Shown here: positions 1 through 64,000 of the stretch, piece by piece
Layout: the number at the start of each line of letters is the position of its first letter
How positions within the stretch are numbered: position 1 is the stretch's first letter
Assembly (NCBI GenBank): GCA_965208835.1
Contig: OZ242358.1
Location: 1,504,001-1,568,000, forward strand
DNA length: 64,000 bases
DNA from: Candidatus Latescibacterota bacterium
Lineage (GTDB): Bacteria > Latescibacterota > UBA2968 > GCA-2709665
Reading direction: 5' to 3'
Position numbers and translations under genes: made by a program
The notes under the pieces: generated by a model
Database searches by the model: none
Told to the model about the DNA's origin: nothing
Seen by the model: the letters and a program-made list of their open reading frames with translations, nothing else

Positions 1-163
1 GGAGATGAGTCCCATGCACATCAGTCTGCTGTTTTTCGGCGTTCCCTATTTTCTCGGCGCGTTGTCCCACGCGGGAATGGGAGAGGATTAACGAAGACCG
101 CGGTGTCGTCCATGCGGGTACGTATCGCGGGAGACGCTCAGGCGGGCAGACGATAACCAGCGA

Positions 164-1267
164 ATGGAGGTCGTAGAAATGGCCGGTACGGGACGTGTCC
201 GGGTGGGCATTCTGGGTCAGGGGCGCAGCGGCCGCGATATTCACGCGGAATGGCTGTGCCGCTGCCCTGAGAAATATACCATAGCAGCCGTGTCGGATCT
301 GCTGCGAGACCGCCGCGACCGCGCGGTACGCGAGTTCGGGTGCGACGCATACGCGGACTATAAGGACGTGCTGGCGCGGGAGGACGTCGACCTTGTCGTC
401 AATGCATTGCCCAGCCATCTGCATACGCAAAGTACCGTGGAAGCGTTCCGGGCCGGCCGTCACGTTGTCTGCGAAAAACCCGTGGCGCCAAGCACAGGCG
501 ACTTTCGCCGCATGGTGGCCGCGTCCCGGCGGTCGGACAGAATCCTGGCGCCGTTTCAGCAATCCAGATACGCGCCGCATTTTCAGCAAATACGCAGGGT
601 GATCGATTCAGGCATTCTGGGCCGGATCGTGCAGATCCGCATCGCGTTCAACGGATTCGCACGCCGGTGGGACTGGCAGACGTTGCAGGAATTCAAGGGC
701 GGCAACCTACTGAATACCGGGCCGCACCCGATGGACCAGGCGCTCTGTCTGCTGGATTGGAAGAAGCCCGCCGTACAGTGCATCATGGACCGGACGAACA
801 CGTATGGAGACGCGGAGGACCACGTAAAGGTGCTGCTGCGGCGGAAGGGGTCTCCCACGATCGATCTGGAGATATCCTCGTGTGACGCCTGGTCCGGAGA
901 CATGTACCACGTCTGCGGGACCCGCGGCGGGCTGGCCGGCGGCGCTGACGGCGTCAGGTGGCGGTTCTACGACCCCGGGGCATCGCCGAAGCAGCGGCTG
1001 ACTCGAACGCCGCTTCCGGGTCCGAGCTATTGCAGGGAGGAGTTGGCGTGGACCGAGGCGTCGTGGGCGCCCGATGAAGCGGAGAAGGATGCGTTTACGT
1101 ACATGTCAAGAGCCTTTTATGATCATCTGTATAACGTCTTGAAGGACGGTGCGCAATTGTTCATCACGCCGGAACAGGTTGCCGTGCAGGTGGCGGTGAT
1201 GGAAGAATGCCACCGGCAGAACCCGCTATCCAGACGGAAGCCAAGAGGCTGGGAAAACGAAAGTTAA
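164..1267 (+). CDS. Gfo/Idh/MocA family oxidoreductase
   Basis: N-terminal Rossmann motif VGILGQGRSG, CEKP motif, GGNLLNTGPHPMD. Start may be ATG 179. Confidence 0.9.
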   Translation: MEVVEMAGTGRVRVGILGQGRSGRDIHAEWLCRCPEKYTIAAVSDLLRDRRDRAVREFGCDAYADYKDVLAREDVDLVVNALPSHLHTQSTVEAFRAGRHVVCEKPVAPSTGDFRRMVAASRRSDRILAPFQQSRYAPHFQQIRRVIDSGILGRIVQIRIAFNGFARRWDWQTLQEFKGGNLLNTGPHPMDQALCLLDWKKPAVQCIMDRTNTYGDAEDHVKVLLRRKGSPTIDLEISSCDAWSGDMYHVCGTRGGLAGGADGVRWRFYDPGASPKQRLTRTPLPGPSYCREELAWTEASWAPDEAEKDAFTYMSRAFYDHLYNVLKDGAQLFITPEQVAVQVAVMEECHRQNPLSRRKPRGWENES

Positions 1268-1290
1268 GCGCAAAGCACAGAGGATACGGT

Positions 1291-2409
1291 ATGGCGAATT
1301 CCAGTCGGACGGTTCTGGTCGGTTGCGGTGGTATGGGCCGCCAGCATCTGAAAGTCATCCGTGGGCTGCCCGACTTCGAGGTTGCAGCGATCTGCGACGT
1401 GTTCGACGGCGCCCTGAGGGAAGCCGGTGACGCATTCGATGTGGAGCTGCGGTACACGGACTTCGAGCGAATGTACGACGAGACGCGGCCCGATCTCGTC
1501 GTCGTTGCCACCCAGACCCGGGGGCATCGCGCGCCCGCGGTGGCGGCGCTGGAGCGGGGCATATCCGTACTCTGCGAGAAACCGATCGCCATCGATCCCG
1601 CCGAGGCGGACGAGATGGTCGCGGCGGCGGCCGCATCGGGCGCGAAGCTGGCGGTCAACCATCAGAGCCACGTAAGTTTAGCCATATTGACGGCGCGCGA
1701 TATGGTTCGCAGAGGGGATATCGGTCAGGTCGTGCTCGTGCGCGGACGGAACAAATCCGGGCGCCAAAGCGGAAACGAGTTTACGGAAATGGGAACCCAC
1801 GTCACCGATATGATGATGCGCTTCGGCGGCGTGCCCGGGTGGTGTTCCGGCAGCGTCTGGTATCAGGGACGCCTGGCGGGCGTCAACGACGTCATGGAGG
1901 CAAAGGAGATGTCACCGCGGGACCGCGATTCCGGCCCTGTAGCGGGCGACCGGGCGACGGCCCAGTACGGATTCGAGGACGGTATTCTGGGAGAAATTCA
2001 CTTCCTGAGATTCAAGAGCGCCATGAGCGAGAACTACGGCGTGGACGTTATTGGAACCGAAGGACAACTCTCGGTCCGTGCTTCGGGCCGGGTTGCGCAC
2101 GCCCTCTGGCACCTTCCCAGGCCCATGGAAGGGTTACCAGGGGGACACGGGGACTGGACGCCGGTTGCGTCGGGCGACTCCGGGGCCGAGGACTCGATTG
2201 CCAGGATGTACCGCCGGGTGGCCGAAGCGATCGAGTCGGGGACGGATCCGCCCTCGAACGGAGTCGACGCCCGGACGGCGTTCGAGATGATTCTCGGCAT
2301 CTACCAGTCCCACAGGGAAGGCGGGCGGCGGGTTGAATTACCGCTTTCAGACCGCCGGCATCCGCTGGAAGCGTGGCGGGATGAAACTTCAGGTTCGATT
2401 CGGAAATAA
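1291..2409 (+). CDS. Gfo/Idh/MocA family oxidoreductase
   Basis: LVGCGGMG and LCEKPIA motifs. ATG 1291 follows an AGAGGA RBS. Confidence 0.88.
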   Translation: MANSSRTVLVGCGGMGRQHLKVIRGLPDFEVAAICDVFDGALREAGDAFDVELRYTDFERMYDETRPDLVVVATQTRGHRAPAVAALERGISVLCEKPIAIDPAEADEMVAAAAASGAKLAVNHQSHVSLAILTARDMVRRGDIGQVVLVRGRNKSGRQSGNEFTEMGTHVTDMMMRFGGVPGWCSGSVWYQGRLAGVNDVMEAKEMSPRDRDSGPVAGDRATAQYGFEDGILGEIHFLRFKSAMSENYGVDVIGTEGQLSVRASGRVAHALWHLPRPMEGLPGGHGDWTPVASGDSGAEDSIARMYRRVAEAIESGTDPPSNGVDARTAFEMILGIYQSHREGGRRVELPLSDRRHPLEAWRDETSGSIRK

Positions 2410-2411
2410 AT

Positions 2412-3485
2412 ATGTCGATTGCAGGACGTGTCAAAACGGCGAGAGACGAACTGGATGCCCACGTCAGGGAAACAGTTGACTGGCATTTCAGTCCGGACAC
2501 GGGGTGCCCGTTCTGGCTGGAATTCGCCGCAGGTCTGGATTTCGATCCGCGGCGGGAGATCGGCGGTTATGCGGACTTGAAGATCCTCGGTCATTTTCAG
2601 GACGACTGGCTGCGCGGCGGTCCGGTGCGCCGGTGGATTCCCGGGGGGAGCGCAGGGAAACGGACGTACGTCTTCGAAACCGGTGGATCAACAGGAGTGC
2701 CGAAGTATCGGATCAGCCAGGAAGACTTCCACGTCGACTACGAGATGTTCAGCAGGCACCTTTCGGACGAGACGTTTCCAAGGGGCGCCGACTGGCTGAT
2801 GCTGGGGCCCACGGGCCCGAGGCGGCTGCGGCTGGCGGTTGAATACCTCTGCCAGATTCGCGGCGGCATCTGTTTCCTTGTGGACCTGGACCCCAGATGG
2901 GTCAACAAGCTGATCGCGCGCGGCGCCCTACAGGAGCTGGATCTCTATAAGGCCCACGTGATCGATCAGGCGTTGACCATTCTGCGTGCGAACGACAATG
3001 TGAAGTGCATGTTTACGACGCCGAAGCTTCTGGAAGCGATCTGTGAAAAGATCTCATTGAAAAAGGCCGGCATTTCGGGGATATTTTGCGGGGGGACCGA
3101 GATGGATGCGCAGTTCAACCGTTTCGCCAGGGAGGAACTGATTCCCGGAATCGACTTCGTGCCGACGTATGGAAATACGTTGATGGGACTGGCCTGTTCC
3201 AAGCCCCTGGAACCTTCGGACAACTTCGCCATTACCTATTATCCGCCCCTCCCGCGTGCCGTGATCGAACTCGTGGACCCCGACGATCCTGACGTACCGG
3301 TGGAATACGGCGCCGTCGGGCGGGTGATGCTGACGACCCTCACCCGGGAGTTCTTCATGCCGCGGTTCCTGGAAAGGGACGAGGGCGAGCGGGCGGAACC
3401 GATCGAGGCATTTCCCTGGGACGGGGTGAGGAATCTGGGTCTGTTCTCGGAAATGCAGGAGTCGGTCGTGGTCGGCGTATATTAG
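2412..3485 (+). CDS. EhpF-like/LuxE-PaaK superfamily short adenylate-forming enzyme
   Basis: WHFSPDTGCPFW start, P-loop FETGGSTGVPK, YGNTL, and the ERD near the C-terminus resemble phenazine-modifying EhpF. At 357 aa it appears to lack the ANL C-terminal domain. Confidence 0.75.
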   Translation: MSIAGRVKTARDELDAHVRETVDWHFSPDTGCPFWLEFAAGLDFDPRREIGGYADLKILGHFQDDWLRGGPVRRWIPGGSAGKRTYVFETGGSTGVPKYRISQEDFHVDYEMFSRHLSDETFPRGADWLMLGPTGPRRLRLAVEYLCQIRGGICFLVDLDPRWVNKLIARGALQELDLYKAHVIDQALTILRANDNVKCMFTTPKLLEAICEKISLKKAGISGIFCGGTEMDAQFNRFAREELIPGIDFVPTYGNTLMGLACSKPLEPSDNFAITYYPPLPRAVIELVDPDDPDVPVEYGAVGRVMLTTLTREFFMPRFLERDEGERAEPIEAFPWDGVRNLGLFSEMQESVVVGVY

Positions 3486-3496
3486 CGGGAAGGTAT

Positions 3497-4939
3497 ATGA
3501 TCCGGGAGGATCGCGTGACCCATATCCCGGTTTTACGTGCAGGGAATCCATACACGAGTCTGGACGTCCAGGAAGTTCCGCACGTTCAGACCGGAGAACC
3601 GCTGGTGCGGGTCAGCCAGGCGAATCCGGGTCTGATCGCGAAAGACCTCAACGCCGCGGACGCGAATAAGCGAGCTCTGGAAGCGCTGAGCGTTTCCGAT
3701 CTTGCAGCCATCACGCGAAGGGCAGGCCGGCTGTTCGCAGAGGCGGAGCTTCCGCTTGATGGCCTGTCGCAATCGCCAGGGGACTATGTCCGCCAGGTCT
3801 CGGGGACAACGGGAATTCCTGAAACCCTTTGCCGGGAGAATCTGGAAAAAATCCGGTTGGCCTGCAGCCAGATCGACGACGTGCTCGCCGGTCTGACGCG
3901 TGAGCTGGATCTGTCGGTGCTGGACAGGGGGTGGGCTTCGGAAAACGGCAGGCCGTTGAGCTATGTCTGCCAGACCGACGCGCTTGGCGCGGTATTGCCG
4001 AGCAATTCGCCGGGCGTGCATTCGCTCTGGGTCCCGGCAACGGCACTGAAGGTGCCTCTCGTGCTGAAACCCGGCAGGGAGGACCCGTGGACGCCGTACC
4101 GGATTGCACAGGCGTTTAACGCCGCGGGATGTCCGGGCGAAGCGTTTGGCATTTATCCCACAGGGCACGCGGGCGCGAACGAAATCCTCCTGCGTTGCGG
4201 GCGCTCTCTCTTGTTCGGAGGCGGCGCCACGGTCGCGCCGTGGCTGCACGATCCGCGGGTATCGATCCATGGTCCGGGCCGCAGCAAGGTGGTTCTGGGA
4301 GAAGACCTGGTCGACCGCTGGGAGGACTTCCTGGATGTGATCGTGGTTTCCATCGCGGCCAACGGAGGGCGTTCGTGCATCAATGCGTCCGGCGTCTGGA
4401 CGCCCGCGTACGGACGCGAGATTGCCGATGCGATTGCGCAGCGCCTCGCACAGATCGAGGCGCGGCCGCTGAGCGACCCGGAAGCCCGGATTGCCGCGTT
4501 TGCCAATCCGGCCGCGGCTACCGGGCTTTCCAATATCATCGACGTCCATCTGAAGCGCGGCGGCGCGGAGGACCTGACCGCGGGCCTGCGCGGGAGCCGG
4601 CTTGTCGAACTGGACGGCCTGACGTTCCTGAACGCGACCCTTGTATGGTGTGGCTCCCCCGAACACCCCCTGGCGAATACCGAATTCCTGTTCCCCTTCG
4701 CGAGCGTGGTCGAGGCGCCGCAGGCGGAGGTGGTCCAGGGGATCGGGCCCAGCCTGGTGGTCACGGTGTTGACAGAGGATGAAGACCTCGTCGGAGACTT
4801 GCTGAATTCACCCCACGTGGATCGACTGAACGCGGGGCCGATTCCCACGAACCGGATTTCATGGGACCAGCCGCACGAAGGCAATTTGTTCGATCACCTC
4901 TACCGTCAGCGGGCGTTTCAGTTCGCGCACGGCGCTTAG
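3497..4939 (+). CDS. ALDH-fold acyl-thioester/acyl-CoA reductase (EhpG/LuxC-like)
   Basis: LPSNSPG, LKPG, catalytic Cys in NGGRSCINAS, EFLFPF. The usual general-base ELGG is replaced by IHGPG. Confidence 0.8.
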   Translation: MIREDRVTHIPVLRAGNPYTSLDVQEVPHVQTGEPLVRVSQANPGLIAKDLNAADANKRALEALSVSDLAAITRRAGRLFAEAELPLDGLSQSPGDYVRQVSGTTGIPETLCRENLEKIRLACSQIDDVLAGLTRELDLSVLDRGWASENGRPLSYVCQTDALGAVLPSNSPGVHSLWVPATALKVPLVLKPGREDPWTPYRIAQAFNAAGCPGEAFGIYPTGHAGANEILLRCGRSLLFGGGATVAPWLHDPRVSIHGPGRSKVVLGEDLVDRWEDFLDVIVVSIAANGGRSCINASGVWTPAYGREIADAIAQRLAQIEARPLSDPEARIAAFANPAAATGLSNIIDVHLKRGGAEDLTAGLRGSRLVELDGLTFLNATLVWCGSPEHPLANTEFLFPFASVVEAPQAEVVQGIGPSLVVTVLTEDEDLVGDLLNSPHVDRLNAGPIPTNRISWDQPHEGNLFDHLYRQRAFQFAHGA

Positions 4940-4949
4940 GGTTCCGTGA

Positions 4950-6065
4950 ATGGAGCCTTTCGACCACCATCCTTCGCCCCGGGTGATCTTCGGGGCGGGC
5001 ACGCTGGCGCGGCTCGCGGACCTGGCGGGTGGACTGGGAGGCGGGCGAATCCTGCTCGTGACCGATCCGGGCATCGTCAACGCCGGGATCGCTGACAGGG
5101 CGCTGTCCCTGCTGCGGGGAGCGGAACGAGATGTCTGTCTGTTCGACGGCGTGGACGAGAACCCGACGACGGCCCACGTGGACGCGGGGGTGGAGGCGGC
5201 TGCGGCGCACGGCGGGATCGGTCTCATCGTGGGCCTGGGCGGCGGCAGCGCAATGGATTGCGCCAAGGGGATCAATTTCATCCTCACCAACGGCGGACGG
5301 ATGGAGGCCTACTGTGGGATGGGCAGGGCGCGCCGGCCGATGCTGCCGTCGATAGGCGTTCCGACGACCGCGGGGACAGGCAGCGAAGCCCAGTCCTACG
5401 CGTTGATCTCAAGGCCGGATACGCACGAAAAGATGGCCTGCGGCGACCTCAAGGCGCGTTTTCGCGGCGTCATTCTGGATCCCGATCTCACCGCGAGCGC
5501 ACCGGGACATGTGGCCGCCGCGGCGGGGATCGACGCCATCGCCCATGCCGTGGAAAGCTGTGTGTGTACGCGTCGGAACCCGGTTTCGCGCATGTACGCG
5601 CTGGAGGCGTGGCGTCTGCTCGCATCGGGATTCGAAGAGGCGCTGGCGCCGGCGGCCGGCGGGGAAGCCAGGTCGGCCATGCTCCTGGGCGCGCATTTCG
5701 CTGGAGCGGCGATCGAGAATGCCATGCTGGGCGCCGCCCACGCCTGCGCCAACCCGCTTACGGCCCGTTACGGAATCCCACACGGCGTCGCGGTGGGCTT
5801 AATGCTTCCGTCGGTGATCCGGTTCAATGGAGAAACAGATGGCGCGCTCTACGGAGGCTTCGGGTTGACCGCGGGTGCGCTGGCGGAACGGATCGAAGGG
5901 TTCAGGCGGACGGCGGATCTGCCCGGCTGCCTCGGCGATCTCGGGGTTGAACGGGATCGGCTTCCGGAATTGGCGGCCGAGGCGGCGACCCAGTGGACCG
6001 GGACGTTCAATCCGCGGCCGGCCCGCGAAGCCGACTTTCTGGCGTTATATGAAGAGGCATATTGA
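4950..6065 (+). CDS. Iron-containing alcohol dehydrogenase
   Basis: GLGGGSAMDCAK, PTTAGTGSE, DAIAHAVE, HACANPL and PHG metal ligands. Confidence 0.93.
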   Translation: MEPFDHHPSPRVIFGAGTLARLADLAGGLGGGRILLVTDPGIVNAGIADRALSLLRGAERDVCLFDGVDENPTTAHVDAGVEAAAAHGGIGLIVGLGGGSAMDCAKGINFILTNGGRMEAYCGMGRARRPMLPSIGVPTTAGTGSEAQSYALISRPDTHEKMACGDLKARFRGVILDPDLTASAPGHVAAAAGIDAIAHAVESCVCTRRNPVSRMYALEAWRLLASGFEEALAPAAGGEARSAMLLGAHFAGAAIENAMLGAAHACANPLTARYGIPHGVAVGLMLPSVIRFNGETDGALYGGFGLTAGALAERIEGFRRTADLPGCLGDLGVERDRLPELAAEAATQWTGTFNPRPAREADFLALYEEAY

Positions 6066-7206
6066 GGTTCGCGCGAGGCAAAGAGCAGGGTGCATATGGA
6101 ACATTTTGCTCCCTTTGTGCATCTTGTACGTACCGGTTTCCGTCTGCGTCGCCGGGGAGACGTCATGGCCGCAGTTCAGAGGCGACGCGCAATCCACGGG
6201 ACACGCGCGGGATTCGCTGCCCGACAGCCTGGTTGTCCTGTGGGCTGCCCGGGTGCCGGAAGGCATCGAGTCCACCGCGGCGATCCGTTATGGAATGGTT
6301 TTCGTTGGCGGGCTGGACGGAAACCTCTATGCATTTGATTTTGTAACCGGGGCGTTGAAATGGAAGTATTCCGCCGGCGGAGAAATAAAGGCTTCTCCGC
6401 TGGTGGCGGGTGACCGGGTTTTCTTCGGAGACGGTAACGGCGGCTTTCACGCCGTGGACGCGTCAACCGGGAAGGGGTTGTGGACGTACCGGACCGAAGG
6501 GGAGATCATCTCTTCCGCCGCGTCGTACGAAGGCCGGGTGATCTTCGGGTCCTACGATCAGTTCCTCTACTGCCTCACGATGGAGGGCGGGAGCCTGGTG
6601 TGGAAGGTGGAGACGGAGGGATACGTTCATGGGTCCCCGGCCCTTTGGGGCGGACGCGTACTCGTCGCCGGTTGCGACGGTCTGCTGCGCATGGTGAACG
6701 CGGCTGCAGGAGACGAAGTCTCACGGGTGGAACTGTCCGACTACGTGGCGGCCAGTGTTGCCGTGCGCGGCGGACGGGCCTACGCGGGTACGTTCGGTAA
6801 CCAGGTCATGGGTCTGGACCTGTCGGCGGAGAAGGTCCTGTGGCGGTACGAGCACCCCAGCCGCAAGTTTCCATTTTACGCGTCCCCGGCGGTCACGGAA
6901 GAACACGTGATCGTCGCCGGGCGTGACAGGATGGTGCGAGCGCTTCGCCCCGGCAGCGGCGGTGTGTTGTGGATTCGTGCGTTTCGTTCCCGGCTGGACT
7001 CGTCGCCGGTGGTTGCGGGCGACCGGGTGTTCGTGGGCACGACCGGCGGGAGGATTCTGGCGCTGGATCTGAAGACGGGCGAACCGGGATGGGAATTCCC
7101 GACCGGTTCGGCGGTGCTGGCTTCGCCGAGCGTGGCCGGCGGCAGGCTCGTAATCGGAACGGCTGACGGGACTTTGTACTGTTTTGGCAGTGAGGCGGGA
7201 GAATGA
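6049..7206 (+). CDS. Secreted PQQ-like (BamB-type) beta-propeller protein
   Basis: Hydrophobic leader, WPQFRG, repeated AxDxxTGxxxW and SSP motifs. ATG 6049 overlaps the upstream gene. Confidence 0.85.
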   Translation: MKRHIEVRARQRAGCIWNILLPLCILYVPVSVCVAGETSWPQFRGDAQSTGHARDSLPDSLVVLWAARVPEGIESTAAIRYGMVFVGGLDGNLYAFDFVTGALKWKYSAGGEIKASPLVAGDRVFFGDGNGGFHAVDASTGKGLWTYRTEGEIISSAASYEGRVIFGSYDQFLYCLTMEGGSLVWKVETEGYVHGSPALWGGRVLVAGCDGLLRMVNAAAGDEVSRVELSDYVAASVAVRGGRAYAGTFGNQVMGLDLSAEKVLWRYEHPSRKFPFYASPAVTEEHVIVAGRDRMVRALRPGSGGVLWIRAFRSRLDSSPVVAGDRVFVGTTGGRILALDLKTGEPGWEFPTGSAVLASPSVAGGRLVIGTADGTLYCFGSEAGE

Positions 7207-8549
7207 GTACCCAGGTTCACATACCGGAACCCGCGACCTCCAGGAAAGCGTGGAAAGAAACGGCGGTCGGCAGCGTCTTCGTGTCCAACTACCCTCCGTA
7301 TTCGTTCTGGCGGGATGAGCACAATTCCCGCGTCGAGGCGATGCTGGAGGCTTCGGAACCTTCGGCGGGGGCGGTTCCGCTCGGGTTGTATCTTCATGTC
7401 CCGTTCTGCCGGAAACGCTGCAAGTTCTGTTATTTTCGCGTGTATACCGATCGCAACAGTTCCGAGATCCAGGTCTATCTGGATGCGCTGGCCAGGGAGG
7501 TGGAAAACTACGCCACGCTGCCCAGGATCGACGGACGCAGCCTGCAATTCGTCTACTTCGGCGGGGGGACGCCGTCGTATATCAGCGTGAAACACCTGGA
7601 GGCGCTGGTGGATCGGCTGAAGGCCGTGTTGCCGTGGGACGCCGCGGAGGAGGTCGCGTTCGAGTGCGAACCGGGCACGCTCACACAGCCGAAGGTAGCA
7701 GCCATTCGCGAAATCGGGGTCACGCGATTGAGCCTGGGCCTGGAGAATCTGAATGACGAAATCCTGAAGGAGAACGGCCGGGCGCACGTCGGCAAAGAGA
7801 TCTACCGGGCCATGGACTGGGTGAAGAAGCAGGCGTTCGAACAGGTGAACGTAGACCTGATTTCGGGGATGGTGGGCGAAACGTGGACGACGTGGAAGGA
7901 GACCGTTCAGGGGACGATCGATCTGGACCCCGACAGCGTGACGATCTATCAGATGGAACTGCCGTTCAATACGACGTATTCGAAGGCGCTTCTGGATGGT
8001 AACGGTGTGCCAGTTGCAGACTGGGAGACGAAGCGCGCGTGGCACGCCCATGCGATCGACGCGTTCGGCGAGGCCGGCTACGAGATCTCGAGCGCCTATA
8101 CGATGGTCAGGAAGGGTCGTCCGAAGCGGTTCGTCTACCGGGACGCGCTGTGGCGGAGCGCCGACCTCATCGGCGCCGGCGTCGCGTCGTTCTCGCACGT
8201 GGGCGGTATACACTTTCAGAATCACACACAGTGGGACTCCTACGTCGATGCCTGCATGCACGGGCGGCTGCCGTTGAACAGGTCTTTCGTTCCTACTGAC
8301 GAGGAACGCCTCGTGCGCGAGATGATCCTGCAACTCAAGCTGGGCAGGATCGAGACCGGTTATTTCAAGGACAGATTCAACGTGAATATCCTGGAGCGGT
8401 TTGGCGAGGCCTACGGAAGACTCAGGGATTTCGGCATGCTGGAATTCGATTCGCAGAGTATCACTCTGAGCCGGGATGGACTCTTGCGCGTCGATCAATT
8501 GCTCCCCGAATTTTACGACGAGAAATATCGCAATTCGCGCTATACATGA
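7203..8549 (+). CDS. HemN-like (class C-type) radical SAM enzyme
   Basis: YLHVPFCRKRCKFC (CX3CX2C), YFGGGTPS, RLSLG, HemN-type C-terminus. ATGA overlap with the upstream gene. Confidence 0.88.
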   Translation: MSTQVHIPEPATSRKAWKETAVGSVFVSNYPPYSFWRDEHNSRVEAMLEASEPSAGAVPLGLYLHVPFCRKRCKFCYFRVYTDRNSSEIQVYLDALAREVENYATLPRIDGRSLQFVYFGGGTPSYISVKHLEALVDRLKAVLPWDAAEEVAFECEPGTLTQPKVAAIREIGVTRLSLGLENLNDEILKENGRAHVGKEIYRAMDWVKKQAFEQVNVDLISGMVGETWTTWKETVQGTIDLDPDSVTIYQMELPFNTTYSKALLDGNGVPVADWETKRAWHAHAIDAFGEAGYEISSAYTMVRKGRPKRFVYRDALWRSADLIGAGVASFSHVGGIHFQNHTQWDSYVDACMHGRLPLNRSFVPTDEERLVREMILQLKLGRIETGYFKDRFNVNILERFGEAYGRLRDFGMLEFDSQSITLSRDGLLRVDQLLPEFYDEKYRNSRYT

Positions 8550-8680
8550 GGCATGCCGAATTTCACGCCTTTCCTGGACAGAAACCGACCTGGGACCGGA
8601 GTGGTTGGCGTTTCCTGGAGCGAGGGCATCCAGGTTATGGGTCTCCTGACAGCGGTTTAATGACGTCCAATGAACCATAT

Positions 8681-8770
8681 AACGCGTGGTCATTGAGCTT
8701 GTCGAAATGCCCGCTATTCAAAAGCAATTCGATCCTTCGCCGGCCCTTCGACAAGCTCAGGGGACGGCTC
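8681..8770. repeat. REP/REPIN-like palindromic element (TGAGCTTGTCGAA...TTCGACAAGCTCA)
   Basis: 13-bp inverted repeat at 8694-8706 and 8747-8759. Homologous ~90-bp copy at 53159-53246. Confidence 0.75.
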
Positions 8771-8921
8771 GGCTTCTGCGACTCCTCCTTGTCAAGGGGG
8801 AGTGATTGGTCCATCAAGCCGGCGCGGGCGTTTCGTGCCACCCATTTGATTGCGGCTGAGCATAGCGAAGCCGCGCAAGGTACGCCATTACTGTAGTTTC
8901 ACTTTCTTGCGGAGTCAGTCT

Positions 8922-10136
8922 ATGAAATACAGGTTTTATTTGGTGTTCGCATTTGTGCTGTGCTTTTCTCCCGCTCACGCGGATTGGCCTCAATGGCTGG
9001 GCCCGAACCGAACGGGCATTTCGACCGAAACGGAATTCCTGAAGGTCTGGCCGAAGGACGGTCCTGCGGTTATGTGGAAGAGGAACCTCGGCAAGGGGTT
9101 TTCAGGGATCTCGGTGGCGGATGGTCGTGTGTTCACCATGTTTGCGGAGGGTGACGACGAGTTCGTCGTCTGTCTGAATGAGGAATCGGGAGACGAAATC
9201 TGGCGGTTCAGGACGGGAGGCATGTTCGAAGAATGGCAGGGGGGCGACGGACCCCGGTCGCAGCCGACGGTGGACGGAGAGCGGGTATACGTCCTCGGCG
9301 CTGAGGGTCGGCTGTACGCGCTGAAGGCGGCAAACGGCGATACGATCTGGACCGTGGACCTTGTCGACGGCCTGGGCGGCCGGTTTCCCAGGTTCGGGTT
9401 TTCGACTTCGCCGCTGGTGGAAGGCGACTTTCTGTTCCTGGAGGCGGCGACGCGTAATGGTACGTTTCTGGCGCTGCGCAGGAAAGACGGTAAAGTCGCC
9501 TGGGCTTCCCAGAACGACGTGGCTTCCTATTCCTCGCCCATCGCCCTGGATCTCGCCGGTGCGCGTCAGGTGGTCTATTTTTCCGGAGACGCCGTCGTCG
9601 GGCTTTCTCCGGTCGACGGCTCCCTGTTCTGGCGGTTCCCCTGGAAGACGTCGTACGACCTGAATATTGCAACGCCGATCTTCGTACCGCCGGACCAGAT
9701 CTTCATTTCCTCGGGTTATGATCACGGCGCGGCTTTGCTGCGGATCGAGTCAGACGGCGACGGGTTCTCGGCGACCCGGGTCTGGCAGAGCCGGCGGATG
9801 AAGAACCATTTCGGCACGTCCGTGTTGGTCGGGGACTATATCTACGGATTCGATAACGCCATCCTGAAGTGTATCGAAGCACGGACCGGAAAAGAGCAGT
9901 GGAAACATCGCGGGTACGGCAAGGGGGCTTTGATCTACGCCGACGGGCACCTCGTCCTGTTGAGTGACAACGGGAGACTGGCCCTGGCGCAGGCAACGCC
10001 CGACGGATTCAGGGAAAAGGCCGGCGTGCAGGTGCTCGACGGCCGCAGCTGGACGATGCCGACCCTGGCCAACGGCCGCGTGTTCGTCAGGGATATGCGG
10101 AAAATCGTCTGTCTGGATCTCCGGGCCGGTGGTTAG
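8922..10136 (+). CDS. Secreted PQQ-like beta-propeller protein
   Basis: Signal peptide ending AHA, DWPQWLGPNR, Trp-docking repeats, YSSP, terminal IVCLDL. Confidence 0.88.
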   Translation: MKYRFYLVFAFVLCFSPAHADWPQWLGPNRTGISTETEFLKVWPKDGPAVMWKRNLGKGFSGISVADGRVFTMFAEGDDEFVVCLNEESGDEIWRFRTGGMFEEWQGGDGPRSQPTVDGERVYVLGAEGRLYALKAANGDTIWTVDLVDGLGGRFPRFGFSTSPLVEGDFLFLEAATRNGTFLALRRKDGKVAWASQNDVASYSSPIALDLAGARQVVYFSGDAVVGLSPVDGSLFWRFPWKTSYDLNIATPIFVPPDQIFISSGYDHGAALLRIESDGDGFSATRVWQSRRMKNHFGTSVLVGDYIYGFDNAILKCIEARTGKEQWKHRGYGKGALIYADGHLVLLSDNGRLALAQATPDGFREKAGVQVLDGRSWTMPTLANGRVFVRDMRKIVCLDLRAGG

Positions 10137-10153
10137 CGTCTAACGTTGGGACT

Positions 10154-10846
10154 TCGAGGAGAGAGGAAAGAGGAGTGAAGAGCGAGGAGAGAGGAAAGAG
10201 GAGTGAGGAGTGAGTAACGACAAAAAGCAGATCGGGAATCGCGAAAGGAAAGAGGAGTGAAGAGCGAGGAGAGAGGAAAGAGGAGTGAGGAGTGAGTAAC
10301 GACAAAAAGCAGATCGGGAATCGCGAAAGGAAAGAGGAGTGAAGAGCGAGGAGAGAGGAAAGAGGAGTGAGGAGTGAGTAACGACAAAAAGCAGATCGGG
10401 AATCGCGAAAGGAAAGAGGAGTGAAGAGCGAGGAGAGAGAAAAGAGGAGCGAGGAGAGAGTAACGGCAAAAAGCAGATCGGGAATCGCGAAAGGAAACAG
10501 GAGTGAAGAGCGAGGAGAGAGAAAAGAGGAGTGAGGAGAGAGTATCGACAAAAAGCAGATCGGGAATCGCGAAAGGAAAGAGGAGTGAAGAGCGAGGAGA
10601 GAGAAAAGAGGAGCGAGGAGAGAGAAAAGAGGAGCGAGGAGAGAGAAAAGAGGAGCGAGGAGAGAGTAACGGCAAAAAGCAGATCGGGAATCGCGAAAGG
10701 AAACAAGAGTGAAGAGCGAGGAGAGAGAAAAGAGGAGTGAGGAGAGTATCGACAAAAAGCAGATCGGGAAACGCGAAAGGAAAGTGGAGTGAGAGGCCTT
10801 TGACTCGTTTTCTCTCTTTTCTCACTTCTCTCCGCTCTCTCCTCGA
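10154..10846. repeat. 82-bp purine-rich tandem repeat (7 cores) inside 12-bp terminal inverted repeats
   Basis: Core CAAAAAGCAGATCGGGAA(T/A)CGCGAAAGGAAA at 10221, 10303, 10385, 10467, 10549, 10673 and 10753, separated by GAGGAGN-type heptamers. TCGAGGAGAGAG (10154-10165) is inverted at 10835-10846. Confidence 0.95.
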
Positions 10847-10906
10847 CTCGTTTCCCTTGTTCCTGCGACGCAAGGTCGTCAGGACGTCCTGGTGAAAGGA
10901 ATTTGA

Positions 10907-13024
10907 ATGTTGTTGTTTTTGCGAACGGGTTTGCTGGCCGTCATTTTTGTGGGGCTAATTTCGAGCACCTTGTTTGCCGCGGAGGATAAGGCCGACGAGG
11001 AAGCCGGGGATGACCTTCCCGTCTATGCGGGCGAAGAGATCGTGGTCACGGAGAGCAAGGAAAAAGTCGCCACGATCAGTTCCGTCGCCAGCAAGATCCC
11101 GGTCCCGTTGAATGCAACGCCCGCCAGCGTCAGCGTGGTCAACCGCGGCCTGATCGAACATCAGAGCGGCGTGGTCCTTGGCGATGCGCTTCGAAACGTG
11201 AGCGGCGTCAATGTGCAGACGGTGTTCGGCGTGACGGATTTCTTCGTGATTCGCGGATTCGACTCGCTGTCCAGCGGGCTGGTGCTGACGGACGGCGCTT
11301 CCGAGCCGGAGGCCACGTTCTACAATCTCTACAACCTGGATCGCGTGGAGGTGCTGAAGGGACCGGGTGCGTTTCTATATGGCGGCAATCCGCTGTCCGG
11401 ATCGGTGAATCTGAACCGGAAGCAGCCCGTCTTCAAGCGCATGTTCCAGGCCAGGGGCGCTTACGGGCCGTACGGGAACGTCCGCGGCAGCGTCGACGCG
11501 GGATGGGGGGACCCCGCGCGGGGCGTGGCCATGCGTTTCAACGGCCTCCGGCAGGTTGCGGACAACTACCGTGACGACAAGAGCAGCGGTATCTGGGCGT
11601 TGAACCCCGCCGTCACCGGGCGAAACGAAAGGACGACGGCCACGGCGAATTTCGAATACGTGACCAGCGAGTACAAGTCCGATTCGGGGCTGCCCGTGAC
11701 CGGAGGGCAACTGGTTGACGTGCCGCGGACCCGTTCCTATCAGTCTCCATTCGACGTTTCAGACCAGGAGATCTACCGCGTGCGGATGGATGTACAGACC
11801 CGGTTGTCTCCGCGGGTCACGCTGCGAAACAAACTGTATTATACGGATTTTTCCTGGATCTCCAACGGTACGCTTTTCAACGGTGTGTTTCCCAACGCCA
11901 CGGGCAGCCTGGACCTGTTCAGGACGCTATTGCTCCTCGACGACCGGCAGAAGGTGCTGGGCAATCAATTCGAGCTCGTGTTCTCCTTTTCCACTGGCCG
12001 GGCCAGGCATACGCTGCTGGCGGGTCTGGAACTGATGCGGTGGCAGGACAGGTTTACGCTGGACGTCGCGGTCCTTCCGAATATTGACCTGCATGTACCC
12101 GTCGAAACGGCCGCGCTGCCGTATTACGTCGTTCCCGGCCAGTCCCGCGCGGCCGATGCGTCGAGCGGCGTTGTTGCGCCCTTTGTCGTCGACCGGATCG
12201 TGTTTTCAGACTTTTTCCATGCGTTTGTTGGCGGCCGCTTCGACCGGATACGCTACGACGACCCGGTCACGTCGACGTCGAGGGCGTTCAACGAGCTCAG
12301 TCCGATGGCGGGCGTGGCGCTGAATCCCGCGGAGGACCTGACGTTCTATGCCAGCGCGGGCAAGGCTTTCGCCCCGCCATCGAGCCTCGTCGCGGGACCA
12401 CGGGACGTCGAGTCGGCCACGCAGTTCGAAGCTGGCGCGAAGAAATATCTCGTCGACAACCGCCTTCACGCGTCACTGGCCGTCTTCGATCTGCGGAAGT
12501 ACGACATCGGCATTCCGGATGAGACGGGTGTGACTCAACAGGACGGCGACCAGCGGTCGCGGGGTGTGGAGCTGGAGATGATGGCGCGTCCGGGGAGCGG
12601 GTGCCACGTCTTTCTGACGTACGCGTATTCCAACGCGGAACTGACGCGGTTTTCCGAAATGCTGACCGTACCCACGCCCACCGGGATGCAGTTCCGGCAC
12701 CTGGACAGGTCCGGCAACAGGCCGGCCTTTTCGCCGCGTCATATCCTGAATGTCTGGAGCGCGCTGGGCCTGGAAAACGGCATCGAACTGGGAATGGGCG
12801 CCAGGTACGTTGCCAGCCAGTTCATCGCCGAGGACAATCAGTTCAGTATCGGCGGCGTGCTGACGCTTGACGCTTCGGTATCGTACACGTACGGGCACGC
12901 GACAATCCGGTTGAATGCCCGGAACCTGACCGATCGCGAGTACGAGACCCGCGGATTCGGCGCGATGTCGGTGATTCCGGCGCCGCCTTTCGGTCTTTAC
13001 GGCGCCATTCAGGTCGACCTGTGA
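10907..13024 (+). CDS. TonB-dependent receptor (siderophore-receptor-like)
   Basis: Signal peptide, EEIVVT TonB box, DALRNVSGV, IRGF, RVEVLKGP, NLTDREY. Confidence 0.92.
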   Translation: MLLFLRTGLLAVIFVGLISSTLFAAEDKADEEAGDDLPVYAGEEIVVTESKEKVATISSVASKIPVPLNATPASVSVVNRGLIEHQSGVVLGDALRNVSGVNVQTVFGVTDFFVIRGFDSLSSGLVLTDGASEPEATFYNLYNLDRVEVLKGPGAFLYGGNPLSGSVNLNRKQPVFKRMFQARGAYGPYGNVRGSVDAGWGDPARGVAMRFNGLRQVADNYRDDKSSGIWALNPAVTGRNERTTATANFEYVTSEYKSDSGLPVTGGQLVDVPRTRSYQSPFDVSDQEIYRVRMDVQTRLSPRVTLRNKLYYTDFSWISNGTLFNGVFPNATGSLDLFRTLLLLDDRQKVLGNQFELVFSFSTGRARHTLLAGLELMRWQDRFTLDVAVLPNIDLHVPVETAALPYYVVPGQSRAADASSGVVAPFVVDRIVFSDFFHAFVGGRFDRIRYDDPVTSTSRAFNELSPMAGVALNPAEDLTFYASAGKAFAPPSSLVAGPRDVESATQFEAGAKKYLVDNRLHASLAVFDLRKYDIGIPDETGVTQQDGDQRSRGVELEMMARPGSGCHVFLTYAYSNAELTRFSEMLTVPTPTGMQFRHLDRSGNRPAFSPRHILNVWSALGLENGIELGMGARYVASQFIAEDNQFSIGGVLTLDASVSYTYGHATIRLNARNLTDREYETRGFGAMSVIPAPPFGLYGAIQVDL

Positions 13025-14298
13025 GTTCCTTCAACGCGGAGCCGGACAGGGACGAACTGGTCGAATCCCAGCTCCGTCGCCTGCGTGACATGCTTGTTCC
13101 TGTCTTGAGGGACAACGCGTTCTATAGAGAAAAGCTGACCGACGCCGGTCTTTCCGGCGCCGGAGACGTTCGGACCCTGGACGATTACCGGCGGCTACCC
13201 TTTACAACCAAGGCCGAACTGTCGGCCGACCAGGACGCGCACCCGCCGTACGGATCCAATCTGACGTATCGCCTTCGGGATTACGTCCGGGTCCATCAGA
13301 CGTCGGGCACGACGGGAAGGCCGCTGCGCTGGCTGGACACGCGTCAAAGCTGGGACTGGTTTGCCGGCTGCTGGCGGCGGGTTTTTGACGGTGCGGGAGT
13401 AACGCCCGATGACCGTCTGTTCTTCGCGTTCTCGTTCGGCCCGTTTATCGGGTTCTGGACGGCCCACGAAGCCGCGCGTCTGATCGGGGCGCTGGCCGTT
13501 ACGGGCGGATCGATGTCGTCGGTCCAGCGGCTTCAGGCCATGGATGAGCACCGGGCGACGGTTCTCATCTGCACGCCGACGTACGCGTTGCATCTGGCGG
13601 AGGTGGCCGAAACCGAAAGGATTGATATCGCGAACTCGAGTATTCGCGCCACGATCCACGCCGGGGAACCCGGGGCCGGTCTGCCGGCAACGAGGCGTCG
13701 GATCGAGGACGCCTGGGGCGCCACGTGTTACGACCACGCGGGCGCGACCGAGGTGGGGGCATGGGGGTACGAGTGCCGTGAACGGAACGGCATGCTCGTG
13801 AACGAGGCGGAGTTTATCTGCGAAGTGATCGATCCGGATTCAGGGGAACAGGCCGACGAGGGCGAGCTGGTGCTGACGAATCTGGGGCGCGTGGGGATGC
13901 CGGTGATCCGTTACCGCACCGGCGACCGCGTTAAGCGCGCAAAGGGGGCATGTCCATGCGGGTCCGGGTTTCTCCGGCTGGAAAACGGCGTGATCGGCCG
14001 CATCGACGGCGGGATCATCATCCGCGGGATCGTGATCTATCCGAGCGCCGTTGAAAACGTCGTCAGGACCTTTCCCGAAGTGACGGAGTTCGCGGTCGAC
14101 GTATACCGGCGGCGCTCCCTGGACGAAGTGGAGATCCGCCTGGAAGTCAGGGGAGAATCACCGGACTCCGTAGCCGGCGCCGTGGCGCGGGAGGCGAGAC
14201 GGAAGCTGGGGTTCCGTGTCGGGGTTCGTGCGGTAGACACGAACACGTTGCCCAGGTTCGAACTGAAGGCAAGACGGTTTACGGACCATCGGAGCTGA
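13021..14298 (+). CDS. Phenylacetate-CoA ligase family (PaaK-like) adenylating enzyme
   Basis: LPFTTK, HQTSGTTG, AGEPG, GATEVG, IRYRTGD, GRIDG. GTGA overlap with the TonB receptor. Confidence 0.9.
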   Translation: MSSFNAEPDRDELVESQLRRLRDMLVPVLRDNAFYREKLTDAGLSGAGDVRTLDDYRRLPFTTKAELSADQDAHPPYGSNLTYRLRDYVRVHQTSGTTGRPLRWLDTRQSWDWFAGCWRRVFDGAGVTPDDRLFFAFSFGPFIGFWTAHEAARLIGALAVTGGSMSSVQRLQAMDEHRATVLICTPTYALHLAEVAETERIDIANSSIRATIHAGEPGAGLPATRRRIEDAWGATCYDHAGATEVGAWGYECRERNGMLVNEAEFICEVIDPDSGEQADEGELVLTNLGRVGMPVIRYRTGDRVKRAKGACPCGSGFLRLENGVIGRIDGGIIIRGIVIYPSAVENVVRTFPEVTEFAVDVYRRRSLDEVEIRLEVRGESPDSVAGAVAREARRKLGFRVGVRAVDTNTLPRFELKARRFTDHRS

Positions 14299-14307
14299 GA
14301 AGATCAA

Positions 14308-15570
14308 ATGCGTTCAGACACCTACGACGTCATTGTGATCGGCGGCGGCCCCGCGGGGAGCACGACCGCGGCGCTGGTCGCCGAACACGGCCATCGCGTT
14401 CTGCTGCTCGAGCGGGCGAGGTTTCCCCGGTTTCAGATCGGCGAGTCGCTGATGCCGGGAACGTACTGGTCGTTCAAACGGCTGGGCGTTCTCGAAAAAC
14501 TGAAGAAGAGCGCGTACGTAAGGAAATACAGCGTGCAGTTCTTCGGCGCGTCGGGACGGGGGTCGGCGCCATTCTACTTCCATCGGCACGACCCGCACGA
14601 GAGCTCGGTCACGTGGCAGGTGCTCAGGAGTGAGTTCGACCGGATGATGCTGGAAAACGCCCGCGAGAAAGGGGCGTGCGTGAGGCAGGGAGCCGCTGTT
14701 CAGGAAGTCCTGTTCGACGGAGACCGGGCCTTCGGCGTCCGGACGAAATCCGGCGACGGCAACTTGCAGGATCTCCACGCCCGGGTGGTCGTGGATGCAA
14801 CGGGCCGCAGCGCGTTGATTTCCCGAAAGCTCGGGATCAAGACGGAGGAGCCCACGCTGAAGAAGGCGTCCCTGTTCACGCATTTCGAGCGCGGGTCCAG
14901 AGACGAGGGGATCGACGAAGGCGCAACCCTGATATTGCACACCCGGACGAAAGACGCGTGGTTCTGGTATATCCCGCTGGCCGGCGACGTCGTCAGCGTG
15001 GGGGTGGTTGGAGATATCGGCTATCTTGTGCAGAAACGGGAGGGAACGCCCCAGGAGATTTTCGAGGAGGAGCTGGACCGCTGCCCGCCGATGAAGGATC
15101 GGCTGGAGCGCGCTCGTCAGTTGTTTCCCATGAAGGTGACCAGTGATTTCTCCTATCGCGCCCGTTCGGTTTCGGGAGCGGGCTGGGTGCTGGTTGGCGA
15201 CGCCTACGGATTTCTCGATCCCGTCTATTCGTCCGGCGTGTTCCTTGCGCTTAAATCCGGCGAAATGGCGGCTGATGCGATTCATGAGGCAATTTTGAAC
15301 GACGATTTCTCCGCGAAACAACTCGGGAAGTGGGGTGACGTCTTTATTCCCGGAATGGAGGCCATACGAAAACTGGTTTATGCATTCTACACGAAGGAAT
15401 TCAGCTTCAGCCGGTTCCTGGAAGCCCATCCGGAGTGTCTTGACGGCATCGTGGATATTCTGAGCGGAAAGATCTACATCAACGACGTCACGCCAATCTT
15501 CGGACCGATGGGAAAGATGTGCGATCTCCCCGAAGACGTGGACGACTACGCAAAAGAAATTAAGAATTAA
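14308..15570 (+). CDS. Flavin-dependent halogenase-like protein (PltA/CndH type)
   Basis: IGGGPAG, FPRFQIGESL, Lys73, WFWYIP (WxWxIP), GDAYGFLDPVYSSGV (FxxPxxSxG). Confidence 0.82.
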   Translation: MRSDTYDVIVIGGGPAGSTTAALVAEHGHRVLLLERARFPRFQIGESLMPGTYWSFKRLGVLEKLKKSAYVRKYSVQFFGASGRGSAPFYFHRHDPHESSVTWQVLRSEFDRMMLENAREKGACVRQGAAVQEVLFDGDRAFGVRTKSGDGNLQDLHARVVVDATGRSALISRKLGIKTEEPTLKKASLFTHFERGSRDEGIDEGATLILHTRTKDAWFWYIPLAGDVVSVGVVGDIGYLVQKREGTPQEIFEEELDRCPPMKDRLERARQLFPMKVTSDFSYRARSVSGAGWVLVGDAYGFLDPVYSSGVFLALKSGEMAADAIHEAILNDDFSAKQLGKWGDVFIPGMEAIRKLVYAFYTKEFSFSRFLEAHPECLDGIVDILSGKIYINDVTPIFGPMGKMCDLPEDVDDYAKEIKN

Positions 15571-15590
15571 AAATTGAGAATTAAGAATTC
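15558..15590 (+). repeat. Heptamer array (AATTAAG)n, left boundary of the four-helix-bundle cassette
   Basis: aattaag aattaaa aattgag aattaag aattc, overlapping the halogenase stop codon. Confidence 0.85.
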
Positions 15591-15710
15591 AAACCTGACC
15601 CCAAAACGGGTCTGAGTCATTACGAGAGTCGGGAAGATACGCGAAACAAACGGCTGAAAGAATCGTCCACAGCCATTGGCAAAACGCTGAGCCCACACCT
15701 TCGCCGATAC

Positions 15711-15924
15711 TGTCATCCAGAGGAGGCCCCCAGGCAGTCGAAGTGTCCGCGCACATGTTCATCTACAACGGGCATGTACTACACGTACAATCGAGAATAC
15801 GGGAGATTCTTCGCTGCGCTCAGAATGACATGGTTTACCATTGTCATGCACCTGGCTTCCCGCTGTCATCCAGAGGACTTGCCCTGAGCCTGTCGAAGGG
15901 TGCCCTCAGGCCGACGAAGGATCT
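15711..15924. repeat. Cluster of REP-like palindromes
   Basis: TGTCATCCAGAGG at 15711 and 15864, GAGATTCTTCGCTGCGCTCAGAATGACA at 15803-15830, nested GCCCTGAGCCTGTCGAAGGG at 15881-15900. Confidence 0.65.
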
Positions 15925-15975
15925 ACTGCAGCATCGGATCATCATGAAAAAGCAATGGAGATTGAGAATTAAGAA

Positions 15976-16104
15976 TTGCGTTTGCTGAAAGATACCGGCT
16001 ATTTGTCGGAAAACGAGTTCGCCAGCATTCATTCCGATGCTGAAGAACAGTGTCGGCTTCTCGCAGCGATTCAGAAGACCTCGAAGGACAGACGCAGCGC
16101 CTGA
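15976..16104 (+). pseudogene. Diverged copy of the 3' third of the four-helix-bundle gene
   Basis: Aligns with 16401-16529 with 10 substitutions. Has its own inverted heptamer arrays at 15961-15978 and 16111-16138. Confidence 0.85.
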
Positions 16105-16166
16105 CTCTGGTTTTTAATTCTCAATTCTTAATTCCTAAGGTGACGGGGAGGGAATTGAGAGACGCA

Positions 16167-16535
16167 ATGAAGGATGGTAACATTGTTCAGGCAAAAGGCT
16201 ATGGATTTGCGGTTCGAATTGTAAGGCTCTATCAACACCTGTCAGCAGAAAAGAGAGAATTCGTACTTTCAAAGCAATTGTTACGCTCCGGAACCGGTAT
16301 TGGCGCGAACATTGAAGAGGCGATTGGTGGTCAGTCCCGAGCAGACTTTGTCAGCAAAATTGCCATCGCCTATAAAGAAGCTCGTGAAAGCAGCTATTGG
16401 TTGCGTTTACTGAAAGATACCGGCTATTTATCCGAAAACGAGTTCGCCAGCATCCACTCCGATGCTGAAGAACTCTGTCGGCTTCTCGCAGCGATTCAGA
16501 AGACCGCGAAGGACAGACGCAACGCCAGATCCTGA
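16167..16535 (+). CDS. Four helix bundle protein (23S rRNA IVP/bAvd-like family)
   Basis: LSKQLLRSGTGIGANIEEA...SRADFVSKIAIAYKEARESSYWLRLL signature, 122 aa, AT-richer than its neighbours. Confidence 0.92.
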   Translation: MKDGNIVQAKGYGFAVRIVRLYQHLSAEKREFVLSKQLLRSGTGIGANIEEAIGGQSRADFVSKIAIAYKEARESSYWLRLLKDTGYLSENEFASIHSDAEELCRLLAAIQKTAKDRRNARS

Positions 16536-16573
16536 TTCTTAATTCCTAATTCTTAATTCTCAATTCTTAATTG
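16535..16573 (-). repeat. Inverted heptamer array (AATTCTT)n, right of the four-helix-bundle gene
   Basis: Near reverse complement of 15558-15590. A further short array lies at 16859-16877. Confidence 0.85.
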
Positions 16574-16578
16574 CTTAC

Positions 16579-16662
16579 TTCCGATGCTGAAGAACTCTGT
16601 CGGCTTCTCGCAGCGATTCAGAAGACCGCGAAGGACAGACGCAGCGTCAGATCCTGATTCTT
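16579..16662 (+). pseudogene. Third copy of the four-helix-bundle gene 3' end
   Basis: TCCGATGCTGAAGAACTCTGTCGG...AGATCCTGATTCTT is nearly identical to 16458-16540. Confidence 0.85.
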
Positions 16663-16663
16663 G

Positions 16664-16785
16664 ACCTTGATTCGTATGTTTTTCGGTGACGTTAATTCGA
16701 ATAAGTTCGAGTTAATAAAGGCGATTAGACGGCGGATTCACAGGATACACCAGGTCACGGGACGTGCACTGAATGAACGTCCTTC
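16664..16785 (+). repeat. ~120-bp dispersed repeat, copy 1
   Basis: Inverted, diverged copy at 24876-24995. Shared blocks include ACCTTGATTCGTA, GACGTTAATTCGAATAAGT, GGCGATTAGA, CCAGGTCAC and GAACGTCCTTC. Confidence 0.85.
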
Positions 16786-16885
16786 TGAACGACATTTTCG
16801 CCCCGTTTCAGGTGTTCTCGTAGCGTCGCCGCGTTGCTGTTTTTTTCGAATTGGGGTTAATTCTTAATTCGTAATTGTTATTTCC

Positions 16886-18178
16886 ATGCGAATTGCCTAT
16901 ATCGCCGCCGGCGCGGCGGGGATGTATTGCGGGAGTTGCATTAACGACAATACGCTGGCATCGGCGCTCAGGCTGAAGGGAGTTGATCTGGCGCTGATTC
17001 CAACGTACACGCCGCTGCGGACCGATGGTCCCGACGCGAGCATCGACCGGGTGTTCTACGGTGGAATCAACGTCTATCTGCAGCAGAAGCTGGCGTTTTT
17101 TCGCCACGCGCCGGAACTCGTAGACCGCCTGATGAACGCGCGTACGCTGCTGAATTCGCTTTCCTGGTTCAGCGGATCCACGCGCGCTGAAGGTTTGGGG
17201 GCGCTCACGGTCTCGATATTGAAGGGGGAAGAGGGCGCCCAGAGAAAGGAACTTGAAAAGCTGGTTCGATGGCTAGAAGACGACCTGCGGCCGGACCTTG
17301 TTCATCTCACGAACTCCATGTTTCTGGGCATGGTACGTGAGATGAAGCGCGAATTGGGCGTTCCTGTTCTGTGTTCCGTTCAGGGGGAGGAGGTCTTTCT
17401 CGACGGGTTGGTCGAACCGTATCGAAACGAGGCGTTGAATGCGATGCGCGACCGGGCGCGCGACGTCGACGCGTTTGTGGCAACGTGCGACTGGTACGCG
17501 GCGTCGATGGCCGCGTATCTGAATGCGCCGCGCGATCGCTTCCATGTGGTTCCACTGGGCATCAGCATGGAGGGACACGGCACCTGGGAGCGGGCGCTGC
17601 CGGAAACCCCATTCACCGTCGGCTATATGGCCCGCATCGCGCCGGAGAAGGGACTGCATCTTCTGGCGGATGCCATGGGGCGGCTGGCGGAACAGGTTGG
17701 AAGCAGGAACATCAGACTGTTGGCGGCGGGTTATCTGGGTGGGCGTGAGAAGGCTTATTTTCATGAGGTGGTGTCGCTGATTGAGTCCCGCGGGCTTTCC
17801 AGTGTCTTCGAGTACCGGGGCGAGGTGGACCGGAAACAGAAGATCGAATTCCTGAACAGCGTCCATGTCCTGTCTGTGCCGACGCCGTACGAGGAGCCGA
17901 AAGGGTTGTTCGTACTGGAGGCGCTGGCTAACGGAACGCCCGTGGTTCAGCCGCGTCACGGCGCATTTCCGGAGCTTATTGAGCGCACCGGAGGAGGCAT
18001 CCTGGTCGATCCGGATTCCCCGGGGGCGCTGGCGGACGGGTTGTCCCGAATGATGAGAGACAGGGAGGCCCGGGAAGCCATGGGGAGAAACGGCCGCGCG
18101 GCCGTGCACCGGACGGCCAGCGACGCGTGCATGGCCGACGCCATGCTGGACGTCTATCGACGTTTCGTCGCGGGATGA
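16886..18178 (+). CDS. Glycosyltransferase family 4 with N-terminal GMYCGSC motif
   Basis: GT-B features ARIAPEKGL and EPKGLFVLEALANGTPVV. Confidence 0.9.
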   Translation: MRIAYIAAGAAGMYCGSCINDNTLASALRLKGVDLALIPTYTPLRTDGPDASIDRVFYGGINVYLQQKLAFFRHAPELVDRLMNARTLLNSLSWFSGSTRAEGLGALTVSILKGEEGAQRKELEKLVRWLEDDLRPDLVHLTNSMFLGMVREMKRELGVPVLCSVQGEEVFLDGLVEPYRNEALNAMRDRARDVDAFVATCDWYAASMAAYLNAPRDRFHVVPLGISMEGHGTWERALPETPFTVGYMARIAPEKGLHLLADAMGRLAEQVGSRNIRLLAAGYLGGREKAYFHEVVSLIESRGLSSVFEYRGEVDRKQKIEFLNSVHVLSVPTPYEEPKGLFVLEALANGTPVVQPRHGAFPELIERTGGGILVDPDSPGALADGLSRMMRDREAREAMGRNGRAAVHRTASDACMADAMLDVYRRFVAG

Positions 18179-18239
18179 TCGGCCCGTCGGGGGCGGTCGC
18201 CGCGGCGATTTAAAATCGTAGTACGAAGGAGGAGATTCT

Positions 18240-18740
18240 ATGCCGGCCGAACAGGCATCGACGCCAGGGCTGACGTGGCTGATATTCGCCGCCATGACGG
18301 TAGGATCGTGGGGACTGTACGGGATTTTTCTGCATACCGGGCAGATTGCAATGGCCGATCCCGTGAACGGACGGTACAAAGCGTTTCTGCTCGTGGGCGT
18401 GGCATATCTGTTGACCGCCGTAATCGGTTCAATGGTCGTTCTGTGGTTGAACGGCTCGGACTGGTCGTTTCCCGCGCGCGGGTTCACCTGGTCTCTGCTC
18501 GCCGGTACCGTGGGTGCGATCGGCGCATTCGGCGTCCTGCTCGCGTTCGGCGCCCGTGGCACGCCTGCCGTGGTGATGTCGATCGTATTCGCGGGCGCTC
18601 CCATTGTAAACGCCGTAGTGTCGATGGCGGTACACCCGCCCGCCGGTGGATGGGGCGCGTTGAACTGGCAGTTCGTGCTGGGTATCGTACTCGCGGCGAT
18701 GGGGGGGTGCCTCGTAACGCTCTTCAAGCCGGCGTCGTGA
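18240..18740 (+). CDS. Small integral membrane protein (about 5 TM, DMT/EamA-like)
   Basis: Five hydrophobic segments, WGLYG near the N-terminus, GGAGG RBS. Confidence 0.75.
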   Translation: MPAEQASTPGLTWLIFAAMTVGSWGLYGIFLHTGQIAMADPVNGRYKAFLLVGVAYLLTAVIGSMVVLWLNGSDWSFPARGFTWSLLAGTVGAIGAFGVLLAFGARGTPAVVMSIVFAGAPIVNAVVSMAVHPPAGGWGALNWQFVLGIVLAAMGGCLVTLFKPAS

Positions 18741-18750
18741 AGCAGCAGAG

Positions 18751-18785
18751 GCAGCGATCAGCCGTCAGCTCTCAGCAAACAGCAA
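18751..18785 (+). repeat. Heptamer array (TCAGCNN)n
   Basis: gcagcga tcagccg tcagctc tcagcaa acagcaa. Inverted relative at 27975-27998. Confidence 0.65.
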
Positions 18786-18823
18786 AAGGCGAAAACCGTA
18801 TCGCGTGACGTCAGCGCTATTGT

Positions 18824-18930
18824 CCGGGCGCCCACAAGGGACGCCCCTACCAATGCAACATCGGCTCGGAAACACGAGAGATCAATTCAAGGACCTTTGG
18901 TTTGTAGGGGCGTCCCTTGTGGGCGCCCGG
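18824..18930. repeat. GTAG-type REP pair (perfect 27-bp inverted repeat)
   Basis: GTAGGGGCGTCCCTTGTGGGCGCCCGG at 18904-18930 and its exact reverse complement at 18824-18850. Confidence 0.88.
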
Positions 18931-18968
18931 CCTCCGGCGGGTTGGAAGGGTCTCTGAGAGGAAGTAAT

Positions 18969-19415
18969 ATGCCGTGTGAATTCAATACCACGCGACGAGT
19001 GGAATTTTCGGATACGGATATGGCCGGGATCGTGCACTTTTCCCGGTTTTTCGTTTTCATGGAAGCGGCGGAGCACGCGTTCCTGCGTTCGCTCGGCACC
19101 AGCGTGGCTGGCACATTGGAAGGACGAAGGGTCGGGTGGCCCCGGGTGGGCGCGTCGTGCGACTATCTCCATCCCGCCCGGTTCGAAGACATGCTGGACG
19201 TGCATTTGAAGGTGATACGAAAAGGGACCAGTTCGATGACATACGGGATTGAATTCCGGCGCGGCGACGTCCTTATTGCCCGGGGCCGGTTGAGTACGGT
19301 GTTCTGTGAGTGCGTCCCGGGGCGTCCGTTCCGCTCCACACCCATCCCGGATTCTGTCGCGGATCAGATTGAGGAATCCCCTGAACAGGAGGGGGAGGAT
19401 GACGCTGAGGGCTGA
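18969..19415 (+). CDS. Hotdog-fold acyl-CoA thioesterase (4HBT/YbgC family)
   Basis: VEFSDTDMAGIVHFSRFFVFME and PARFED motifs. Confidence 0.9.
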   Translation: MPCEFNTTRRVEFSDTDMAGIVHFSRFFVFMEAAEHAFLRSLGTSVAGTLEGRRVGWPRVGASCDYLHPARFEDMLDVHLKVIRKGTSSMTYGIEFRRGDVLIARGRLSTVFCECVPGRPFRSTPIPDSVADQIEESPEQEGEDDAEG

Positions 19416-20058
19416 GCGTGTCTCGAAGCGATACGGGGATGTGACGGTTCTCAGGGACGTCTCGATTGAAGTTTCGCGAGGCCAGTCCCTTGCGGTCGTC
19501 GGGCCCTCAGGATCGGGAAAGAGTACGCTGCTGCACGTATTCGGTACCCTGGACAGACCGACCTCCGGCCGTGTGACCGTCGACGGCCGGGACCCCTACG
19601 TCCTTCCTGAGAAGGACCTGGCGCGCTTCCGAAACCGCGTGATCGGATTCGTCTTCCAGGACCACCATCTGCTGCCCCAGTATTCGGTGCTCGAAAACGT
19701 GATGATGCCGACGCTGGCGTTCCGAGATGGAGGGGCGGACGCCGCTGAACGGGCGCGGGACCTGATCGAACGTGTCGGGCTCGGGCATCGAACCAACCAC
19801 CGCCCTTCCGCCCTTTCGGGCGGTGAACGCCAGCGCGTCGCGGTGGCTCGGGCGCTGGTCAACCGGCCGGCGCTGCTGCTTTGCGACGAGCCGACGGGCA
19901 GCCTGGACCGGGCCCGGGCCGATGAAGTCGGCGATCTGCTTTTTGAGCTGCACGCGGAACAGGAGACCATCCTCATCGGCGTCACGCACAGCCTGGAGCT
20001 GGCCGCGAGATTTGAGCGCCGGATGGCCTTGCAGGAGGGAACGTGCGTCGAAGCCTGA
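19399..20058 (+). CDS. ABC transporter ATP-binding protein (LolD/MacB-like)
   Basis: [28 protein letters not shown]. Overlaps both neighbouring genes. Confidence 0.92.
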
Positions 20059-23000
20059 CGTTTTACTGGCGCATCCACCTGCTGGTGATGCTCGCGGTTG
20101 CCGCGGCGGCCGCCGTCCTCACCGGCGCCCTGCTGGTGGGCGATTCGGTGCGGGAAAGCCTGCGTGACCTGACCGTCGACCGGCTTGGCGACATTGACCA
20201 TGCGCTTGTTGCGGACCGCTTCTTCCGTGCGGGTCTGGCCCGGGATATCGAGGCGGCGGGGGAGGATGTGACGGTTGTTCCGGCGGTGACGCTCAGGGGC
20301 ACGGCAGTGCATGGTAGTGCAGGTACGCGGGCGACCCGCGTACGGATTCTGGGCGTCGATTCGCGATTCGGTGATCTCTTCCAGGCGTCGTTTCCCGACC
20401 TCGACCGCCGCGGGGTGTACACGCCGCTTGTCGTAAACGAGTCCCTTGGACGGGAACTGGATGCCAGGGTTGGCGACGCGATTCTGCTGTCCTTTGAGCT
20501 TCCCGACAATATTCATCGGGAGTCGCTCTTCGGCCGTGACGAGGTCTCGGAGTCGATATTGACCGTGCGTGTGCGGATTGCGGCCATGCTGCCCGACCGC
20601 GGGGTGGGTCGCTTCGGTTTGCGCTCGAGCCAGGATGTGCCGCTTAATGCGTTTGTTTCCCTGATCGAATTGCAGAACGCGATGGGACTTCCGGATCGGG
20701 TCAACACGCTTCTGGCGACGGTTCGGCCCGGCGCCGCGGCCGGATTGAGGTCCGCGCTTTCCCGCGCGGTCGTGCTGGACGACCTGGGACTGTCGATACG
20801 CGAAGGAAGGGGCTTTTTTTTTGTCGAGAGCACACAGTTCGTCCTCAAACCCCACCTGTCCCGGACGATTGTGGGCCTGGCGGAAGAAATGGGGATGCCG
20901 CGGCTTCCGATCCTGACCTACCTGGCGAACGCCATCGAAGCGGGGGACCGGACGTTGCCGTATTCAACGGTCGCGGCAATTGACCTCGGGAACTTTGGAC
21001 CCGCGCAGCTCCTGAACGGAAATCCGGCGCCGGCGCCCGGCGACGGGGAAATTCTGCTGAACGCCTGGGCGGCCGCGGACCTGAACGCCAGGACCGGCGA
21101 TCCGGTCACCATCGAATATCTCGAAGTCGGGCCTGGAGACGCGCTGATTCCAAGGCGCGAGACATTCAAACTTGCAGGCGTGGTCGCGATGACGGGATTG
21201 GGCGCCGATTCGCTGCTGGCGCCCAGGTTTCCGGGATTGCAGGATGCAGACGATATGCACGCGTGGGACCCTCCGTTTCCCATCGATCTCCAGCGCATCA
21301 GGCCCAAAGACGAAGCCTACTGGGACGCCCACCGGGCGGCGCCCAAAGCCCTGGTATCCGCCTCCACCGGCCAACGACTGTGGCGAAACCGGTTCGGCAA
21401 TCTGACGTCCGTCAGGATCGGGCCCGCGCACGGCATGGACGTCACGAGTTCGGCCCGGCGATTTCGCTCCGGAATGCGGGGCGCGCTTTCGCCCGAGTCC
21501 ACCGGCCTGGTATTCCGGCCGGTAAGGGAAGAGGGGATGGCCGCTTCGTCAGGCTCGACCGATTTCCGATGGCTCTTCGGCGGGTTCAGTCTGTTTCTGA
21601 TCGTCTCCGCCGCGTTGCTTGTGGGCCTTCTCTTCCTGCTCGGGGTGGATCAGCGCGCCGGAGAGGTGGGCGTGCTGACGGCGTCGGGATTCACCGCCAG
21701 GGCCATCCGCGGCCGGTTTATGGGCGAGGCGATCTGGCTGGCGGGTCTTGGCGGCCTGGTCGGGATTGCAGGAGGACTGGCGTACGGTTGGGTCATGCTG
21801 GCCGGTCTGCGTACGTGGTGGGTCCCGGCGGTTGGAACCACGGAACTCTATCTGCACGTGAACGGATCCAGCCTGGTGGCGGCATTCGCGGTCTCACAGG
21901 TTGTGGCACTGCTCGCAATCTGGATGACGGTCCGGCGATTGTCCCGCATGCCCGCGCGTGCCCTGCTGTCCGGCAGCGTTTGTGCGGCAACAGGCGATCA
22001 TGGAGGGCGGGTCCGGGTCTATGTCCTCGGAAGCCTGGCATTGGCCACGGCCTGTCTCGCGGCGGCCGCACAGGCGGACCGGCAAGCGGCGGCCGCGCTG
22101 TTTTTCGGGTGCGGGGCATTCCTTCTCACATCGGGTCTGGGCCTGCTTTCGATGTGGCTTCGCGGCCGGGGAAATGCGGCGGCGAGGGGCATCTCGAGCA
22201 TGGGCGTGCGGAACAGCGCGCGAAATCCCGGCCGGAGCATGCTGTGTGCGGGGTTGATCGCGAGCGCCTGTTTCGTGGTTGTGGCGGTTGGCGCCCATCG
22301 CCGCGCAGACGTCAACGGGGATGCGCTGAACAGCCGGACGTCGGGCGGCGGCGGGTTCCAGCTCGTTGTCGAAACGGATGCGCCGCTATATCACGATCTC
22401 AATTCGGAGGACGGCCGGTTCGAGCTGGGGTTTAACCCGGAGGATGCGCCAATTCTGGACAGGGCGAGGTTCATGCCGTTCCGTGTCCTGCCGGGCGAGG
22501 ACGTGAGTTGTCTGAATCTGTACAAGCCCAGCCATCCCCGGGTCCTGGGCGTGCCTGAAGCCCTGATGAGACGGGGCGGTTTCTCGTTTGACCGGCTGTT
22601 GGAGGAAGCGGATGAGCCATGGACTCTATTGGCGGGGGGCGCGGAACAGGACGTGATTCCCGCGTTCGGAGATGTAAACTCGGTGACCTGGATCCTGCAC
22701 AGGAAGCTGGGCGACGAAATCCCGATGCGATCCCATACAGGCGAGGTCGTCCGGCTGAGGCTTGTGGGTCTGCTGAAGAACAGTATCTTCCAGAGTGAAT
22801 TGCTGGTGTCCGAGGCGAATTTCACCGCCCATTTCCCCGATCGGAGCGGCTATGGCTATTTTCTGGTCGAGACCGACCGACCCCGCGAATTGGGTGCGCT
22901 CCTGGAGCGGAGGTTGCAGGACGCCGGTCCGGATGCGACGACGACGGCGGCCAGGCTGGCTGGCTTCCGAGCGGTGGAGAACACGTATCTGTCCACGTTT

Positions 23001-23363
23001 CAGACACTCGGCGGGTTGGGGGTGCTTCTGGGTACGTTCGGTCTTGGGATCGTGATGGTACGCAACGTCGTCGAACGCCGGGGCGAACTCGCGGCGCTTC
23101 GGGCGCTCGGGTTTCGCAGGTCGTCTCTATCGGGACTCCTGTTCATGGAAAACGGGTTCCTGATGGCAACGGGCATGGCCATCGGGGCAGCGGCCGCGAT
23201 CGTGACGACAGTGCCCCTCGCTTCGGGCGGCGAATTGCCCTGGCTTTCTCTTCTGGCAACGCTGGGTCTTATACTCATTACGGGCATGGCCGCGGGCGCC
23301 GCGGGGATTTTTGCCGCGCTGAGGACCCCGCTGTTGCCGGCATTGAAGCGGGACGGCGCGTAG
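20043..23363 (+). CDS. Large ABC permease, duplicated FtsX/MacB type (1106 aa)
   Basis: Two FtsX-like TM clusters (QRAGEVGVLTASGF and ERRGELAALRALGF) with large periplasmic domains. Confidence 0.88.
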   Translation: MRRSLTFYWRIHLLVMLAVAAAAAVLTGALLVGDSVRESLRDLTVDRLGDIDHALVADRFFRAGLARDIEAAGEDVTVVPAVTLRGTAVHGSAGTRATRVRILGVDSRFGDLFQASFPDLDRRGVYTPLVVNESLGRELDARVGDAILLSFELPDNIHRESLFGRDEVSESILTVRVRIAAMLPDRGVGRFGLRSSQDVPLNAFVSLIELQNAMGLPDRVNTLLATVRPGAAAGLRSALSRAVVLDDLGLSIREGRGFFFVESTQFVLKPHLSRTIVGLAEEMGMPRLPILTYLANAIEAGDRTLPYSTVAAIDLGNFGPAQLLNGNPAPAPGDGEILLNAWAAADLNARTGDPVTIEYLEVGPGDALIPRRETFKLAGVVAMTGLGADSLLAPRFPGLQDADDMHAWDPPFPIDLQRIRPKDEAYWDAHRAAPKALVSASTGQRLWRNRFGNLTSVRIGPAHGMDVTSSARRFRSGMRGALSPESTGLVFRPVREEGMAASSGSTDFRWLFGGFSLFLIVSAALLVGLLFLLGVDQRAGEVGVLTASGFTARAIRGRFMGEAIWLAGLGGLVGIAGGLAYGWVMLAGLRTWWVPAVGTTELYLHVNGSSLVAAFAVSQVVALLAIWMTVRRLSRMPARALLSGSVCAATGDHGGRVRVYVLGSLALATACLAAAAQADRQAAAALFFGCGAFLLTSGLGLLSMWLRGRGNAAARGISSMGVRNSARNPGRSMLCAGLIASACFVVVAVGAHRRADVNGDALNSRTSGGGGFQLVVETDAPLYHDLNSEDGRFELGFNPEDAPILDRARFMPFRVLPGEDVSCLNLYKPSHPRVLGVPEALMRRGGFSFDRLLEEADEPWTLLAGGAEQDVIPAFGDVNSVTWILHRKLGDEIPMRSHTGEVVRLRLVGLLKNSIFQSELLVSEANFTAHFPDRSGYGYFLVETDRPRELGALLERRLQDAGPDATTTAARLAGFRAVENTYLSTFQTLGGLGVLLGTFGLGIVMVRNVVERRGELAALRALGFRRSSLSGLLFMENGFLMATGMAIGAAAAIVTTVPLASGGELPWLSLLATLGLILITGMAAGAAGIFAALRTPLLPALKRDGA

Positions 23364-23482
23364 CGGCCGATTCGAGAGTGCGGCGACAATAGGTTTTCAG
23401 ATTTGGAATCGCGCGTCGTATATTCAATTGAGGATACGCAGATCCGGCGTTCTCCGTCTTTCCAAGGCGAAAGGAGCCTGGA

Positions 23483-24781
23483 ATGAATCGAATGATTTTA
23501 TCCCTGACCGCATTCTGTCTGGTTGTCGCATCCGGACCGGCTGCGTCGAACTGGCCTCACTGGCGTGGACCGAACCGGAACGGGCTCGTCGACGGGAGTC
23601 CACCCGTACAGTGGAGCGAACAGAAGAATATCCGATGGAAGGCGCCCATTCCCGGCCTGGGTCACGCAACGCCGATTGTCTGGGGCGATCGTATCTTCGT
23701 GCAGACCGCGGTGAGGACTGACAAAGTCGTGGCGGATAACGGCAGGGGAAGGCGCCGTCCCCCGCCCAATCTGCTTCAGTACAAGGTCCTGGCGCTGGAC
23801 CGGCGGACCGGGGAAACCGTCTGGGAAAAGACGGTTCGGGAGGCCCGGCCTCACGAGGGGATGCACCGGACGGCGTCGTTTGCGTCCCCATCGGGCATTA
23901 CGGACGGAGAAAATCTCTTTGCGTATTTTGGATCACAAGGGCTCTATTGCCTCGATATGGACGGCAATCTGAAGTGGGAGAAAGACCTGGGCAAATACTG
24001 GAGCAGAGCCGCGTTCGGCGAGGGGGCTTCGCCAACGGTCCACGGCAACACCCTGGTGATCAACTGGGACCACGAAGGGGATTCGTTCATAGTCGCGCTG
24101 GACAAGAAAACGGGAAGGGAACTCTGGCGGAACGGCCGGGACGAGGTCACGTCGTGGTCCTCACCCGTCACGGTGGAATACGGCGGCCGGACCCAGGTGA
24201 TCGTCAGCGCTTCGCGCCGCACACGGAGCTACGACCTGGAGACCGGCGCGCTGATCTGGGAATGCGGCGGGCTGGGGACGAACGTGATCCCCACGCCGCT
24301 ACATGCGGACGGGGTGGTGTACGTGGCCAGCGGTCACAGGAGTCCCGCCATGCAGGCCATCTCGCTGGACCGCGCAAAGGGGGACATTTCGGGTTCGGAC
24401 TCGGTGTTGTGGTCCATCACCCGGGATACGCCCTATGTGTCTTCACCCCTGCTACACGCCGGCCGGTTGTTCATGCTGAAAGGCAGGGGCGCGTTCCTGT
24501 CCTGCTATAACGCGGGTACCGGCAAGCCGGTTTTCGGACCCAAACGCCTGGACGGGACGGGCTTCATCTACGCGTCGCTGGTCGGCGCGGACGACCGCGT
24601 GTATATTACCGATCTCGAAGGCAGGACGCTCGTCGTCAGGAACAGCCCTGAGTTCGAAATCCTTGCGACGAATACCCTGGATGAAGGGAGCGGGGCGTCT
24701 CCGGTGGTTGTCGGAGACGCGCTCTATCTGAGGGGACGCAGCCACCTCTACTGTATCGCTGAAGACCTGACGAACCGTTAG
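23483..24781 (+). CDS. Secreted PQQ-like beta-propeller protein
   Basis: Signal peptide, NWPHWRGPNRNG, ALDKKTGRELW, WSSP, terminal HLYCI. Confidence 0.88.
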   Translation: MNRMILSLTAFCLVVASGPAASNWPHWRGPNRNGLVDGSPPVQWSEQKNIRWKAPIPGLGHATPIVWGDRIFVQTAVRTDKVVADNGRGRRRPPPNLLQYKVLALDRRTGETVWEKTVREARPHEGMHRTASFASPSGITDGENLFAYFGSQGLYCLDMDGNLKWEKDLGKYWSRAAFGEGASPTVHGNTLVINWDHEGDSFIVALDKKTGRELWRNGRDEVTSWSSPVTVEYGGRTQVIVSASRRTRSYDLETGALIWECGGLGTNVIPTPLHADGVVYVASGHRSPAMQAISLDRAKGDISGSDSVLWSITRDTPYVSSPLLHAGRLFMLKGRGAFLSCYNAGTGKPVFGPKRLDGTGFIYASLVGADDRVYITDLEGRTLVVRNSPEFEILATNTLDEGSGASPVVVGDALYLRGRSHLYCIAEDLTNR

Positions 24782-24875
24782 CCTCGATTCGAACAAAGAC
24801 GACAGTCGAATTGGCCACAAAAAGCACAAAAGGCACAGAAGGTACCGGTGCAAAACGGTGTGTTGAAGTCGACCG

Positions 24876-24995
24876 GAAGGACGTTCGTTCCGTTCACGTC
24901 CAGTGACCTGGTTTATCCTGGTAATCCGCCTTCTAATCGCCTTATTAACTAGCACTTATTCGAATTAACGTCCACGAAAACTTACGAATCAAGGT
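24876..24995 (-). repeat. ~120-bp dispersed repeat, copy 2 (inverted)
   Basis: Reverse complement aligns with 16664-16785. Preceded by a 9-bp array (GCACAAAAG-like) at 24815-24841. Confidence 0.85.
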
Positions 24996-25028
24996 TAGAC
25001 CTGGAACCGAATGGAGAGAGGAGTTTCG

Positions 25029-26027
25029 ATGAACCGATTTGCGGTCCTGAAACGGGCTTTCGTTGCGGTAATTGTTATCGTGCTGGGCGCGTTTGCGTGT
25101 GAGTCTCCGGAGAGTGAGCGTGAAACATCCGCTCCGGAACGGCGGTTTCTGAGCGTGGGCACGGCACCGCCCGGCGGGGCGTTTTTCGTGGTCGGCGGGG
25201 CGATCGCCCAGGTTGTGGACGACCATGGGGGAGACCTGTCGTGGGACGTGACCGCGGAGGCGACCAAGGGGACGCAGGAGAATATCCGCCGGCTCGTGCG
25301 CGGGGAACTGGATTTCGCCCTGGCCAATGCCGCGATTTCCTATTTCGCGGTGCGCGGCGAGGGCGCCTGGGGTGAAAGGCAGGAGATCAACGCCGTCATG
25401 ACGCTGGCGCCTAATATCGCCCTGTTCGTAACGCCGGAGGGAACAGGCATCCGCGCCATGGGCGATCTCAAGGGCAAACGGGTGGTCGTTGGCCCGGCGG
25501 GCGCCGGGTTCGAGTACTTTCTTGCGCCGATCCTGGAGGCGCACGGCGTCACCTATGACGACTTCAGCCCGCTGCACAATACGCAGGCGGGGGCCGTGGA
25601 TATGCTTGCTGACGGTTCCGCCGCTGCGGCGTTTCTGGGCGGCGCCGTGCCGACCGCGTCCATTACCCAGGCGAGCGCTTCACAGGACATCTATTTCATT
25701 CCGTTCGGCGAAACCGCAAGAGAGCGCCTCTTTAGGGACTATCCGTTCTTCAACGCGGCGAGTATTCCCCCGGAAACCTATCGCGGTCAGACCGAGACAT
25801 TCGAAGGCATGAACGTGGGTTCGATGCACCTGGTGACGCCGGCGGCCCTGGACGAGGAGACTGTCTACCGGTTCACGAGGATCCTTTACGAGAACCGCGC
25901 GGACGTGGTCAGCAAGCACCCCGCGGGCAAGGCCATCAACCCGGCGAACGTGATCAGGGATACGGGCACGCCCTTCCATCCCGGGGCGGTCAGATATTAC
26001 CGCGAAATCGGGATCTGGCCCAACTGA
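25029..26027 (+). CDS. TAXI family TRAP transporter substrate-binding protein (likely lipoprotein)
   Basis: GTAPPGGAF, ATKGTQENI, PFHPGAVRYYREIG, and an AFAC lipobox-like motif. Confidence 0.92.
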   Translation: MNRFAVLKRAFVAVIVIVLGAFACESPESERETSAPERRFLSVGTAPPGGAFFVVGGAIAQVVDDHGGDLSWDVTAEATKGTQENIRRLVRGELDFALANAAISYFAVRGEGAWGERQEINAVMTLAPNIALFVTPEGTGIRAMGDLKGKRVVVGPAGAGFEYFLAPILEAHGVTYDDFSPLHNTQAGAVDMLADGSAAAAFLGGAVPTASITQASASQDIYFIPFGETARERLFRDYPFFNAASIPPETYRGQTETFEGMNVGSMHLVTPAALDEETVYRFTRILYENRADVVSKHPAGKAINPANVIRDTGTPFHPGAVRYYREIGIWPN

Positions 26028-26028
26028 A

Positions 26029-27939
26029 ATGCTCGAATCGTGGCACTTTCGCGTCCTGGCGACCCTGCTGAGTGTTTTCGTCCTGGCGGAGGTCAACTAT
26101 CCGGAACTGACGCCTCAAGCCCAACTGGCGGTTTTTGCCATGTTGGGCTTGAGTCTTGTTTTTTTGAAACACCCGATCCGCGCCGGCGCGGCCGGGGTCA
26201 TGTCAGTACGGGTGTTTGACTATTTCCTCGTCGCGGCTGTCTTCCTCTGTTTCGGATACGTGCTTGTCCAGACCGAGCCCGTCTTCAGGAACTGGTGGCT
26301 GGATGGCCGCAGCCTCGGCAACCGCGCGGGCTTGGAGCGTCCTCCGGACTGGACGGTCGGCCTGGTTGGCCTGGTTCTCGTTCTCGAGGCGACCCGCCGG
26401 GCGATCGGCCCCACCCTTCCGCTGCTTGCCCTCGCCTTCCTGGCATACGCCGCCTTCGGTCACGTCATGCCGGACTGGTTCTTCCCTCACCGGGGCTACG
26501 GCTGGGAGCGTATCGTCTCCCAGGCTTTTCTGCATTCGCAGGGTGTCTTCGGCATCGCGCTGAAAGTAATGTTCACCTATGTGTTTCTCTTCGTTCTGTT
26601 CGGCACGACGCTGGAAGGCACCGGTGCGACGGGCTACGTGCTGGATGCCGCGCGCCGGTTTTTCGGGAAGCGCACGGGCGGACCCGCGAAGGTCGCCGTT
26701 GTCGCTTCAGGCGTAATGGGTTCGCTTTCCGGCAGTGCGGTCGCCAACACGGCCACAACGGGTACGTTCACGATCCCGATGATGCGTTCGGCCGGATTCC
26801 GGCCCGTGGCGGCGGGGGGGATCGAGTCGGCGGCCAGCTCGGGCGGGGCGCTGGTGCCGCCGATCATGGGCGCGGGCGCCTATATGATGCTGGAAATGGT
26901 GGAACCGGCGGTTACCTATCTTGAGATCGTGAAAGCGGCGCTCATCCCGGCGGCATTCTACTATACGGCGCTTCTGCTGATCGTCCACTTCTACGCGCGG
27001 CGCATCCGGGTTGTCGCGGGCGATGAAGTGCCAAGGAGTCGTCCACCGGGCGCCCGGGGCCTCGTCTTTCTGGTGGCTCTCGTGAGCCTCGTCGCGCTGA
27101 TCATACTGGGGTATACGCCGTTCCGGGCGGTCAGCATCGCGCTGGCGTGCATGCTCCTGACCGCCGCATTGATGCCGTCGACGCGAATGGGGCCGCGCGC
27201 GCTGCTGCGCGCGGTGGAAAGCGCGGCTCACGGCGGGGTGTCTCTCATTGCGGCGGCCGCCTGCGTGGGAATTATCATCGGGGTCGTCACGCTAACGGGT
27301 ATCGGCGCCAAACTGCCCGGCGCCATTCTGCTGCTGGCGCAGAACAACCTGGTCCTGGCCCTCATTCTGCTGATGGTATCCACCATTATTCTGGGAATGG
27401 GCCTGCCTTCGGCCGTATGCTACCTCCTCATGGCCACGCTTGTCGGCCCCGTCCTGGGCGGGCTGGGCGTCGTTCCGTTGGCGGCGCATATGTTCATCTT
27501 CTATTTCGGGATGATGTCGATGGTGACGCCACCCGTTGCGCTCGCGGCCTATACCGCCGCGGCGATCGCCAGGGCGGACATCATGCGGACCGGGGTCGCC
27601 GCGTTTCGCTTCGCCCTGGTCGGCTTCGCCCTTCCCTACGCGTTCGTACTGCATCCCGAACTGCTTCTCGTCTCGCCCGACCTCGCGTCGACCCTCGTCA
27701 ACGTCCTCGTCGTCTTCGCCGGGATTCTTCCGCTGGCTGTCGCCATTTCGGGATACGGCTTCGGGCCCCTCAAAGCGTGGCAGCGCGCCATTCTCCTGAT
27801 TGCGGCGCTCGTCCTGTTTCTGACGCCCACCGGCGCATACCGGGTCTGGCTGCAGGGCTCCGCCATTCTGGTTTCCGGGATCATCGCCATTGCGAACCGG
27901 CGGTCTGCTCGTCGCGATTCCCCGTCATCGGCTTCCTGA
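26029..27939 (+). CDS. TRAP transporter fused 4TM/12TM permease
   Basis: GGPAKVAVV, SGSAVANTATTGTFTIPMM, PPIMGAGAY, TPPVALAAY. Confidence 0.93.
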   Translation: MLESWHFRVLATLLSVFVLAEVNYPELTPQAQLAVFAMLGLSLVFLKHPIRAGAAGVMSVRVFDYFLVAAVFLCFGYVLVQTEPVFRNWWLDGRSLGNRAGLERPPDWTVGLVGLVLVLEATRRAIGPTLPLLALAFLAYAAFGHVMPDWFFPHRGYGWERIVSQAFLHSQGVFGIALKVMFTYVFLFVLFGTTLEGTGATGYVLDAARRFFGKRTGGPAKVAVVASGVMGSLSGSAVANTATTGTFTIPMMRSAGFRPVAAGGIESAASSGGALVPPIMGAGAYMMLEMVEPAVTYLEIVKAALIPAAFYYTALLLIVHFYARRIRVVAGDEVPRSRPPGARGLVFLVALVSLVALIILGYTPFRAVSIALACMLLTAALMPSTRMGPRALLRAVESAAHGGVSLIAAAACVGIIIGVVTLTGIGAKLPGAILLLAQNNLVLALILLMVSTIILGMGLPSAVCYLLMATLVGPVLGGLGVVPLAAHMFIFYFGMMSMVTPPVALAAYTAAAIARADIMRTGVAAFRFALVGFALPYAFVLHPELLLVSPDLASTLVNVLVVFAGILPLAVAISGYGFGPLKAWQRAILLIAALVLFLTPTGAYRVWLQGSAILVSGIIAIANRRSARRDSPSSAS

Positions 27940-28035
27940 GCGCTGACGTGGACTGATTCGGTTTTTTGGTTTTAGCTGACCGCTGATGGCTGATCGCCAG
28001 GTCGGGGGCGGCGCCTGGGCTGTTGTGCGAACCCG

Positions 28036-29601
28036 CTACGGCGAAACGCCTCTCTTGTCGGTGGGGCCGAGCAGGGCTTTGAGGCGATTGCGGGTGAGGG
28101 AAATGAAGTTGCAGAGAAAGGGGCGGGTTTCGCGCGGATCGATGATTTCCTCCACCGCGAAGGCTTCGGCGGAGCGAAACGGGGACGCGAATTGGCGAAG
28201 CTCCTCTTCGAGCTCCTTCTCGCGGGCCGCCGGGTCTTCGGAGTTGGCGATATCCCGACGGTAGGCGGCGGCAACCCCGCCTTCTATGGGCAGCGAGCCC
28301 CACTCACCGGAGGGCCAGGCGATCTTGAAGTCCAGTTCGTCCATGTCGCCCGCGGCCATTCCGGCCATGCCGTAACACTTCCGGATGACGAGGGTGAGGA
28401 TGGGCACCCGAACGCGGTGAATCGCGAACACAGCCTTCATCCCTTCGCGGAGGGTGGCCTCCTGTTCGGCGGCGGTGCCGATCATGAATCCGGGGATGTC
28501 CACAAGAAAGATCAGCGGGATGTGAAAGCAGTCGCACAGTTCGATGAAATGGGTCTGTTTCCTGGCCTCGCCGGCGCCCATCGCGCCGCCGGAAACCATG
28601 GGGTTGTTGGCGACGATCCCTACCGGGTGGCCGTTGAGCCGCGCGAGGCAGGTGATGAGCGCGCGTCCGAACGTCGGCTGGATTTCAAAGATGGAGCCCT
28701 TGTCCACCACCAGTTCGACCAGGCGATGCATCGAATAGGGGGAGGTGCGTTCCCGGGGGACGATGGACAACAGTTCTTCTTCGCACCGGTCGACCGGGTC
28801 GTCGCTGGACTCGGCGGGAGGCAGTTCCCACACGTTCTGCGGCATGTAGGACAGAAACCGCCGGATCATGTAAAAGCATTCGCGTTCGGTATCGACCGCG
28901 TTGTCCACCGTGCCGGCCGTGTCCACCGCGATGTGATGTCCGCCAAGATCATCCTTCGACACCTCTACCCCGAGCGCCCGCTTGACGAGGGGCGGGCCCC
29001 CTGAAAATATCTGGCTCGTGCGTCGTACCATGACGGACCAGTGCGAGAGGATGGCCCGTCCGGCGGGTCCGCCGGCCGCGCTGCCCAGGACGGCGGATAC
29101 GACCGGGACTTCGCCCAGGAGCTGGACGGAGCGGCCGAAACTGCTGACGCCGGGGAATACGGTGTAACCCCGTTTTACGGCGCCGCGGACCGAGCCGCCG
29201 GCCCCGTCGGAGAGGTTGATGAGCGGAATGAGATACTTGGACGCGAGGTCTTCGATAAACCCGCCCTGACCCCCCTTTCGCCGGTGCGTGCCGGGACTGC
29301 TGCCGCCCCGGACAGTAAAATCCTCTCCCCCGATGGCCACGGGTCTTCCGTTGATGCGGGCCACGCCCATAATGTAGGGGGCGGGCTGCACGCCGACGAC
29401 GTTGCCCGCGTCGTCGTACTCGCCTGTGCCGCTGAGGCTCCCGACTTCCGAGAACGAGCCTCCGTCCACCAGAGCGTCGATGCGTTCGCGAATGGTGAGC
29501 TTTCCCTGTCCGTGGTGGCGTTCGACGTTCTCGGAACCGCCCATCTCTCTGGACCAGGACCGACGCGCCTCGAGTTCTTCGCTCTCTTTCTGCCAGCTCA
29601 T
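28036..29601 (-). CDS. Acyl-CoA carboxylase carboxyltransferase subunit (PccB-like)
   Basis: GKLTIRERIDAL, DFTVRGGS, DIPGFMIG, IIDPRETR. ATG 29601 follows a CAGGAG RBS. Confidence 0.9.
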   Translation of the reverse strand: MSWQKESEELEARRSWSREMGGSENVERHHGQGKLTIRERIDALVDGGSFSEVGSLSGTGEYDDAGNVVGVQPAPYIMGVARINGRPVAIGGEDFTVRGGSSPGTHRRKGGQGGFIEDLASKYLIPLINLSDGAGGSVRGAVKRGYTVFPGVSSFGRSVQLLGEVPVVSAVLGSAAGGPAGRAILSHWSVMVRRTSQIFSGGPPLVKRALGVEVSKDDLGGHHIAVDTAGTVDNAVDTERECFYMIRRFLSYMPQNVWELPPAESSDDPVDRCEEELLSIVPRERTSPYSMHRLVELVVDKGSIFEIQPTFGRALITCLARLNGHPVGIVANNPMVSGGAMGAGEARKQTHFIELCDCFHIPLIFLVDIPGFMIGTAAEQEATLREGMKAVFAIHRVRVPILTLVIRKCYGMAGMAAGDMDELDFKIAWPSGEWGSLPIEGGVAAAYRRDIANSEDPAAREKELEEELRQFASPFRSAEAFAVEEIIDPRETRPFLCNFISLTRNRLKALLGPTDKRGVSP

Positions 29602-29766
29602 CCGGATCTCCTGTACGACGGTTGGTACGCCTTCCGCTGTCTCCTTTGCAGCGTTTCCCGGCGCGTGCGTACGCCCGATTTCGCTTATCATTACGCTGAC
29701 AAAGTGGCTTTGCAGACGAGGCCGCGAGAGTTGGCCGCGGCCCGGAGGGGCTTTTTCAACGGGCTG

Positions 29767-30978
29767 TCAGGCCTGGTAAACGGTTTCCTGACGGACCAGC
29801 GCGTCGATTTCGCCGGGTTCGAACTCAGCCACCCGTTCCAGTACGCCCCGGGTGTCAACGCCAACTTCCCGCCCGGCCCAGCGCACGGCGCCGGGCGTTT
29901 CCGAGAGAACGGGTACGACGCCCGGCAGCGTGACCGTACCCAGAACGTCGTCCGGCGTTTCGAGCAGCATATCCCGCGCCTTGTAGTGTTCATCACCGAA
30001 AATGTCCCGCAATGTAAATATCCGGGCGGCGGGTACGGCGCTCGCGTCCAACATCCGCTCCAGGTCCGGGAGCGGATGTACTGAAGTCCAGTCGGCGACG
30101 ATGTCGTCGATGTCGTCTTCGTGACCGGACCGCGCGGTGGGTGTCCGGAAGCGCTCGTCCACGGCCAGTTCCGGGGCGTCCATACAGGCCGCCAGGCGCT
30201 CGAAGGTCGCGTTGTTGCCGGCGGTGATGTGGATGAAGTCGCCGTCAGCCGTGGGATAGAGATTGTTGGGCGTGCTGTTCGGCAGCCGGGACCCGGTGCG
30301 GGTGGGCACCGACCCGAGCTCGGCGAACGCTGGAACATGGGGTTCCATAAAGCTGAACGCCCCCTCGTACAGCGCCGCGTCGACGACCTGGCCCGTGCCG
30401 GTCCGGGTCCGGGAAAAGAGCGCCATTACCGTGCCGAAAGCGGCGTACAGCCCGGTAATGCAGTCCGTTAGGGAGATGCTCACGCGGCTGGGCGGGCGAT
30501 CCGGTTCGCCCGTTATTTCCCTGAGGCCCCCCACGGCCTCGCTGGTGACGCCGTATCCGGGGCGATGGCGGTATGGGCCCGTTTGTCCGTACCCGCTGAT
30601 GCGTGCGAGGATCAACCCTGGATTGACTGCCGAGAGGGCGTCGTAGCCCAGATTCCACTCTTCCAGCTTTCCCGGCCGGAAATTCTCAACGATCACGTCG
30701 GAGGCTTTCGCCAGCCGCTTGATGACATCCTGTCCGGCGGGTGTTCTCAGGTCCACCGAAATGAGGTGTTTGTTGCGCAGAATGCTGGCCGCGTAGAGCG
30801 ACCGGCCCCGGCTGCGTTTGCCCATCTGGCGCACGGGGTCTCCGGACGGCGGCTCCACTTTGATGACTTCCGCGCCGAAATCAGCCAACAGGCGTCCGCA
30901 GAACGGACCGGAAACGGTGCTGCCCATTTCCAGCACCCGGCATCCGGCCAGGGGTCCGGCGTTGTTGGACGGCGCCAT
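29767..30978 (-). CDS. Family III CoA-transferase (CaiB/BaiF)
   Basis: GPLAGCRVLE, LADFGAEVIKVE, ENFRPG, SGYGQTGP. Confidence 0.93.
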   Translation of the reverse strand: MAPSNNAGPLAGCRVLEMGSTVSGPFCGRLLADFGAEVIKVEPPSGDPVRQMGKRSRGRSLYAASILRNKHLISVDLRTPAGQDVIKRLAKASDVIVENFRPGKLEEWNLGYDALSAVNPGLILARISGYGQTGPYRHRPGYGVTSEAVGGLREITGEPDRPPSRVSISLTDCITGLYAAFGTVMALFSRTRTGTGQVVDAALYEGAFSFMEPHVPAFAELGSVPTRTGSRLPNSTPNNLYPTADGDFIHITAGNNATFERLAACMDAPELAVDERFRTPTARSGHEDDIDDIVADWTSVHPLPDLERMLDASAVPAARIFTLRDIFGDEHYKARDMLLETPDDVLGTVTLPGVVPVLSETPGAVRWAGREVGVDTRGVLERVAEFEPGEIDALVRQETVYQA

Positions 30979-30979
30979 A

Positions 30980-32080
30980 TTATCGGACGTTCGGGGATGG
31001 GATTTCGACACAGACGGCGCCCGGCACTTCAACAGGGCTGCCGACGGGCTCAAGGGCGCCGGTGTCGGGGACGATCCGGAAACATGAGACCGCGTTGCCG
31101 CGCTGATTGGCGGCCAGGAGGTAGTTGCCGGAGGGATCGAATTCCAGGTTCCACGGCCATGCCCCGCACGAAGGCTCGTGAGCCAGCGGCGTGAGTTCCC
31201 CCGTCGCCCCGTCGATCGACATCACCGCAATGCTGTCGTGGCCGCGGTTGGAGCCGTACAGAAAGCGGCCGGATGGATGGACCCGGATGTCGGCGCAGAA
31301 GTTCTCGCCGTCGTAGTCTCCGGGCAGGGCGGAAAGGGTCTGCCGTTCGGTGAGGGATCCGCATTCGGCATCGTAGTCGAAGACGGAAATCGTGCTGTCG
31401 AGTTCGTTGATCACGTATGCCCTGCTGCCGTCGGGATGGAAGGAGATGTGTCTGGGGCCTGCGCCCGCCCGGGTCGAAACCGACACCTGCCCGGTCGGCT
31501 CGATGGTCGCCGTGGGTGCGTCCAGTTCATAGCACATGACTTTGTCGATACCCAGGTCCGCGGAAAAAGCGAAACGATGATCTGGCGAGAGGACGATGGA
31601 GTGTACGTGAGGCGCCTCCTGCCGTCCTGCGTCGACGCCGGATCCCTCGTGCCGGACGACCTGGGCAACCGGTTCGATACGGCCTTCCTCATCGATCGGC
31701 AATGTGCTCACGCTGCCCGATTCGTAGTTTCCCGCGAGCAGACAGCGGCCGGTCCGGTCGACGCTGAGATAGCAGGGCAGGTCTCCGCCGGCATGTTGCT
31801 CATTGAGCAGCTCAAGGCCGCCGGATTCCGGATCGATGGAGAACGACTTGATGCTGCCTCCCGGTCTGCCGTCGAATTCATCCACGGCGCAGGCGGCATA
31901 GAGGAAACGCGCACCGGCGTCGGCGGCGAGGAAGAAGGGGTTGTGCACGTCCGGCACCTTCGAGACGGCTTCGAGTTCCCCGGACGCGGTATCCAGCTTG
32001 AGAATGTGCAGGCCCTCGGTCCGATCGTCTGTATAGGTGCCGACGTAGACCGTGACGTGACCGCCGGACTGATCTGACAT
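30980..32080 (-). CDS. pgl: Lactonase, 7-bladed propeller (6-phosphogluconolactonase YbhE-like)
   Basis: YVGTYT, RQEAPHVH, DLGID, GAGPRH, SNRGHDSI. Confidence 0.88.
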   Translation of the reverse strand: MSDQSGGHVTVYVGTYTDDRTEGLHILKLDTASGELEAVSKVPDVHNPFFLAADAGARFLYAACAVDEFDGRPGGSIKSFSIDPESGGLELLNEQHAGGDLPCYLSVDRTGRCLLAGNYESGSVSTLPIDEEGRIEPVAQVVRHEGSGVDAGRQEAPHVHSIVLSPDHRFAFSADLGIDKVMCYELDAPTATIEPTGQVSVSTRAGAGPRHISFHPDGSRAYVINELDSTISVFDYDAECGSLTERQTLSALPGDYDGENFCADIRVHPSGRFLYGSNRGHDSIAVMSIDGATGELTPLAHEPSCGAWPWNLEFDPSGNYLLAANQRGNAVSCFRIVPDTGALEPVGSPVEVPGAVCVEIPSPNVR

Positions 32081-32612
32081 GTGCCTGACTCCTGTCCTGA
32101 AAAGGGACTTTTGGGAGAATTCAGACTTGAGCGGCGTTCGAAATGGCTGTCCGAATATTGGCTTTCCCTGCGCCTATGAAATATAGCCGGAAATCGGCTT
32201 AGATCAAAATTTTTTCGCAGTTTCACGCACGATAATTCGAACGGCGCCTGCGACCGACCTCAAATCAGGTGAAACGCCGTTGCCGCGATCATCGCACGTC
32301 TTGAATTTTCGGCGTCGTGGGAGTATCTTGGCTCGGGGCGCTGGAGAAGCAGGTTTGAAGGTGGGTCGGACTTTCCTGTCTGCCGGCATCGTTGGCTTTC
32401 TCCCGGAAACAAGACTGAAGAAAGGCCCTTAGCGCGGTCCCTGACCCGTTGCTGGCTCGACTAAATTCGAAGAGTACGCTTCGACTGTGGCGCGAAATGG
32501 CATTTCACGCACCTTGATCAACCGCCTGCGACGCCGATCGGCCGCGAAGCGGCCACCCGGATCATCATCAGCGACCATTGATGTGACAACCGCAACCAAC
32601 AAGCGAGGACAC

Positions 32613-33458
32613 ATGGATACCCAACTGGTTCCCACAACCAACGGGGACGGTCTGCCGGTCGTTCCGATGACCGACGAGCAGAAGTACGTCTTCGACCTGA
32701 AGGGCTGGATCTGCCTTCCCGGTCTGTTCGACGAGGAGCAACTCGACCGTATCCGGCAGCACCAGATGGACTTTCTCTACCAGCGCGACTCGCTTCCGCC
32801 AGAGGAACGCGACAACCACGGGGGTCCGTCGCAGGTGCTGCTGGATCACCCGGCCGTGGTCGGGGTGCTCAACGAAATCCTCTCTCATCGTCCGCTGGCG
32901 ACCGAAGACTGTTACGGGTTCCGGTACGACCATACGTACACCAGCCATCGAAAGGCAGGCCACGACAACTTCGGTCCCCACGGGGGCGGCGCCTATTTTT
33001 CCTTCTGCGGCAATTCCCACATCTACCAGATGCTGCCGGGGCAGGTCCACTCGGGTCTGACCCGTGTTGTATGGGAGCTCAACGAGGTGGGCCCCGGCGA
33101 CGGCGGAACGATGTTCCTGACCGGCAGTCACAAGGCGGCCTTTCCGCGGCCCGAGGAAATCAGCGGCCGGGAGAGTTCGCTTTGGGAAACCTATACCTGT
33201 CCGCCGGGATCGGCGGTGATCTTCACGGAGGCCCTGTGCCACACGGGCACGCGCTGGACCAACGAGTCGCGCGACCGGTTGAGTCTCTTCACCTGTTACA
33301 ACACGGTCAACGCCAAGTGGGGCAAGGGCTGCCCGGCGCCCGAGGTGATCGCGTCGCTGCCGCCAAAACGACAGACGCTCTTCCGCGGGGTCTGGCATGG
33401 GATGAGGGAAGTGCCGGGCATCAACCAGTACGTCGACGAGGCCAACCGGGCGGTTTAA
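32613..33458 (+). CDS. PhyH-like Fe(II)/2OG enzyme with HGG in place of HxD
   Basis: QKYVFDLKGW, GGTMFLTGSHK, GSAVIFTEALCH, distal Arg. The first metal motif reads PHGGG. Confidence 0.82.
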   Translation: MDTQLVPTTNGDGLPVVPMTDEQKYVFDLKGWICLPGLFDEEQLDRIRQHQMDFLYQRDSLPPEERDNHGGPSQVLLDHPAVVGVLNEILSHRPLATEDCYGFRYDHTYTSHRKAGHDNFGPHGGGAYFSFCGNSHIYQMLPGQVHSGLTRVVWELNEVGPGDGGTMFLTGSHKAAFPRPEEISGRESSLWETYTCPPGSAVIFTEALCHTGTRWTNESRDRLSLFTCYNTVNAKWGKGCPAPEVIASLPPKRQTLFRGVWHGMREVPGINQYVDEANRAV

Positions 33459-33487
33459 GGCGTGACCTCACCCCCGCCACCCAAGAA

Positions 33488-33691
33488 GCGGGTAGACGCA
33501 AGACGTAAGAGGGGAGAGATTGCCTGCCGTGTGAGGTTTCCTCTCGTGCCGGAGGCAACAAGGTACAAGATAACGGGCAAGGATCTCTTCTACCGTCTCA
33601 CCTCTACCGTCTACCCGCATTTGGGCGACCGGCCGGTCGCCCAGTGTACACCATGCGCCAAGACACGGGCAACCACAAGGGTTGCCCCTGC
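33488..33691. repeat. Empty inverted-heptamer cassette plus REP-like palindromes
   Basis: GCGGGTAGACG (33488-33498) is inverted at 33608-33618, with 7-bp arrays. Perfect palindrome at 33622-33643 and REP-like CGGGCAACCACAAGGGTTGCCCCTGC at 33666-33691. Confidence 0.65.
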
Positions 33692-33707
33692 TATCGGAGG
33701 GATTGCA

Positions 33708-34508
33708 ATGAAGGTCGGCATATACGCATCGTATTTCGGCAAGGACGATCCCAAGACGTTCCCGGACGTTGAGTCGTTTATCGATCTTGCGCATGAGCTG
33801 CAGCTCGATGTCATCGACTTCCGCGTGGACGTGGGATTCGGCTCCCTGGACCGCGAATATCTTCGGGATCTGAAGATAAAATGCCTGAAGGCTGGGTTGC
33901 CCATCGGCTATCTCGCGTCCGGTGGCCATTTCGTGGGCACGGACGAGGAGTTGCGACAGAAGGTGGAACAGGCGAAGGCCGACGTGGAAGTGGCCGCGTA
34001 CCTGGGAGCGCCGATGATCCGTCTCTTCTGCGGGGCACCGGGGGTGGGGGACGCTGAACGCGAGATCCATTGTTTTCAGGACGTTTGCGATTTCGCGGGC
34101 GACGCCGGGATTATCGTGGGCCTTCAGAATCACCCGAGCACGGGCGACAACGTGCTTCGCATTCTGCGGGAAACCGACCGCGAGAACTTCACCTTCATCC
34201 TGGACACCGGCCAGTGGGTGGGGTCGCCGGGGCTGAATCGCGGTGTGGGCGATCCGGACGTGGACATCTACCGCTTCATGGAACAGACAGCGCCGTACGC
34301 GTCCCATGTCCGCGCAAAGATCTACAAGATCGACAGCGGCCGGGAGGAGTGGCTGGATTACCCGCGTATCGTCGGAATACTGAAATCGGCAGGCTTCAAC
34401 GGCGTCGTTTCGATCACGTTCGAGGGGCAGGACGTCAACGAATGCGACGACAGGGAAACCTTCAGGCTGGCGGCCAGGCACCTGCGCGAGACCATCGCCG
34501 CGGCGTAG
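33708..34508 (+). CDS. Sugar phosphate isomerase/epimerase (AP endonuclease 2 TIM barrel)
   Basis: LGAPMIRLFCG, GLQNH, LDTGQW, SITFEG. GGAGG RBS. Confidence 0.85.
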   Translation: MKVGIYASYFGKDDPKTFPDVESFIDLAHELQLDVIDFRVDVGFGSLDREYLRDLKIKCLKAGLPIGYLASGGHFVGTDEELRQKVEQAKADVEVAAYLGAPMIRLFCGAPGVGDAEREIHCFQDVCDFAGDAGIIVGLQNHPSTGDNVLRILRETDRENFTFILDTGQWVGSPGLNRGVGDPDVDIYRFMEQTAPYASHVRAKIYKIDSGREEWLDYPRIVGILKSAGFNGVVSITFEGQDVNECDDRETFRLAARHLRETIAAA

Positions 34509-34549
34509 ACCAGGCGCGCCCGGGGATTACAGGAGATAGCGACAAGCGA

Positions 34550-35278
34550 ATGTGCCGACTGACCGACTACCGTGTCCTCACGTTCGACTGCTACGGAACG
34601 CTGATCGATTGGGAGCGCGGTATCTGGGACGCATTGCAGCCCCTGATTTTGCGCAGCGCTGCCGCGTGCCTCACGCGTGACGATGCGCTATGCGCCTTCG
34701 CGCAATGCGAGAGCCGGCAGGAACGCGCCACGCCCGGTCTTCCCTATCCGGAGCTGCTCGCCCGGGTACACGCACGCGTGGCGGAGAGATTCGATCTGAA
34801 GACCGATAGGGAACTCGACGCGGCGTTCGGCGCCTCCGTGCCGCACTGGCCCGCGTTCTCCGACACCGCCGACGCGCTGCGAATCCTCAAGCGGCACTAT
34901 AAGCTGGTGATCCTCTCCAACGTCCACCGCGACGGCATCGCCGCATCCAACCGCAAGCTGGGCGTAACGTTCGACGCCATCTATACCGCAGAGGACATCG
35001 GTTTCTACAAGCCCGCCGACGCCAACTTCGAGTACCTGATCTCCCACCTGAAGTCGGACCTGGGACTGGAACCCTCGGACGTACTGCACACCGCGCAGAG
35101 CCTGTACCACGACCATGTGCCTGCGAAGAAATTCGGCCTGGCCACCGCCTGGATCGACCGGCAGCGGCTGTCGGAGGGCGGGAGTTGGGGCGCGACCGAG
35201 CGGGTGGAAACGATGCCGCCGACCGACTACGTCTTCTTCTCGCTCGGCGAGATGGTAGATGCGGTGGCGGGCGTCTGA
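34550..35278 (+). CDS. Haloacid dehalogenase type II-like HAD hydrolase
   Basis: LTFDCYGTLIDWE, ILSNV, YKP, LHTAQSLYHDHVPA. Confidence 0.9.
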   Translation: MCRLTDYRVLTFDCYGTLIDWERGIWDALQPLILRSAAACLTRDDALCAFAQCESRQERATPGLPYPELLARVHARVAERFDLKTDRELDAAFGASVPHWPAFSDTADALRILKRHYKLVILSNVHRDGIAASNRKLGVTFDAIYTAEDIGFYKPADANFEYLISHLKSDLGLEPSDVLHTAQSLYHDHVPAKKFGLATAWIDRQRLSEGGSWGATERVETMPPTDYVFFSLGEMVDAVAGV

Positions 35279-35311
35279 ATACGGCGGGTAAACGGTGGGT
35301 GGACGACGTAC

Positions 35312-36298
35312 TCACGCACAGACGGGGTCGTCCACCTTCCAGCGATTGTACGTGGGATCCGCGCTTCTGGCCAGCCTGCTTCTGGCCTCGTGCCACAGCC
35401 TGGCCCATTCTTCGGGATCGTGCAGTTCGCTTCCCGGATTCGATCGGCTGCGGGCGACGAACCCCGGAAACGACCCGCGTCCGGTGGGTTGGCCAATGGG
35501 ATTGTATCGCAGGTCGAAGCTCCAGCGGACGTTGTCGCTATTATTGGGAAGCGACGAGTGGCAATTCAAACGGTGGAAGAGTAACACGTCGCCGCGCTTC
35601 ATGGGAAGGACCACGCCGTCTCCCTGGCGCAGCAGCCGGTCCGGAATCTGCAGGCCGAATCCCCGCGACATCGTCGCGGTCGCGTGGCAGTGATGAAGCA
35701 GTCCCTCGCGGTGGCTCCGGGGAATTACCTCCAGGCAGCCGTTCTCGACCGTCGCGTCCCACAGGCCGAACCACACGGTCAGCATATTCGTCTCATCGGC
35801 TTCCGGCCTCACAACGCCCGTATCCTGATGCCAGGGCGTTGCGCCCAGCTGAACGCGTCCCGCATCGTTGACCGGACACAGGTGCTCCGGCGGCTTGAGG
35901 CGGACGTGCTGCACGGGATTGGAATAGATCTCGGGACCGATAAGGGACTCCACGGCATCCAGCAGCTTCTCGTTCCGCAACAGATGGAAAACCGCCGGTC
36001 CCACCCACATCGGCGTATCCGCATGGACATTCTTCTGCGGCAGCGAAAAGTCGAAATACTGGGCGTGAACCTTGCCCGACTCCGCGTAAATCTTCGTCAG
36101 CCGGTCCCCGAACGGCAATTCATCGTACGGCGAAGCAATGTCCCCGTTTTCATACAGTTCACAGGCAAGCCGGTCCAGAACACCGGCATATTCCTCGATC
36201 ACCGGATCCAGGTCTTCTTCAGGGTCGAATAGCCCTCTGACGACCAGATACCCCTGCGCCTCGAACTCCGCGACCTGCGCTTCGGTTAGATGTGCCAT
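35312..36298 (-). CDS. Phytanoyl-CoA dioxygenase (PhyH) family protein
   Basis: TPWHQD, NGCLEVIPRSH, GDVLLFH...H, RWSFDLRY. Confidence 0.9.
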   Translation of the reverse strand: MAHLTEAQVAEFEAQGYLVVRGLFDPEEDLDPVIEEYAGVLDRLACELYENGDIASPYDELPFGDRLTKIYAESGKVHAQYFDFSLPQKNVHADTPMWVGPAVFHLLRNEKLLDAVESLIGPEIYSNPVQHVRLKPPEHLCPVNDAGRVQLGATPWHQDTGVVRPEADETNMLTVWFGLWDATVENGCLEVIPRSHREGLLHHCHATATMSRGFGLQIPDRLLRQGDGVVLPMKRGDVLLFHRLNCHSSLPNNSDNVRWSFDLRYNPIGQPTGRGSFPGFVARSRSNPGSELHDPEEWARLWHEARSRLARSADPTYNRWKVDDPVCA

Positions 36299-36553
36299 CT
36301 CTGCGAATCCCTTCAACGCGTTGAACGCCGATTCAATTCCCGCACGTTTTGTTTCGGATACCCCGCCCTTCCCGCCATTTAATATACGTCGTCCGCCGCC
36401 GTTAGGGAAGATGGAATATCGTCGCATATTCGATGTTTGCCGTACCTATACCTGCAGTCGTAGACGTAAATGTACGGTGGCCAGCGAGCAACAAAGCGGG
36501 ACAAAGTATAGAATCCCCTCCATCTGCCGCATTGTCTCAATTTACCGATACAC

Positions 36554-36582
36554 TTGACACATTTTCGTACGTATAATATCCT
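36554..36582 (+). promoter_or_regulatory. Candidate sigma70 promoter
   Basis: TTGACA-17 bp-TATCCT with an overlapping TATAAT, upstream of 36748. Confidence 0.45.
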
Positions 36583-36747
36583 TTGATTCACCAGTTCGCT
36601 CATCTGCTGCGCCGCCTGCTTGACCGAACCGTAACGCGTCTGACCAATTCTGGCCAAAAACACCACTCTGTTTGTACGAGCGGGGCTGCCGACACGGTTG
36701 TCGGCGACGTCTCAAGGATCTAAAACCAATTACAAGGGAGTTGCCGC

Positions 36748-38400
36748 TTGCCTCTTGAGAACCAATCTGAACCCCGCTCTGCGTCGTCAAACGGCCTGTT
36801 CGTCTTTCTATTGGTAGTCTGTGGGTCGATACTGGGTCTGGGGGTGCTGGCGCGGTTCTCCGCGGGGTCTGTCGTGGACGACGCCTATATGTTCGTGCGA
36901 TATGCGGACCGCGTGCTATCGGAGGGAAGGCTGGCGTGGAACCCGGGTGGCGAAGCGACTTACGGGCCCACCAGTTGTTTGTACCTGGTCGTTGTTGCGT
37001 GCGTGCGGACACTCGCAACGGAAAATGCCGCGTTCACCGCTGCACTTTCCAGTCTCACCGCAGGGCTCTGCTTCCTGGGCCTTTTGTTTGGACTCATCTG
37101 GCGGTATGCGGATGTCCCACGTGTGGGAAAGCGATTGTTGATTCTGGCGGCCTTTTTTGCCATAGCGGCTTCGGCACTCGATGTAGCCAGCCATTTTGTC
37201 AGCGGTATGGACACAACTTTTACGCTGGCTTTCTTGACGGCCTATATCTGGATTGGCAAATCGAACGAATGTACGTGGTCCTGGGCAGGGACCCTGTGGA
37301 TGGGTCTTTGGGGCGGACTGGCCTTTTTTGCCAGGCCCGATCTGCTGATCTATTCGTTTATCGTACCCGCTTCGATGGTCGTCTTCGGGTCGGATTCCAG
37401 GAGGGTGCGGCATGGGTTGTGGATTCTGGGTCTGACGGCCGCGGTGGCCGGCGGGCAGGTCTGGTTTGCTTCCACGTATTTCAATTCACCGCTTCCCCTG
37501 TCGTTTTACGCAAAGGGGCTCACCCTGTACAGCAGTTACTTCGTTGAGCAGTACCGGCTCGTCCCGATTGTAGAAGGGTTGTCCTACCTGGCGTCGTACT
37601 GGTATCTGTTTCTGATTATTGGTTCAGATCTGGCATTCAATTTTCGAGCGTGGCGGTACAGAGTTTCCGCGGTTGAAAAGGGGCTGCTTGTGGCCACCTG
37701 TCTGTTTCTCGTGTATTATCTGATTTTTGTATTGCAGATAATGCCGTCGCCACAGCGATTTTACTATCCGACCCTTCCTGCGCTGCTTTTCCTGGCCACG
37801 CAAGGCGCCGTACGGCTCGTCGAAAGGGTACCCGAGACCGTTCGACGTGAGATTTCGGCGGCCGCATTTCCGGTTCACTTGTTCATGGCGTTCGTGATGC
37901 TGGGCTGTCTCTTGCCGAGCACTTTGACGGTAAGCAGAGGCGTGGGCTCCAGAGTTTACCGGGAGAATCTGCTGAATTTCGATATATACGCCAACTACAG
38001 GGAGCGACTATCCGCCTACTGGTTCCGCCTGGATGCATTTTCGCGTTTGCCCGACGATCTGGTGATCGCGACCACGGAGGTGGGATGCCCGGCCGCGATG
38101 AATCCGGAAAAGCAGATTGTGGATCTCACGGGGTTGAATGAGAGGGCGTTTGCACAAGAGGGGTTCTCCGCGGACCGGCTATTTGAGACCTACCGGCCGG
38201 ATTTGATCTATATGCCGAATCCCCATTACAGAGGGATGATCGAACAGATTGCCAACCACCCGCATTTTATGGAAAACTACGCACATTTTCCCGCGTCCGC
38301 GCTGGGGGCGGCCATGGGTATCGCGTTGCGGCGGGACAGCGGATATTATCCTCTAATGCACGATATCATCAGCGGCCGCACAGGGCACGAAGAAAAATAA
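36748..38400 (+). CDS. Polytopic membrane protein, GT-C fold glycosyltransferase-like
   Basis: VDDAYMFVRYA after TM1, SGMDT, ARPD, RFYYP, C-terminal VDLTGL...RPDLI domain. Confidence 0.7.
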   Translation: MPLENQSEPRSASSNGLFVFLLVVCGSILGLGVLARFSAGSVVDDAYMFVRYADRVLSEGRLAWNPGGEATYGPTSCLYLVVVACVRTLATENAAFTAALSSLTAGLCFLGLLFGLIWRYADVPRVGKRLLILAAFFAIAASALDVASHFVSGMDTTFTLAFLTAYIWIGKSNECTWSWAGTLWMGLWGGLAFFARPDLLIYSFIVPASMVVFGSDSRRVRHGLWILGLTAAVAGGQVWFASTYFNSPLPLSFYAKGLTLYSSYFVEQYRLVPIVEGLSYLASYWYLFLIIGSDLAFNFRAWRYRVSAVEKGLLVATCLFLVYYLIFVLQIMPSPQRFYYPTLPALLFLATQGAVRLVERVPETVRREISAAAFPVHLFMAFVMLGCLLPSTLTVSRGVGSRVYRENLLNFDIYANYRERLSAYWFRLDAFSRLPDDLVIATTEVGCPAAMNPEKQIVDLTGLNERAFAQEGFSADRLFETYRPDLIYMPNPHYRGMIEQIANHPHFMENYAHFPASALGAAMGIALRRDSGYYPLMHDIISGRTGHEEK

Positions 38401-38811
38401 CTAGATCCGACCCGTAATAGACAATTGGGTAGTCCGGATACAATGAAAAACCGATAAAGCCTTTCCTGATCCCAAAGGCGCAAACTCGCCCGCGGTGGTC
38501 ATTGACTCCTCAATTGGCGTTGTCCGCGCTTCATGCTCCTGCATAACCACTTCGTCCCGCTCAATCTCCGTGCGGAAACGCTCAGGGTGCCCACTTGACG
38601 GTTTCAGTCCGAATCGTTCTCACCACCGGGTCCGCATCGCTTCCTCGTGCCTTGATCCCCTTCTCGGCAGCCGTACGCTCGGTCCACGGCATCCACGATA
38701 TACTCGTGTAACGCATTCACCCTGGCCCGATGACTGTCCCATCTTGCGACACCTCTGGGCCGGTGACCCTGGCTTGCCCGTTGCACAGCGCCGGGCGAGG
38801 TCGTACAAACC

Positions 38812-38846
38812 AAAACAGGCCTGCGCGACGTGGCGCAAGCCTGTTT
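38812..38846 (-). terminator. Intrinsic terminator downstream of tRNA-Ala
   Basis: ACAGGC(T/C)TGCGC hairpin followed by TTTT on the minus strand. Confidence 0.6.
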
Positions 38847-38855
38847 CTGATTTCT

Positions 38856-38931
38856 TGGTGGAGCTGATCGGGATCGAACCGACGACCTCATGACTGCCAG
38901 TCATGCGCTCTCCCAGCTGAGCTACAGCCCC
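38856..38931 (-). tRNA. tRNA-Ala (GGC)
   Basis: GGGGCTGTAGCTCAGCTGGGAGAGCG CATGA CTGGCAG TCATG...GGTTCGATCCC...CTCCACCA, 76 nt with encoded CCA. Confidence 0.97.
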
Positions 38932-39063
38932 ACCGCTGGGCAATGAGGAGGAAGTGTAACAAAGCGTCGGTTTTCTGTCAAGCGAAAAGGCTCGAAAACG
39001 GCGCGTGAGGCCGGGCGAAATCGTGCGATTGTCGAAGCGTGCAGGCCGCGCATGACGGAGACC

Positions 39064-41112
<2,049 letters not shown>

Positions 41113-41222
41113 TCATTCCTGACTGACTGAAATCGAACAGTGAAGTGCGCTTATTTTAGGATAATCAATGAGTTGGGTCAAGCGCTAACCCATTGGCGCC
41201 AGACGAATGGCGTGGCGAAACA

Positions 41223-42098
41223 TCAAAGCGTGCCCGCGAGGATTGCGAGCAGTCCCAGCATCATTCCCGCCTTCAGAAACCGGTTGACCATGCGGAGGCG
41301 GCGGGTGTCCGGGACGTGGAGAACCGGTATCATGAGACAAACCAGCACGACATCGAGCAGGGAAACGAGGATGAGATAGGGGAGCCCGTAGAGGTGGAGG
41401 ATGTACGGGACCGGGGTGAGCAGAATCAGAAGCGCATAGGTGCCCGCGGCCAGGCGGCATGTTATGGCCGGCCCCCAGCGGAGGGGTAGGGTTCCGCCGG
41501 GCGCGATGCGGTCTCCCGGAATATCCTGGGCGTCTTTGAGGATTTCCCTGCCCAGATGATAGACGGTCGCAAACAAGGCGGGCACGGCGGCGGGCACGGG
41601 TGCGCCGACGGCGAATCCTCCGTAGAAGAAGGCCAGGCCGCAAAGGAGGCTTACCGCGAGGTTGCCGGCCAGCGGAATGTGCTTCAGCCGCCGGTTGTAG
41701 GCCACGAGGCACCCGCACGCGAAGAAAGCGGTCGCGATGGCTTCAGGCGGCAGAAACAGGCTCAGACCGACACCAACCGCCATGAAGAAAACGCATAGGA
41801 TACCTGCTGCGCGGGGAGTAAGGCGGTTCGAAGGAAGGGGCCTGTGCGGGTGGTTGACGCGATCGGTATCCAGATCCCACAGGTCGTTGAGCGCATTGCC
41901 GCCGGCCATGACGGCGGCCGCGGAGAGTGCGGCAACCCAGAGCGGCGCGGGCAGCGTGTGTACGCCCAGCCACCCACCCATCAGCACCGAGGCATAGGTG
42001 ATGAGACAGTTCTGCGGGCGCGTGATCTGAAGCATCGCGCGGAAGGCGTCGGCTACGGAAAGGTCAGACCGGAGCGGCGCCGGATTCCTCGAAGACAT
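41223..42098 (-). CDS. UbiA-superfamily prenyltransferase, DGGGP synthase-like
   Basis: TRPQNC, GNALNDLWDLDTDRVNHPHRPLPS, GREILKDAQDIPGD. Start uncertain. Confidence 0.82.
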   Translation of the reverse strand: MSSRNPAPLRSDLSVADAFRAMLQITRPQNCLITYASVLMGGWLGVHTLPAPLWVAALSAAAVMAGGNALNDLWDLDTDRVNHPHRPLPSNRLTPRAAGILCVFFMAVGVGLSLFLPPEAIATAFFACGCLVAYNRRLKHIPLAGNLAVSLLCGLAFFYGGFAVGAPVPAAVPALFATVYHLGREILKDAQDIPGDRIAPGGTLPLRWGPAITCRLAAGTYALLILLTPVPYILHLYGLPYLILVSLLDVVLVCLMIPVLHVPDTRRLRMVNRFLKAGMMLGLLAILAGTL

Positions 42099-43767
42099 CG
42101 GCGGCGTCCCGAATGGAATACCGGTAACCCTGTTCGGTAAGAAACATCTGGCGCTTGCGGGCGAATTCCAGCTCCCTGGTATCTCTTGTAACCAGGGTGT
42201 AGAAGTGAGCCAGGCTGCCGTTGGCCTTGGGCCGGAGTATGCGCCCCAGCCGCTGGGCTTCTTCCTGCCGCGAACCGAATGTTCCCGAAATCTGGATGGC
42301 AACGTTTGCGTCCGGCAGGTCGACGGCGAAATTGGCCACCTTGGAGACGACCATCAGCCGGATTTCGCCCTGCCGGAAACGCGCATACAGCAGGTCGCGC
42401 TCCTCGCTGGGGGTCTTGCCGGTAATGACGGGCGCCGCAAGTTCTCTGGCAAAGGCCTCCACCTGGTTGACATATTTACCGATGACCAGGACCTGATCCT
42501 TGTCGTGTTTACGGATAAGTTGCCTGGCCAGAGGAATCTTGGATGGATTCTCGGAGGCGATCCTGAACTTTCCGCGGCCGCCGGCAACAGCGTAGTCCAT
42601 GCGCAGGTGCTGGGGGAGCGGGAGGCGGATCTCACGGCACTCCGCCGTGGCAATCCAGCCCTTGGATTCCAGGTCGCGCCACGGCACGTCGAAGCGTTTC
42701 GGACCGATGAGACTGAAGACGTCCGCTTCCAGGCCGTCTTCCCGTACGAGCGTGGCCGTGAGTCCCAGCCTGCGTCTGGCCTGGAGTTCGGCGGTAAAGC
42801 GGAACACGGGCGCGGGCAGCAGGTGGACTTCGTCGTAGATAATGATGCCCCAGTTTCCCTGATTGAAGATGGCGAAATGGGGAAACGCGTCGCCCTTTTT
42901 CTTTCTGTACGTGAGAATATTGTAGGTAGCGACGGTGATGGGACGGATTTCCTTGACTTCGCCAGAGTATTCTCCGATCTGTTCCGGCTTCAGGTCCGTC
43001 TTGTCCAGCAGTTCCGCTATCCATTGGCGCGAGGCGGTGATGTTGGTGGTGAGGATGAGCGCCTGTGTCTGAAGACGTTCTATCGCGGCCATTCCCACAA
43101 TGGTCTTGCCCGCGCCGCAGGGCAGGACCACCACCCCGCTGCCGCCTTCCGGTCCCCCGCCCGCGTGAAAGATTTCCGCGGCCTCCCGCTGGTAGTCCCG
43201 CAGCCGGAAGGGTGCGCCGGAGCGGGTATTCGGAAGCCGCCGCAGCGCCAGGTGCCGACCGGGCACGTACCCCGCAAGGTCTTTGACCGGAAAGCCGATG
43301 CGTGTGAGCGCTTGTTTCAGGTGGCCGCGGTACAGCAGGTCGACTTTGAGACGCCGCGCGTCAATCCTGCGATTCAGATAGGGGCGCACCGACTTGTGCC
43401 TGGAGATTTCGGTGATGAGCAGCGGGTCGTCGGCGGAGAGGACGAGTTCTTTTCCGGATCGTTCCAGTCGAATACGACCGTATCGCCCCAGTGTTTCCCG
43501 GATTTCGACGGAGACGTTCTGGGGGATCTCGTATTTGCTGAAGGATTCCAGGGCGTCGGTGATTTCGGCCGCCGTCAGACCCGCGGCGGCGGCATTCCAG
43601 AGCGATAGCGGGCTGATGCGGTAGGTATGAATGTATTCGGGGCTTTTTTCCAGTTCGGCAAAGCGTGCCAGAACGTCCCGGGCGGCTTCATAACGTGGTC
43701 CGCCGACCTCCGCCAGAACAGTCATGTCGCTCTGCACGATTAGGGGATTTTGGGAATTGAATGACAT
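42064..43767 (-). CDS. XPB/Rad25-like SF2 DNA helicase
   Basis: NPLIVQSD...FAELEKSPEYIHTY N-terminal domain, LPCGAGKT, DEVH, TATLVRED, QEEAQRLGRILRPK. Confidence 0.93.
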   Translation of the reverse strand: MSFNSQNPLIVQSDMTVLAEVGGPRYEAARDVLARFAELEKSPEYIHTYRISPLSLWNAAAAGLTAAEITDALESFSKYEIPQNVSVEIRETLGRYGRIRLERSGKELVLSADDPLLITEISRHKSVRPYLNRRIDARRLKVDLLYRGHLKQALTRIGFPVKDLAGYVPGRHLALRRLPNTRSGAPFRLRDYQREAAEIFHAGGGPEGGSGVVVLPCGAGKTIVGMAAIERLQTQALILTTNITASRQWIAELLDKTDLKPEQIGEYSGEVKEIRPITVATYNILTYRKKKGDAFPHFAIFNQGNWGIIIYDEVHLLPAPVFRFTAELQARRRLGLTATLVREDGLEADVFSLIGPKRFDVPWRDLESKGWIATAECREIRLPLPQHLRMDYAVAGGRGKFRIASENPSKIPLARQLIRKHDKDQVLVIGKYVNQVEAFARELAAPVITGKTPSEERDLLYARFRQGEIRLMVVSKVANFAVDLPDANVAIQISGTFGSRQEEAQRLGRILRPKANGSLAHFYTLVTRDTRELEFARKRQMFLTEQGYRYSIRDAADVFEESGAAPV

Positions 43768-43962
43768 AGATGCTGGAGACGGGCAAGCAGTATACGGGAG
43801 AAAGCCGGGAAGGTTGGAACGCTGTTCAGGGAGGTCTGCGCATACGTGATCGACCGTCCGAAATCAGCGTCCGGTCAGGCTTTGGGCCTGTCTGAATGGA
43901 GGTCCTCAGCGACCGGGTATCAGTTGGGTTTGCGCCGCGCAAGACCTATCGCAAGGTCTATA

Positions 43963-43991
43963 AGGATACGCACGGGGAGTATAATTGTCAA
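43963..43991 (-). promoter_or_regulatory. Candidate sigma70 promoter for the helicase operon
   Basis: Minus strand TTGACA-17 bp-TATCCT. Confidence 0.5.
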
Positions 43992-44037
43992 TCGGTTTTC
44001 CGCGGTCTGGAACCACGAGCGAATTAAAGAAAATAAT

Positions 44038-44066
44038 TTGACTTTAAACGCAGGTTTACATAAAAT
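44038..44066 (+). promoter_or_regulatory. Sigma70-type promoter
   Basis: TTGACT-17 bp-TAAAAT with an AT-rich upstream element. Confidence 0.65.
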
Positions 44067-44208
44067 TGAATGACTGATAATTTAAAGTGGGCCAGTGGTT
44101 TCCGGCGTCCGTGTTTCAAACTGCCGCCGGCTGTTTTCGCCTTGTGGGGCGGGGAGATGCCGGGTTGTTTCGGGAGGAGCCACAATTCCAGTGGAGGGGA
44201 GGGTCAGG

Positions 44209-44400
44209 ATGGAGGATCAATTCACACGGTGTTTGAAGTGTGATAAAGGCGTCTTGCTTCCTTTATCAGACTACGGGCGTGACGGTGCGCCTATTCACTA
44301 TAAGGCCTGGGTTTGCAGCAACCCCGACTGCGGGTTCAATCTGCGGATCGATAACGGCGAAATCAGCATGGGAAGGAATATCGCCGAATCGTACAAGTAG
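44209..44400 (+). CDS. Small zinc-ribbon-like hypothetical protein (63 aa)
   Basis: CLKC...CSNPDC, GGAGG RBS, own promoter. Confidence 0.72.
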   Translation: MEDQFTRCLKCDKGVLLPLSDYGRDGAPIHYKAWVCSNPDCGFNLRIDNGEISMGRNIAESYK

Positions 44401-44884
44401 TCTTATGGACAGTCCGTTGGAAAAGTCGCTCTGCAGGCGAGGCCGAGCCATTGTGGCCGAAGACAAGGCGCGCGACCGAGTCCCATCCTGCGATTCGGCG
44501 AGGGCGCGCAACGCGGTATTTCGGCCTCAAGGGCCGGCCGTAGACCGGATGGTCTTTTTCAACGGGCTGATAAGGCCAACCCGTTTCAAGTTCGGAAAAC
44601 ACAGCCCGTCGCGGATGACGATCCGGACGGATGGCGTTGAGACACTGACTCAAAATGGCAACAGCTGTGCACTCCGCCCGGTATCGATGTCGCCGGTTTC
44701 CGCGACCGGGTCCGGATTATTCGCGGTGCCATCTGTCGATATCGTCGGCTGCCGTCTCATCTTTTGAAGGTTTTTTTCAACCGGTTTTCCATTTCTTTCC
44801 TGCCTCGCCCTGGGCCATCCCCTGACCAACGGGGGTGGCACTTTATTTCCGGCGTCCGCCCACCTCCGAGTCTATAGCGTCCAT

Positions 44885-45937
44885 ATGGCTTTTCATTCCA
44901 GGGACTCCGTTCAGCCCGTATGGGATCGCCCTGTACTGGGCATCGAAACCTCGTGCGACGAAACAGCTGCCGCCGTTGTGGCCGGCAGCCGTATTCTGTC
45001 AAACGTGATATTTTCCCAGACAGAGCACAGTCTCTACGGCGGCGTGGTCCCCGAACTGGCGTCGCGGAACCATGTGCGCAAGATCGTGCCGGTCGTACGT
45101 GAGGCGCTGTCTCGGGCCGGAATCGGGCTGGATGAACTCGGAGGAATCGCGGTCACCCGCGGGCCGGGCCTCGTCGGGTGCCTACTGGTGGGTATTTCGA
45201 CCGCAAAAGGGCTGGCGTTCGGCAGCGGCCGTCCGCTGATCGGCGTGCATCACATCGAGGGGCATCTCTTCGCCGGACTGCTTGGCGATACCGACCTTTG
45301 CCCGCCCTTTCTTGCCCTGGTGATTTCCGGTGGCCATACCCAGTTGATCCACGTGCGACGCTGGGGTCTGTACGAGATCTGCGGCGAAACAAGGGACGAC
45401 GCGGCGGGGGAAGCCTTCGACAAGGTTGCGAAGATGCTGGGGTTGCTGAAATCCGGCGAAACGACCATGGGGGGGCCGGTCATTTCGCGGCTGGCGGAAG
45501 AGGGCGACGCCGACGCTTTTGCGTTTCCGCGGGGGCTCCGTCGGCAGGACGGGTTCGAGTTCAGCTTCAGCGGGATCAAGACATCGGTCCTGTATCACCT
45601 CAAGAGCATTTCCGAAGCCGACGTCGCAGAGCAACAGGCGGATATCGCCGCCAGTTTCCAGGCGGCGGTTGTCGACGTGCTTGTGGAAAAGACAATTCGA
45701 GCGGCAGGCACGCTGAATCTGGGTCGGATTCTGTTGACGGGCGGCGTGGCGGCGAATCGGCGGCTGCGGGAAGAGATGCAGCGCGCCGCCATGGAATACG
45801 GCGTGGAGGTCTGCTTTCCGCCGCCGGTTCTTTGTACCGACAATGCGGCGATGATCGCGTGCGCCGGGGGTTTCCGGCTTGGCAGGGGCGAGCGAACGGG
45901 GCGGGATCTGGATGCCGATCCAAGGATGAAACTATAG
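44885..45937 (+). CDS. tsaD: tRNA N6-threonylcarbamoyltransferase
   Basis: LGIETSCDET, GGVVPELASRNH, HHIEGH, SGGHT, DDAAGEAFDK, TDNAAMIA. Confidence 0.97.
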   Translation: MAFHSRDSVQPVWDRPVLGIETSCDETAAAVVAGSRILSNVIFSQTEHSLYGGVVPELASRNHVRKIVPVVREALSRAGIGLDELGGIAVTRGPGLVGCLLVGISTAKGLAFGSGRPLIGVHHIEGHLFAGLLGDTDLCPPFLALVISGGHTQLIHVRRWGLYEICGETRDDAAGEAFDKVAKMLGLLKSGETTMGGPVISRLAEEGDADAFAFPRGLRRQDGFEFSFSGIKTSVLYHLKSISEADVAEQQADIAASFQAAVVDVLVEKTIRAAGTLNLGRILLTGGVAANRRLREEMQRAAMEYGVEVCFPPPVLCTDNAAMIACAGGFRLGRGERTGRDLDADPRMKL

Positions 45938-45940
45938 TCT

Positions 45941-48109
45941 ATGTTCCACCTGTCAGATCTGGATCTGAGTTTGCGCGACGGATTGTGGATCGGTCTGCTC
46001 GCGCCGGTCTGTGTCTACCTGGCGTGGCAAGTGTACCGTACGCGAAAACAGGGATTCCGGTTGGCACGTTGGTTGCTTGTATTCCGGAGCACCGCGTTCC
46101 TTCTATTGCTGGCGTTGTTGATGGAACCGGTCCTGGCGCTTACGTTGCGGCGCGAGCGGAAACCGCTGGTGGCCGTCCTGGTGGACGACAGCGAAAGTAT
46201 GCGCATCGAGGACGCCGGGCGGAGACGCGGCGATCTCGCGATTGAGCTTCTCAAAAGCGGCGTGTTCGAAACGCTGGAGTCACGAGCACGGGTCGCCCGG
46301 TATCGCTTTTCCGAGTGGCTGGCGCCCTTGCCGCCGGCGAGCCTGGACTCATTGCGCTTCGACGGGCGCGCGACGGACCTGGCCGCGGCTCTGGATCTGC
46401 TGAGGGAGGAGACGGCCGGCGAGGGAATGGTCGCCGCAGTGCTGATTTCCGACGGGGCGCACAACCTGGGCGCGAGGCCGCAACGGGCCGCGCTCGAGTT
46501 GGGCGCGCCCGTGTTTTCGGTTGGCGTAGGGAGCGCGGATGCGCCTAAGGATGCGGCAATCGTATCGGCCGTATGCGATCCGATGGTCTACGTCGGGCGC
46601 ACGTTGTCAATTTCGGTAGGACTGAAGTCCAGCGGATGTGAAGGTGCAAATTCGCTTTTGGTTGTGGAAGAGGAGGGGCGCCGGGTGGCGGAGGCGCCGG
46701 TCACCCTGGCGGACGGCGAGCAGGAGGTCCAGTTTTCTGTAGCGCCGGAACGGGCGGGCCGGCGTGTCTATCGGATTCATCTCGCGTCCCTGCCGAGGGA
46801 ACGCGCTACCGCGAACAATACCGCCGTCGTCTCGGCGGAGGTTATCGAAAACCGGCTGCGCGTCCGGATCGTGGCGGGTTCCCCGAGTGCGGATCTTGCC
46901 TATCTGCGCAGGGTGCTGGAAACCAACGACAATCTTCAGGTGGAATTGCTCGTCGCCGACAGAACGGGTGCATGGCCTTTTCGAATACAGGCGGTACTGG
47001 CCGACCCGGACTTCTCGGGGCTCCTCGTTCTGTTCGATCTGCCCGGCGAGATCATCTCGGGGCAAACCGGACGGCGGCTGGCCGAATACGTGGAATCCGG
47101 CGGTGCGATGCTCGTGGTCGGTGGGCGGGCGGGATTCAACGGGACCTACGCCAGGTCGCCGATTGCGCGCGTTCTGCCGGTCGTGTGTGCTCAGGACGCC
47201 GATACGTATCGGGAGGCGCCGTTTCAGCTTGAATTGTCGCGGTCAGGAACCGTGCATCCCGTTCTTCGGATCTCGGACGACCCACTGGCGGACCGGCAGG
47301 CCTGGAGCGATCTGCCGCCGCTTCTGGCCTGTAATGTAAACCATGGGATTCAAGGCGATGCCGAAACCGTCATCTATCATCCGATCGAGCGGGCGGGCGG
47401 GGAGAAGATGCCGCTGGTTGCTGTGCGCCGCGCAGGGCGGGGCAAAGTGATGGCCGTGGCGGTGAGGACGTTCTGGCGGCTCGGTCTCATGATGTGGGGC
47501 GTCGGCAAGAACGACGAGGTTTCGAAGGCCTTCTGGGCGAATTCGGTGCAGTGGCTGGTCAAACGGGAGGATGTCGACCGTGTTCAGGTGGAGGTGGACA
47601 AGCCGGTCTATCGCAGCGGTGCCCCGGTGACGTTCCGCGCCCGTGTCTTCAACGAGTTGCTTCAGCCGCAAGCGGGCGCCCGAGTGGTGCTCTCGGTGGT
47701 TGACGAGGGCCGCGTGCGGCAGACGATTCTGGACGATGAAGGCCAGGGGCGTTACCGTGGGCAACTGAAAGCGGGCGCCCAGGGAGAGTACGCGTTTGAA
47801 GTTCAGGCACGGTCAGGCGGCGTGGAATTGGGCAGAGCCAAAGGGCGATACACCGTGGGCCGTTACAGTCTGGAGTTCGAAGACACGCGGCTGAACAGAG
47901 ACCTTCTCGAAAGCGTCGCCGCACAGAGCGGAGGCGTGTTTGCGTCGCCCGATCGCTTGAGTGCGGTGTTGAACGACCTTGACCTTGCGCCGCAGGCGGT
48001 GGCGGAGTCGTACCGGGCACGGTTGTGGGGAAAACCGTGGCCGCTTTTCGTTCTCATCCTGCTCCTGGGAGTGGAATGGACAGCCAGGCGCAGGCGAGGA
48101 ATGATATGA
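45941..48109 (+). CDS. Membrane-anchored VWA + GATase1-like domain protein
   Basis: N-terminal TMs, VLVDDSES MIDAS-like motif, LISDG, GGAMLVVGG, C-terminal EWTARRRRG. Confidence 0.75.
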   Translation: MFHLSDLDLSLRDGLWIGLLAPVCVYLAWQVYRTRKQGFRLARWLLVFRSTAFLLLLALLMEPVLALTLRRERKPLVAVLVDDSESMRIEDAGRRRGDLAIELLKSGVFETLESRARVARYRFSEWLAPLPPASLDSLRFDGRATDLAAALDLLREETAGEGMVAAVLISDGAHNLGARPQRAALELGAPVFSVGVGSADAPKDAAIVSAVCDPMVYVGRTLSISVGLKSSGCEGANSLLVVEEEGRRVAEAPVTLADGEQEVQFSVAPERAGRRVYRIHLASLPRERATANNTAVVSAEVIENRLRVRIVAGSPSADLAYLRRVLETNDNLQVELLVADRTGAWPFRIQAVLADPDFSGLLVLFDLPGEIISGQTGRRLAEYVESGGAMLVVGGRAGFNGTYARSPIARVLPVVCAQDADTYREAPFQLELSRSGTVHPVLRISDDPLADRQAWSDLPPLLACNVNHGIQGDAETVIYHPIERAGGEKMPLVAVRRAGRGKVMAVAVRTFWRLGLMMWGVGKNDEVSKAFWANSVQWLVKREDVDRVQVEVDKPVYRSGAPVTFRARVFNELLQPQAGARVVLSVVDEGRVRQTILDDEGQGRYRGQLKAGAQGEYAFEVQARSGGVELGRAKGRYTVGRYSLEFEDTRLNRDLLESVAAQSGGVFASPDRLSAVLNDLDLAPQAVAESYRARLWGKPWPLFVLILLLGVEWTARRRRGMI

Positions 48110-49800
48110 ACGGGCTTTCGACCGGTCGGTGTGTCGGAGTTCCCGGAACCGGTATCAGGTGGGTTGCCGGAAGCATTGCCGTGCTTCTGAGTGTCATGAT
48201 TTCATGCGCCAGGGCGGAAGGCCGCGTGGTGATCAGCGAGGTGATGTTCGATCCATCCGGTAGCGAGTTTTACGACGAGTTTATTGAGATACAGAATACG
48301 GGGAGCGAGCCCGTGGACCTGGCCGGATGGATGGCCGGGGACGGCGACGAGGCGGACGGCCTGGTCTTCGAAGGCGGGTCCGTGCTGCAGCCAGGGGCGT
48401 TCGGGTTGATTCTGGACTCCGGGTATTTTGCGCACTCGACCCGGTACGATCCTCTGCCCCCGTCAGCATTGATCCTGACGGTGGCTGACGCCACGATCGG
48501 AAACTCGGGATTGAGCAACTCCACCCCGGAGCGGATCGTACTGGTTTCGTCGGCCGGCGACACCGTGGGCGTGATGGTGTACACGACGGGAAACAAGCCG
48601 GGGTTTTCAGAGGAGAAAGTGGACCCCGACGGCGGCGACGAACCGGAGAACTGGATGGATTCACGGTGGGAGGGAGGGACACCGGGACGCGTCAACAGCG
48701 TCAGTCCCAAACACTACGACCTGGCGCTGGAAAGGGTCTCGGAATCGCCGTTTCCGGTTCCTGCGGGCGCCGCACGGGATTTTGTGCTGCAGGTGATAAA
48801 CCGGGGGCGCCGGGCGGCTTCGGCGTTTTCCGTAACGATGCAGGGAATTGCCGCGTGGCGTAGGGATTTCCCGGGCCTGGAGCCTGCCGGGCTTCTCCGG
48901 GTCGAGACGCCAGTCGGTACTGTACCTCCGGGACGACACGAATACGTGGCCGGGATCGTGTTCGATGCCGATGAGGATAGTTCGAACAATCAGGTGACCT
49001 GGACTGTGCTCGGCGGCGTCGGACCCCGTGCGGTGATCGTCAACGAAGTGATGTATGCTCCGTTGGAGGGTGACCCGGGGTGGGTGGAGCTCCACAACCG
49101 ATCCGGGCAGGCGCTGGACGTGACCGCGTGGCGAATTGAGGACGCGAAGTCTCCGGGAGACCCGTTTGATAGCGGACACATTCGAATGCAGCCCGATGCG
49201 TACATGGTCGTGGCCGAGGACGAGGACCGGTTCTACAGCCGGTTTCCCGACCGGACGGTTCATGTTGTTGCGCCCGGGAGATGGGCTCGTCTGAACGACA
49301 GCGGCGACGTCGTCGTCGTACGCGATGCAACCGGCGCCGTTGTGGACAGCATGGTGTACGATCCCGCGGCTTCTACAGGGCGGTCTCTCGAACGAATCTC
49401 AGGCTCAGGACCGAGTGTCGATTTGCTGAACTGGCTGGCGAGTACCCACGAGGACGGGGCGACGCCGGGGCGTGTGAACAGCGTGGCGCTGCAAGGTGGC
49501 ATCGATACTGTCAGCCTCCTGGCCGAGCCGAATCCTTTTTACGATCGGGTGGAAATACGCTATCTGCTTCCAACGCCGCGCGCCGACGTGAATCTGTGGG
49601 TGTACGACAGGTCCGGCCATCAGGTAAAGACGCTCCTCAATGCGGCTTCCGGCGGCAGCCGGCGGCGTGTGACCTGGGACGGGTCGGGTGAAAACGGCAC
49701 GCAGTTGAAGCCCGGCATTTATATCTTATTTTTGGAGACTTCGTACAAAGGCCGTATCTTTAGAACCAAAGCCCCTGTCGTACTGGCGAGAGGCTTGTAA
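48106..49800 (+). CDS. Secreted protein with two lamin-tail domains, a CARDB-like domain and a FlgD-Ig C-terminal domain
   Basis: VVISEVMFDP...EFIEIQN, VIVNEVMY...WVELHN, GTPG repeats, EPNPF...WDG...PGIY tail. Confidence 0.78.
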   Translation: MNGLSTGRCVGVPGTGIRWVAGSIAVLLSVMISCARAEGRVVISEVMFDPSGSEFYDEFIEIQNTGSEPVDLAGWMAGDGDEADGLVFEGGSVLQPGAFGLILDSGYFAHSTRYDPLPPSALILTVADATIGNSGLSNSTPERIVLVSSAGDTVGVMVYTTGNKPGFSEEKVDPDGGDEPENWMDSRWEGGTPGRVNSVSPKHYDLALERVSESPFPVPAGAARDFVLQVINRGRRAASAFSVTMQGIAAWRRDFPGLEPAGLLRVETPVGTVPPGRHEYVAGIVFDADEDSSNNQVTWTVLGGVGPRAVIVNEVMYAPLEGDPGWVELHNRSGQALDVTAWRIEDAKSPGDPFDSGHIRMQPDAYMVVAEDEDRFYSRFPDRTVHVVAPGRWARLNDSGDVVVVRDATGAVVDSMVYDPAASTGRSLERISGSGPSVDLLNWLASTHEDGATPGRVNSVALQGGIDTVSLLAEPNPFYDRVEIRYLLPTPRADVNLWVYDRSGHQVKTLLNAASGGSRRRVTWDGSGENGTQLKPGIYILFLETSYKGRIFRTKAPVVLARGL

Positions 49801-49893
49801 CCTGCGGTGCCGGCGAATCCCCTGCGCCGGAGTATCAGATTAAATACGCGTGTACTCTCCCCTTGTATGCATCAAGACAAGGGCGGCACCTAT

Positions 49894-52248
49894 ATGAGAA
49901 TGGAACCGAACGCAGTAATTCAGGAACCGGAAGACAGACCGGATCTGATGAATCAGGTCTGCGGTGTATTGCTGTTCGCGGTTGCGCTGTTAATGGCGGT
50001 AAGCCTGGTTTCGCATTCGCCGCAGGATCCACCGAATTCGGGTCGCGCGCCGGAACTGACGGAAAACTGGGCAGGGTGGATCGGCAGCCAGATCTCCTAC
50101 TATCTCCTGTTCGCGGTCGGCCACGGCGCTTACGTACTTACGGCCATCGTGCTGATGTGGGGCTGGAATCGCTTCAGAGAACAACCGGCCCTGCCTCTGG
50201 TCTCCCGAAGCCTGGCATTGCTGGCCCTGGTGGTGGTTTATTGCGCCGCGGCGTGTGTGCCTTCACGAGGAGAGACCCATCTGTCATTTCTGATGGGCGG
50301 GTGGCTGGGCGTTACCCTTGCAGGCAGTGTCCTGGTCCCGTATCTGGGCTTTGTCGGGTCGTACATACTTTTGTGCGCACTGTTTGTGATTTTCTTCATG
50401 GTCCTTACACACCTGCCTTTTTCCCGAATTCCGGAACTGTGGAGGGCGGGGGCAAAGCGAAATCCGACACACATCTCCGGCGGGTCCACTCCCGGACTGC
50501 TTGAACAGCCGCAGACCGCGGAGACGCCTGTTCCGGCGCCTGCGGAACCCGACCAGCCGGAAGAAGAGAAGGAATCCGGGAACCATGACGAATCCGTCCT
50601 GGCCGTTGAACCGGGCGACGCCATTCCCGAGTCCTTTCCACTGTACGAAGACGACGTGGATGAGCCTGAAGAGCAACCGGCGGTTTCGCTCGACCCCGAC
50701 ATCGTATCGGATCCTGTGGAGATATCCAGGTCGACCGGACTGAAGCCGAAGGTGGAAGCGCCGGGAGGCGGGGACGTCCAATACCGGTTGCCGGACCTGG
50801 AACTGCTCAACGAGCCCACGCAACGGGAAGAGGGGCCGGACCGGTCGGTACTGCTGGAAGGAGCGCAGACCCTCGAGCATAGCCTCAGCAGTTTTGGCAT
50901 CGAAGGCAAGGTAGTACAGGTTAATCCGGGTCCTGTCATTACCGGATACGAGGTACAGCCGCCCCGCGGGGTCAAGGTGAACCGGATCGTCAATCTTTCG
51001 GACGACCTCGCTCTGGTGATGAAAGCGCGAAGCATCCGGATCCAGGCGCCGATTCCCGGCAAAGCCGCCGTCGGCATCGAAGTCCCTAACGCAAACCCCT
51101 CAACCGTCTTCCTGCGGGAGATACTCGAATCCGACGCCTTTCAGGACGCCGACGACAAGCTGATGCTGGCGCTGGGCAAGTCCGCCACCGGAGAATCCGT
51201 CTGCACCAACCTGGCGTCCATGCCGCACCTGTTGATCGCGGGCGCGACGGGCAGCGGGAAGTCGGTATGCGTCAACGGGCTCATAACCAGCATACTCATG
51301 CGGTGCAGCCCGGAAGAGGTGCGTTTCATCATGGTGGACCCGAAAATGCTGGAGCTGTCGATCTACAACAACATTCCGCACCTGCTGGCGCCGGTAGTCA
51401 CGGAACCCCAGAAGGCCTCCGAAGCCTTGAGGTGGGCCGTGGCGGAGATGGAAGACCGTTATCGAAATCTTGCGCAGTACAACGTCAGGAACATCACGGA
51501 CTTTAACGACAAACTGGAGAAGATGCGCGAGGAGGCGGCATCGGAGGACGACCGCCGTGAAATCCCCCACCTCCTGCCCTACATCGTGGTTGTGGTCGAC
51601 GAACTCGCCGACCTGATGATGACGGCGCCCGCGGATATCGAGGATTCGCTGGCGCGGCTGGCGCAGATGGCGCGCGCGGTAGGCATCCATCTGATCCTGG
51701 CGACGCAGCGGCCGTCGGTAAACGTTATTACTGGCACGATCAAGGCGAACTTTCCTTCCCGTATCGCGTTTCGAGTCGCGTCGAAAGTGGATTCACGTAC
51801 AATTCTGGATTGCAACGGCGCCGAGAAGCTTCTGGGCCGTGGCGATATGCTGTTCATGCCTGCGGGCAAGCCGGAACCCGTGCGCGTCCACGGCGCGAAC
51901 ATGACCACCGAGGAGACCGAGCGCCTGGTGGAATGGGTAAGCGGCCAGGGCGTGGAAATGGAGCAGCTGGACCTGGGCGTGGACGAAAACGAGCGGATGC
52001 TCGCCGAGGGGGCCCGCGACAAACGTTTCGACGAAGCGCTTCGACTGGTCGTTACTCACCAGCAGGGGTCGGCGTCGCTGCTTCAGCGCCGTATGAAAGT
52101 GGGATACGCACGGGCCGCGCGCCTTGTAGACGAACTGGAGCAGGCTGGAATCGTCGGCCCGTCGGACGGCAGCAGCAAGGGTCGGGAGGTGCTGGTTGGC
52201 ATCGAGTATCTCGACCGGTACGGAGAGGATGAGCCTGATGCATTGTGA
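49894..52248 (+). CDS. ftsK: DNA translocase FtsK
   Basis: N-terminal TMs, PHLLIAGATGSGKS, VDPKMLEL, ATQRPSV, gamma domain. Start approximate. Confidence 0.96.
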   Translation: MRMEPNAVIQEPEDRPDLMNQVCGVLLFAVALLMAVSLVSHSPQDPPNSGRAPELTENWAGWIGSQISYYLLFAVGHGAYVLTAIVLMWGWNRFREQPALPLVSRSLALLALVVVYCAAACVPSRGETHLSFLMGGWLGVTLAGSVLVPYLGFVGSYILLCALFVIFFMVLTHLPFSRIPELWRAGAKRNPTHISGGSTPGLLEQPQTAETPVPAPAEPDQPEEEKESGNHDESVLAVEPGDAIPESFPLYEDDVDEPEEQPAVSLDPDIVSDPVEISRSTGLKPKVEAPGGGDVQYRLPDLELLNEPTQREEGPDRSVLLEGAQTLEHSLSSFGIEGKVVQVNPGPVITGYEVQPPRGVKVNRIVNLSDDLALVMKARSIRIQAPIPGKAAVGIEVPNANPSTVFLREILESDAFQDADDKLMLALGKSATGESVCTNLASMPHLLIAGATGSGKSVCVNGLITSILMRCSPEEVRFIMVDPKMLELSIYNNIPHLLAPVVTEPQKASEALRWAVAEMEDRYRNLAQYNVRNITDFNDKLEKMREEAASEDDRREIPHLLPYIVVVVDELADLMMTAPADIEDSLARLAQMARAVGIHLILATQRPSVNVITGTIKANFPSRIAFRVASKVDSRTILDCNGAEKLLGRGDMLFMPAGKPEPVRVHGANMTTEETERLVEWVSGQGVEMEQLDLGVDENERMLAEGARDKRFDEALRLVVTHQQGSASLLQRRMKVGYARAARLVDELEQAGIVGPSDGSSKGREVLVGIEYLDRYGEDEPDAL

Positions 52249-52317
52249 ACGCCAGACAGAAAACGGCGACCTGCGCAATTTGACGCCTGGGCTCCCATTG
52301 CCGGCAGTTTACACGAG

Positions 52318-52986
52318 GTGAAGCGCATGGCCGCCGTACGGCTCAAATTGCTGTTGTTCGCGGGCGCGCTCCTGATGCCGGCGGACGTGCCGGGCATCGA
52401 CGGGCGGGAGGTGATTCGCCGTCAGCAGCAGCGGTACGAAAGGCTCACGAGTATTTCCGCCCGGTTCACGAAATCCCACTATTGGAAACTCGTGGACCAG
52501 AAGACACAACTGAGCGGTAACCTTCACGTGGAAAAACCGAATCGGTTCCGTTTCGAGACGCGGGTGCAGACGGTGGTGTCGGATGGAGAACGCGCCTGGA
52601 ACTACACACCCGAGAACGAACAGGTTCTGCTGAGTAGCTACGACCGGGCGAAGGGCGACAGGAGCTACGAAAAACTGCTCTTCGACCTCATTCTTCTGGG
52701 AGGATACGAAGACCGCTACGACCCCAGGCTCGCCGGAGAAGAAAGAGTGGACGGCAAGCGATGTTACCGCGTGGAATTGACGGCCCGTGAGGAGGAGAGC
52801 TATATTGCCCGCGTCCGGTTGTGGGTGGACAGAAAGCTCTGGCTGGTCCGCCGTGCGGAATATCTGAATCTGAACGAAGATGTAACCACCTACGATATTT
52901 CCCGCTTGAAAGTGGACGCGAAACTGAAGCCGGAACTGTTCACGTTCGTGCCGCCGGACGGCGTCGAGGTAATTGACCTCAGGTGA
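52318..52986 (+). CDS. lolA: Outer-membrane lipoprotein carrier
   Basis: KPNRFRFE, VVSDGERAWNY, FTFVPPDGVEVIDLR. Lies downstream of ftsK. Confidence 0.85.
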   Translation: MKRMAAVRLKLLLFAGALLMPADVPGIDGREVIRRQQQRYERLTSISARFTKSHYWKLVDQKTQLSGNLHVEKPNRFRFETRVQTVVSDGERAWNYTPENEQVLLSSYDRAKGDRSYEKLLFDLILLGGYEDRYDPRLAGEERVDGKRCYRVELTAREEESYIARVRLWVDRKLWLVRRAEYLNLNEDVTTYDISRLKVDAKLKPELFTFVPPDGVEVIDLR

Positions 52987-53158
52987 CTCCGGCGCCGGCA
53001 GGGACGAATGGGGCTTTGGTTGGCCGCCCAGGAACCGGCGGCGTCGAACGCATCGGGAAATTTGAAACAGTTGTCACGCCCCTTCGGGGCACCCATATTA
53101 CCGGGAGCAGTAAATAGATGACATCTATTGCGCCTGCTACAGTGGAAGGAACGTGCCC

Positions 53159-53246
53159 AAACGTGGACGCTGAGCTTGTCGAAGCGCCCGCGTTTCGGCA
53201 CCCTTTTTCCTTCGCCGACCCTTCGACAGGCTCAGGGAGCGGCTCA
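53159..53246. repeat. REP/REPIN-like element, second copy
   Basis: TGAGCTTGTCGAAG...CTTCGACAGGCTCA with flanks homologous to 8681-8770. Confidence 0.75.
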
Positions 53247-53389
53247 GGGTACCCGGTCAACAATGTTGTGAAAGAAAGGTAAACTGTCGGGTGTTCCCCG
53301 TAAATACAATGAGAATCGTCGCATTGCCAGGCTGACGTCCTGCATTGTATTCTTCGCCGCTTGCGGCAGTTGATTTCAGCTACCGAATC

Positions 53390-53490
53390 TTCGTAGTCTC
53401 GCTTTTTCGTAGTTTCGTCTCTTCGTAGTTTCGTTCTTTCGTAGTTTCGTCTATTCGTAGTTTCGTTTATTCGTCTTTTCGTTTCTTCGT
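53390..53490 (+). repeat. Octamer array (TTCGTNNN)n upstream of prfB
   Basis: About 12 degenerate 8-bp units ending at the prfB RBS. Related to 59722-59753. Confidence 0.85.
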
Positions 53491-53506
53491 AAAGGAGTTG
53501 GCGTAT

Positions 53507-54623
53507 ATGGCAGTCGATATACAATTCACCGATCTGAAATCCGGATTGGCGGCGTGCCGCGACCGGCTGGACAATCTCCGGAGGTATCTTTGACCTGGGA
53601 TCCCGGGAGACCCGCATCGCCGAACTGCAGGGGTTGATGGAGCGTCCCGGTTTCTGGGACGACAGGGAGCGGGCCAGGCAGATCATCGATGAAGTGAACG
53701 GCCATAAGGACTGGGTAACCGGCTGGCGGGACCTGGACGAGCGCCTTCTGGAACTGGAGGAGTTGTACGAACTTGCCAGGGAAGAGCAGGACGACGAGAC
53801 CCTGCGGGATCTGCAGCGGGAACAGAGGGCGCTGGGCCGATCGCTTGAGGAGCTCGAATTCCGGCACATGATGGGCGATAAGGAAGATCGCCTCAATGCC
53901 ATTCTGACGATTCATCCCGGCGCGGGCGGTACGGAATCTGCCGACTGGGCGCAGATGATGATGAGGATGTACACCCGATGGGCCGAACGCCGCGGGTTCC
54001 AGGCGGACGTACTGGACCTGCTTCCAGGTGAGACGGCGGGCATCAAGAGCGTGGCGATTGAAATGAAGGGAGAGTACGCGTACGGTTACCTCAAGTCCGA
54101 AATGGGCGTGCATCGGCTGGTGCGGCTGTCTCCTTTCGATTCCGGCAGCAGGCGCCACACGTCGTTCGCTTCGGTTTCGGTGTACCCCGAAGCGGAGGGC
54201 GACATCGAGGTGGAGATCCAGCCGGAGGATATACGCGTGGATACCTACCGGTCGAGTGGTGCGGGCGGGCAGCACGTAAACAAGACCGACTCGGCCGTGC
54301 GGATTACGCACCATCCCACGGGCATCGTGGTTCAGTGTCAGAACGAACGATCACAGCACAAGAATCGAAACTCGGCGATGAAGATCCTCAAAGCCAGGCT
54401 GTACCAGCTATACAAGGAAGAGGAAGAGAAAGCCCGCGCGAAGATCGAAAAGGACAAGAAGAAGATCGAGTTCGGCAGCCAGGTCCGCAACTACGTGCTC
54501 CATCCCTATCAGCTCGTCAAAGACCTTCGGACCGAGTACGAGACTTCCGGTGTTCAGGACGTGATGGACGGGGACCTGGACGGATTCATGCGGGCCTTTC
54601 TGGAGCGGAAAGGGGAGGCGTAA
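53507..54623 (+). CDS. prfB: Peptide chain release factor 2 with programmed +1 frameshift
   Basis: 28 codons, then GGAGG TAT CTT TGA C (53580-53594). The +1 frame continues into the ORF carrying SPF and GGQ. Confidence 0.96.
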
Positions 54624-54640
54624 CCGCGGGGGCAAAGGGC

Positions 54641-54669
54641 TTGACTTAACTTTTCGTATTGATTATACT
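54641..54669 (+). promoter_or_regulatory. Sigma70-type promoter of lysS
   Basis: TTGACT-17 bp-TATACT. Confidence 0.6.
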
Positions 54670-54756
54670 ATTTTTATTGTATAACCCGGCCGCTGCCGGC
54701 AAATGATCAACCGGTTATTTTTTAAAACAGCTTTATCTATTGCGGGAGGAATCCGT

Positions 54757-56301
54757 TTGGCTCAGGAAGGGGCGTCTTCCGCCCCGGAAACGCAACTGGT
54801 TACCCAGCGACTTCAGAAGCTGGACTCGATTCGGGAAATGGGCGTGGAGCCGTTTCCCTATCGGTTCGAAGTGACCCATCGTTCCGGGGAAATCAGGGAG
54901 ACGTTTCAGGCGCTCGAGGCGGAAGGGCGGGAAGTGTCGGTGGCAGGGCGACTCATGGCCAGAAGGGACCACGGCAAGTCGGCCTTTGCAGACCTTCTGG
55001 ACGAAACGGGCCGGATTCAGATCTACGTCAGACGGGATGCGGTGGGTGAAAAGGCATTCGATCTTTGGAAATTGCTCGACATTGGAGATTTCGTCGGGAT
55101 CGGCGGCCAGGTATTCCGGACCCGTACGGGCGAGATGACGGTGAAGGCGAACGCCCTGGAAATGCTTTCCAAGGCCGTCCGACCGCTGCCGGTACCCAAG
55201 GAAGAGGTTAAAGACGGACAGCGGGTTGTCCACGATGCCTTTGCCGACCCCGAACTGCGATACCGGCGCCGATACCTTGACCTGACGCTGAATCCCGAAG
55301 TGAAGGACGTATTTCGCAAGCGGACGGCGACCTTTACCGCCATTCGCGATTTTTTTGACGCTCGCGGGTTCCTGGAGGCCGACACGCCGGTGTTGCAGCC
55401 GCTCTATGGCGGCGCCTCCGCCCGTCCCTTTACGACTCATCACAACGCGCTCGATATGAGGCTCTATCTGCGGATCTCGAATGAGCTCTATCTGAAGCGA
55501 CTTATTGTGGGCGGATTCGAAAGGGTTTACGAATTCAGCCGGGATTTTCGAAACGAAGGAATCGACCGCACGCACAATCCCGAATTCACCATGCTGGAGG
55601 CCTATCAGGCATACGCCGACTATACCGACATGATGGAGCTGACCGAGTCGCTGTTCGCCTCGGTCGCCGAATCGGTTACGGGGGCCAGCACGGTTGTCTA
55701 TCAGGGGACGGAGATTAATCTTGGCCCGCCATGGCGGCGGATGACCCTTCTGGACGCCATCAGGGCATACGGCGGCTTCGACGTCGCCGGCGCTTCCGTG
55801 GAGGAATTGAAAGAAATCTGCGGGGAACTGGATCTCGAGGTGGATGACGGTGCGCGGCGCGGGCATCTGATGGATGAGATATTCGAGGCGGTCGTTCAGC
55901 CCAACCTGATACAACCCACGTTCATAACGGACTATCCCGTGGAGATGTCGCCGCTGGCCAAGCGGCACAGGGAAAATCCGGAACTCACGGAACGGTTCGA
56001 GCCGTTCATCTGCGGATGGGAAGCGGCCAACGCGTTTTCCGAACTCAACGATCCGATAGACCAGCGGAAACGCTTCGAACACCAGGCCTCCCTGAGGGAG
56101 AGCGGGGATGAAGAAGCGCAGGTCCTCGACGAAGACTTCCTGCGGGCAATGGAATATGGCATGCCGCCTACAGGCGGGATGGGTTTCGGCGTGGACAGGC
56201 TTGTGATGCTCTTGACCGACGCACGTTCGATCCGGGACGTCATTCTTTTTCCGCATATGCGGCCCGAGGAGGGCCGTACGGAGACGCCAGGCGATGCGTA
56301 G
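54757..56301 (+). CDS. lysS: Lysine--tRNA ligase (class II)
   Basis: RYRRRYLDL, FRNEGIDRTHNPEF, GMPPTGGMGFGVDRL. TTG start after GGAGGA. Confidence 0.97.
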   Translation: MAQEGASSAPETQLVTQRLQKLDSIREMGVEPFPYRFEVTHRSGEIRETFQALEAEGREVSVAGRLMARRDHGKSAFADLLDETGRIQIYVRRDAVGEKAFDLWKLLDIGDFVGIGGQVFRTRTGEMTVKANALEMLSKAVRPLPVPKEEVKDGQRVVHDAFADPELRYRRRYLDLTLNPEVKDVFRKRTATFTAIRDFFDARGFLEADTPVLQPLYGGASARPFTTHHNALDMRLYLRISNELYLKRLIVGGFERVYEFSRDFRNEGIDRTHNPEFTMLEAYQAYADYTDMMELTESLFASVAESVTGASTVVYQGTEINLGPPWRRMTLLDAIRAYGGFDVAGASVEELKEICGELDLEVDDGARRGHLMDEIFEAVVQPNLIQPTFITDYPVEMSPLAKRHRENPELTERFEPFICGWEAANAFSELNDPIDQRKRFEHQASLRESGDEEAQVLDEDFLRAMEYGMPPTGGMGFGVDRLVMLLTDARSIRDVILFPHMRPEEGRTETPGDA

Positions 56302-56974
56302 CCTGCTGGAGGCTGCGGATCTGGTCAAGCAGTACCGCGTCGGCCGTTCCGAAATACGGGTACTCAAGGGCGTCGCCCTCTCCGTTGCGCATGGCGAGGT
56401 GGTCGCGGTTGTCGGTCCTTCGGGTGTCGGGAAGAGTACCTTGTTACACATACTGGGCGGGCTGGATCGCCCAACCAGCGGAACGGTTCGTGTCGACGGC
56501 AACGATATCTTCGCGCTTTCGGATACGGAGCGGGCGCGGTTCCGAAACGAATCTGTGGGTTTTGTCTTTCAGTTTCACCATTTGTTGAACGACTTTACCG
56601 CGGAAGAAAACGTGATGCTGCCCCTGATGATTCAGGGGCGCCCGGTCACCGAAGCGCAGGCGGCGGCCGAGGAACTGTTGGATGCCGTTGGGCTCTCCGG
56701 GCGCCGCGCTCATCTGCCTTCGGAACTGTCAGGCGGAGAATCCCAACGCGTGGCCGTGGCTCGGGCGCTCGTGGGGCGGCCGAAGCTGGTTCTGGCTGAC
56801 GAGCCTTCCGGCAACCTGGACGCGGAACACAGCAGGGAATTGCACGATCTGATCTGGAGGCTTGCGGGCAGTCTGAAACAGACCTTTGTCATTGCCACGC
56901 ACGACCAGACGCTGGCTGCACGAGCGGATCGGATTATCGGGATGGAAGACGGAAGAATCGTTCGCGACGACTGA
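56294..56974 (+). CDS. lolD: Lipoprotein-releasing ABC ATP-binding protein
   Basis: GPSGVGKST, GFVFQFHHLL, LSGGESQR, DEPSGNLD. Conserved position after lysS. Confidence 0.85.
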   Translation: MRSLLEAADLVKQYRVGRSEIRVLKGVALSVAHGEVVAVVGPSGVGKSTLLHILGGLDRPTSGTVRVDGNDIFALSDTERARFRNESVGFVFQFHHLLNDFTAEENVMLPLMIQGRPVTEAQAAAEELLDAVGLSGRRAHLPSELSGGESQRVAVARALVGRPKLVLADEPSGNLDAEHSRELHDLIWRLAGSLKQTFVIATHDQTLAARADRIIGMEDGRIVRDD

Positions 56975-57044
56975 TGCCCGGCCTCGCGGGCAGTTGAGAG
57001 GTGGCTTACGGGCCAGGCATGAGGGTCCAGAGGAGACGAATCCC

Positions 57045-59510
57045 ATGAATAGCAGGTTTTCGGATCGGGTGAAGCGGGTGATGCGGCTCGTCCGCGAGGA
57101 GGCGGCCCGGCTGGGTAACAACCACATAAGCAGCGAGCACCTTTTGCTCGGCATTATCCGGGAGGGAAAGGGTTCGGCCGTAAACGTGATGTTGAATCTG
57201 GGATTGAACCTGGACAAGATCAAGCAGTCGATCGATGACTATGTCGCGTATTCGGGCGGGTCAATGACGATGGGAGACGTGCCCTTCACGCCGCGAGCAA
57301 AACAGATTCTCGAAATAGCGGCGGCCGAAGCCAAAGAGATGAAGAGCCAATCGGTCCGGACCTGTCATCTGCTTGTGGCGCTGGTGAAGGACAAGGAGAC
57401 AATCGCCGCGCAGATTCTCGTGGGGTTTGGCGTCGACTACAAGACCGTGAAGGAGGAGGTGATTGCTGTTTTGCAAGGGAAACCGACGGGTAAACGGGAA
57501 AAGAAGAAGAGCAAGACCCCCTATCTGGATCACTTCGGACGCGACCTGACCGAACTGGCGCGCGAGGGCAAGCTGGATCCGGTCATTGGACGTGAGCGGG
57601 AGATCGAACGCGTGTCCCAGGTGCTCAGCCGGCGGAAGAAGAACAACCCGGTACTGATCGGCGAACCCGGGGTGGGGAAAACGGCGATCGTCGAAGGACT
57701 TGCCCAGCGCATCGTGGAGCGGCGGGTGCCGCAGTTGCTGGCCGACAAGCGCATGGTCACGCTGGACATGGGCGGGATGGTAGCTGGTACGAAGTACCGC
57801 GGACAGTTCGAGGAGCGCATCAAGGCGGTCATGAACGAACTCCAGCAAAGCCAGGACGTCATCATCTTCATCGACGAGCTGCACACGATCGTAGGCGCCG
57901 GAAGCGCCGAGGGAACGCTTGACGCCTCCAATATGTTCAAACCCGCTTTTTCGAGAGGCGAACTTCAGTGCATCGGTGCGACGACCCTCGACGAATACCG
58001 CAAATACATCGAAAAGGACGGCGCGCTGGAACGACGTTTTCAGACCATACTGGTCGATTCGCCGTCGGTCGATGACGCAATCGATATCCTGAAGGGGTTG
58101 AAGGAGAAATTCGAAGCCCACCATCTGGTCACCTATACGGAGGACGCCGTTGTGAGCGCCGTCCGCATGGCCGACCGGTATATCAGTGATCGTCACCTCC
58201 CGGACAAGGCAATAGACGTGATCGACGAAACGGGTTCCCGCGTTCGCCTGGGCCGGTTGAATCCGCCTGAGGAAATCAAGACGCTCGAACTCGAAATTGA
58301 GGACATAACGCGGCAGAAGAATGCCGCCGCAAACAGCCAGCAGTTCGAAGAGGCGGCAAAACTCAGAGACCAGGAGCGGAAGCTCAAGGAACAGGTCGAC
58401 GAAATGCGCCAGGAGTGGGAGCAGAAGGTCCGTGACGAGGTGGTGGAGGTGACCGAGCAGAATATCGCGGAAGTGATTTCCAGTATGACGGGTATTCCCG
58501 CGTTCCGGCTGGCACAGGAGGAATCGGAAAAGCTGCTGCGCATGGGCGAGAAGGTGAAGAGCCGCGTGGTCGGTCAGGACGAGGCGGTTGATATCGTCTG
58601 CCGCTCCATTCGCCGAACGCGGGCGGGTTTGAAAGACCCGAATCGTCCCATCGGCACGTTTCTGTTTCTGGGACCCACTGGCGTGGGCAAGACCTATCTG
58701 GCGCAGGCGCTGGCCAGGTACCTGTTCGATGACGAGGATGCGCTCATCACGGTGGACATGTCCGAGTACATGGAGAAGTTCGCGGTTTCCCGGCTTATCG
58801 GCGCGCCGCCCGGATACGTGGGCTACGACGAGGGCGGCCAGCTAACCGAGAAGGTGCGTAGAAAGCCCTACTCGGTGGTTCTGCTCGACGAGATTGAGAA
58901 AGCCCATCCAGACGTGTTCAACCTGCTTCTGCAGGTTCTGGATGAGGGGCGTCTGACCGACAGCTTCGGCCGGAAGGTCAATTTCAGGAATACCATATTG
59001 ATCATGACGTCCAATCTGGGCACGCGTGACCTGGCCAAGGCCGGAGGGCTCGGCTTCAAGCGGTCCGACAAAAAGAGCATTCGAGAAAAAATGGTGGAGC
59101 GAGTCGAGGAGGAACTGAAAAAGACGTTCAATCCGGAGTTTTTGAACAGGCTGGACGAAACGGTGGTCTTCAATCCCCTCGAACGGAGAGAGATTGTCCA
59201 GATCGTGGATCTCGAAATTGCCGAGATATTCGATCGCCTCAAGGAGCGGGATATCGGGATCAGTCTCACGCCGGGCGCCAAGGCGCTTCTGGCGGAAAAG
59301 GGGTACGACCCCACCTACGGCGCTCGTCAGCTGAAGCGTACCATCCAGAAGCTTGTGGAAGATCCAATGGCGGAAGAGATACTGCAGGGCAAATACACCG
59401 CCGGTAGTGAAGTGCGCGTCAGCAAGAAGGGCGACGGGCTCCAATTTGTGGATGCCAACGCGGTTACCGCCGCCGCCAAGGAGGTGGTGGACCGTGTTTC
59501 GGAGGAGTAA
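57045..59510 (+). CDS. clpC: ATP-dependent Clp protease ATPase subunit
   Basis: Clp N-domain, [11 protein letters not shown]-like M domain ([11 protein letters not shown]), [12 protein letters not shown] loop. Confidence 0.95.
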
Positions 59511-59721
59511 AAACAGCTGGTTTTACTGCTATCATAATCAATTGGGTCCGGATGTACTGCCGGGCCCAATTTTGCAGTACAGGCCTGGAGACCCTTGTTC
59601 TGTCCCGGAAGCATATCACCAATAGTCCGCGCCAGAACACTAGCAGGAACTTTTGTTGTGACGGGGCGTTTGTTCGATTGTGGCAGTTGAATTCAGCCAC
59701 GGATTCTTCTTTTTTATCTTA

Positions 59722-59753
59722 AGTCTCGTAGTCTCGTAGTCTCGTAGTCTCGC
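59722..59753 (+). repeat. Octamer array (AGTCTCGT)x4 upstream of bamA
   Basis: Three exact units plus one variant. Shares TCGTAGTCTCGCTTTT with 53391-53406. Confidence 0.85.
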
Positions 59754-59764
59754 TTTTCGGACTG

Positions 59765-62080
59765 GTGTTGCGGAGGCGAAAGGCTTTGTTGCGAATTCTC
59801 ATCGGATGTTTTCTGGTGCTGCTGGACGTCGCGTCTCCCCGGACGGCGGAGGCGCAGGAGGCGCCGGTCATTGCCGAGATCAGGGTCTCGGGAAACCGGA
59901 TTACAGAAGCGTCGCTCATCAGGTTCTCCTCAGGACTGGCGGAAGGACAACGCCTCATCCTGCCCGACGATCCGCCGCGCGTAATCCGCAATCTTCATCG
60001 GTTGAACATTTTTTCGGATATCCAGGTTTTTGTCGACCCGGATGTGGAAGAAGGCGTGGCCGTGTTGATTGTCGTCAAGGAATACCCCAAGCTGGGCGAC
60101 GTTCTTTTTGAGGGCAACAAGGGGATCAAATCCAAGAAACTGAAGAAGAAGCTGGCTTTTATAGAGAAACAATGGCTGTCGCCGCATGAAATCAGGCGTG
60201 CGGAAAACAAGATTGTGGAGCTGTACAAGGAAGAGGGATACCTCCTTGCCGGCGTGGAGGGGACGCAGGGCGACCCGAATGAAGAAGGTCAGGTCCTGCT
60301 CACGTTCAAAGTGAACGAGGGGCGGAAGGTGAAACTGCGCCGAATTCAGTTTTACGGCAATCAGTCGTTCGAAGCCAAGAAGTTGCGAAAGGCGATGAAG
60401 CAGACCAAGCAGGTCGGGGGAATACTGCGCCGCAATCAGTTCGCCGAAGATACCTATCAGGAAGACAAGCAGGCGCTGCTGGCTTTTTATCAGGCGAACG
60501 GACATCGTAATGCGGAGATACTGCGCGACAGCCTGTATTACGATGATGCAAGGGCGAATCTGTTTATCGACCTGTACCTGGATGAAGGGCCCCTGTACAA
60601 GTTCGGTGAGATTTCCTGGGAGGGAAACGAGCGCGTCAAGGACGCGGGGATCGACAGGATGATCGTCGCCAAGGCGGGAGAGGTGTACAGCGCCGAGCTC
60701 AAGAACAAATCCCAGGAGGAAATCCAGAATCTTTACAGCGATATCGGCTATATAACGGCTTCGGTCGCGGTCCAGGAGAGGTTGGCCGAGTCACCGCACA
60801 CGATCAACGTCCACTTCGACATCGTGGAGAACAAGCCGTGGAAGATTCGGCAGATTACCATTTCGGGCAATACCAAGACGAAGGACAGGGTGATCCGAAG
60901 GGAGCTCTGGATACGTCCGGGACAGACCTTTCGAAGGTCCGGCATCGAACGCAGCATGAGGAATATTCAACAGTTGAACTATTTCAGCAACGTGGTGCCC
61001 GAAATGAAACCTGTGGAGGAGTCGTCCGAACTCGACGTCATCTTTGCAGTTGAGGAGAAATCCACCGGCACGGCGTCCGTAGGCGCGGGCTACAGCCAGT
61101 ACGACGGTCTGCTTGGAACCATCGCGCTGCAGGTTCCGAACTTTATGGGCAACGGACAGCAACTGGAGTTTCAGTTGGAGTTTGGAGACAGGCGCCAATC
61201 CTTCAGGGCCGGATTTACGGAGCCCTGGTTCCTGAACACGCCGACGAGCCTGCAGGGACTGATCTTCAGAACCACCCGGCGGTATTACAGTGGCTTCGAC
61301 GAACGACGGCAGGGTGCCCTGGCCAGCGTGGGGCGCCGTCTGGTCTGGCCTGATTTCTCCAGGGCCTCGATCGGGTACCGGATCGAGCAGGTTGAATTCC
61401 GGAACTTCGCTGAGGATTTCGACGAGGCGGCGGAAACTTCCTTTCGCGACAACGTGACCAGCAGCATTAATCTGAACTTCACGCGGAACAGCCGGGATCT
61501 GCCGGTCTTTCCGACCAGCGGCTCCGTGTTTTCCTACTCGCCGACAATTGCCGGCGGGCCCCTGGGCGGCAATACGGATTTCCTCAAGCACGATATTATA
61601 ACCAGCTTCTATTTTCCCGTTGCATGGCGCGTTGCGCTGAATCTGAAGACGACCGTCGGCCTCGTAAAGCCGTACAACAATTCCCAGGTGCCGTTTAACG
61701 AGCGCTACGTTCCCGGTGGCGTGAACATATTCGAGGGAACGATGGTGCGCGGCTACCCCGAGCAATCGCTGGGTCCGCGCATAAACGGCGTTCCGGACGG
61801 AGGGAACTCGCAACTGCTCTTCAACCTGGAATTCACGCTACCTATCGTGAAGCAGCAGTTTTACGCGCTTGCCTTTGCGGACGCCGGCAACGCCTGGGAC
61901 AGTGTTTCTGAAGCAAGTATCTTCGATTTGAGGCGGTCGGTTGGCGTCGGATTCCGCATGATAGCTCCGGTTGTCGGCATTATGGGCTTTGACTTCGCCT
62001 GGGGCTTTGACAGGCGGCGCGTCGACGGCCAGAAGCCGCAGATGGTAACCCATTTTCAGTTCGGTCCGCAGTTCTTTTAA
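59765..62080 (+). CDS. bamA: Outer membrane protein assembly factor
   Basis: POTRA repeats (GNTKTKDRVIRRE), VRGY, FADAGNAW, C-terminal Phe. Confidence 0.96.
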   Translation: MLRRRKALLRILIGCFLVLLDVASPRTAEAQEAPVIAEIRVSGNRITEASLIRFSSGLAEGQRLILPDDPPRVIRNLHRLNIFSDIQVFVDPDVEEGVAVLIVVKEYPKLGDVLFEGNKGIKSKKLKKKLAFIEKQWLSPHEIRRAENKIVELYKEEGYLLAGVEGTQGDPNEEGQVLLTFKVNEGRKVKLRRIQFYGNQSFEAKKLRKAMKQTKQVGGILRRNQFAEDTYQEDKQALLAFYQANGHRNAEILRDSLYYDDARANLFIDLYLDEGPLYKFGEISWEGNERVKDAGIDRMIVAKAGEVYSAELKNKSQEEIQNLYSDIGYITASVAVQERLAESPHTINVHFDIVENKPWKIRQITISGNTKTKDRVIRRELWIRPGQTFRRSGIERSMRNIQQLNYFSNVVPEMKPVEESSELDVIFAVEEKSTGTASVGAGYSQYDGLLGTIALQVPNFMGNGQQLEFQLEFGDRRQSFRAGFTEPWFLNTPTSLQGLIFRTTRRYYSGFDERRQGALASVGRRLVWPDFSRASIGYRIEQVEFRNFAEDFDEAAETSFRDNVTSSINLNFTRNSRDLPVFPTSGSVFSYSPTIAGGPLGGNTDFLKHDIITSFYFPVAWRVALNLKTTVGLVKPYNNSQVPFNERYVPGGVNIFEGTMVRGYPEQSLGPRINGVPDGGNSQLLFNLEFTLPIVKQQFYALAFADAGNAWDSVSEASIFDLRRSVGVGFRMIAPVVGIMGFDFAWGFDRRRVDGQKPQMVTHFQFGPQFF

Positions 62081-62174
62081 GATGCTGTCTTGAATTGTAC
62101 CTGGTGCGTCCCGAACGCGAATGAAGACCGCTGGGTGCATCTAGACAGCTTCCAAACGTTGGAGGGGATTCAAA

Positions 62175-62747
62175 ATGGACTTGAGACATCGCTTGCTGAT
62201 TTCCGTATGCGGCCTGATGGCTTGTCTGGTCGTGGCGTCCACGGCGCGGGCACAGGCGAAGGTCGCTTTTTTTGATCCGAACGAGATTCGAACGAAGTAC
62301 AAACCATTCCAGGAAGCCGAAAGAGAATACAACCAGTACGAAGGGGAACTGCAGAAAGAACTCAAGAAGCTCGAGAGTGCATTGAGGAAGAAACAGACCA
62401 CCTTCGAGCGGCAGAAGGTGATGTACATGGAGAATCGGAGGCGGGAAGAGGAGCAGGCGTTGAAGCGGCAGGAGGAGGAATTACAGCGGTTTCTTGCCCA
62501 GATTACCGATCCCGAACGGGGTAAACTTGCACTCAAACAGCAGGAATTGCTTGCGCCTCTGTTGAAACGCGTCAACGAGGTGATCACACGGGTGGCCAAG
62601 GGCGAGGGTTACGACTTTGTGCTCAATGCGGCTTCCGTGGTGTATTTCAACGAAGAGTACAACCTGACGGAGAAGGTCCTGGAAGAATTGAACAAAGACC
62701 TGGAGGTCGGAGACCAACAGAGGGTCCGACAGGGCCCGATACGCTAG
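62175..62747 (+). CDS. skp: Skp/OmpH periplasmic chaperone
   Basis: Signal peptide, coiled coil, VAKGEGYDFVLN...NLTEKVL. Follows bamA. Confidence 0.9.
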   Translation: MDLRHRLLISVCGLMACLVVASTARAQAKVAFFDPNEIRTKYKPFQEAEREYNQYEGELQKELKKLESALRKKQTTFERQKVMYMENRRREEEQALKRQEEELQRFLAQITDPERGKLALKQQELLAPLLKRVNEVITRVAKGEGYDFVLNAASVVYFNEEYNLTEKVLEELNKDLEVGDQQRVRQGPIR

Positions 62748-62775
62748 CGGTTCGGTGACGAGAGGAGAGTCGGCT

Positions 62776-63207
62776 GTGCTGGACGTCGAAGCCATTCAAA
62801 AGATTCTGCCGCATCGTTACCCGTTCCTTCTGGTGGACCGGATCGTGGAGCTGGAACCGGAACGCAGGGTGGTCGGGCTCAAGAACGTCTCTGTCAACGA
62901 GCCCTTCTTCACCGGCCACTTCCCGGGGCGGCCCGTGATGCCGGGTGTATTGATCGTGGAAGCGCTCGCGCAGACCGCGGGTATCCTGATGGGAGAAGCG
63001 TCCGGTCTGATACCGATGTTCATGGGCATCGATAAGGCCCGGTTCAGGTCTCCCGTAACGCCGGGCGATCAGTTGCGACTCGAGGTGGAGGTGTTGAGGA
63101 GAAGGCGTAACGTATGCCGCGTTGCAGGCAGGGCATTTGTGGGCGACAACCTCGTCGCGGAAGCGGAGATGATGGCGGCGCTTGTTCCGGCGGATAACAC
63201 GACCTGA
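62776..63207 (+). CDS. fabZ: 3-hydroxyacyl-ACP dehydratase
   Basis: ILPHRYPFLLVDRI and FFTGHFPGRPVMPGVLIVEALAQ. Confidence 0.96.
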   Translation: MLDVEAIQKILPHRYPFLLVDRIVELEPERRVVGLKNVSVNEPFFTGHFPGRPVMPGVLIVEALAQTAGILMGEASGLIPMFMGIDKARFRSPVTPGDQLRLEVEVLRRRRNVCRVAGRAFVGDNLVAEAEMMAALVPADNTT

Positions 63208-63239
63208 GAAAACCGGGGCGAATTACATTTCCATTTTGT

Positions 63240-63273
63240 GAACCGGCGGCCTATGTGGGCCGCCGGTTCTTTC
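63240..63273 (+). terminator. Intrinsic terminator between convergent genes
   Basis: GAACCGGCGGCC-6 nt-GGCCGCCGGTTC followed by TTTC. Confidence 0.75.
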
Positions 63274-64000
63274 TATTGTGACAGAATTTGGCTGAGGAAC
63301 AGTTTGGTCCGGTCATTTTGAGGATTCTCGAAAAACCCGTCAGGGTCGTTCTCTTCGACAATTCGACCTTCGTCCATGAAGATAACGCGGTTGGCGACAG
63401 TTTTCGCAAATCCCATTTCGTGCGTGACCACCAGCATCGTCATGCCGCTTTGTGCGAGCTCGATCATCACGTCAAGCACTTCCTTGATCATCTCCGGGTC
63501 CAGTGCTGAAGTCGGTTCGTCAAACAGCATGATCTTCGGATTCATGCACAAGCTGCGGGCGATTGCGACGCGCTGCTGTTGACCGCCCGAAAGCTGACCG
63601 GGGTATTTCGACGCCTGCTCCGGAATTCGTACCCGCGTCAAATACCTCATCGCGGTTTCTTCAGCTTCCCGTTTAGGCAGCTTTCTCGCCCAGATTGGCG
63701 CCAATGTGCAGTTTTCCAGGACCGTAAGATGAGGAAACAGATTAAACTGCTGAAAAACCATGCCAACTTCCCGGCGGATGTCTGCGATGTTCTTCAGATT
63801 ATCGGTCAGCGATATGCCATCAACCGTGATGTGCCCGCGTTGATGTTCCTCCAGGTGGTTGATACAGCGGATCAGCGTTGATTTGCCGGAACCTGAGGGA
63901 CCGCAGATTACGATTCTTTCTCCGCGCTGGACGGTGAGATTGATGTCTCTCAGGACGTGGAACTTGCCAAACCACTTGTGCATGTCCGTAATCTCGATCG
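63273..64000 (-). CDS. Amino acid ABC transporter ATP-binding protein (AapP/GlnQ-like), probably 5'-truncated by the window edge
   Basis: [40 protein letters not shown]. The frame is open to the window end. Confidence 0.93.

Follow-up and report, generated by a model that had tools for sequence, protein, structure and literature searches.

What do fifteen co-oriented genes, which encode activating, halogenating and sugar-transferring enzymes together with secreted beta-propellers, make, and for whom? This question is raised by the window, a stretch of 64,000 nucleotides from the genome of a Candidatus Latescibacterota bacterium. The original prediction was of a pathway that builds or salvages a modified aromatic molecule, exports it to the periplasm and may supply the propellers with a non-PQQ redox cofactor. 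All 15 genes of the cluster (A to P) lie on the + strand and belong to the families then named, as judged by Pfam and NCBIfam. The tight spacing was also confirmed: by ORF coordinates neighbouring genes overlap or are at most 12 bp apart at 8 of the 14 junctions, with spacings of 11 bp (A-B), 10 bp (B-C) and 9 bp (I-J), and overlaps at C-D, D-E (4 nt), H-I (4 nt, the stop codon of H overlapping the start of I), M-N and N-O. Three wide gaps (E-G, G-H and J-K) are strain-specific insertions. The first is filled by fragments of dispersed repeats, and the ORF at 8546-8896 within it was rejected as a gene; the second holds an 82-bp tandem repeat (10164-10783), and the third an inserted four-helix-bundle gene (16050-16535), relatives having only 15–27 bp at the J-K junction. 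As had been noted, PKS, NRPS, terpene cyclase, phz and pqq families gave no Pfam match among the 24 ORFs scanned.

Of 79 related loci, 28 contain 10 or more of the 15 genes, every one of these loci being colinear with the window, and the gene arrangement is far beyond chance. In planctomycete genomes 12 of the 15 genes sit in one cluster; two loci (L096 and L098) have the order A-B-C-D-E-X-J-K-M-L-I-N-O, where X is an additional gene treated below, and a third (L099) has the same 13 genes rearranged. Poribacteria and Vicinamibacterales possess partial gene sets. Additional propeller genes border the cluster in three families (f2, f3 and f10) as well as in Vicinamibacterales and planctomycetes. 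Across 151 genomes of the Latescibacterota phylum, the genera with the radical SAM enzyme E (82), the halogenase J (81) and the glycosyltransferase K (83) coincide, and among 101 Planctomycetota genomes 18 of 18 J-positive ones fall among the 28 that are K-positive. This is a real gene cluster, whose members have stayed linked in four or more bacterial phyla; absence of co-occurrence and co-clustering elsewhere would have refuted the original prediction, but the genes co-occur in two phylum-wide samples and show synteny across four phyla. The cluster class is already in print as an orphan. In the part of the preprint of Loureiro et al. 2026 drawn on here, "Halo_AMP" clusters are listed as orphans, and halogenase-plus-adenylase clusters with PQQ-like, GT, TE, rSAM, TonB and ABC genes are described as enriched in sponge metagenomes. 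The statement that no characterised pathway has such a gene set still stands.

Among the enzymes of activation and reduction, A (2412..3485; 357 amino acids) is an EhpF-like truncated adenylating enzyme that matches solved EhpF (3l2k/3hgu; E 2.5e-41) over residues 15–344, its AMP-binding Pfam match being partial only. It is present in one copy in the genome and shows 53–59% identity to its planctomycete-cluster counterparts. B (3497..4939) has an ALDH fold (PF00171, E 7.2e-13) with only weak matches to solved aldehyde dehydrogenases, and is probably an acyl-adenylate or thioester reductase, an EhpG-like partner of A. In phenazine operons ehpF adjoins ehpG, of the aldehyde dehydrogenase family, just as A adjoins B here, and the A-B pairing is kept in both Latescibacterota and Planctomycetota. 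C (4950..6065) is an iron-containing alcohol dehydrogenase (PF00465, E 6.6e-43; PF25137, E 1.4e-30), every NCBIfam match of which lies below its cut-off. I (13021..14298) is a PaaK-family aryl/acyl-CoA ligase (PF14535 and PF00501) matching the solved phenylacetate-CoA ligase 4r1l (E 1.6e-58); the NCBIfam PaaK equivalog cut-offs are not reached. J (14308..15570) is a flavin-dependent halogenase matching the solved enzymes 8zop (E 4.5e-66), 3e1t (E 2.8e-60), PltA (E 3.9e-57) and CmlS (E 1.6e-49), and all 39 sequences compared keep its GxGxxG and WxWxIP motifs and the Lys at position 73 unchanged. PltA, among its closest solved relatives, is carrier-dependent, whereas the cluster of J encodes no carrier protein; a flavin reductase is not encoded in the cluster either. 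M (about 18969..19415) is a 4HBT (hotdog) acyl-CoA thioesterase (PF03061 and PF13279) with YbgC-type matches below the NCBIfam cut-offs.

E (7203..8549) is a HemN-like radical SAM enzyme (PF04055 and HemN_C) that scores 178 bits against the HemN family, below the NCBIfam cut-off of 324.95. It matches solved HemN at E 4.6e-30 and the NocN methyltransferase at E 5.2e-23, and 41 of the 42 sequences in the alignment carry CxxxCxxC. K (16886..18178), a GT4 glycosyltransferase (PF00534, E 1.2e-28) found once in the genome, resembles solved MshA-type GT4 enzymes in its C-terminal half (E 1.8e-14) and has an N-terminal CGxC motif, seen in 36 of the 38 sequences and falling in a gap in two. L (18240..18740) is a small membrane protein with five transmembrane (TM) helices, a DMT/EamA-like half transporter that has no Pfam match and whose atlas look-alikes carry the name DMT permeases (score 0.97). 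It is the best-conserved member of the cluster (80–100% in Latescibacterota, 72% in Poribacteria and 62–67% in planctomycete clusters), and at one locus (L095) K and L are still adjacent although the remaining cluster is dispersed.

The ABC system consists of N (about 19399..20058), a LolD/YbbA-like ATPase with NCBIfam scores below the cut-offs for both LolD (257.4 against 307.75 bits) and YbbA (200.1 against 336 bits), and O (20043..23363), a duplicated FtsX permease of the type VII class with two FtsX domains and MacB_PCD. A second LolD-like gene lies at 56294-56974, near LolA. Ten TM helices are predicted in O, with periplasmic domains at 33-512 (TM1/TM2) and 752-985 (TM7/TM8), in agreement with the 10-TM, two-periplasmic-domain topology given for YbbP in the part of PMC12646458 used here, whose authors state there that type VII ABC transporters are typically partnered by a periplasmic protein. 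H (10907..13024) is a lineage-specific TonB-dependent receptor (TIGR01783, 251.4 bits, cut-off 223.5) seen in all 28 Latescibacterota loci with good coverage and also in Poribacteria; no such receptor turned up in the clusters of Vicinamibacterales and planctomycetes, and H is therefore not core. Beyond the cluster, a TAXI solute-binding protein (25011-26027, + strand; TIGR02122, 249.6 bits) and a fused TRAP permease (26029-27939, + strand; TIGR02123, 546.3 bits), both above their cut-offs, probably form an importer linked to it. The TAXI gene follows P by 21–47 bp in five loci, those with a flank reaching so far, and comes after J in one poribacterial locus (L032); importers of the TAXI-TRAP or SSF type lie next to the cluster.

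The core propeller of the cluster is D (about 6049..7206), a secreted or anchored eight-bladed protein with Pfam matches to Beta-prop_ACSF4 (189.9 bits, cut-off 133) and PQQ_2. In Latescibacterota, in Poribacteria and in two of three planctomycete loci it is flanked by C and E, and all orthologues inspected have a hydrophobic N-terminal anchor. The closest folds to its model (pLDDT 90.4) are the designed Cake8 propeller, BamB, tetrathionate hydrolase and YxaL. G (about 8922..10136; PQQ_2, E 1.5e-42) is a secreted propeller with a predicted signal peptide and is a tandem triplicate in family f3. P (23483..24781; PQQ_2, E 8.6e-31), a secreted eight-bladed propeller 3' of O, shows 47–51% identity to its counterparts in Vicinamibacterales and family f10, and the top fold match of its model (pLDDT 76.2) is BamB (E 4.7e-17). 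A hydrophobic signal or anchor stands at the N terminus of each of the three. All score below the NCBIfam cut-offs for the PQQ-dehydrogenase and BamB families, and no PQQ dehydrogenase is among the fold matches listed for D and P (ranks 1-50); the modelled fold appears BamB-like rather than PQQ-dehydrogenase-like.

Coupling to the secreted propellers, which had been proposed, is borne out by conserved synteny and by a nearly all-or-none co-occurrence. The 83 cluster-positive genomes have 3–11 strong PQQ_2 propeller matches (median 7), a count that includes the in-cluster propellers, against a median of 0.5 in the 62 cluster-negative ones, where 31 have none, 25 one and 4 two. Three or more are found only in two genomes counted as negative, G048 (3) and G088 (8), the latter of which does contain E. 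All four within-genus contrasts run in the same direction, and in Planctomycetota the medians are 6 for the 28 K-positive and 0 for the 73 K-negative genomes. Another propeller, P2, is located 760 kb from the cluster in this genome and directly 3' of O in family f3; its orthologues occur in 76 of the 151 genomes, every one cluster-positive. The propeller family is confined almost only to cluster-carrying genomes. Since the genomes compared are related and not independent samples (kinship within the Planctomycetota sample is not given), the co-occurrence could stem partly from shared ancestry or lifestyle.

A clue to the substrate comes from X, conserved beside E in three planctomycete and six Vicinamibacterales loci. 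It has no Pfam match, even at E 5, and is probably a chorismate lyase, as judged from weak profile matches to UbiC of E. coli (hhalign probability 37% over 111 columns, E 3.5e-4) and to 2nwi, a protein of solved structure (E 8.1e-4); of the 2888 homologues of X, many carry the JGI annotation chorismate-pyruvate lyase. Neither X nor Pfam Chor_lyase was matched in the present genome (97.8% complete), the E. coli control being positive for Chor_lyase. The lyase-bearing versions of the cluster are without the receptor and importer, and those with receptor and importer are without the lyase. This mutual exclusion fits a pathway that builds or salvages its substrate, and suggests that some lineages synthesise a 4-hydroxybenzoate-type starter and that the present bacterium salvages it, an assignment drawn here by analogy because X is absent. 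The aromatic acid originally proposed is plausible and is narrowed to this type by the probable lyase.

Taken together, the cluster may be a conserved cytoplasm-to-periplasm route for a small phenolic molecule used by secreted BamB-like propellers, a reading to which we assign a probability of about 0.45; most likely, a simple aromatic acid becomes a halogenated, sugar-carrying compound that reaches these propellers. What is observed is the family assignments; the reactions and their sequence are inferred. A 4-hydroxybenzoate-type acid would be supplied by X in planctomycetes and Vicinamibacterales, and here probably imported through H and the adjacent TAXI-TRAP system. Ligase I would form the CoA thioester, J would halogenate the tethered phenol, and M would release the acid, whose carboxylate could then be converted to an aldehyde or alcohol by A, B and C. 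E would alter the molecule, probably by C-methylation, and K would attach a sugar. L could carry the product over the inner membrane, and the YbbAP-like N/O system may offer it on the periplasmic side to D, G, P and their paralogues elsewhere in the genome, which would bind or process it. Against this reading stand the weak profile matches of X, the lack of a carrier protein and a flavin reductase in the cluster, the absence of H from some versions of the cluster, and the likeness of D and P to BamB and YxaL, protein-binding scaffolds that are not known to have a small-molecule ligand.

It is also conceivable, if unlikely, that the product is an ordinary secreted bioactive compound, for example an antibiotic or allelochemical from a "Halo_AMP" cluster, pumped out and perhaps re-imported, with the propellers accessory in processing or self-protection. 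DNA matching this stretch was found mostly in sponge metagenomes, where Loureiro et al. 2026, in the part cited above, report enrichment of such clusters, and brominated phenolics are made in a planctomycete by a chorismate lyase plus a halogenase according to the portion of bioRxiv 10.1101/723874 seen. Gene content and sequence are, however, unusually uniform for secondary metabolism (A and L being conserved between phyla to the extents given above), every cluster gene tested is single copy in this genome, and Roseimaritima retains all the genes though they are scattered. A near all-or-none link to 3–20 genome-wide propeller paralogues is unexpected for an accessory role.

Distinctly unlikely is a pathway for a cofactor or prosthetic ligand, a non-PQQ small molecule required by propellers of the D/G/P type. 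Pathways paired with propellers exist in the pqq genes with quinoproteins and in heme d1 synthesis with NirS, NirN and NirF. In its favour, the pathway co-occurs strictly with a propeller family of many copies in both phylum samples and with the unlinked P2, and the subfamily-specific His/Glu/Asp motifs of P (PHExxH and WDH) are invariant in three lineages. No PqqE above cut-off was found in the genome (best 59.1 against 381.35 bits), in searches for PqqC and PqqE that likewise had no positive control above cut-off. Against this, few polar residues of D stay invariant when phyla are compared, the PQQ_2 family is present in E. coli and archaea too (control searches), and the folds of D and P resemble BamB, YxaL and tetrathionate hydrolase, which have no known cofactor. 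Because the propellers fold like BamB, unlike PQQ dehydrogenases, a cofactor role is only possible. Halogenated glycosides are not known to serve as cofactors. Of the original prediction, the co-inherited unit and the propeller coupling are upheld, an aromatic substrate is plausible, and the redox cofactor is unsupported.

An envelope machine, in which K and L would build a glycolipid or glycoconjugate and flip it, N and O would extract it from the inner membrane, the propellers would serve envelope assembly as periplasmic scaffolds or chaperones and the aromatic enzymes would only decorate the lipid, is improbable. N is nearest to LolD/YbbA, O has the topology of YbbP (PMC12646458, in the part used), the propellers share the BamB fold, K-L is the tightest unit, and in one locus of family f10 (L091) the K-N-O-P module stands alone with a D-like propeller. 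Yet the conserved gene set includes no acyltransferase and no enzyme of the fatty-acid or polyprenyl kind, the flavin halogenase and PaaK-like ligase indicate an aromatic substrate, LolA, LolD-like and BamA genes exist separately in this genome, and many relatives that share this cell plan gave no match to the system.

Compared with the proposed phenolic route to the propellers, uptake and breakdown or detoxification of an environmental aromatic or halogenated compound, or its variant, a metallophore system, is very improbable; it would lead from the receptor by way of propeller enzymes in the periplasm and the TRAP importer to CoA ligation, thioesterase and redox reactions. In its favour, H exceeds a siderophore-receptor subfamily cut-off, importers adjoin the cluster, phenylacetate catabolism also uses a PaaK-type ligase and a hotdog thioesterase, and tetrathionate hydrolase is an enzyme with this propeller fold, but Pfam detected no ring-cleavage or ring-oxygenase genes, the halogenase with intact signatures, the GT4 enzyme and the exporter-type ABC system are biosynthetic features, and the planctomycete and Vicinamibacterales versions, which lack H and the importers, carry the probable chorismate lyase instead.

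A defined subset of PQQ_2-type propellers is tied to one conserved pathway of 12–15 genes, by synteny in four phyla and by all-or-none co-occurrence across 252 sampled genomes. In the window this pathway comprises 15 co-oriented genes (2412–24781), whose Pfam and NCBIfam families are those named in the original prediction; of the 14 junctions, eight are overlaps or gaps of at most 12 bp. Gene A specifies a 357 amino acid adenylase with a partial AMP-binding match in Pfam and strong similarity to the solved EhpF structure (E-value=2.5e-41 over 330 residues). It has the marks of an atypical, EhpF-type ANL enzyme, namely full-length likeness, the lack of a C-terminal ANL domain and an ALDH-family neighbour. 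The latter is B, with an aldehyde-dehydrogenase fold, which starts 11 bp after A. In the pathway to the phenazine D-alanylgriseoluteic acid, ehpF is followed by ehpG in the same way, and the role proposed for EhpF/EhpG is reduction of an aromatic carboxylate. The present cluster differs in having a dedicated iron-dependent alcohol dehydrogenase (C, by family match) after the A–B pair, and since phenazine core genes (phzA-G/ehpA-E) are absent from the 24 ORFs scanned with Pfam, the substrate of A and B must differ from that of the Ehp enzymes.

The product of gene I belongs to the PaaK family (PF14535 and PF00501 domains; solved phenylacetate-CoA ligase, E-value=1.6e-58), and scores below the PaaK cut-offs TIGR02155 (202.6 vs 646.3 bits) and NF041878 (233.7 vs 700 bits). 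Flavin-dependent halogenases are recognized by a GxGxxG flavin-binding motif, a WxWxIP motif and a conserved active-site lysine. J is a member of this family: its nearest solved structures are all flavin halogenases (E-value=4.5e-66 to 1.6e-49), and GGGPAG, WFW[YSF]IP and a lysine at position 73 are invariant in all 39 aligned sequences. Judged by its place in the alignment, Lys 73 would be the catalytic lysine. J falls below the CmlS equivalog NF033113 (207.6 vs 900 bits). The radical SAM protein E contains a CxxxCxxC motif, and its best solved relatives are HemN (E-value=4.6e-30) and the methyltransferase NocN (E-value=5.2e-23). It was rejected as a housekeeping HemN, scoring 178 against 324.95 bits (TIGR00538) and occurring in 82 of 151 genomes, in the same genera as J and K, which is not a housekeeping distribution.

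Family matches identify K as a GT4 glycosyltransferase, M as a 4HBT thioesterase, N as a LolD/YbbA-like ATPase and O as a duplicated FtsX permease. In K a CGxC motif (residues 13–21; M-Y-C-G-S-C type) occupies the place of the usual GT4 glycine-rich loop; 36 of 38 aligned orthologues have it, and the remaining two are gapped there. The small membrane protein L, the best-conserved member of the cluster, resembles DMT half-transporters, and the TonB receptor H scores above the cut-off of a siderophore receptor subfamily (TIGR01783; 251.4 vs 223.5 bits). D, G and P are PQQ_2 propellers, each with an N-terminal signal or anchor segment. GFO/IDH/MocA genes at 164–2409 were discarded as members, for they lie upstream of A only within the genus (locus L090), and family f2 has propellers in that place (L089). 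A scan of positions 1–30000 revealed no credible RNA family or riboswitch; its four matches (E-value=0.19 to 0.52) were all far below gathering scores. No RNA data set was listed for positions 12500–22400.

The three wide gaps in the cluster are insertions peculiar to this strain. Between E and G, where relatives have only 27–34 bp, lie fragments of dispersed repeats. The spurious ORFs 8546–8896 and 15743–15988 are pieces of a many-copy repeat, each found by tblastn at five or more other genomic places, and look like small mobile or REP-like insertions inside the operon. ORF 8546–8896, repeat-built and missing in relatives, was ruled out as a precursor peptide or small subunit of the quinohemoprotein amine dehydrogenase (QHNDH) kind; no other small ORF lies between E and G. 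The gap between G and H (10164–10783; 24–260 bp in relatives) holds a purine-rich 82-bp tandem repeat (TRF; 5.6 copies, 97% matches), which accounts for the local GC and AT skew; the array reaches 10783 through overlapping 80- and 124-bp TRF rows. Between J and K (16050–16535; 15–27 bp in relatives) is a four-helix-bundle gene of the “23S rRNA intervening sequence protein” family (TIGR02436). It was matched in four of 79 related loci (L002, L003, L006 and L009) and is thus a variable insertion, not a cluster member.

These 79 loci were fetched from species-representative genomes with protein I as the query. Twenty-eight contain ten or more of the 15 genes, without exception in the order and orientation of the window, and are labelled Latescibacterota or, for some sponge bins, Gemmatimonadota; 12 others have 6–9 genes, ten have 2–5 and 29 the ligase alone. 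Proteins of the nearest locus share 92–100% identity with those of the window, and the sets in Poribacteria and Vicinamibacterales are partial and rearranged. In a sample of 151 genomes of the phylum, orthologues of K were found in 83 (with six further weak K-like matches), of J in 81 and of E in 82, in identical genera; for example, they are present in 14/14, 20/20 and 22/22 genomes of genera g1, g4 and g16, and in 0/8 and 0/5 of g15 and g20. A, B, I, K, L, M and O are each single copy in the genome of the window. Among 101 Planctomycetota, K-like genes are found in 28 genomes and J-like genes in 18, each of which also has a K-like gene. Two planctomycete loci (L096, L098) possess a single cluster, A-B-C-D-E-X-J-K-M-L-I-N-O, where X is an additional gene, and a third (L099) has this content in rearranged order. 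The cultured planctomycete Roseimaritima sediminicola JC651 has orthologues of E, I, J, K, L and O, all on different contigs, as well as of X, and offers an organism to test the pathway in. In a Binatia genome where the ligase is the sole gene shared, E, K, L and O are all missing and there is no strong propeller match. The view that the genes form one conserved unit is borne out by the colinear loci, by the shared genera of E, J and K and by the planctomycete clusters.

Gene X specifies 175–190 amino acids and lies between E and J in planctomycete clusters and between E and M in Vicinamibacterales. It has no Pfam match at E-values up to 5. Its profile aligns with Escherichia coli UbiC over 111 columns (hhalign E-value=3.5e-4, probability 37%), with motifs shared in the same order, and matches the solved protein 2nwi (E-value=8.1e-4), which we take to be a DUF98 member; many of its 2888 homologs are named chorismate-pyruvate lyase by JGI. 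X is therefore predicted, with fair probability, to be a chorismate lyase, in which case 4-hydroxybenzoate would be the starter. The genome of the window has neither X nor a Pfam Chor_lyase match, the E. coli control being positive for the latter. Instead, receptor H is translationally coupled to ligase I, and a TAXI-TRAP importer directly follows P. TAXI comes after P in each of the five loci whose sequence extends to that point, and after J in one locus of Poribacteria. A different poribacterial version carries an SSF symporter, together with no more than a weak X-like ORF (E-value=3.2e-4). H is missing from the lyase-bearing planctomycete and Vicinamibacterales clusters. This complementary pattern, X without H or H plus importer without X, fits the earlier proposal that the cluster “builds or salvages” its aromatic precursor.

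Propellers occur in every version of the cluster. Three are found in the window; family f3 has three tandem copies of G, a D and a copy of the P2 type, P2 being a paralogue away from the cluster in the genome of the window; family f2 has two extra propellers upstream of A and one between O and P; and family f10 has two beside K-N-O, one D-like and one P-like. Vicinamibacterales clusters have at least four, and one planctomycete carries four further propellers within 20 kb of its cluster. Genome-wide, strong PQQ_2 matches (E-value≤1e-20; counted as domain matches, not genes, in genomes that are related rather than independent) number 3–11 (median 7) in the 83 cluster-positive genomes and have a median of 0.5 in the 62 cluster-negative ones, of which 31 have none, 25 one, four two and two at least three. 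One of these two exceptions, G088 (8 matches; 81% complete, 810 contigs), was scored as negative yet carries E. Contrasts within genera, positive against negative, all run in the same direction: 6, 5, 4, 7, 7 vs 2, 2, 1, 2 in g14; 7, 5 vs 1 in g8; 3, 3 vs 0 in g6; and 5, 7 vs 0 in g13. In Planctomycetota, a sample for which kinship is not given, the 28 K-positive genomes have a median of 6 strong matches (range 1–20) and the 73 K-negative genomes a median of 0, with 49 having none and two at least three.

The difference is not merely due to the copies in the cluster itself, since in the genome of the window only one of six strong matches is cluster-borne. Of the other five, all in unrelated neighbourhoods, three are stand-alone propellers and two are fusions of Metallophos with a propeller. 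These fusions of a calcineurin-like phosphoesterase with PQQ_2, 731–797 amino acids long, lie outside the window at 1188429–1190822 and 4608080–4610275 of contig C1. The residual matches inspected among those listed for cluster-negative genomes are in ORFs of about 670–760 amino acids, a fusion-type length; fusion-length ORFs thus account for the inspected matches, and this type appears independent of the cluster. P2 lies 760 kb from the cluster in the genome of the window. Orthologues of P2 were found in 76 of the 151 genomes, every one of which is cluster-positive; they divide within genera as the cluster does, and in family f3 P2 directly follows O. The genome-wide count proposed with the original prediction gave presence and absence together, repeated in the Planctomycetota, and the coupling of pathway and propellers is well supported by comparative genomics.

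The best reading overall, given a probability of about 0.45, is a conserved pathway to a phenolic glycoside that would be handed to BamB-like propellers in the periplasm. In the proposed route, I would make an aryl-CoA, J would halogenate the tethered phenol and M, whose family is named after 4-hydroxybenzoyl-CoA thioesterase, would release the acid. A, B and C would then reduce the carboxylate, E may modify the ring or side chain, K would glycosylate, L would export the product, and N/O would act on the periplasmic side. The chemistry suggested is that of a 4-hydroxybenzoate-derived, halogenated, reduced and glycosylated product.

Permease O has 10 predicted transmembrane segments with periplasmic domains between TM1–TM2 and TM7–TM8 in a hydropathy scan. 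The same topology is described for YbbP, whose partner TesA is placed between the two periplasmic domains, a periplasmic partner being typical for type VII ABC transporters (PMC12646458). N/O resembles YbbAP-TesA, LolCDE-LolA, MacAB-TolC and FtsEX-EnvC in having a separate LolD/YbbA-like ATPase, large periplasmic domains and a putative periplasmic protein encoded adjacently; it differs in the size of the first periplasmic domain of O (about 480 amino acids) and in the candidate partner, which here is a BamB-like propeller in place of an esterase, LolA or an adaptor. As O is followed by a propeller in all four lineages, a propeller is the candidate for the partner of O. A predicted complex of P (residues 23–432) with the first of the two periplasmic domains of O (residues 33–512) scored 0.01 against a mark of 0.32. 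N/O was rejected as the housekeeping Lol system, as N falls below LolD (TIGR02211; 257.4 vs 307.75 bits), O falls below LolC/E (TIGR02212; 21.7 vs 362.45 bits), and the genome has a separate LolA and LolD-like gene; N also falls below YbbA (200.1 vs 336 bits). The separate genes lie in a housekeeping envelope block (52318–63207) with LolA (52318–52986), a LolD-like ATPase (56294–56974), ClpB, BamA (59765–62080), Skp/OmpH and FabZ, and cluster N/O is thus a paralogue of the Lol system, not Lol itself.

The main rival to propeller delivery, that a bioactive compound is released, has to be set against this coupling and is in our estimate rather unlikely; if true, the product would be a widespread, as yet undescribed organohalogen made by sponge symbionts and by bacteria of soils and the sea. 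With J together with A and I, the cluster falls within the Halo_AMP pseudoclass, for which a flavin halogenase has to be encoded in the same cluster as an AMP-binding enzyme (bioRxiv 10.64898/2026.08.03.742642). Such clusters are described in the available text of that preprint as orphans of sponge metagenomes, in Latescibacterota, Poribacteria and Acidobacteriota, with no MIBiG match and with unknown products (bioRxiv 10.64898/2026.08.03.742642), and they share with ours phenylacetate-CoA-ligase-like adenylases, frequent PQQ-like domains and GT, TE, radical SAM, TonB and ABC genes. Loureiro et al. there treat Halo_AMP as diverse, mostly host-specific sponge clusters and focus on CC A, with P450s; the 12-gene Planctomycetota set, the alternation of lyase and importer and the co-occurrence of pathway and propellers across genomes do not appear in the available text (10.64898/2026.08.03.742642). 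The full planctomycete cluster and these two patterns are new. In the available parts of the literature found, no paper ties the gene set to a product, and the PQQ-like association appears only in the Loureiro preprint.

The early steps of the proposed route resemble those of the ambigol, Bmp5-Bmp6 and BaaA/BaaB systems: 4-hydroxybenzoate, activation and ring halogenation. In ambigol biosynthesis a chorismate lyase forms 4-hydroxybenzoate, which is activated and halogenated ortho to the phenol by a flavin enzyme. The cluster differs from all of these in having no carrier protein, a CoA thioester being presumed instead, in a J that belongs to a PltA/CmlS-like group rather than being Bmp5-like, and in adding carboxylate reduction, a HemN-like radical SAM enzyme, a GT4, a type VII ABC system and propellers; furthermore, the genome of the window lacks the lyase. 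BaaA and BaaB follow a halogenated 4-hydroxybenzoate route (bioRxiv 10.1101/723874), and these planctomycete dibromo-anisic acid genes were ruled out as the same system, BaaB being Bmp5-like in the part of that preprint available (bioRxiv 10.1101/723874).

Comparative genomics upheld the coupling suggested in the original prediction and does not reach to the cofactor role raised with it as a possibility. That the product is a novel cofactor or obligatory ligand, of a halogenated and glycosylated 4-hydroxybenzyl type and exported for the secreted BamB/PQQ_2-like propellers, is unlikely, though it would explain why propellers and pathway are present or absent together in Latescibacterota and Planctomycetota and probably also in Poribacteria, Vicinamibacterales and Verrucomicrobiota. 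In Planctomycetota, Acidobacteriota, Poribacteria and Latescibacterota few protein families are as expanded as the PQQ_2/BamB-like propellers, and to our knowledge most of these propellers have no assigned function; a product serving as ligand or cofactor would account for the expansions. Maturation of quinohemoprotein amine dehydrogenase (QhpD/QhpG/QhpF) was dismissed, J scoring 140.7 bits against the 240 of the QhpG equivalog and E being of the HemN type, not SPASM.

The models of D (pLDDT 90.4) and P (pLDDT 76.2) are both 8-bladed, and their best solved fold matches are BamB, designed symmetric propellers, tetrathionate hydrolase and YxaL (Foldseek E-value=1e-15 to 1e-27). PQQ dehydrogenases are absent from the best 50 matches listed for D and P. 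D, G and P reach neither the BamB cut-off (TIGR03300, 285.2 bits; 164.3, 68.7 and 39.9 bits, respectively) nor that of PQQ-dependent dehydrogenases (TIGR03075, 480.05 bits; 84.9, 32.7 and 26.6 bits). In the genome of the window, which is 97.8% complete, no PqqE scores above cut-off; the search for PqqC gave no match, its control being likewise silent. D and P have in common with BamB, YxaL and tetrathionate hydrolase the 8-bladed PQQ_2-type fold, but share only 14–26% identity with them, and cluster-type propellers differ further in having 3–20 paralogues per genome and in their tie to a small-molecule pathway. Orthologues of P from Latescibacterota, Vicinamibacterales and family f10 have the invariant motifs PHExxH (residues 123–128) and WDH (195–197), both absent from the paralogues P2, G and D, and these may form a metal or catalytic site.

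In a Vicinamibacterales cluster a rhodanese gene (L045:11259–11585) is placed between the PaaK-like ligase, which it directly follows, and a propeller; with tetrathionate hydrolase among the best propeller fold matches, this may point to sulfur chemistry. The genes at 28036–36427 specify a carboxyl transferase (minus strand), a family III CoA-transferase and a 7-bladed lactonase; after these come two dioxygenases of the PhyH family, a TIM barrel resembling xylose isomerase and a HAD hydrolase. PhyH genes are likewise found close to an unlinked propeller (L080) and, in a poribacterial genome (L095), to the K-L pair.
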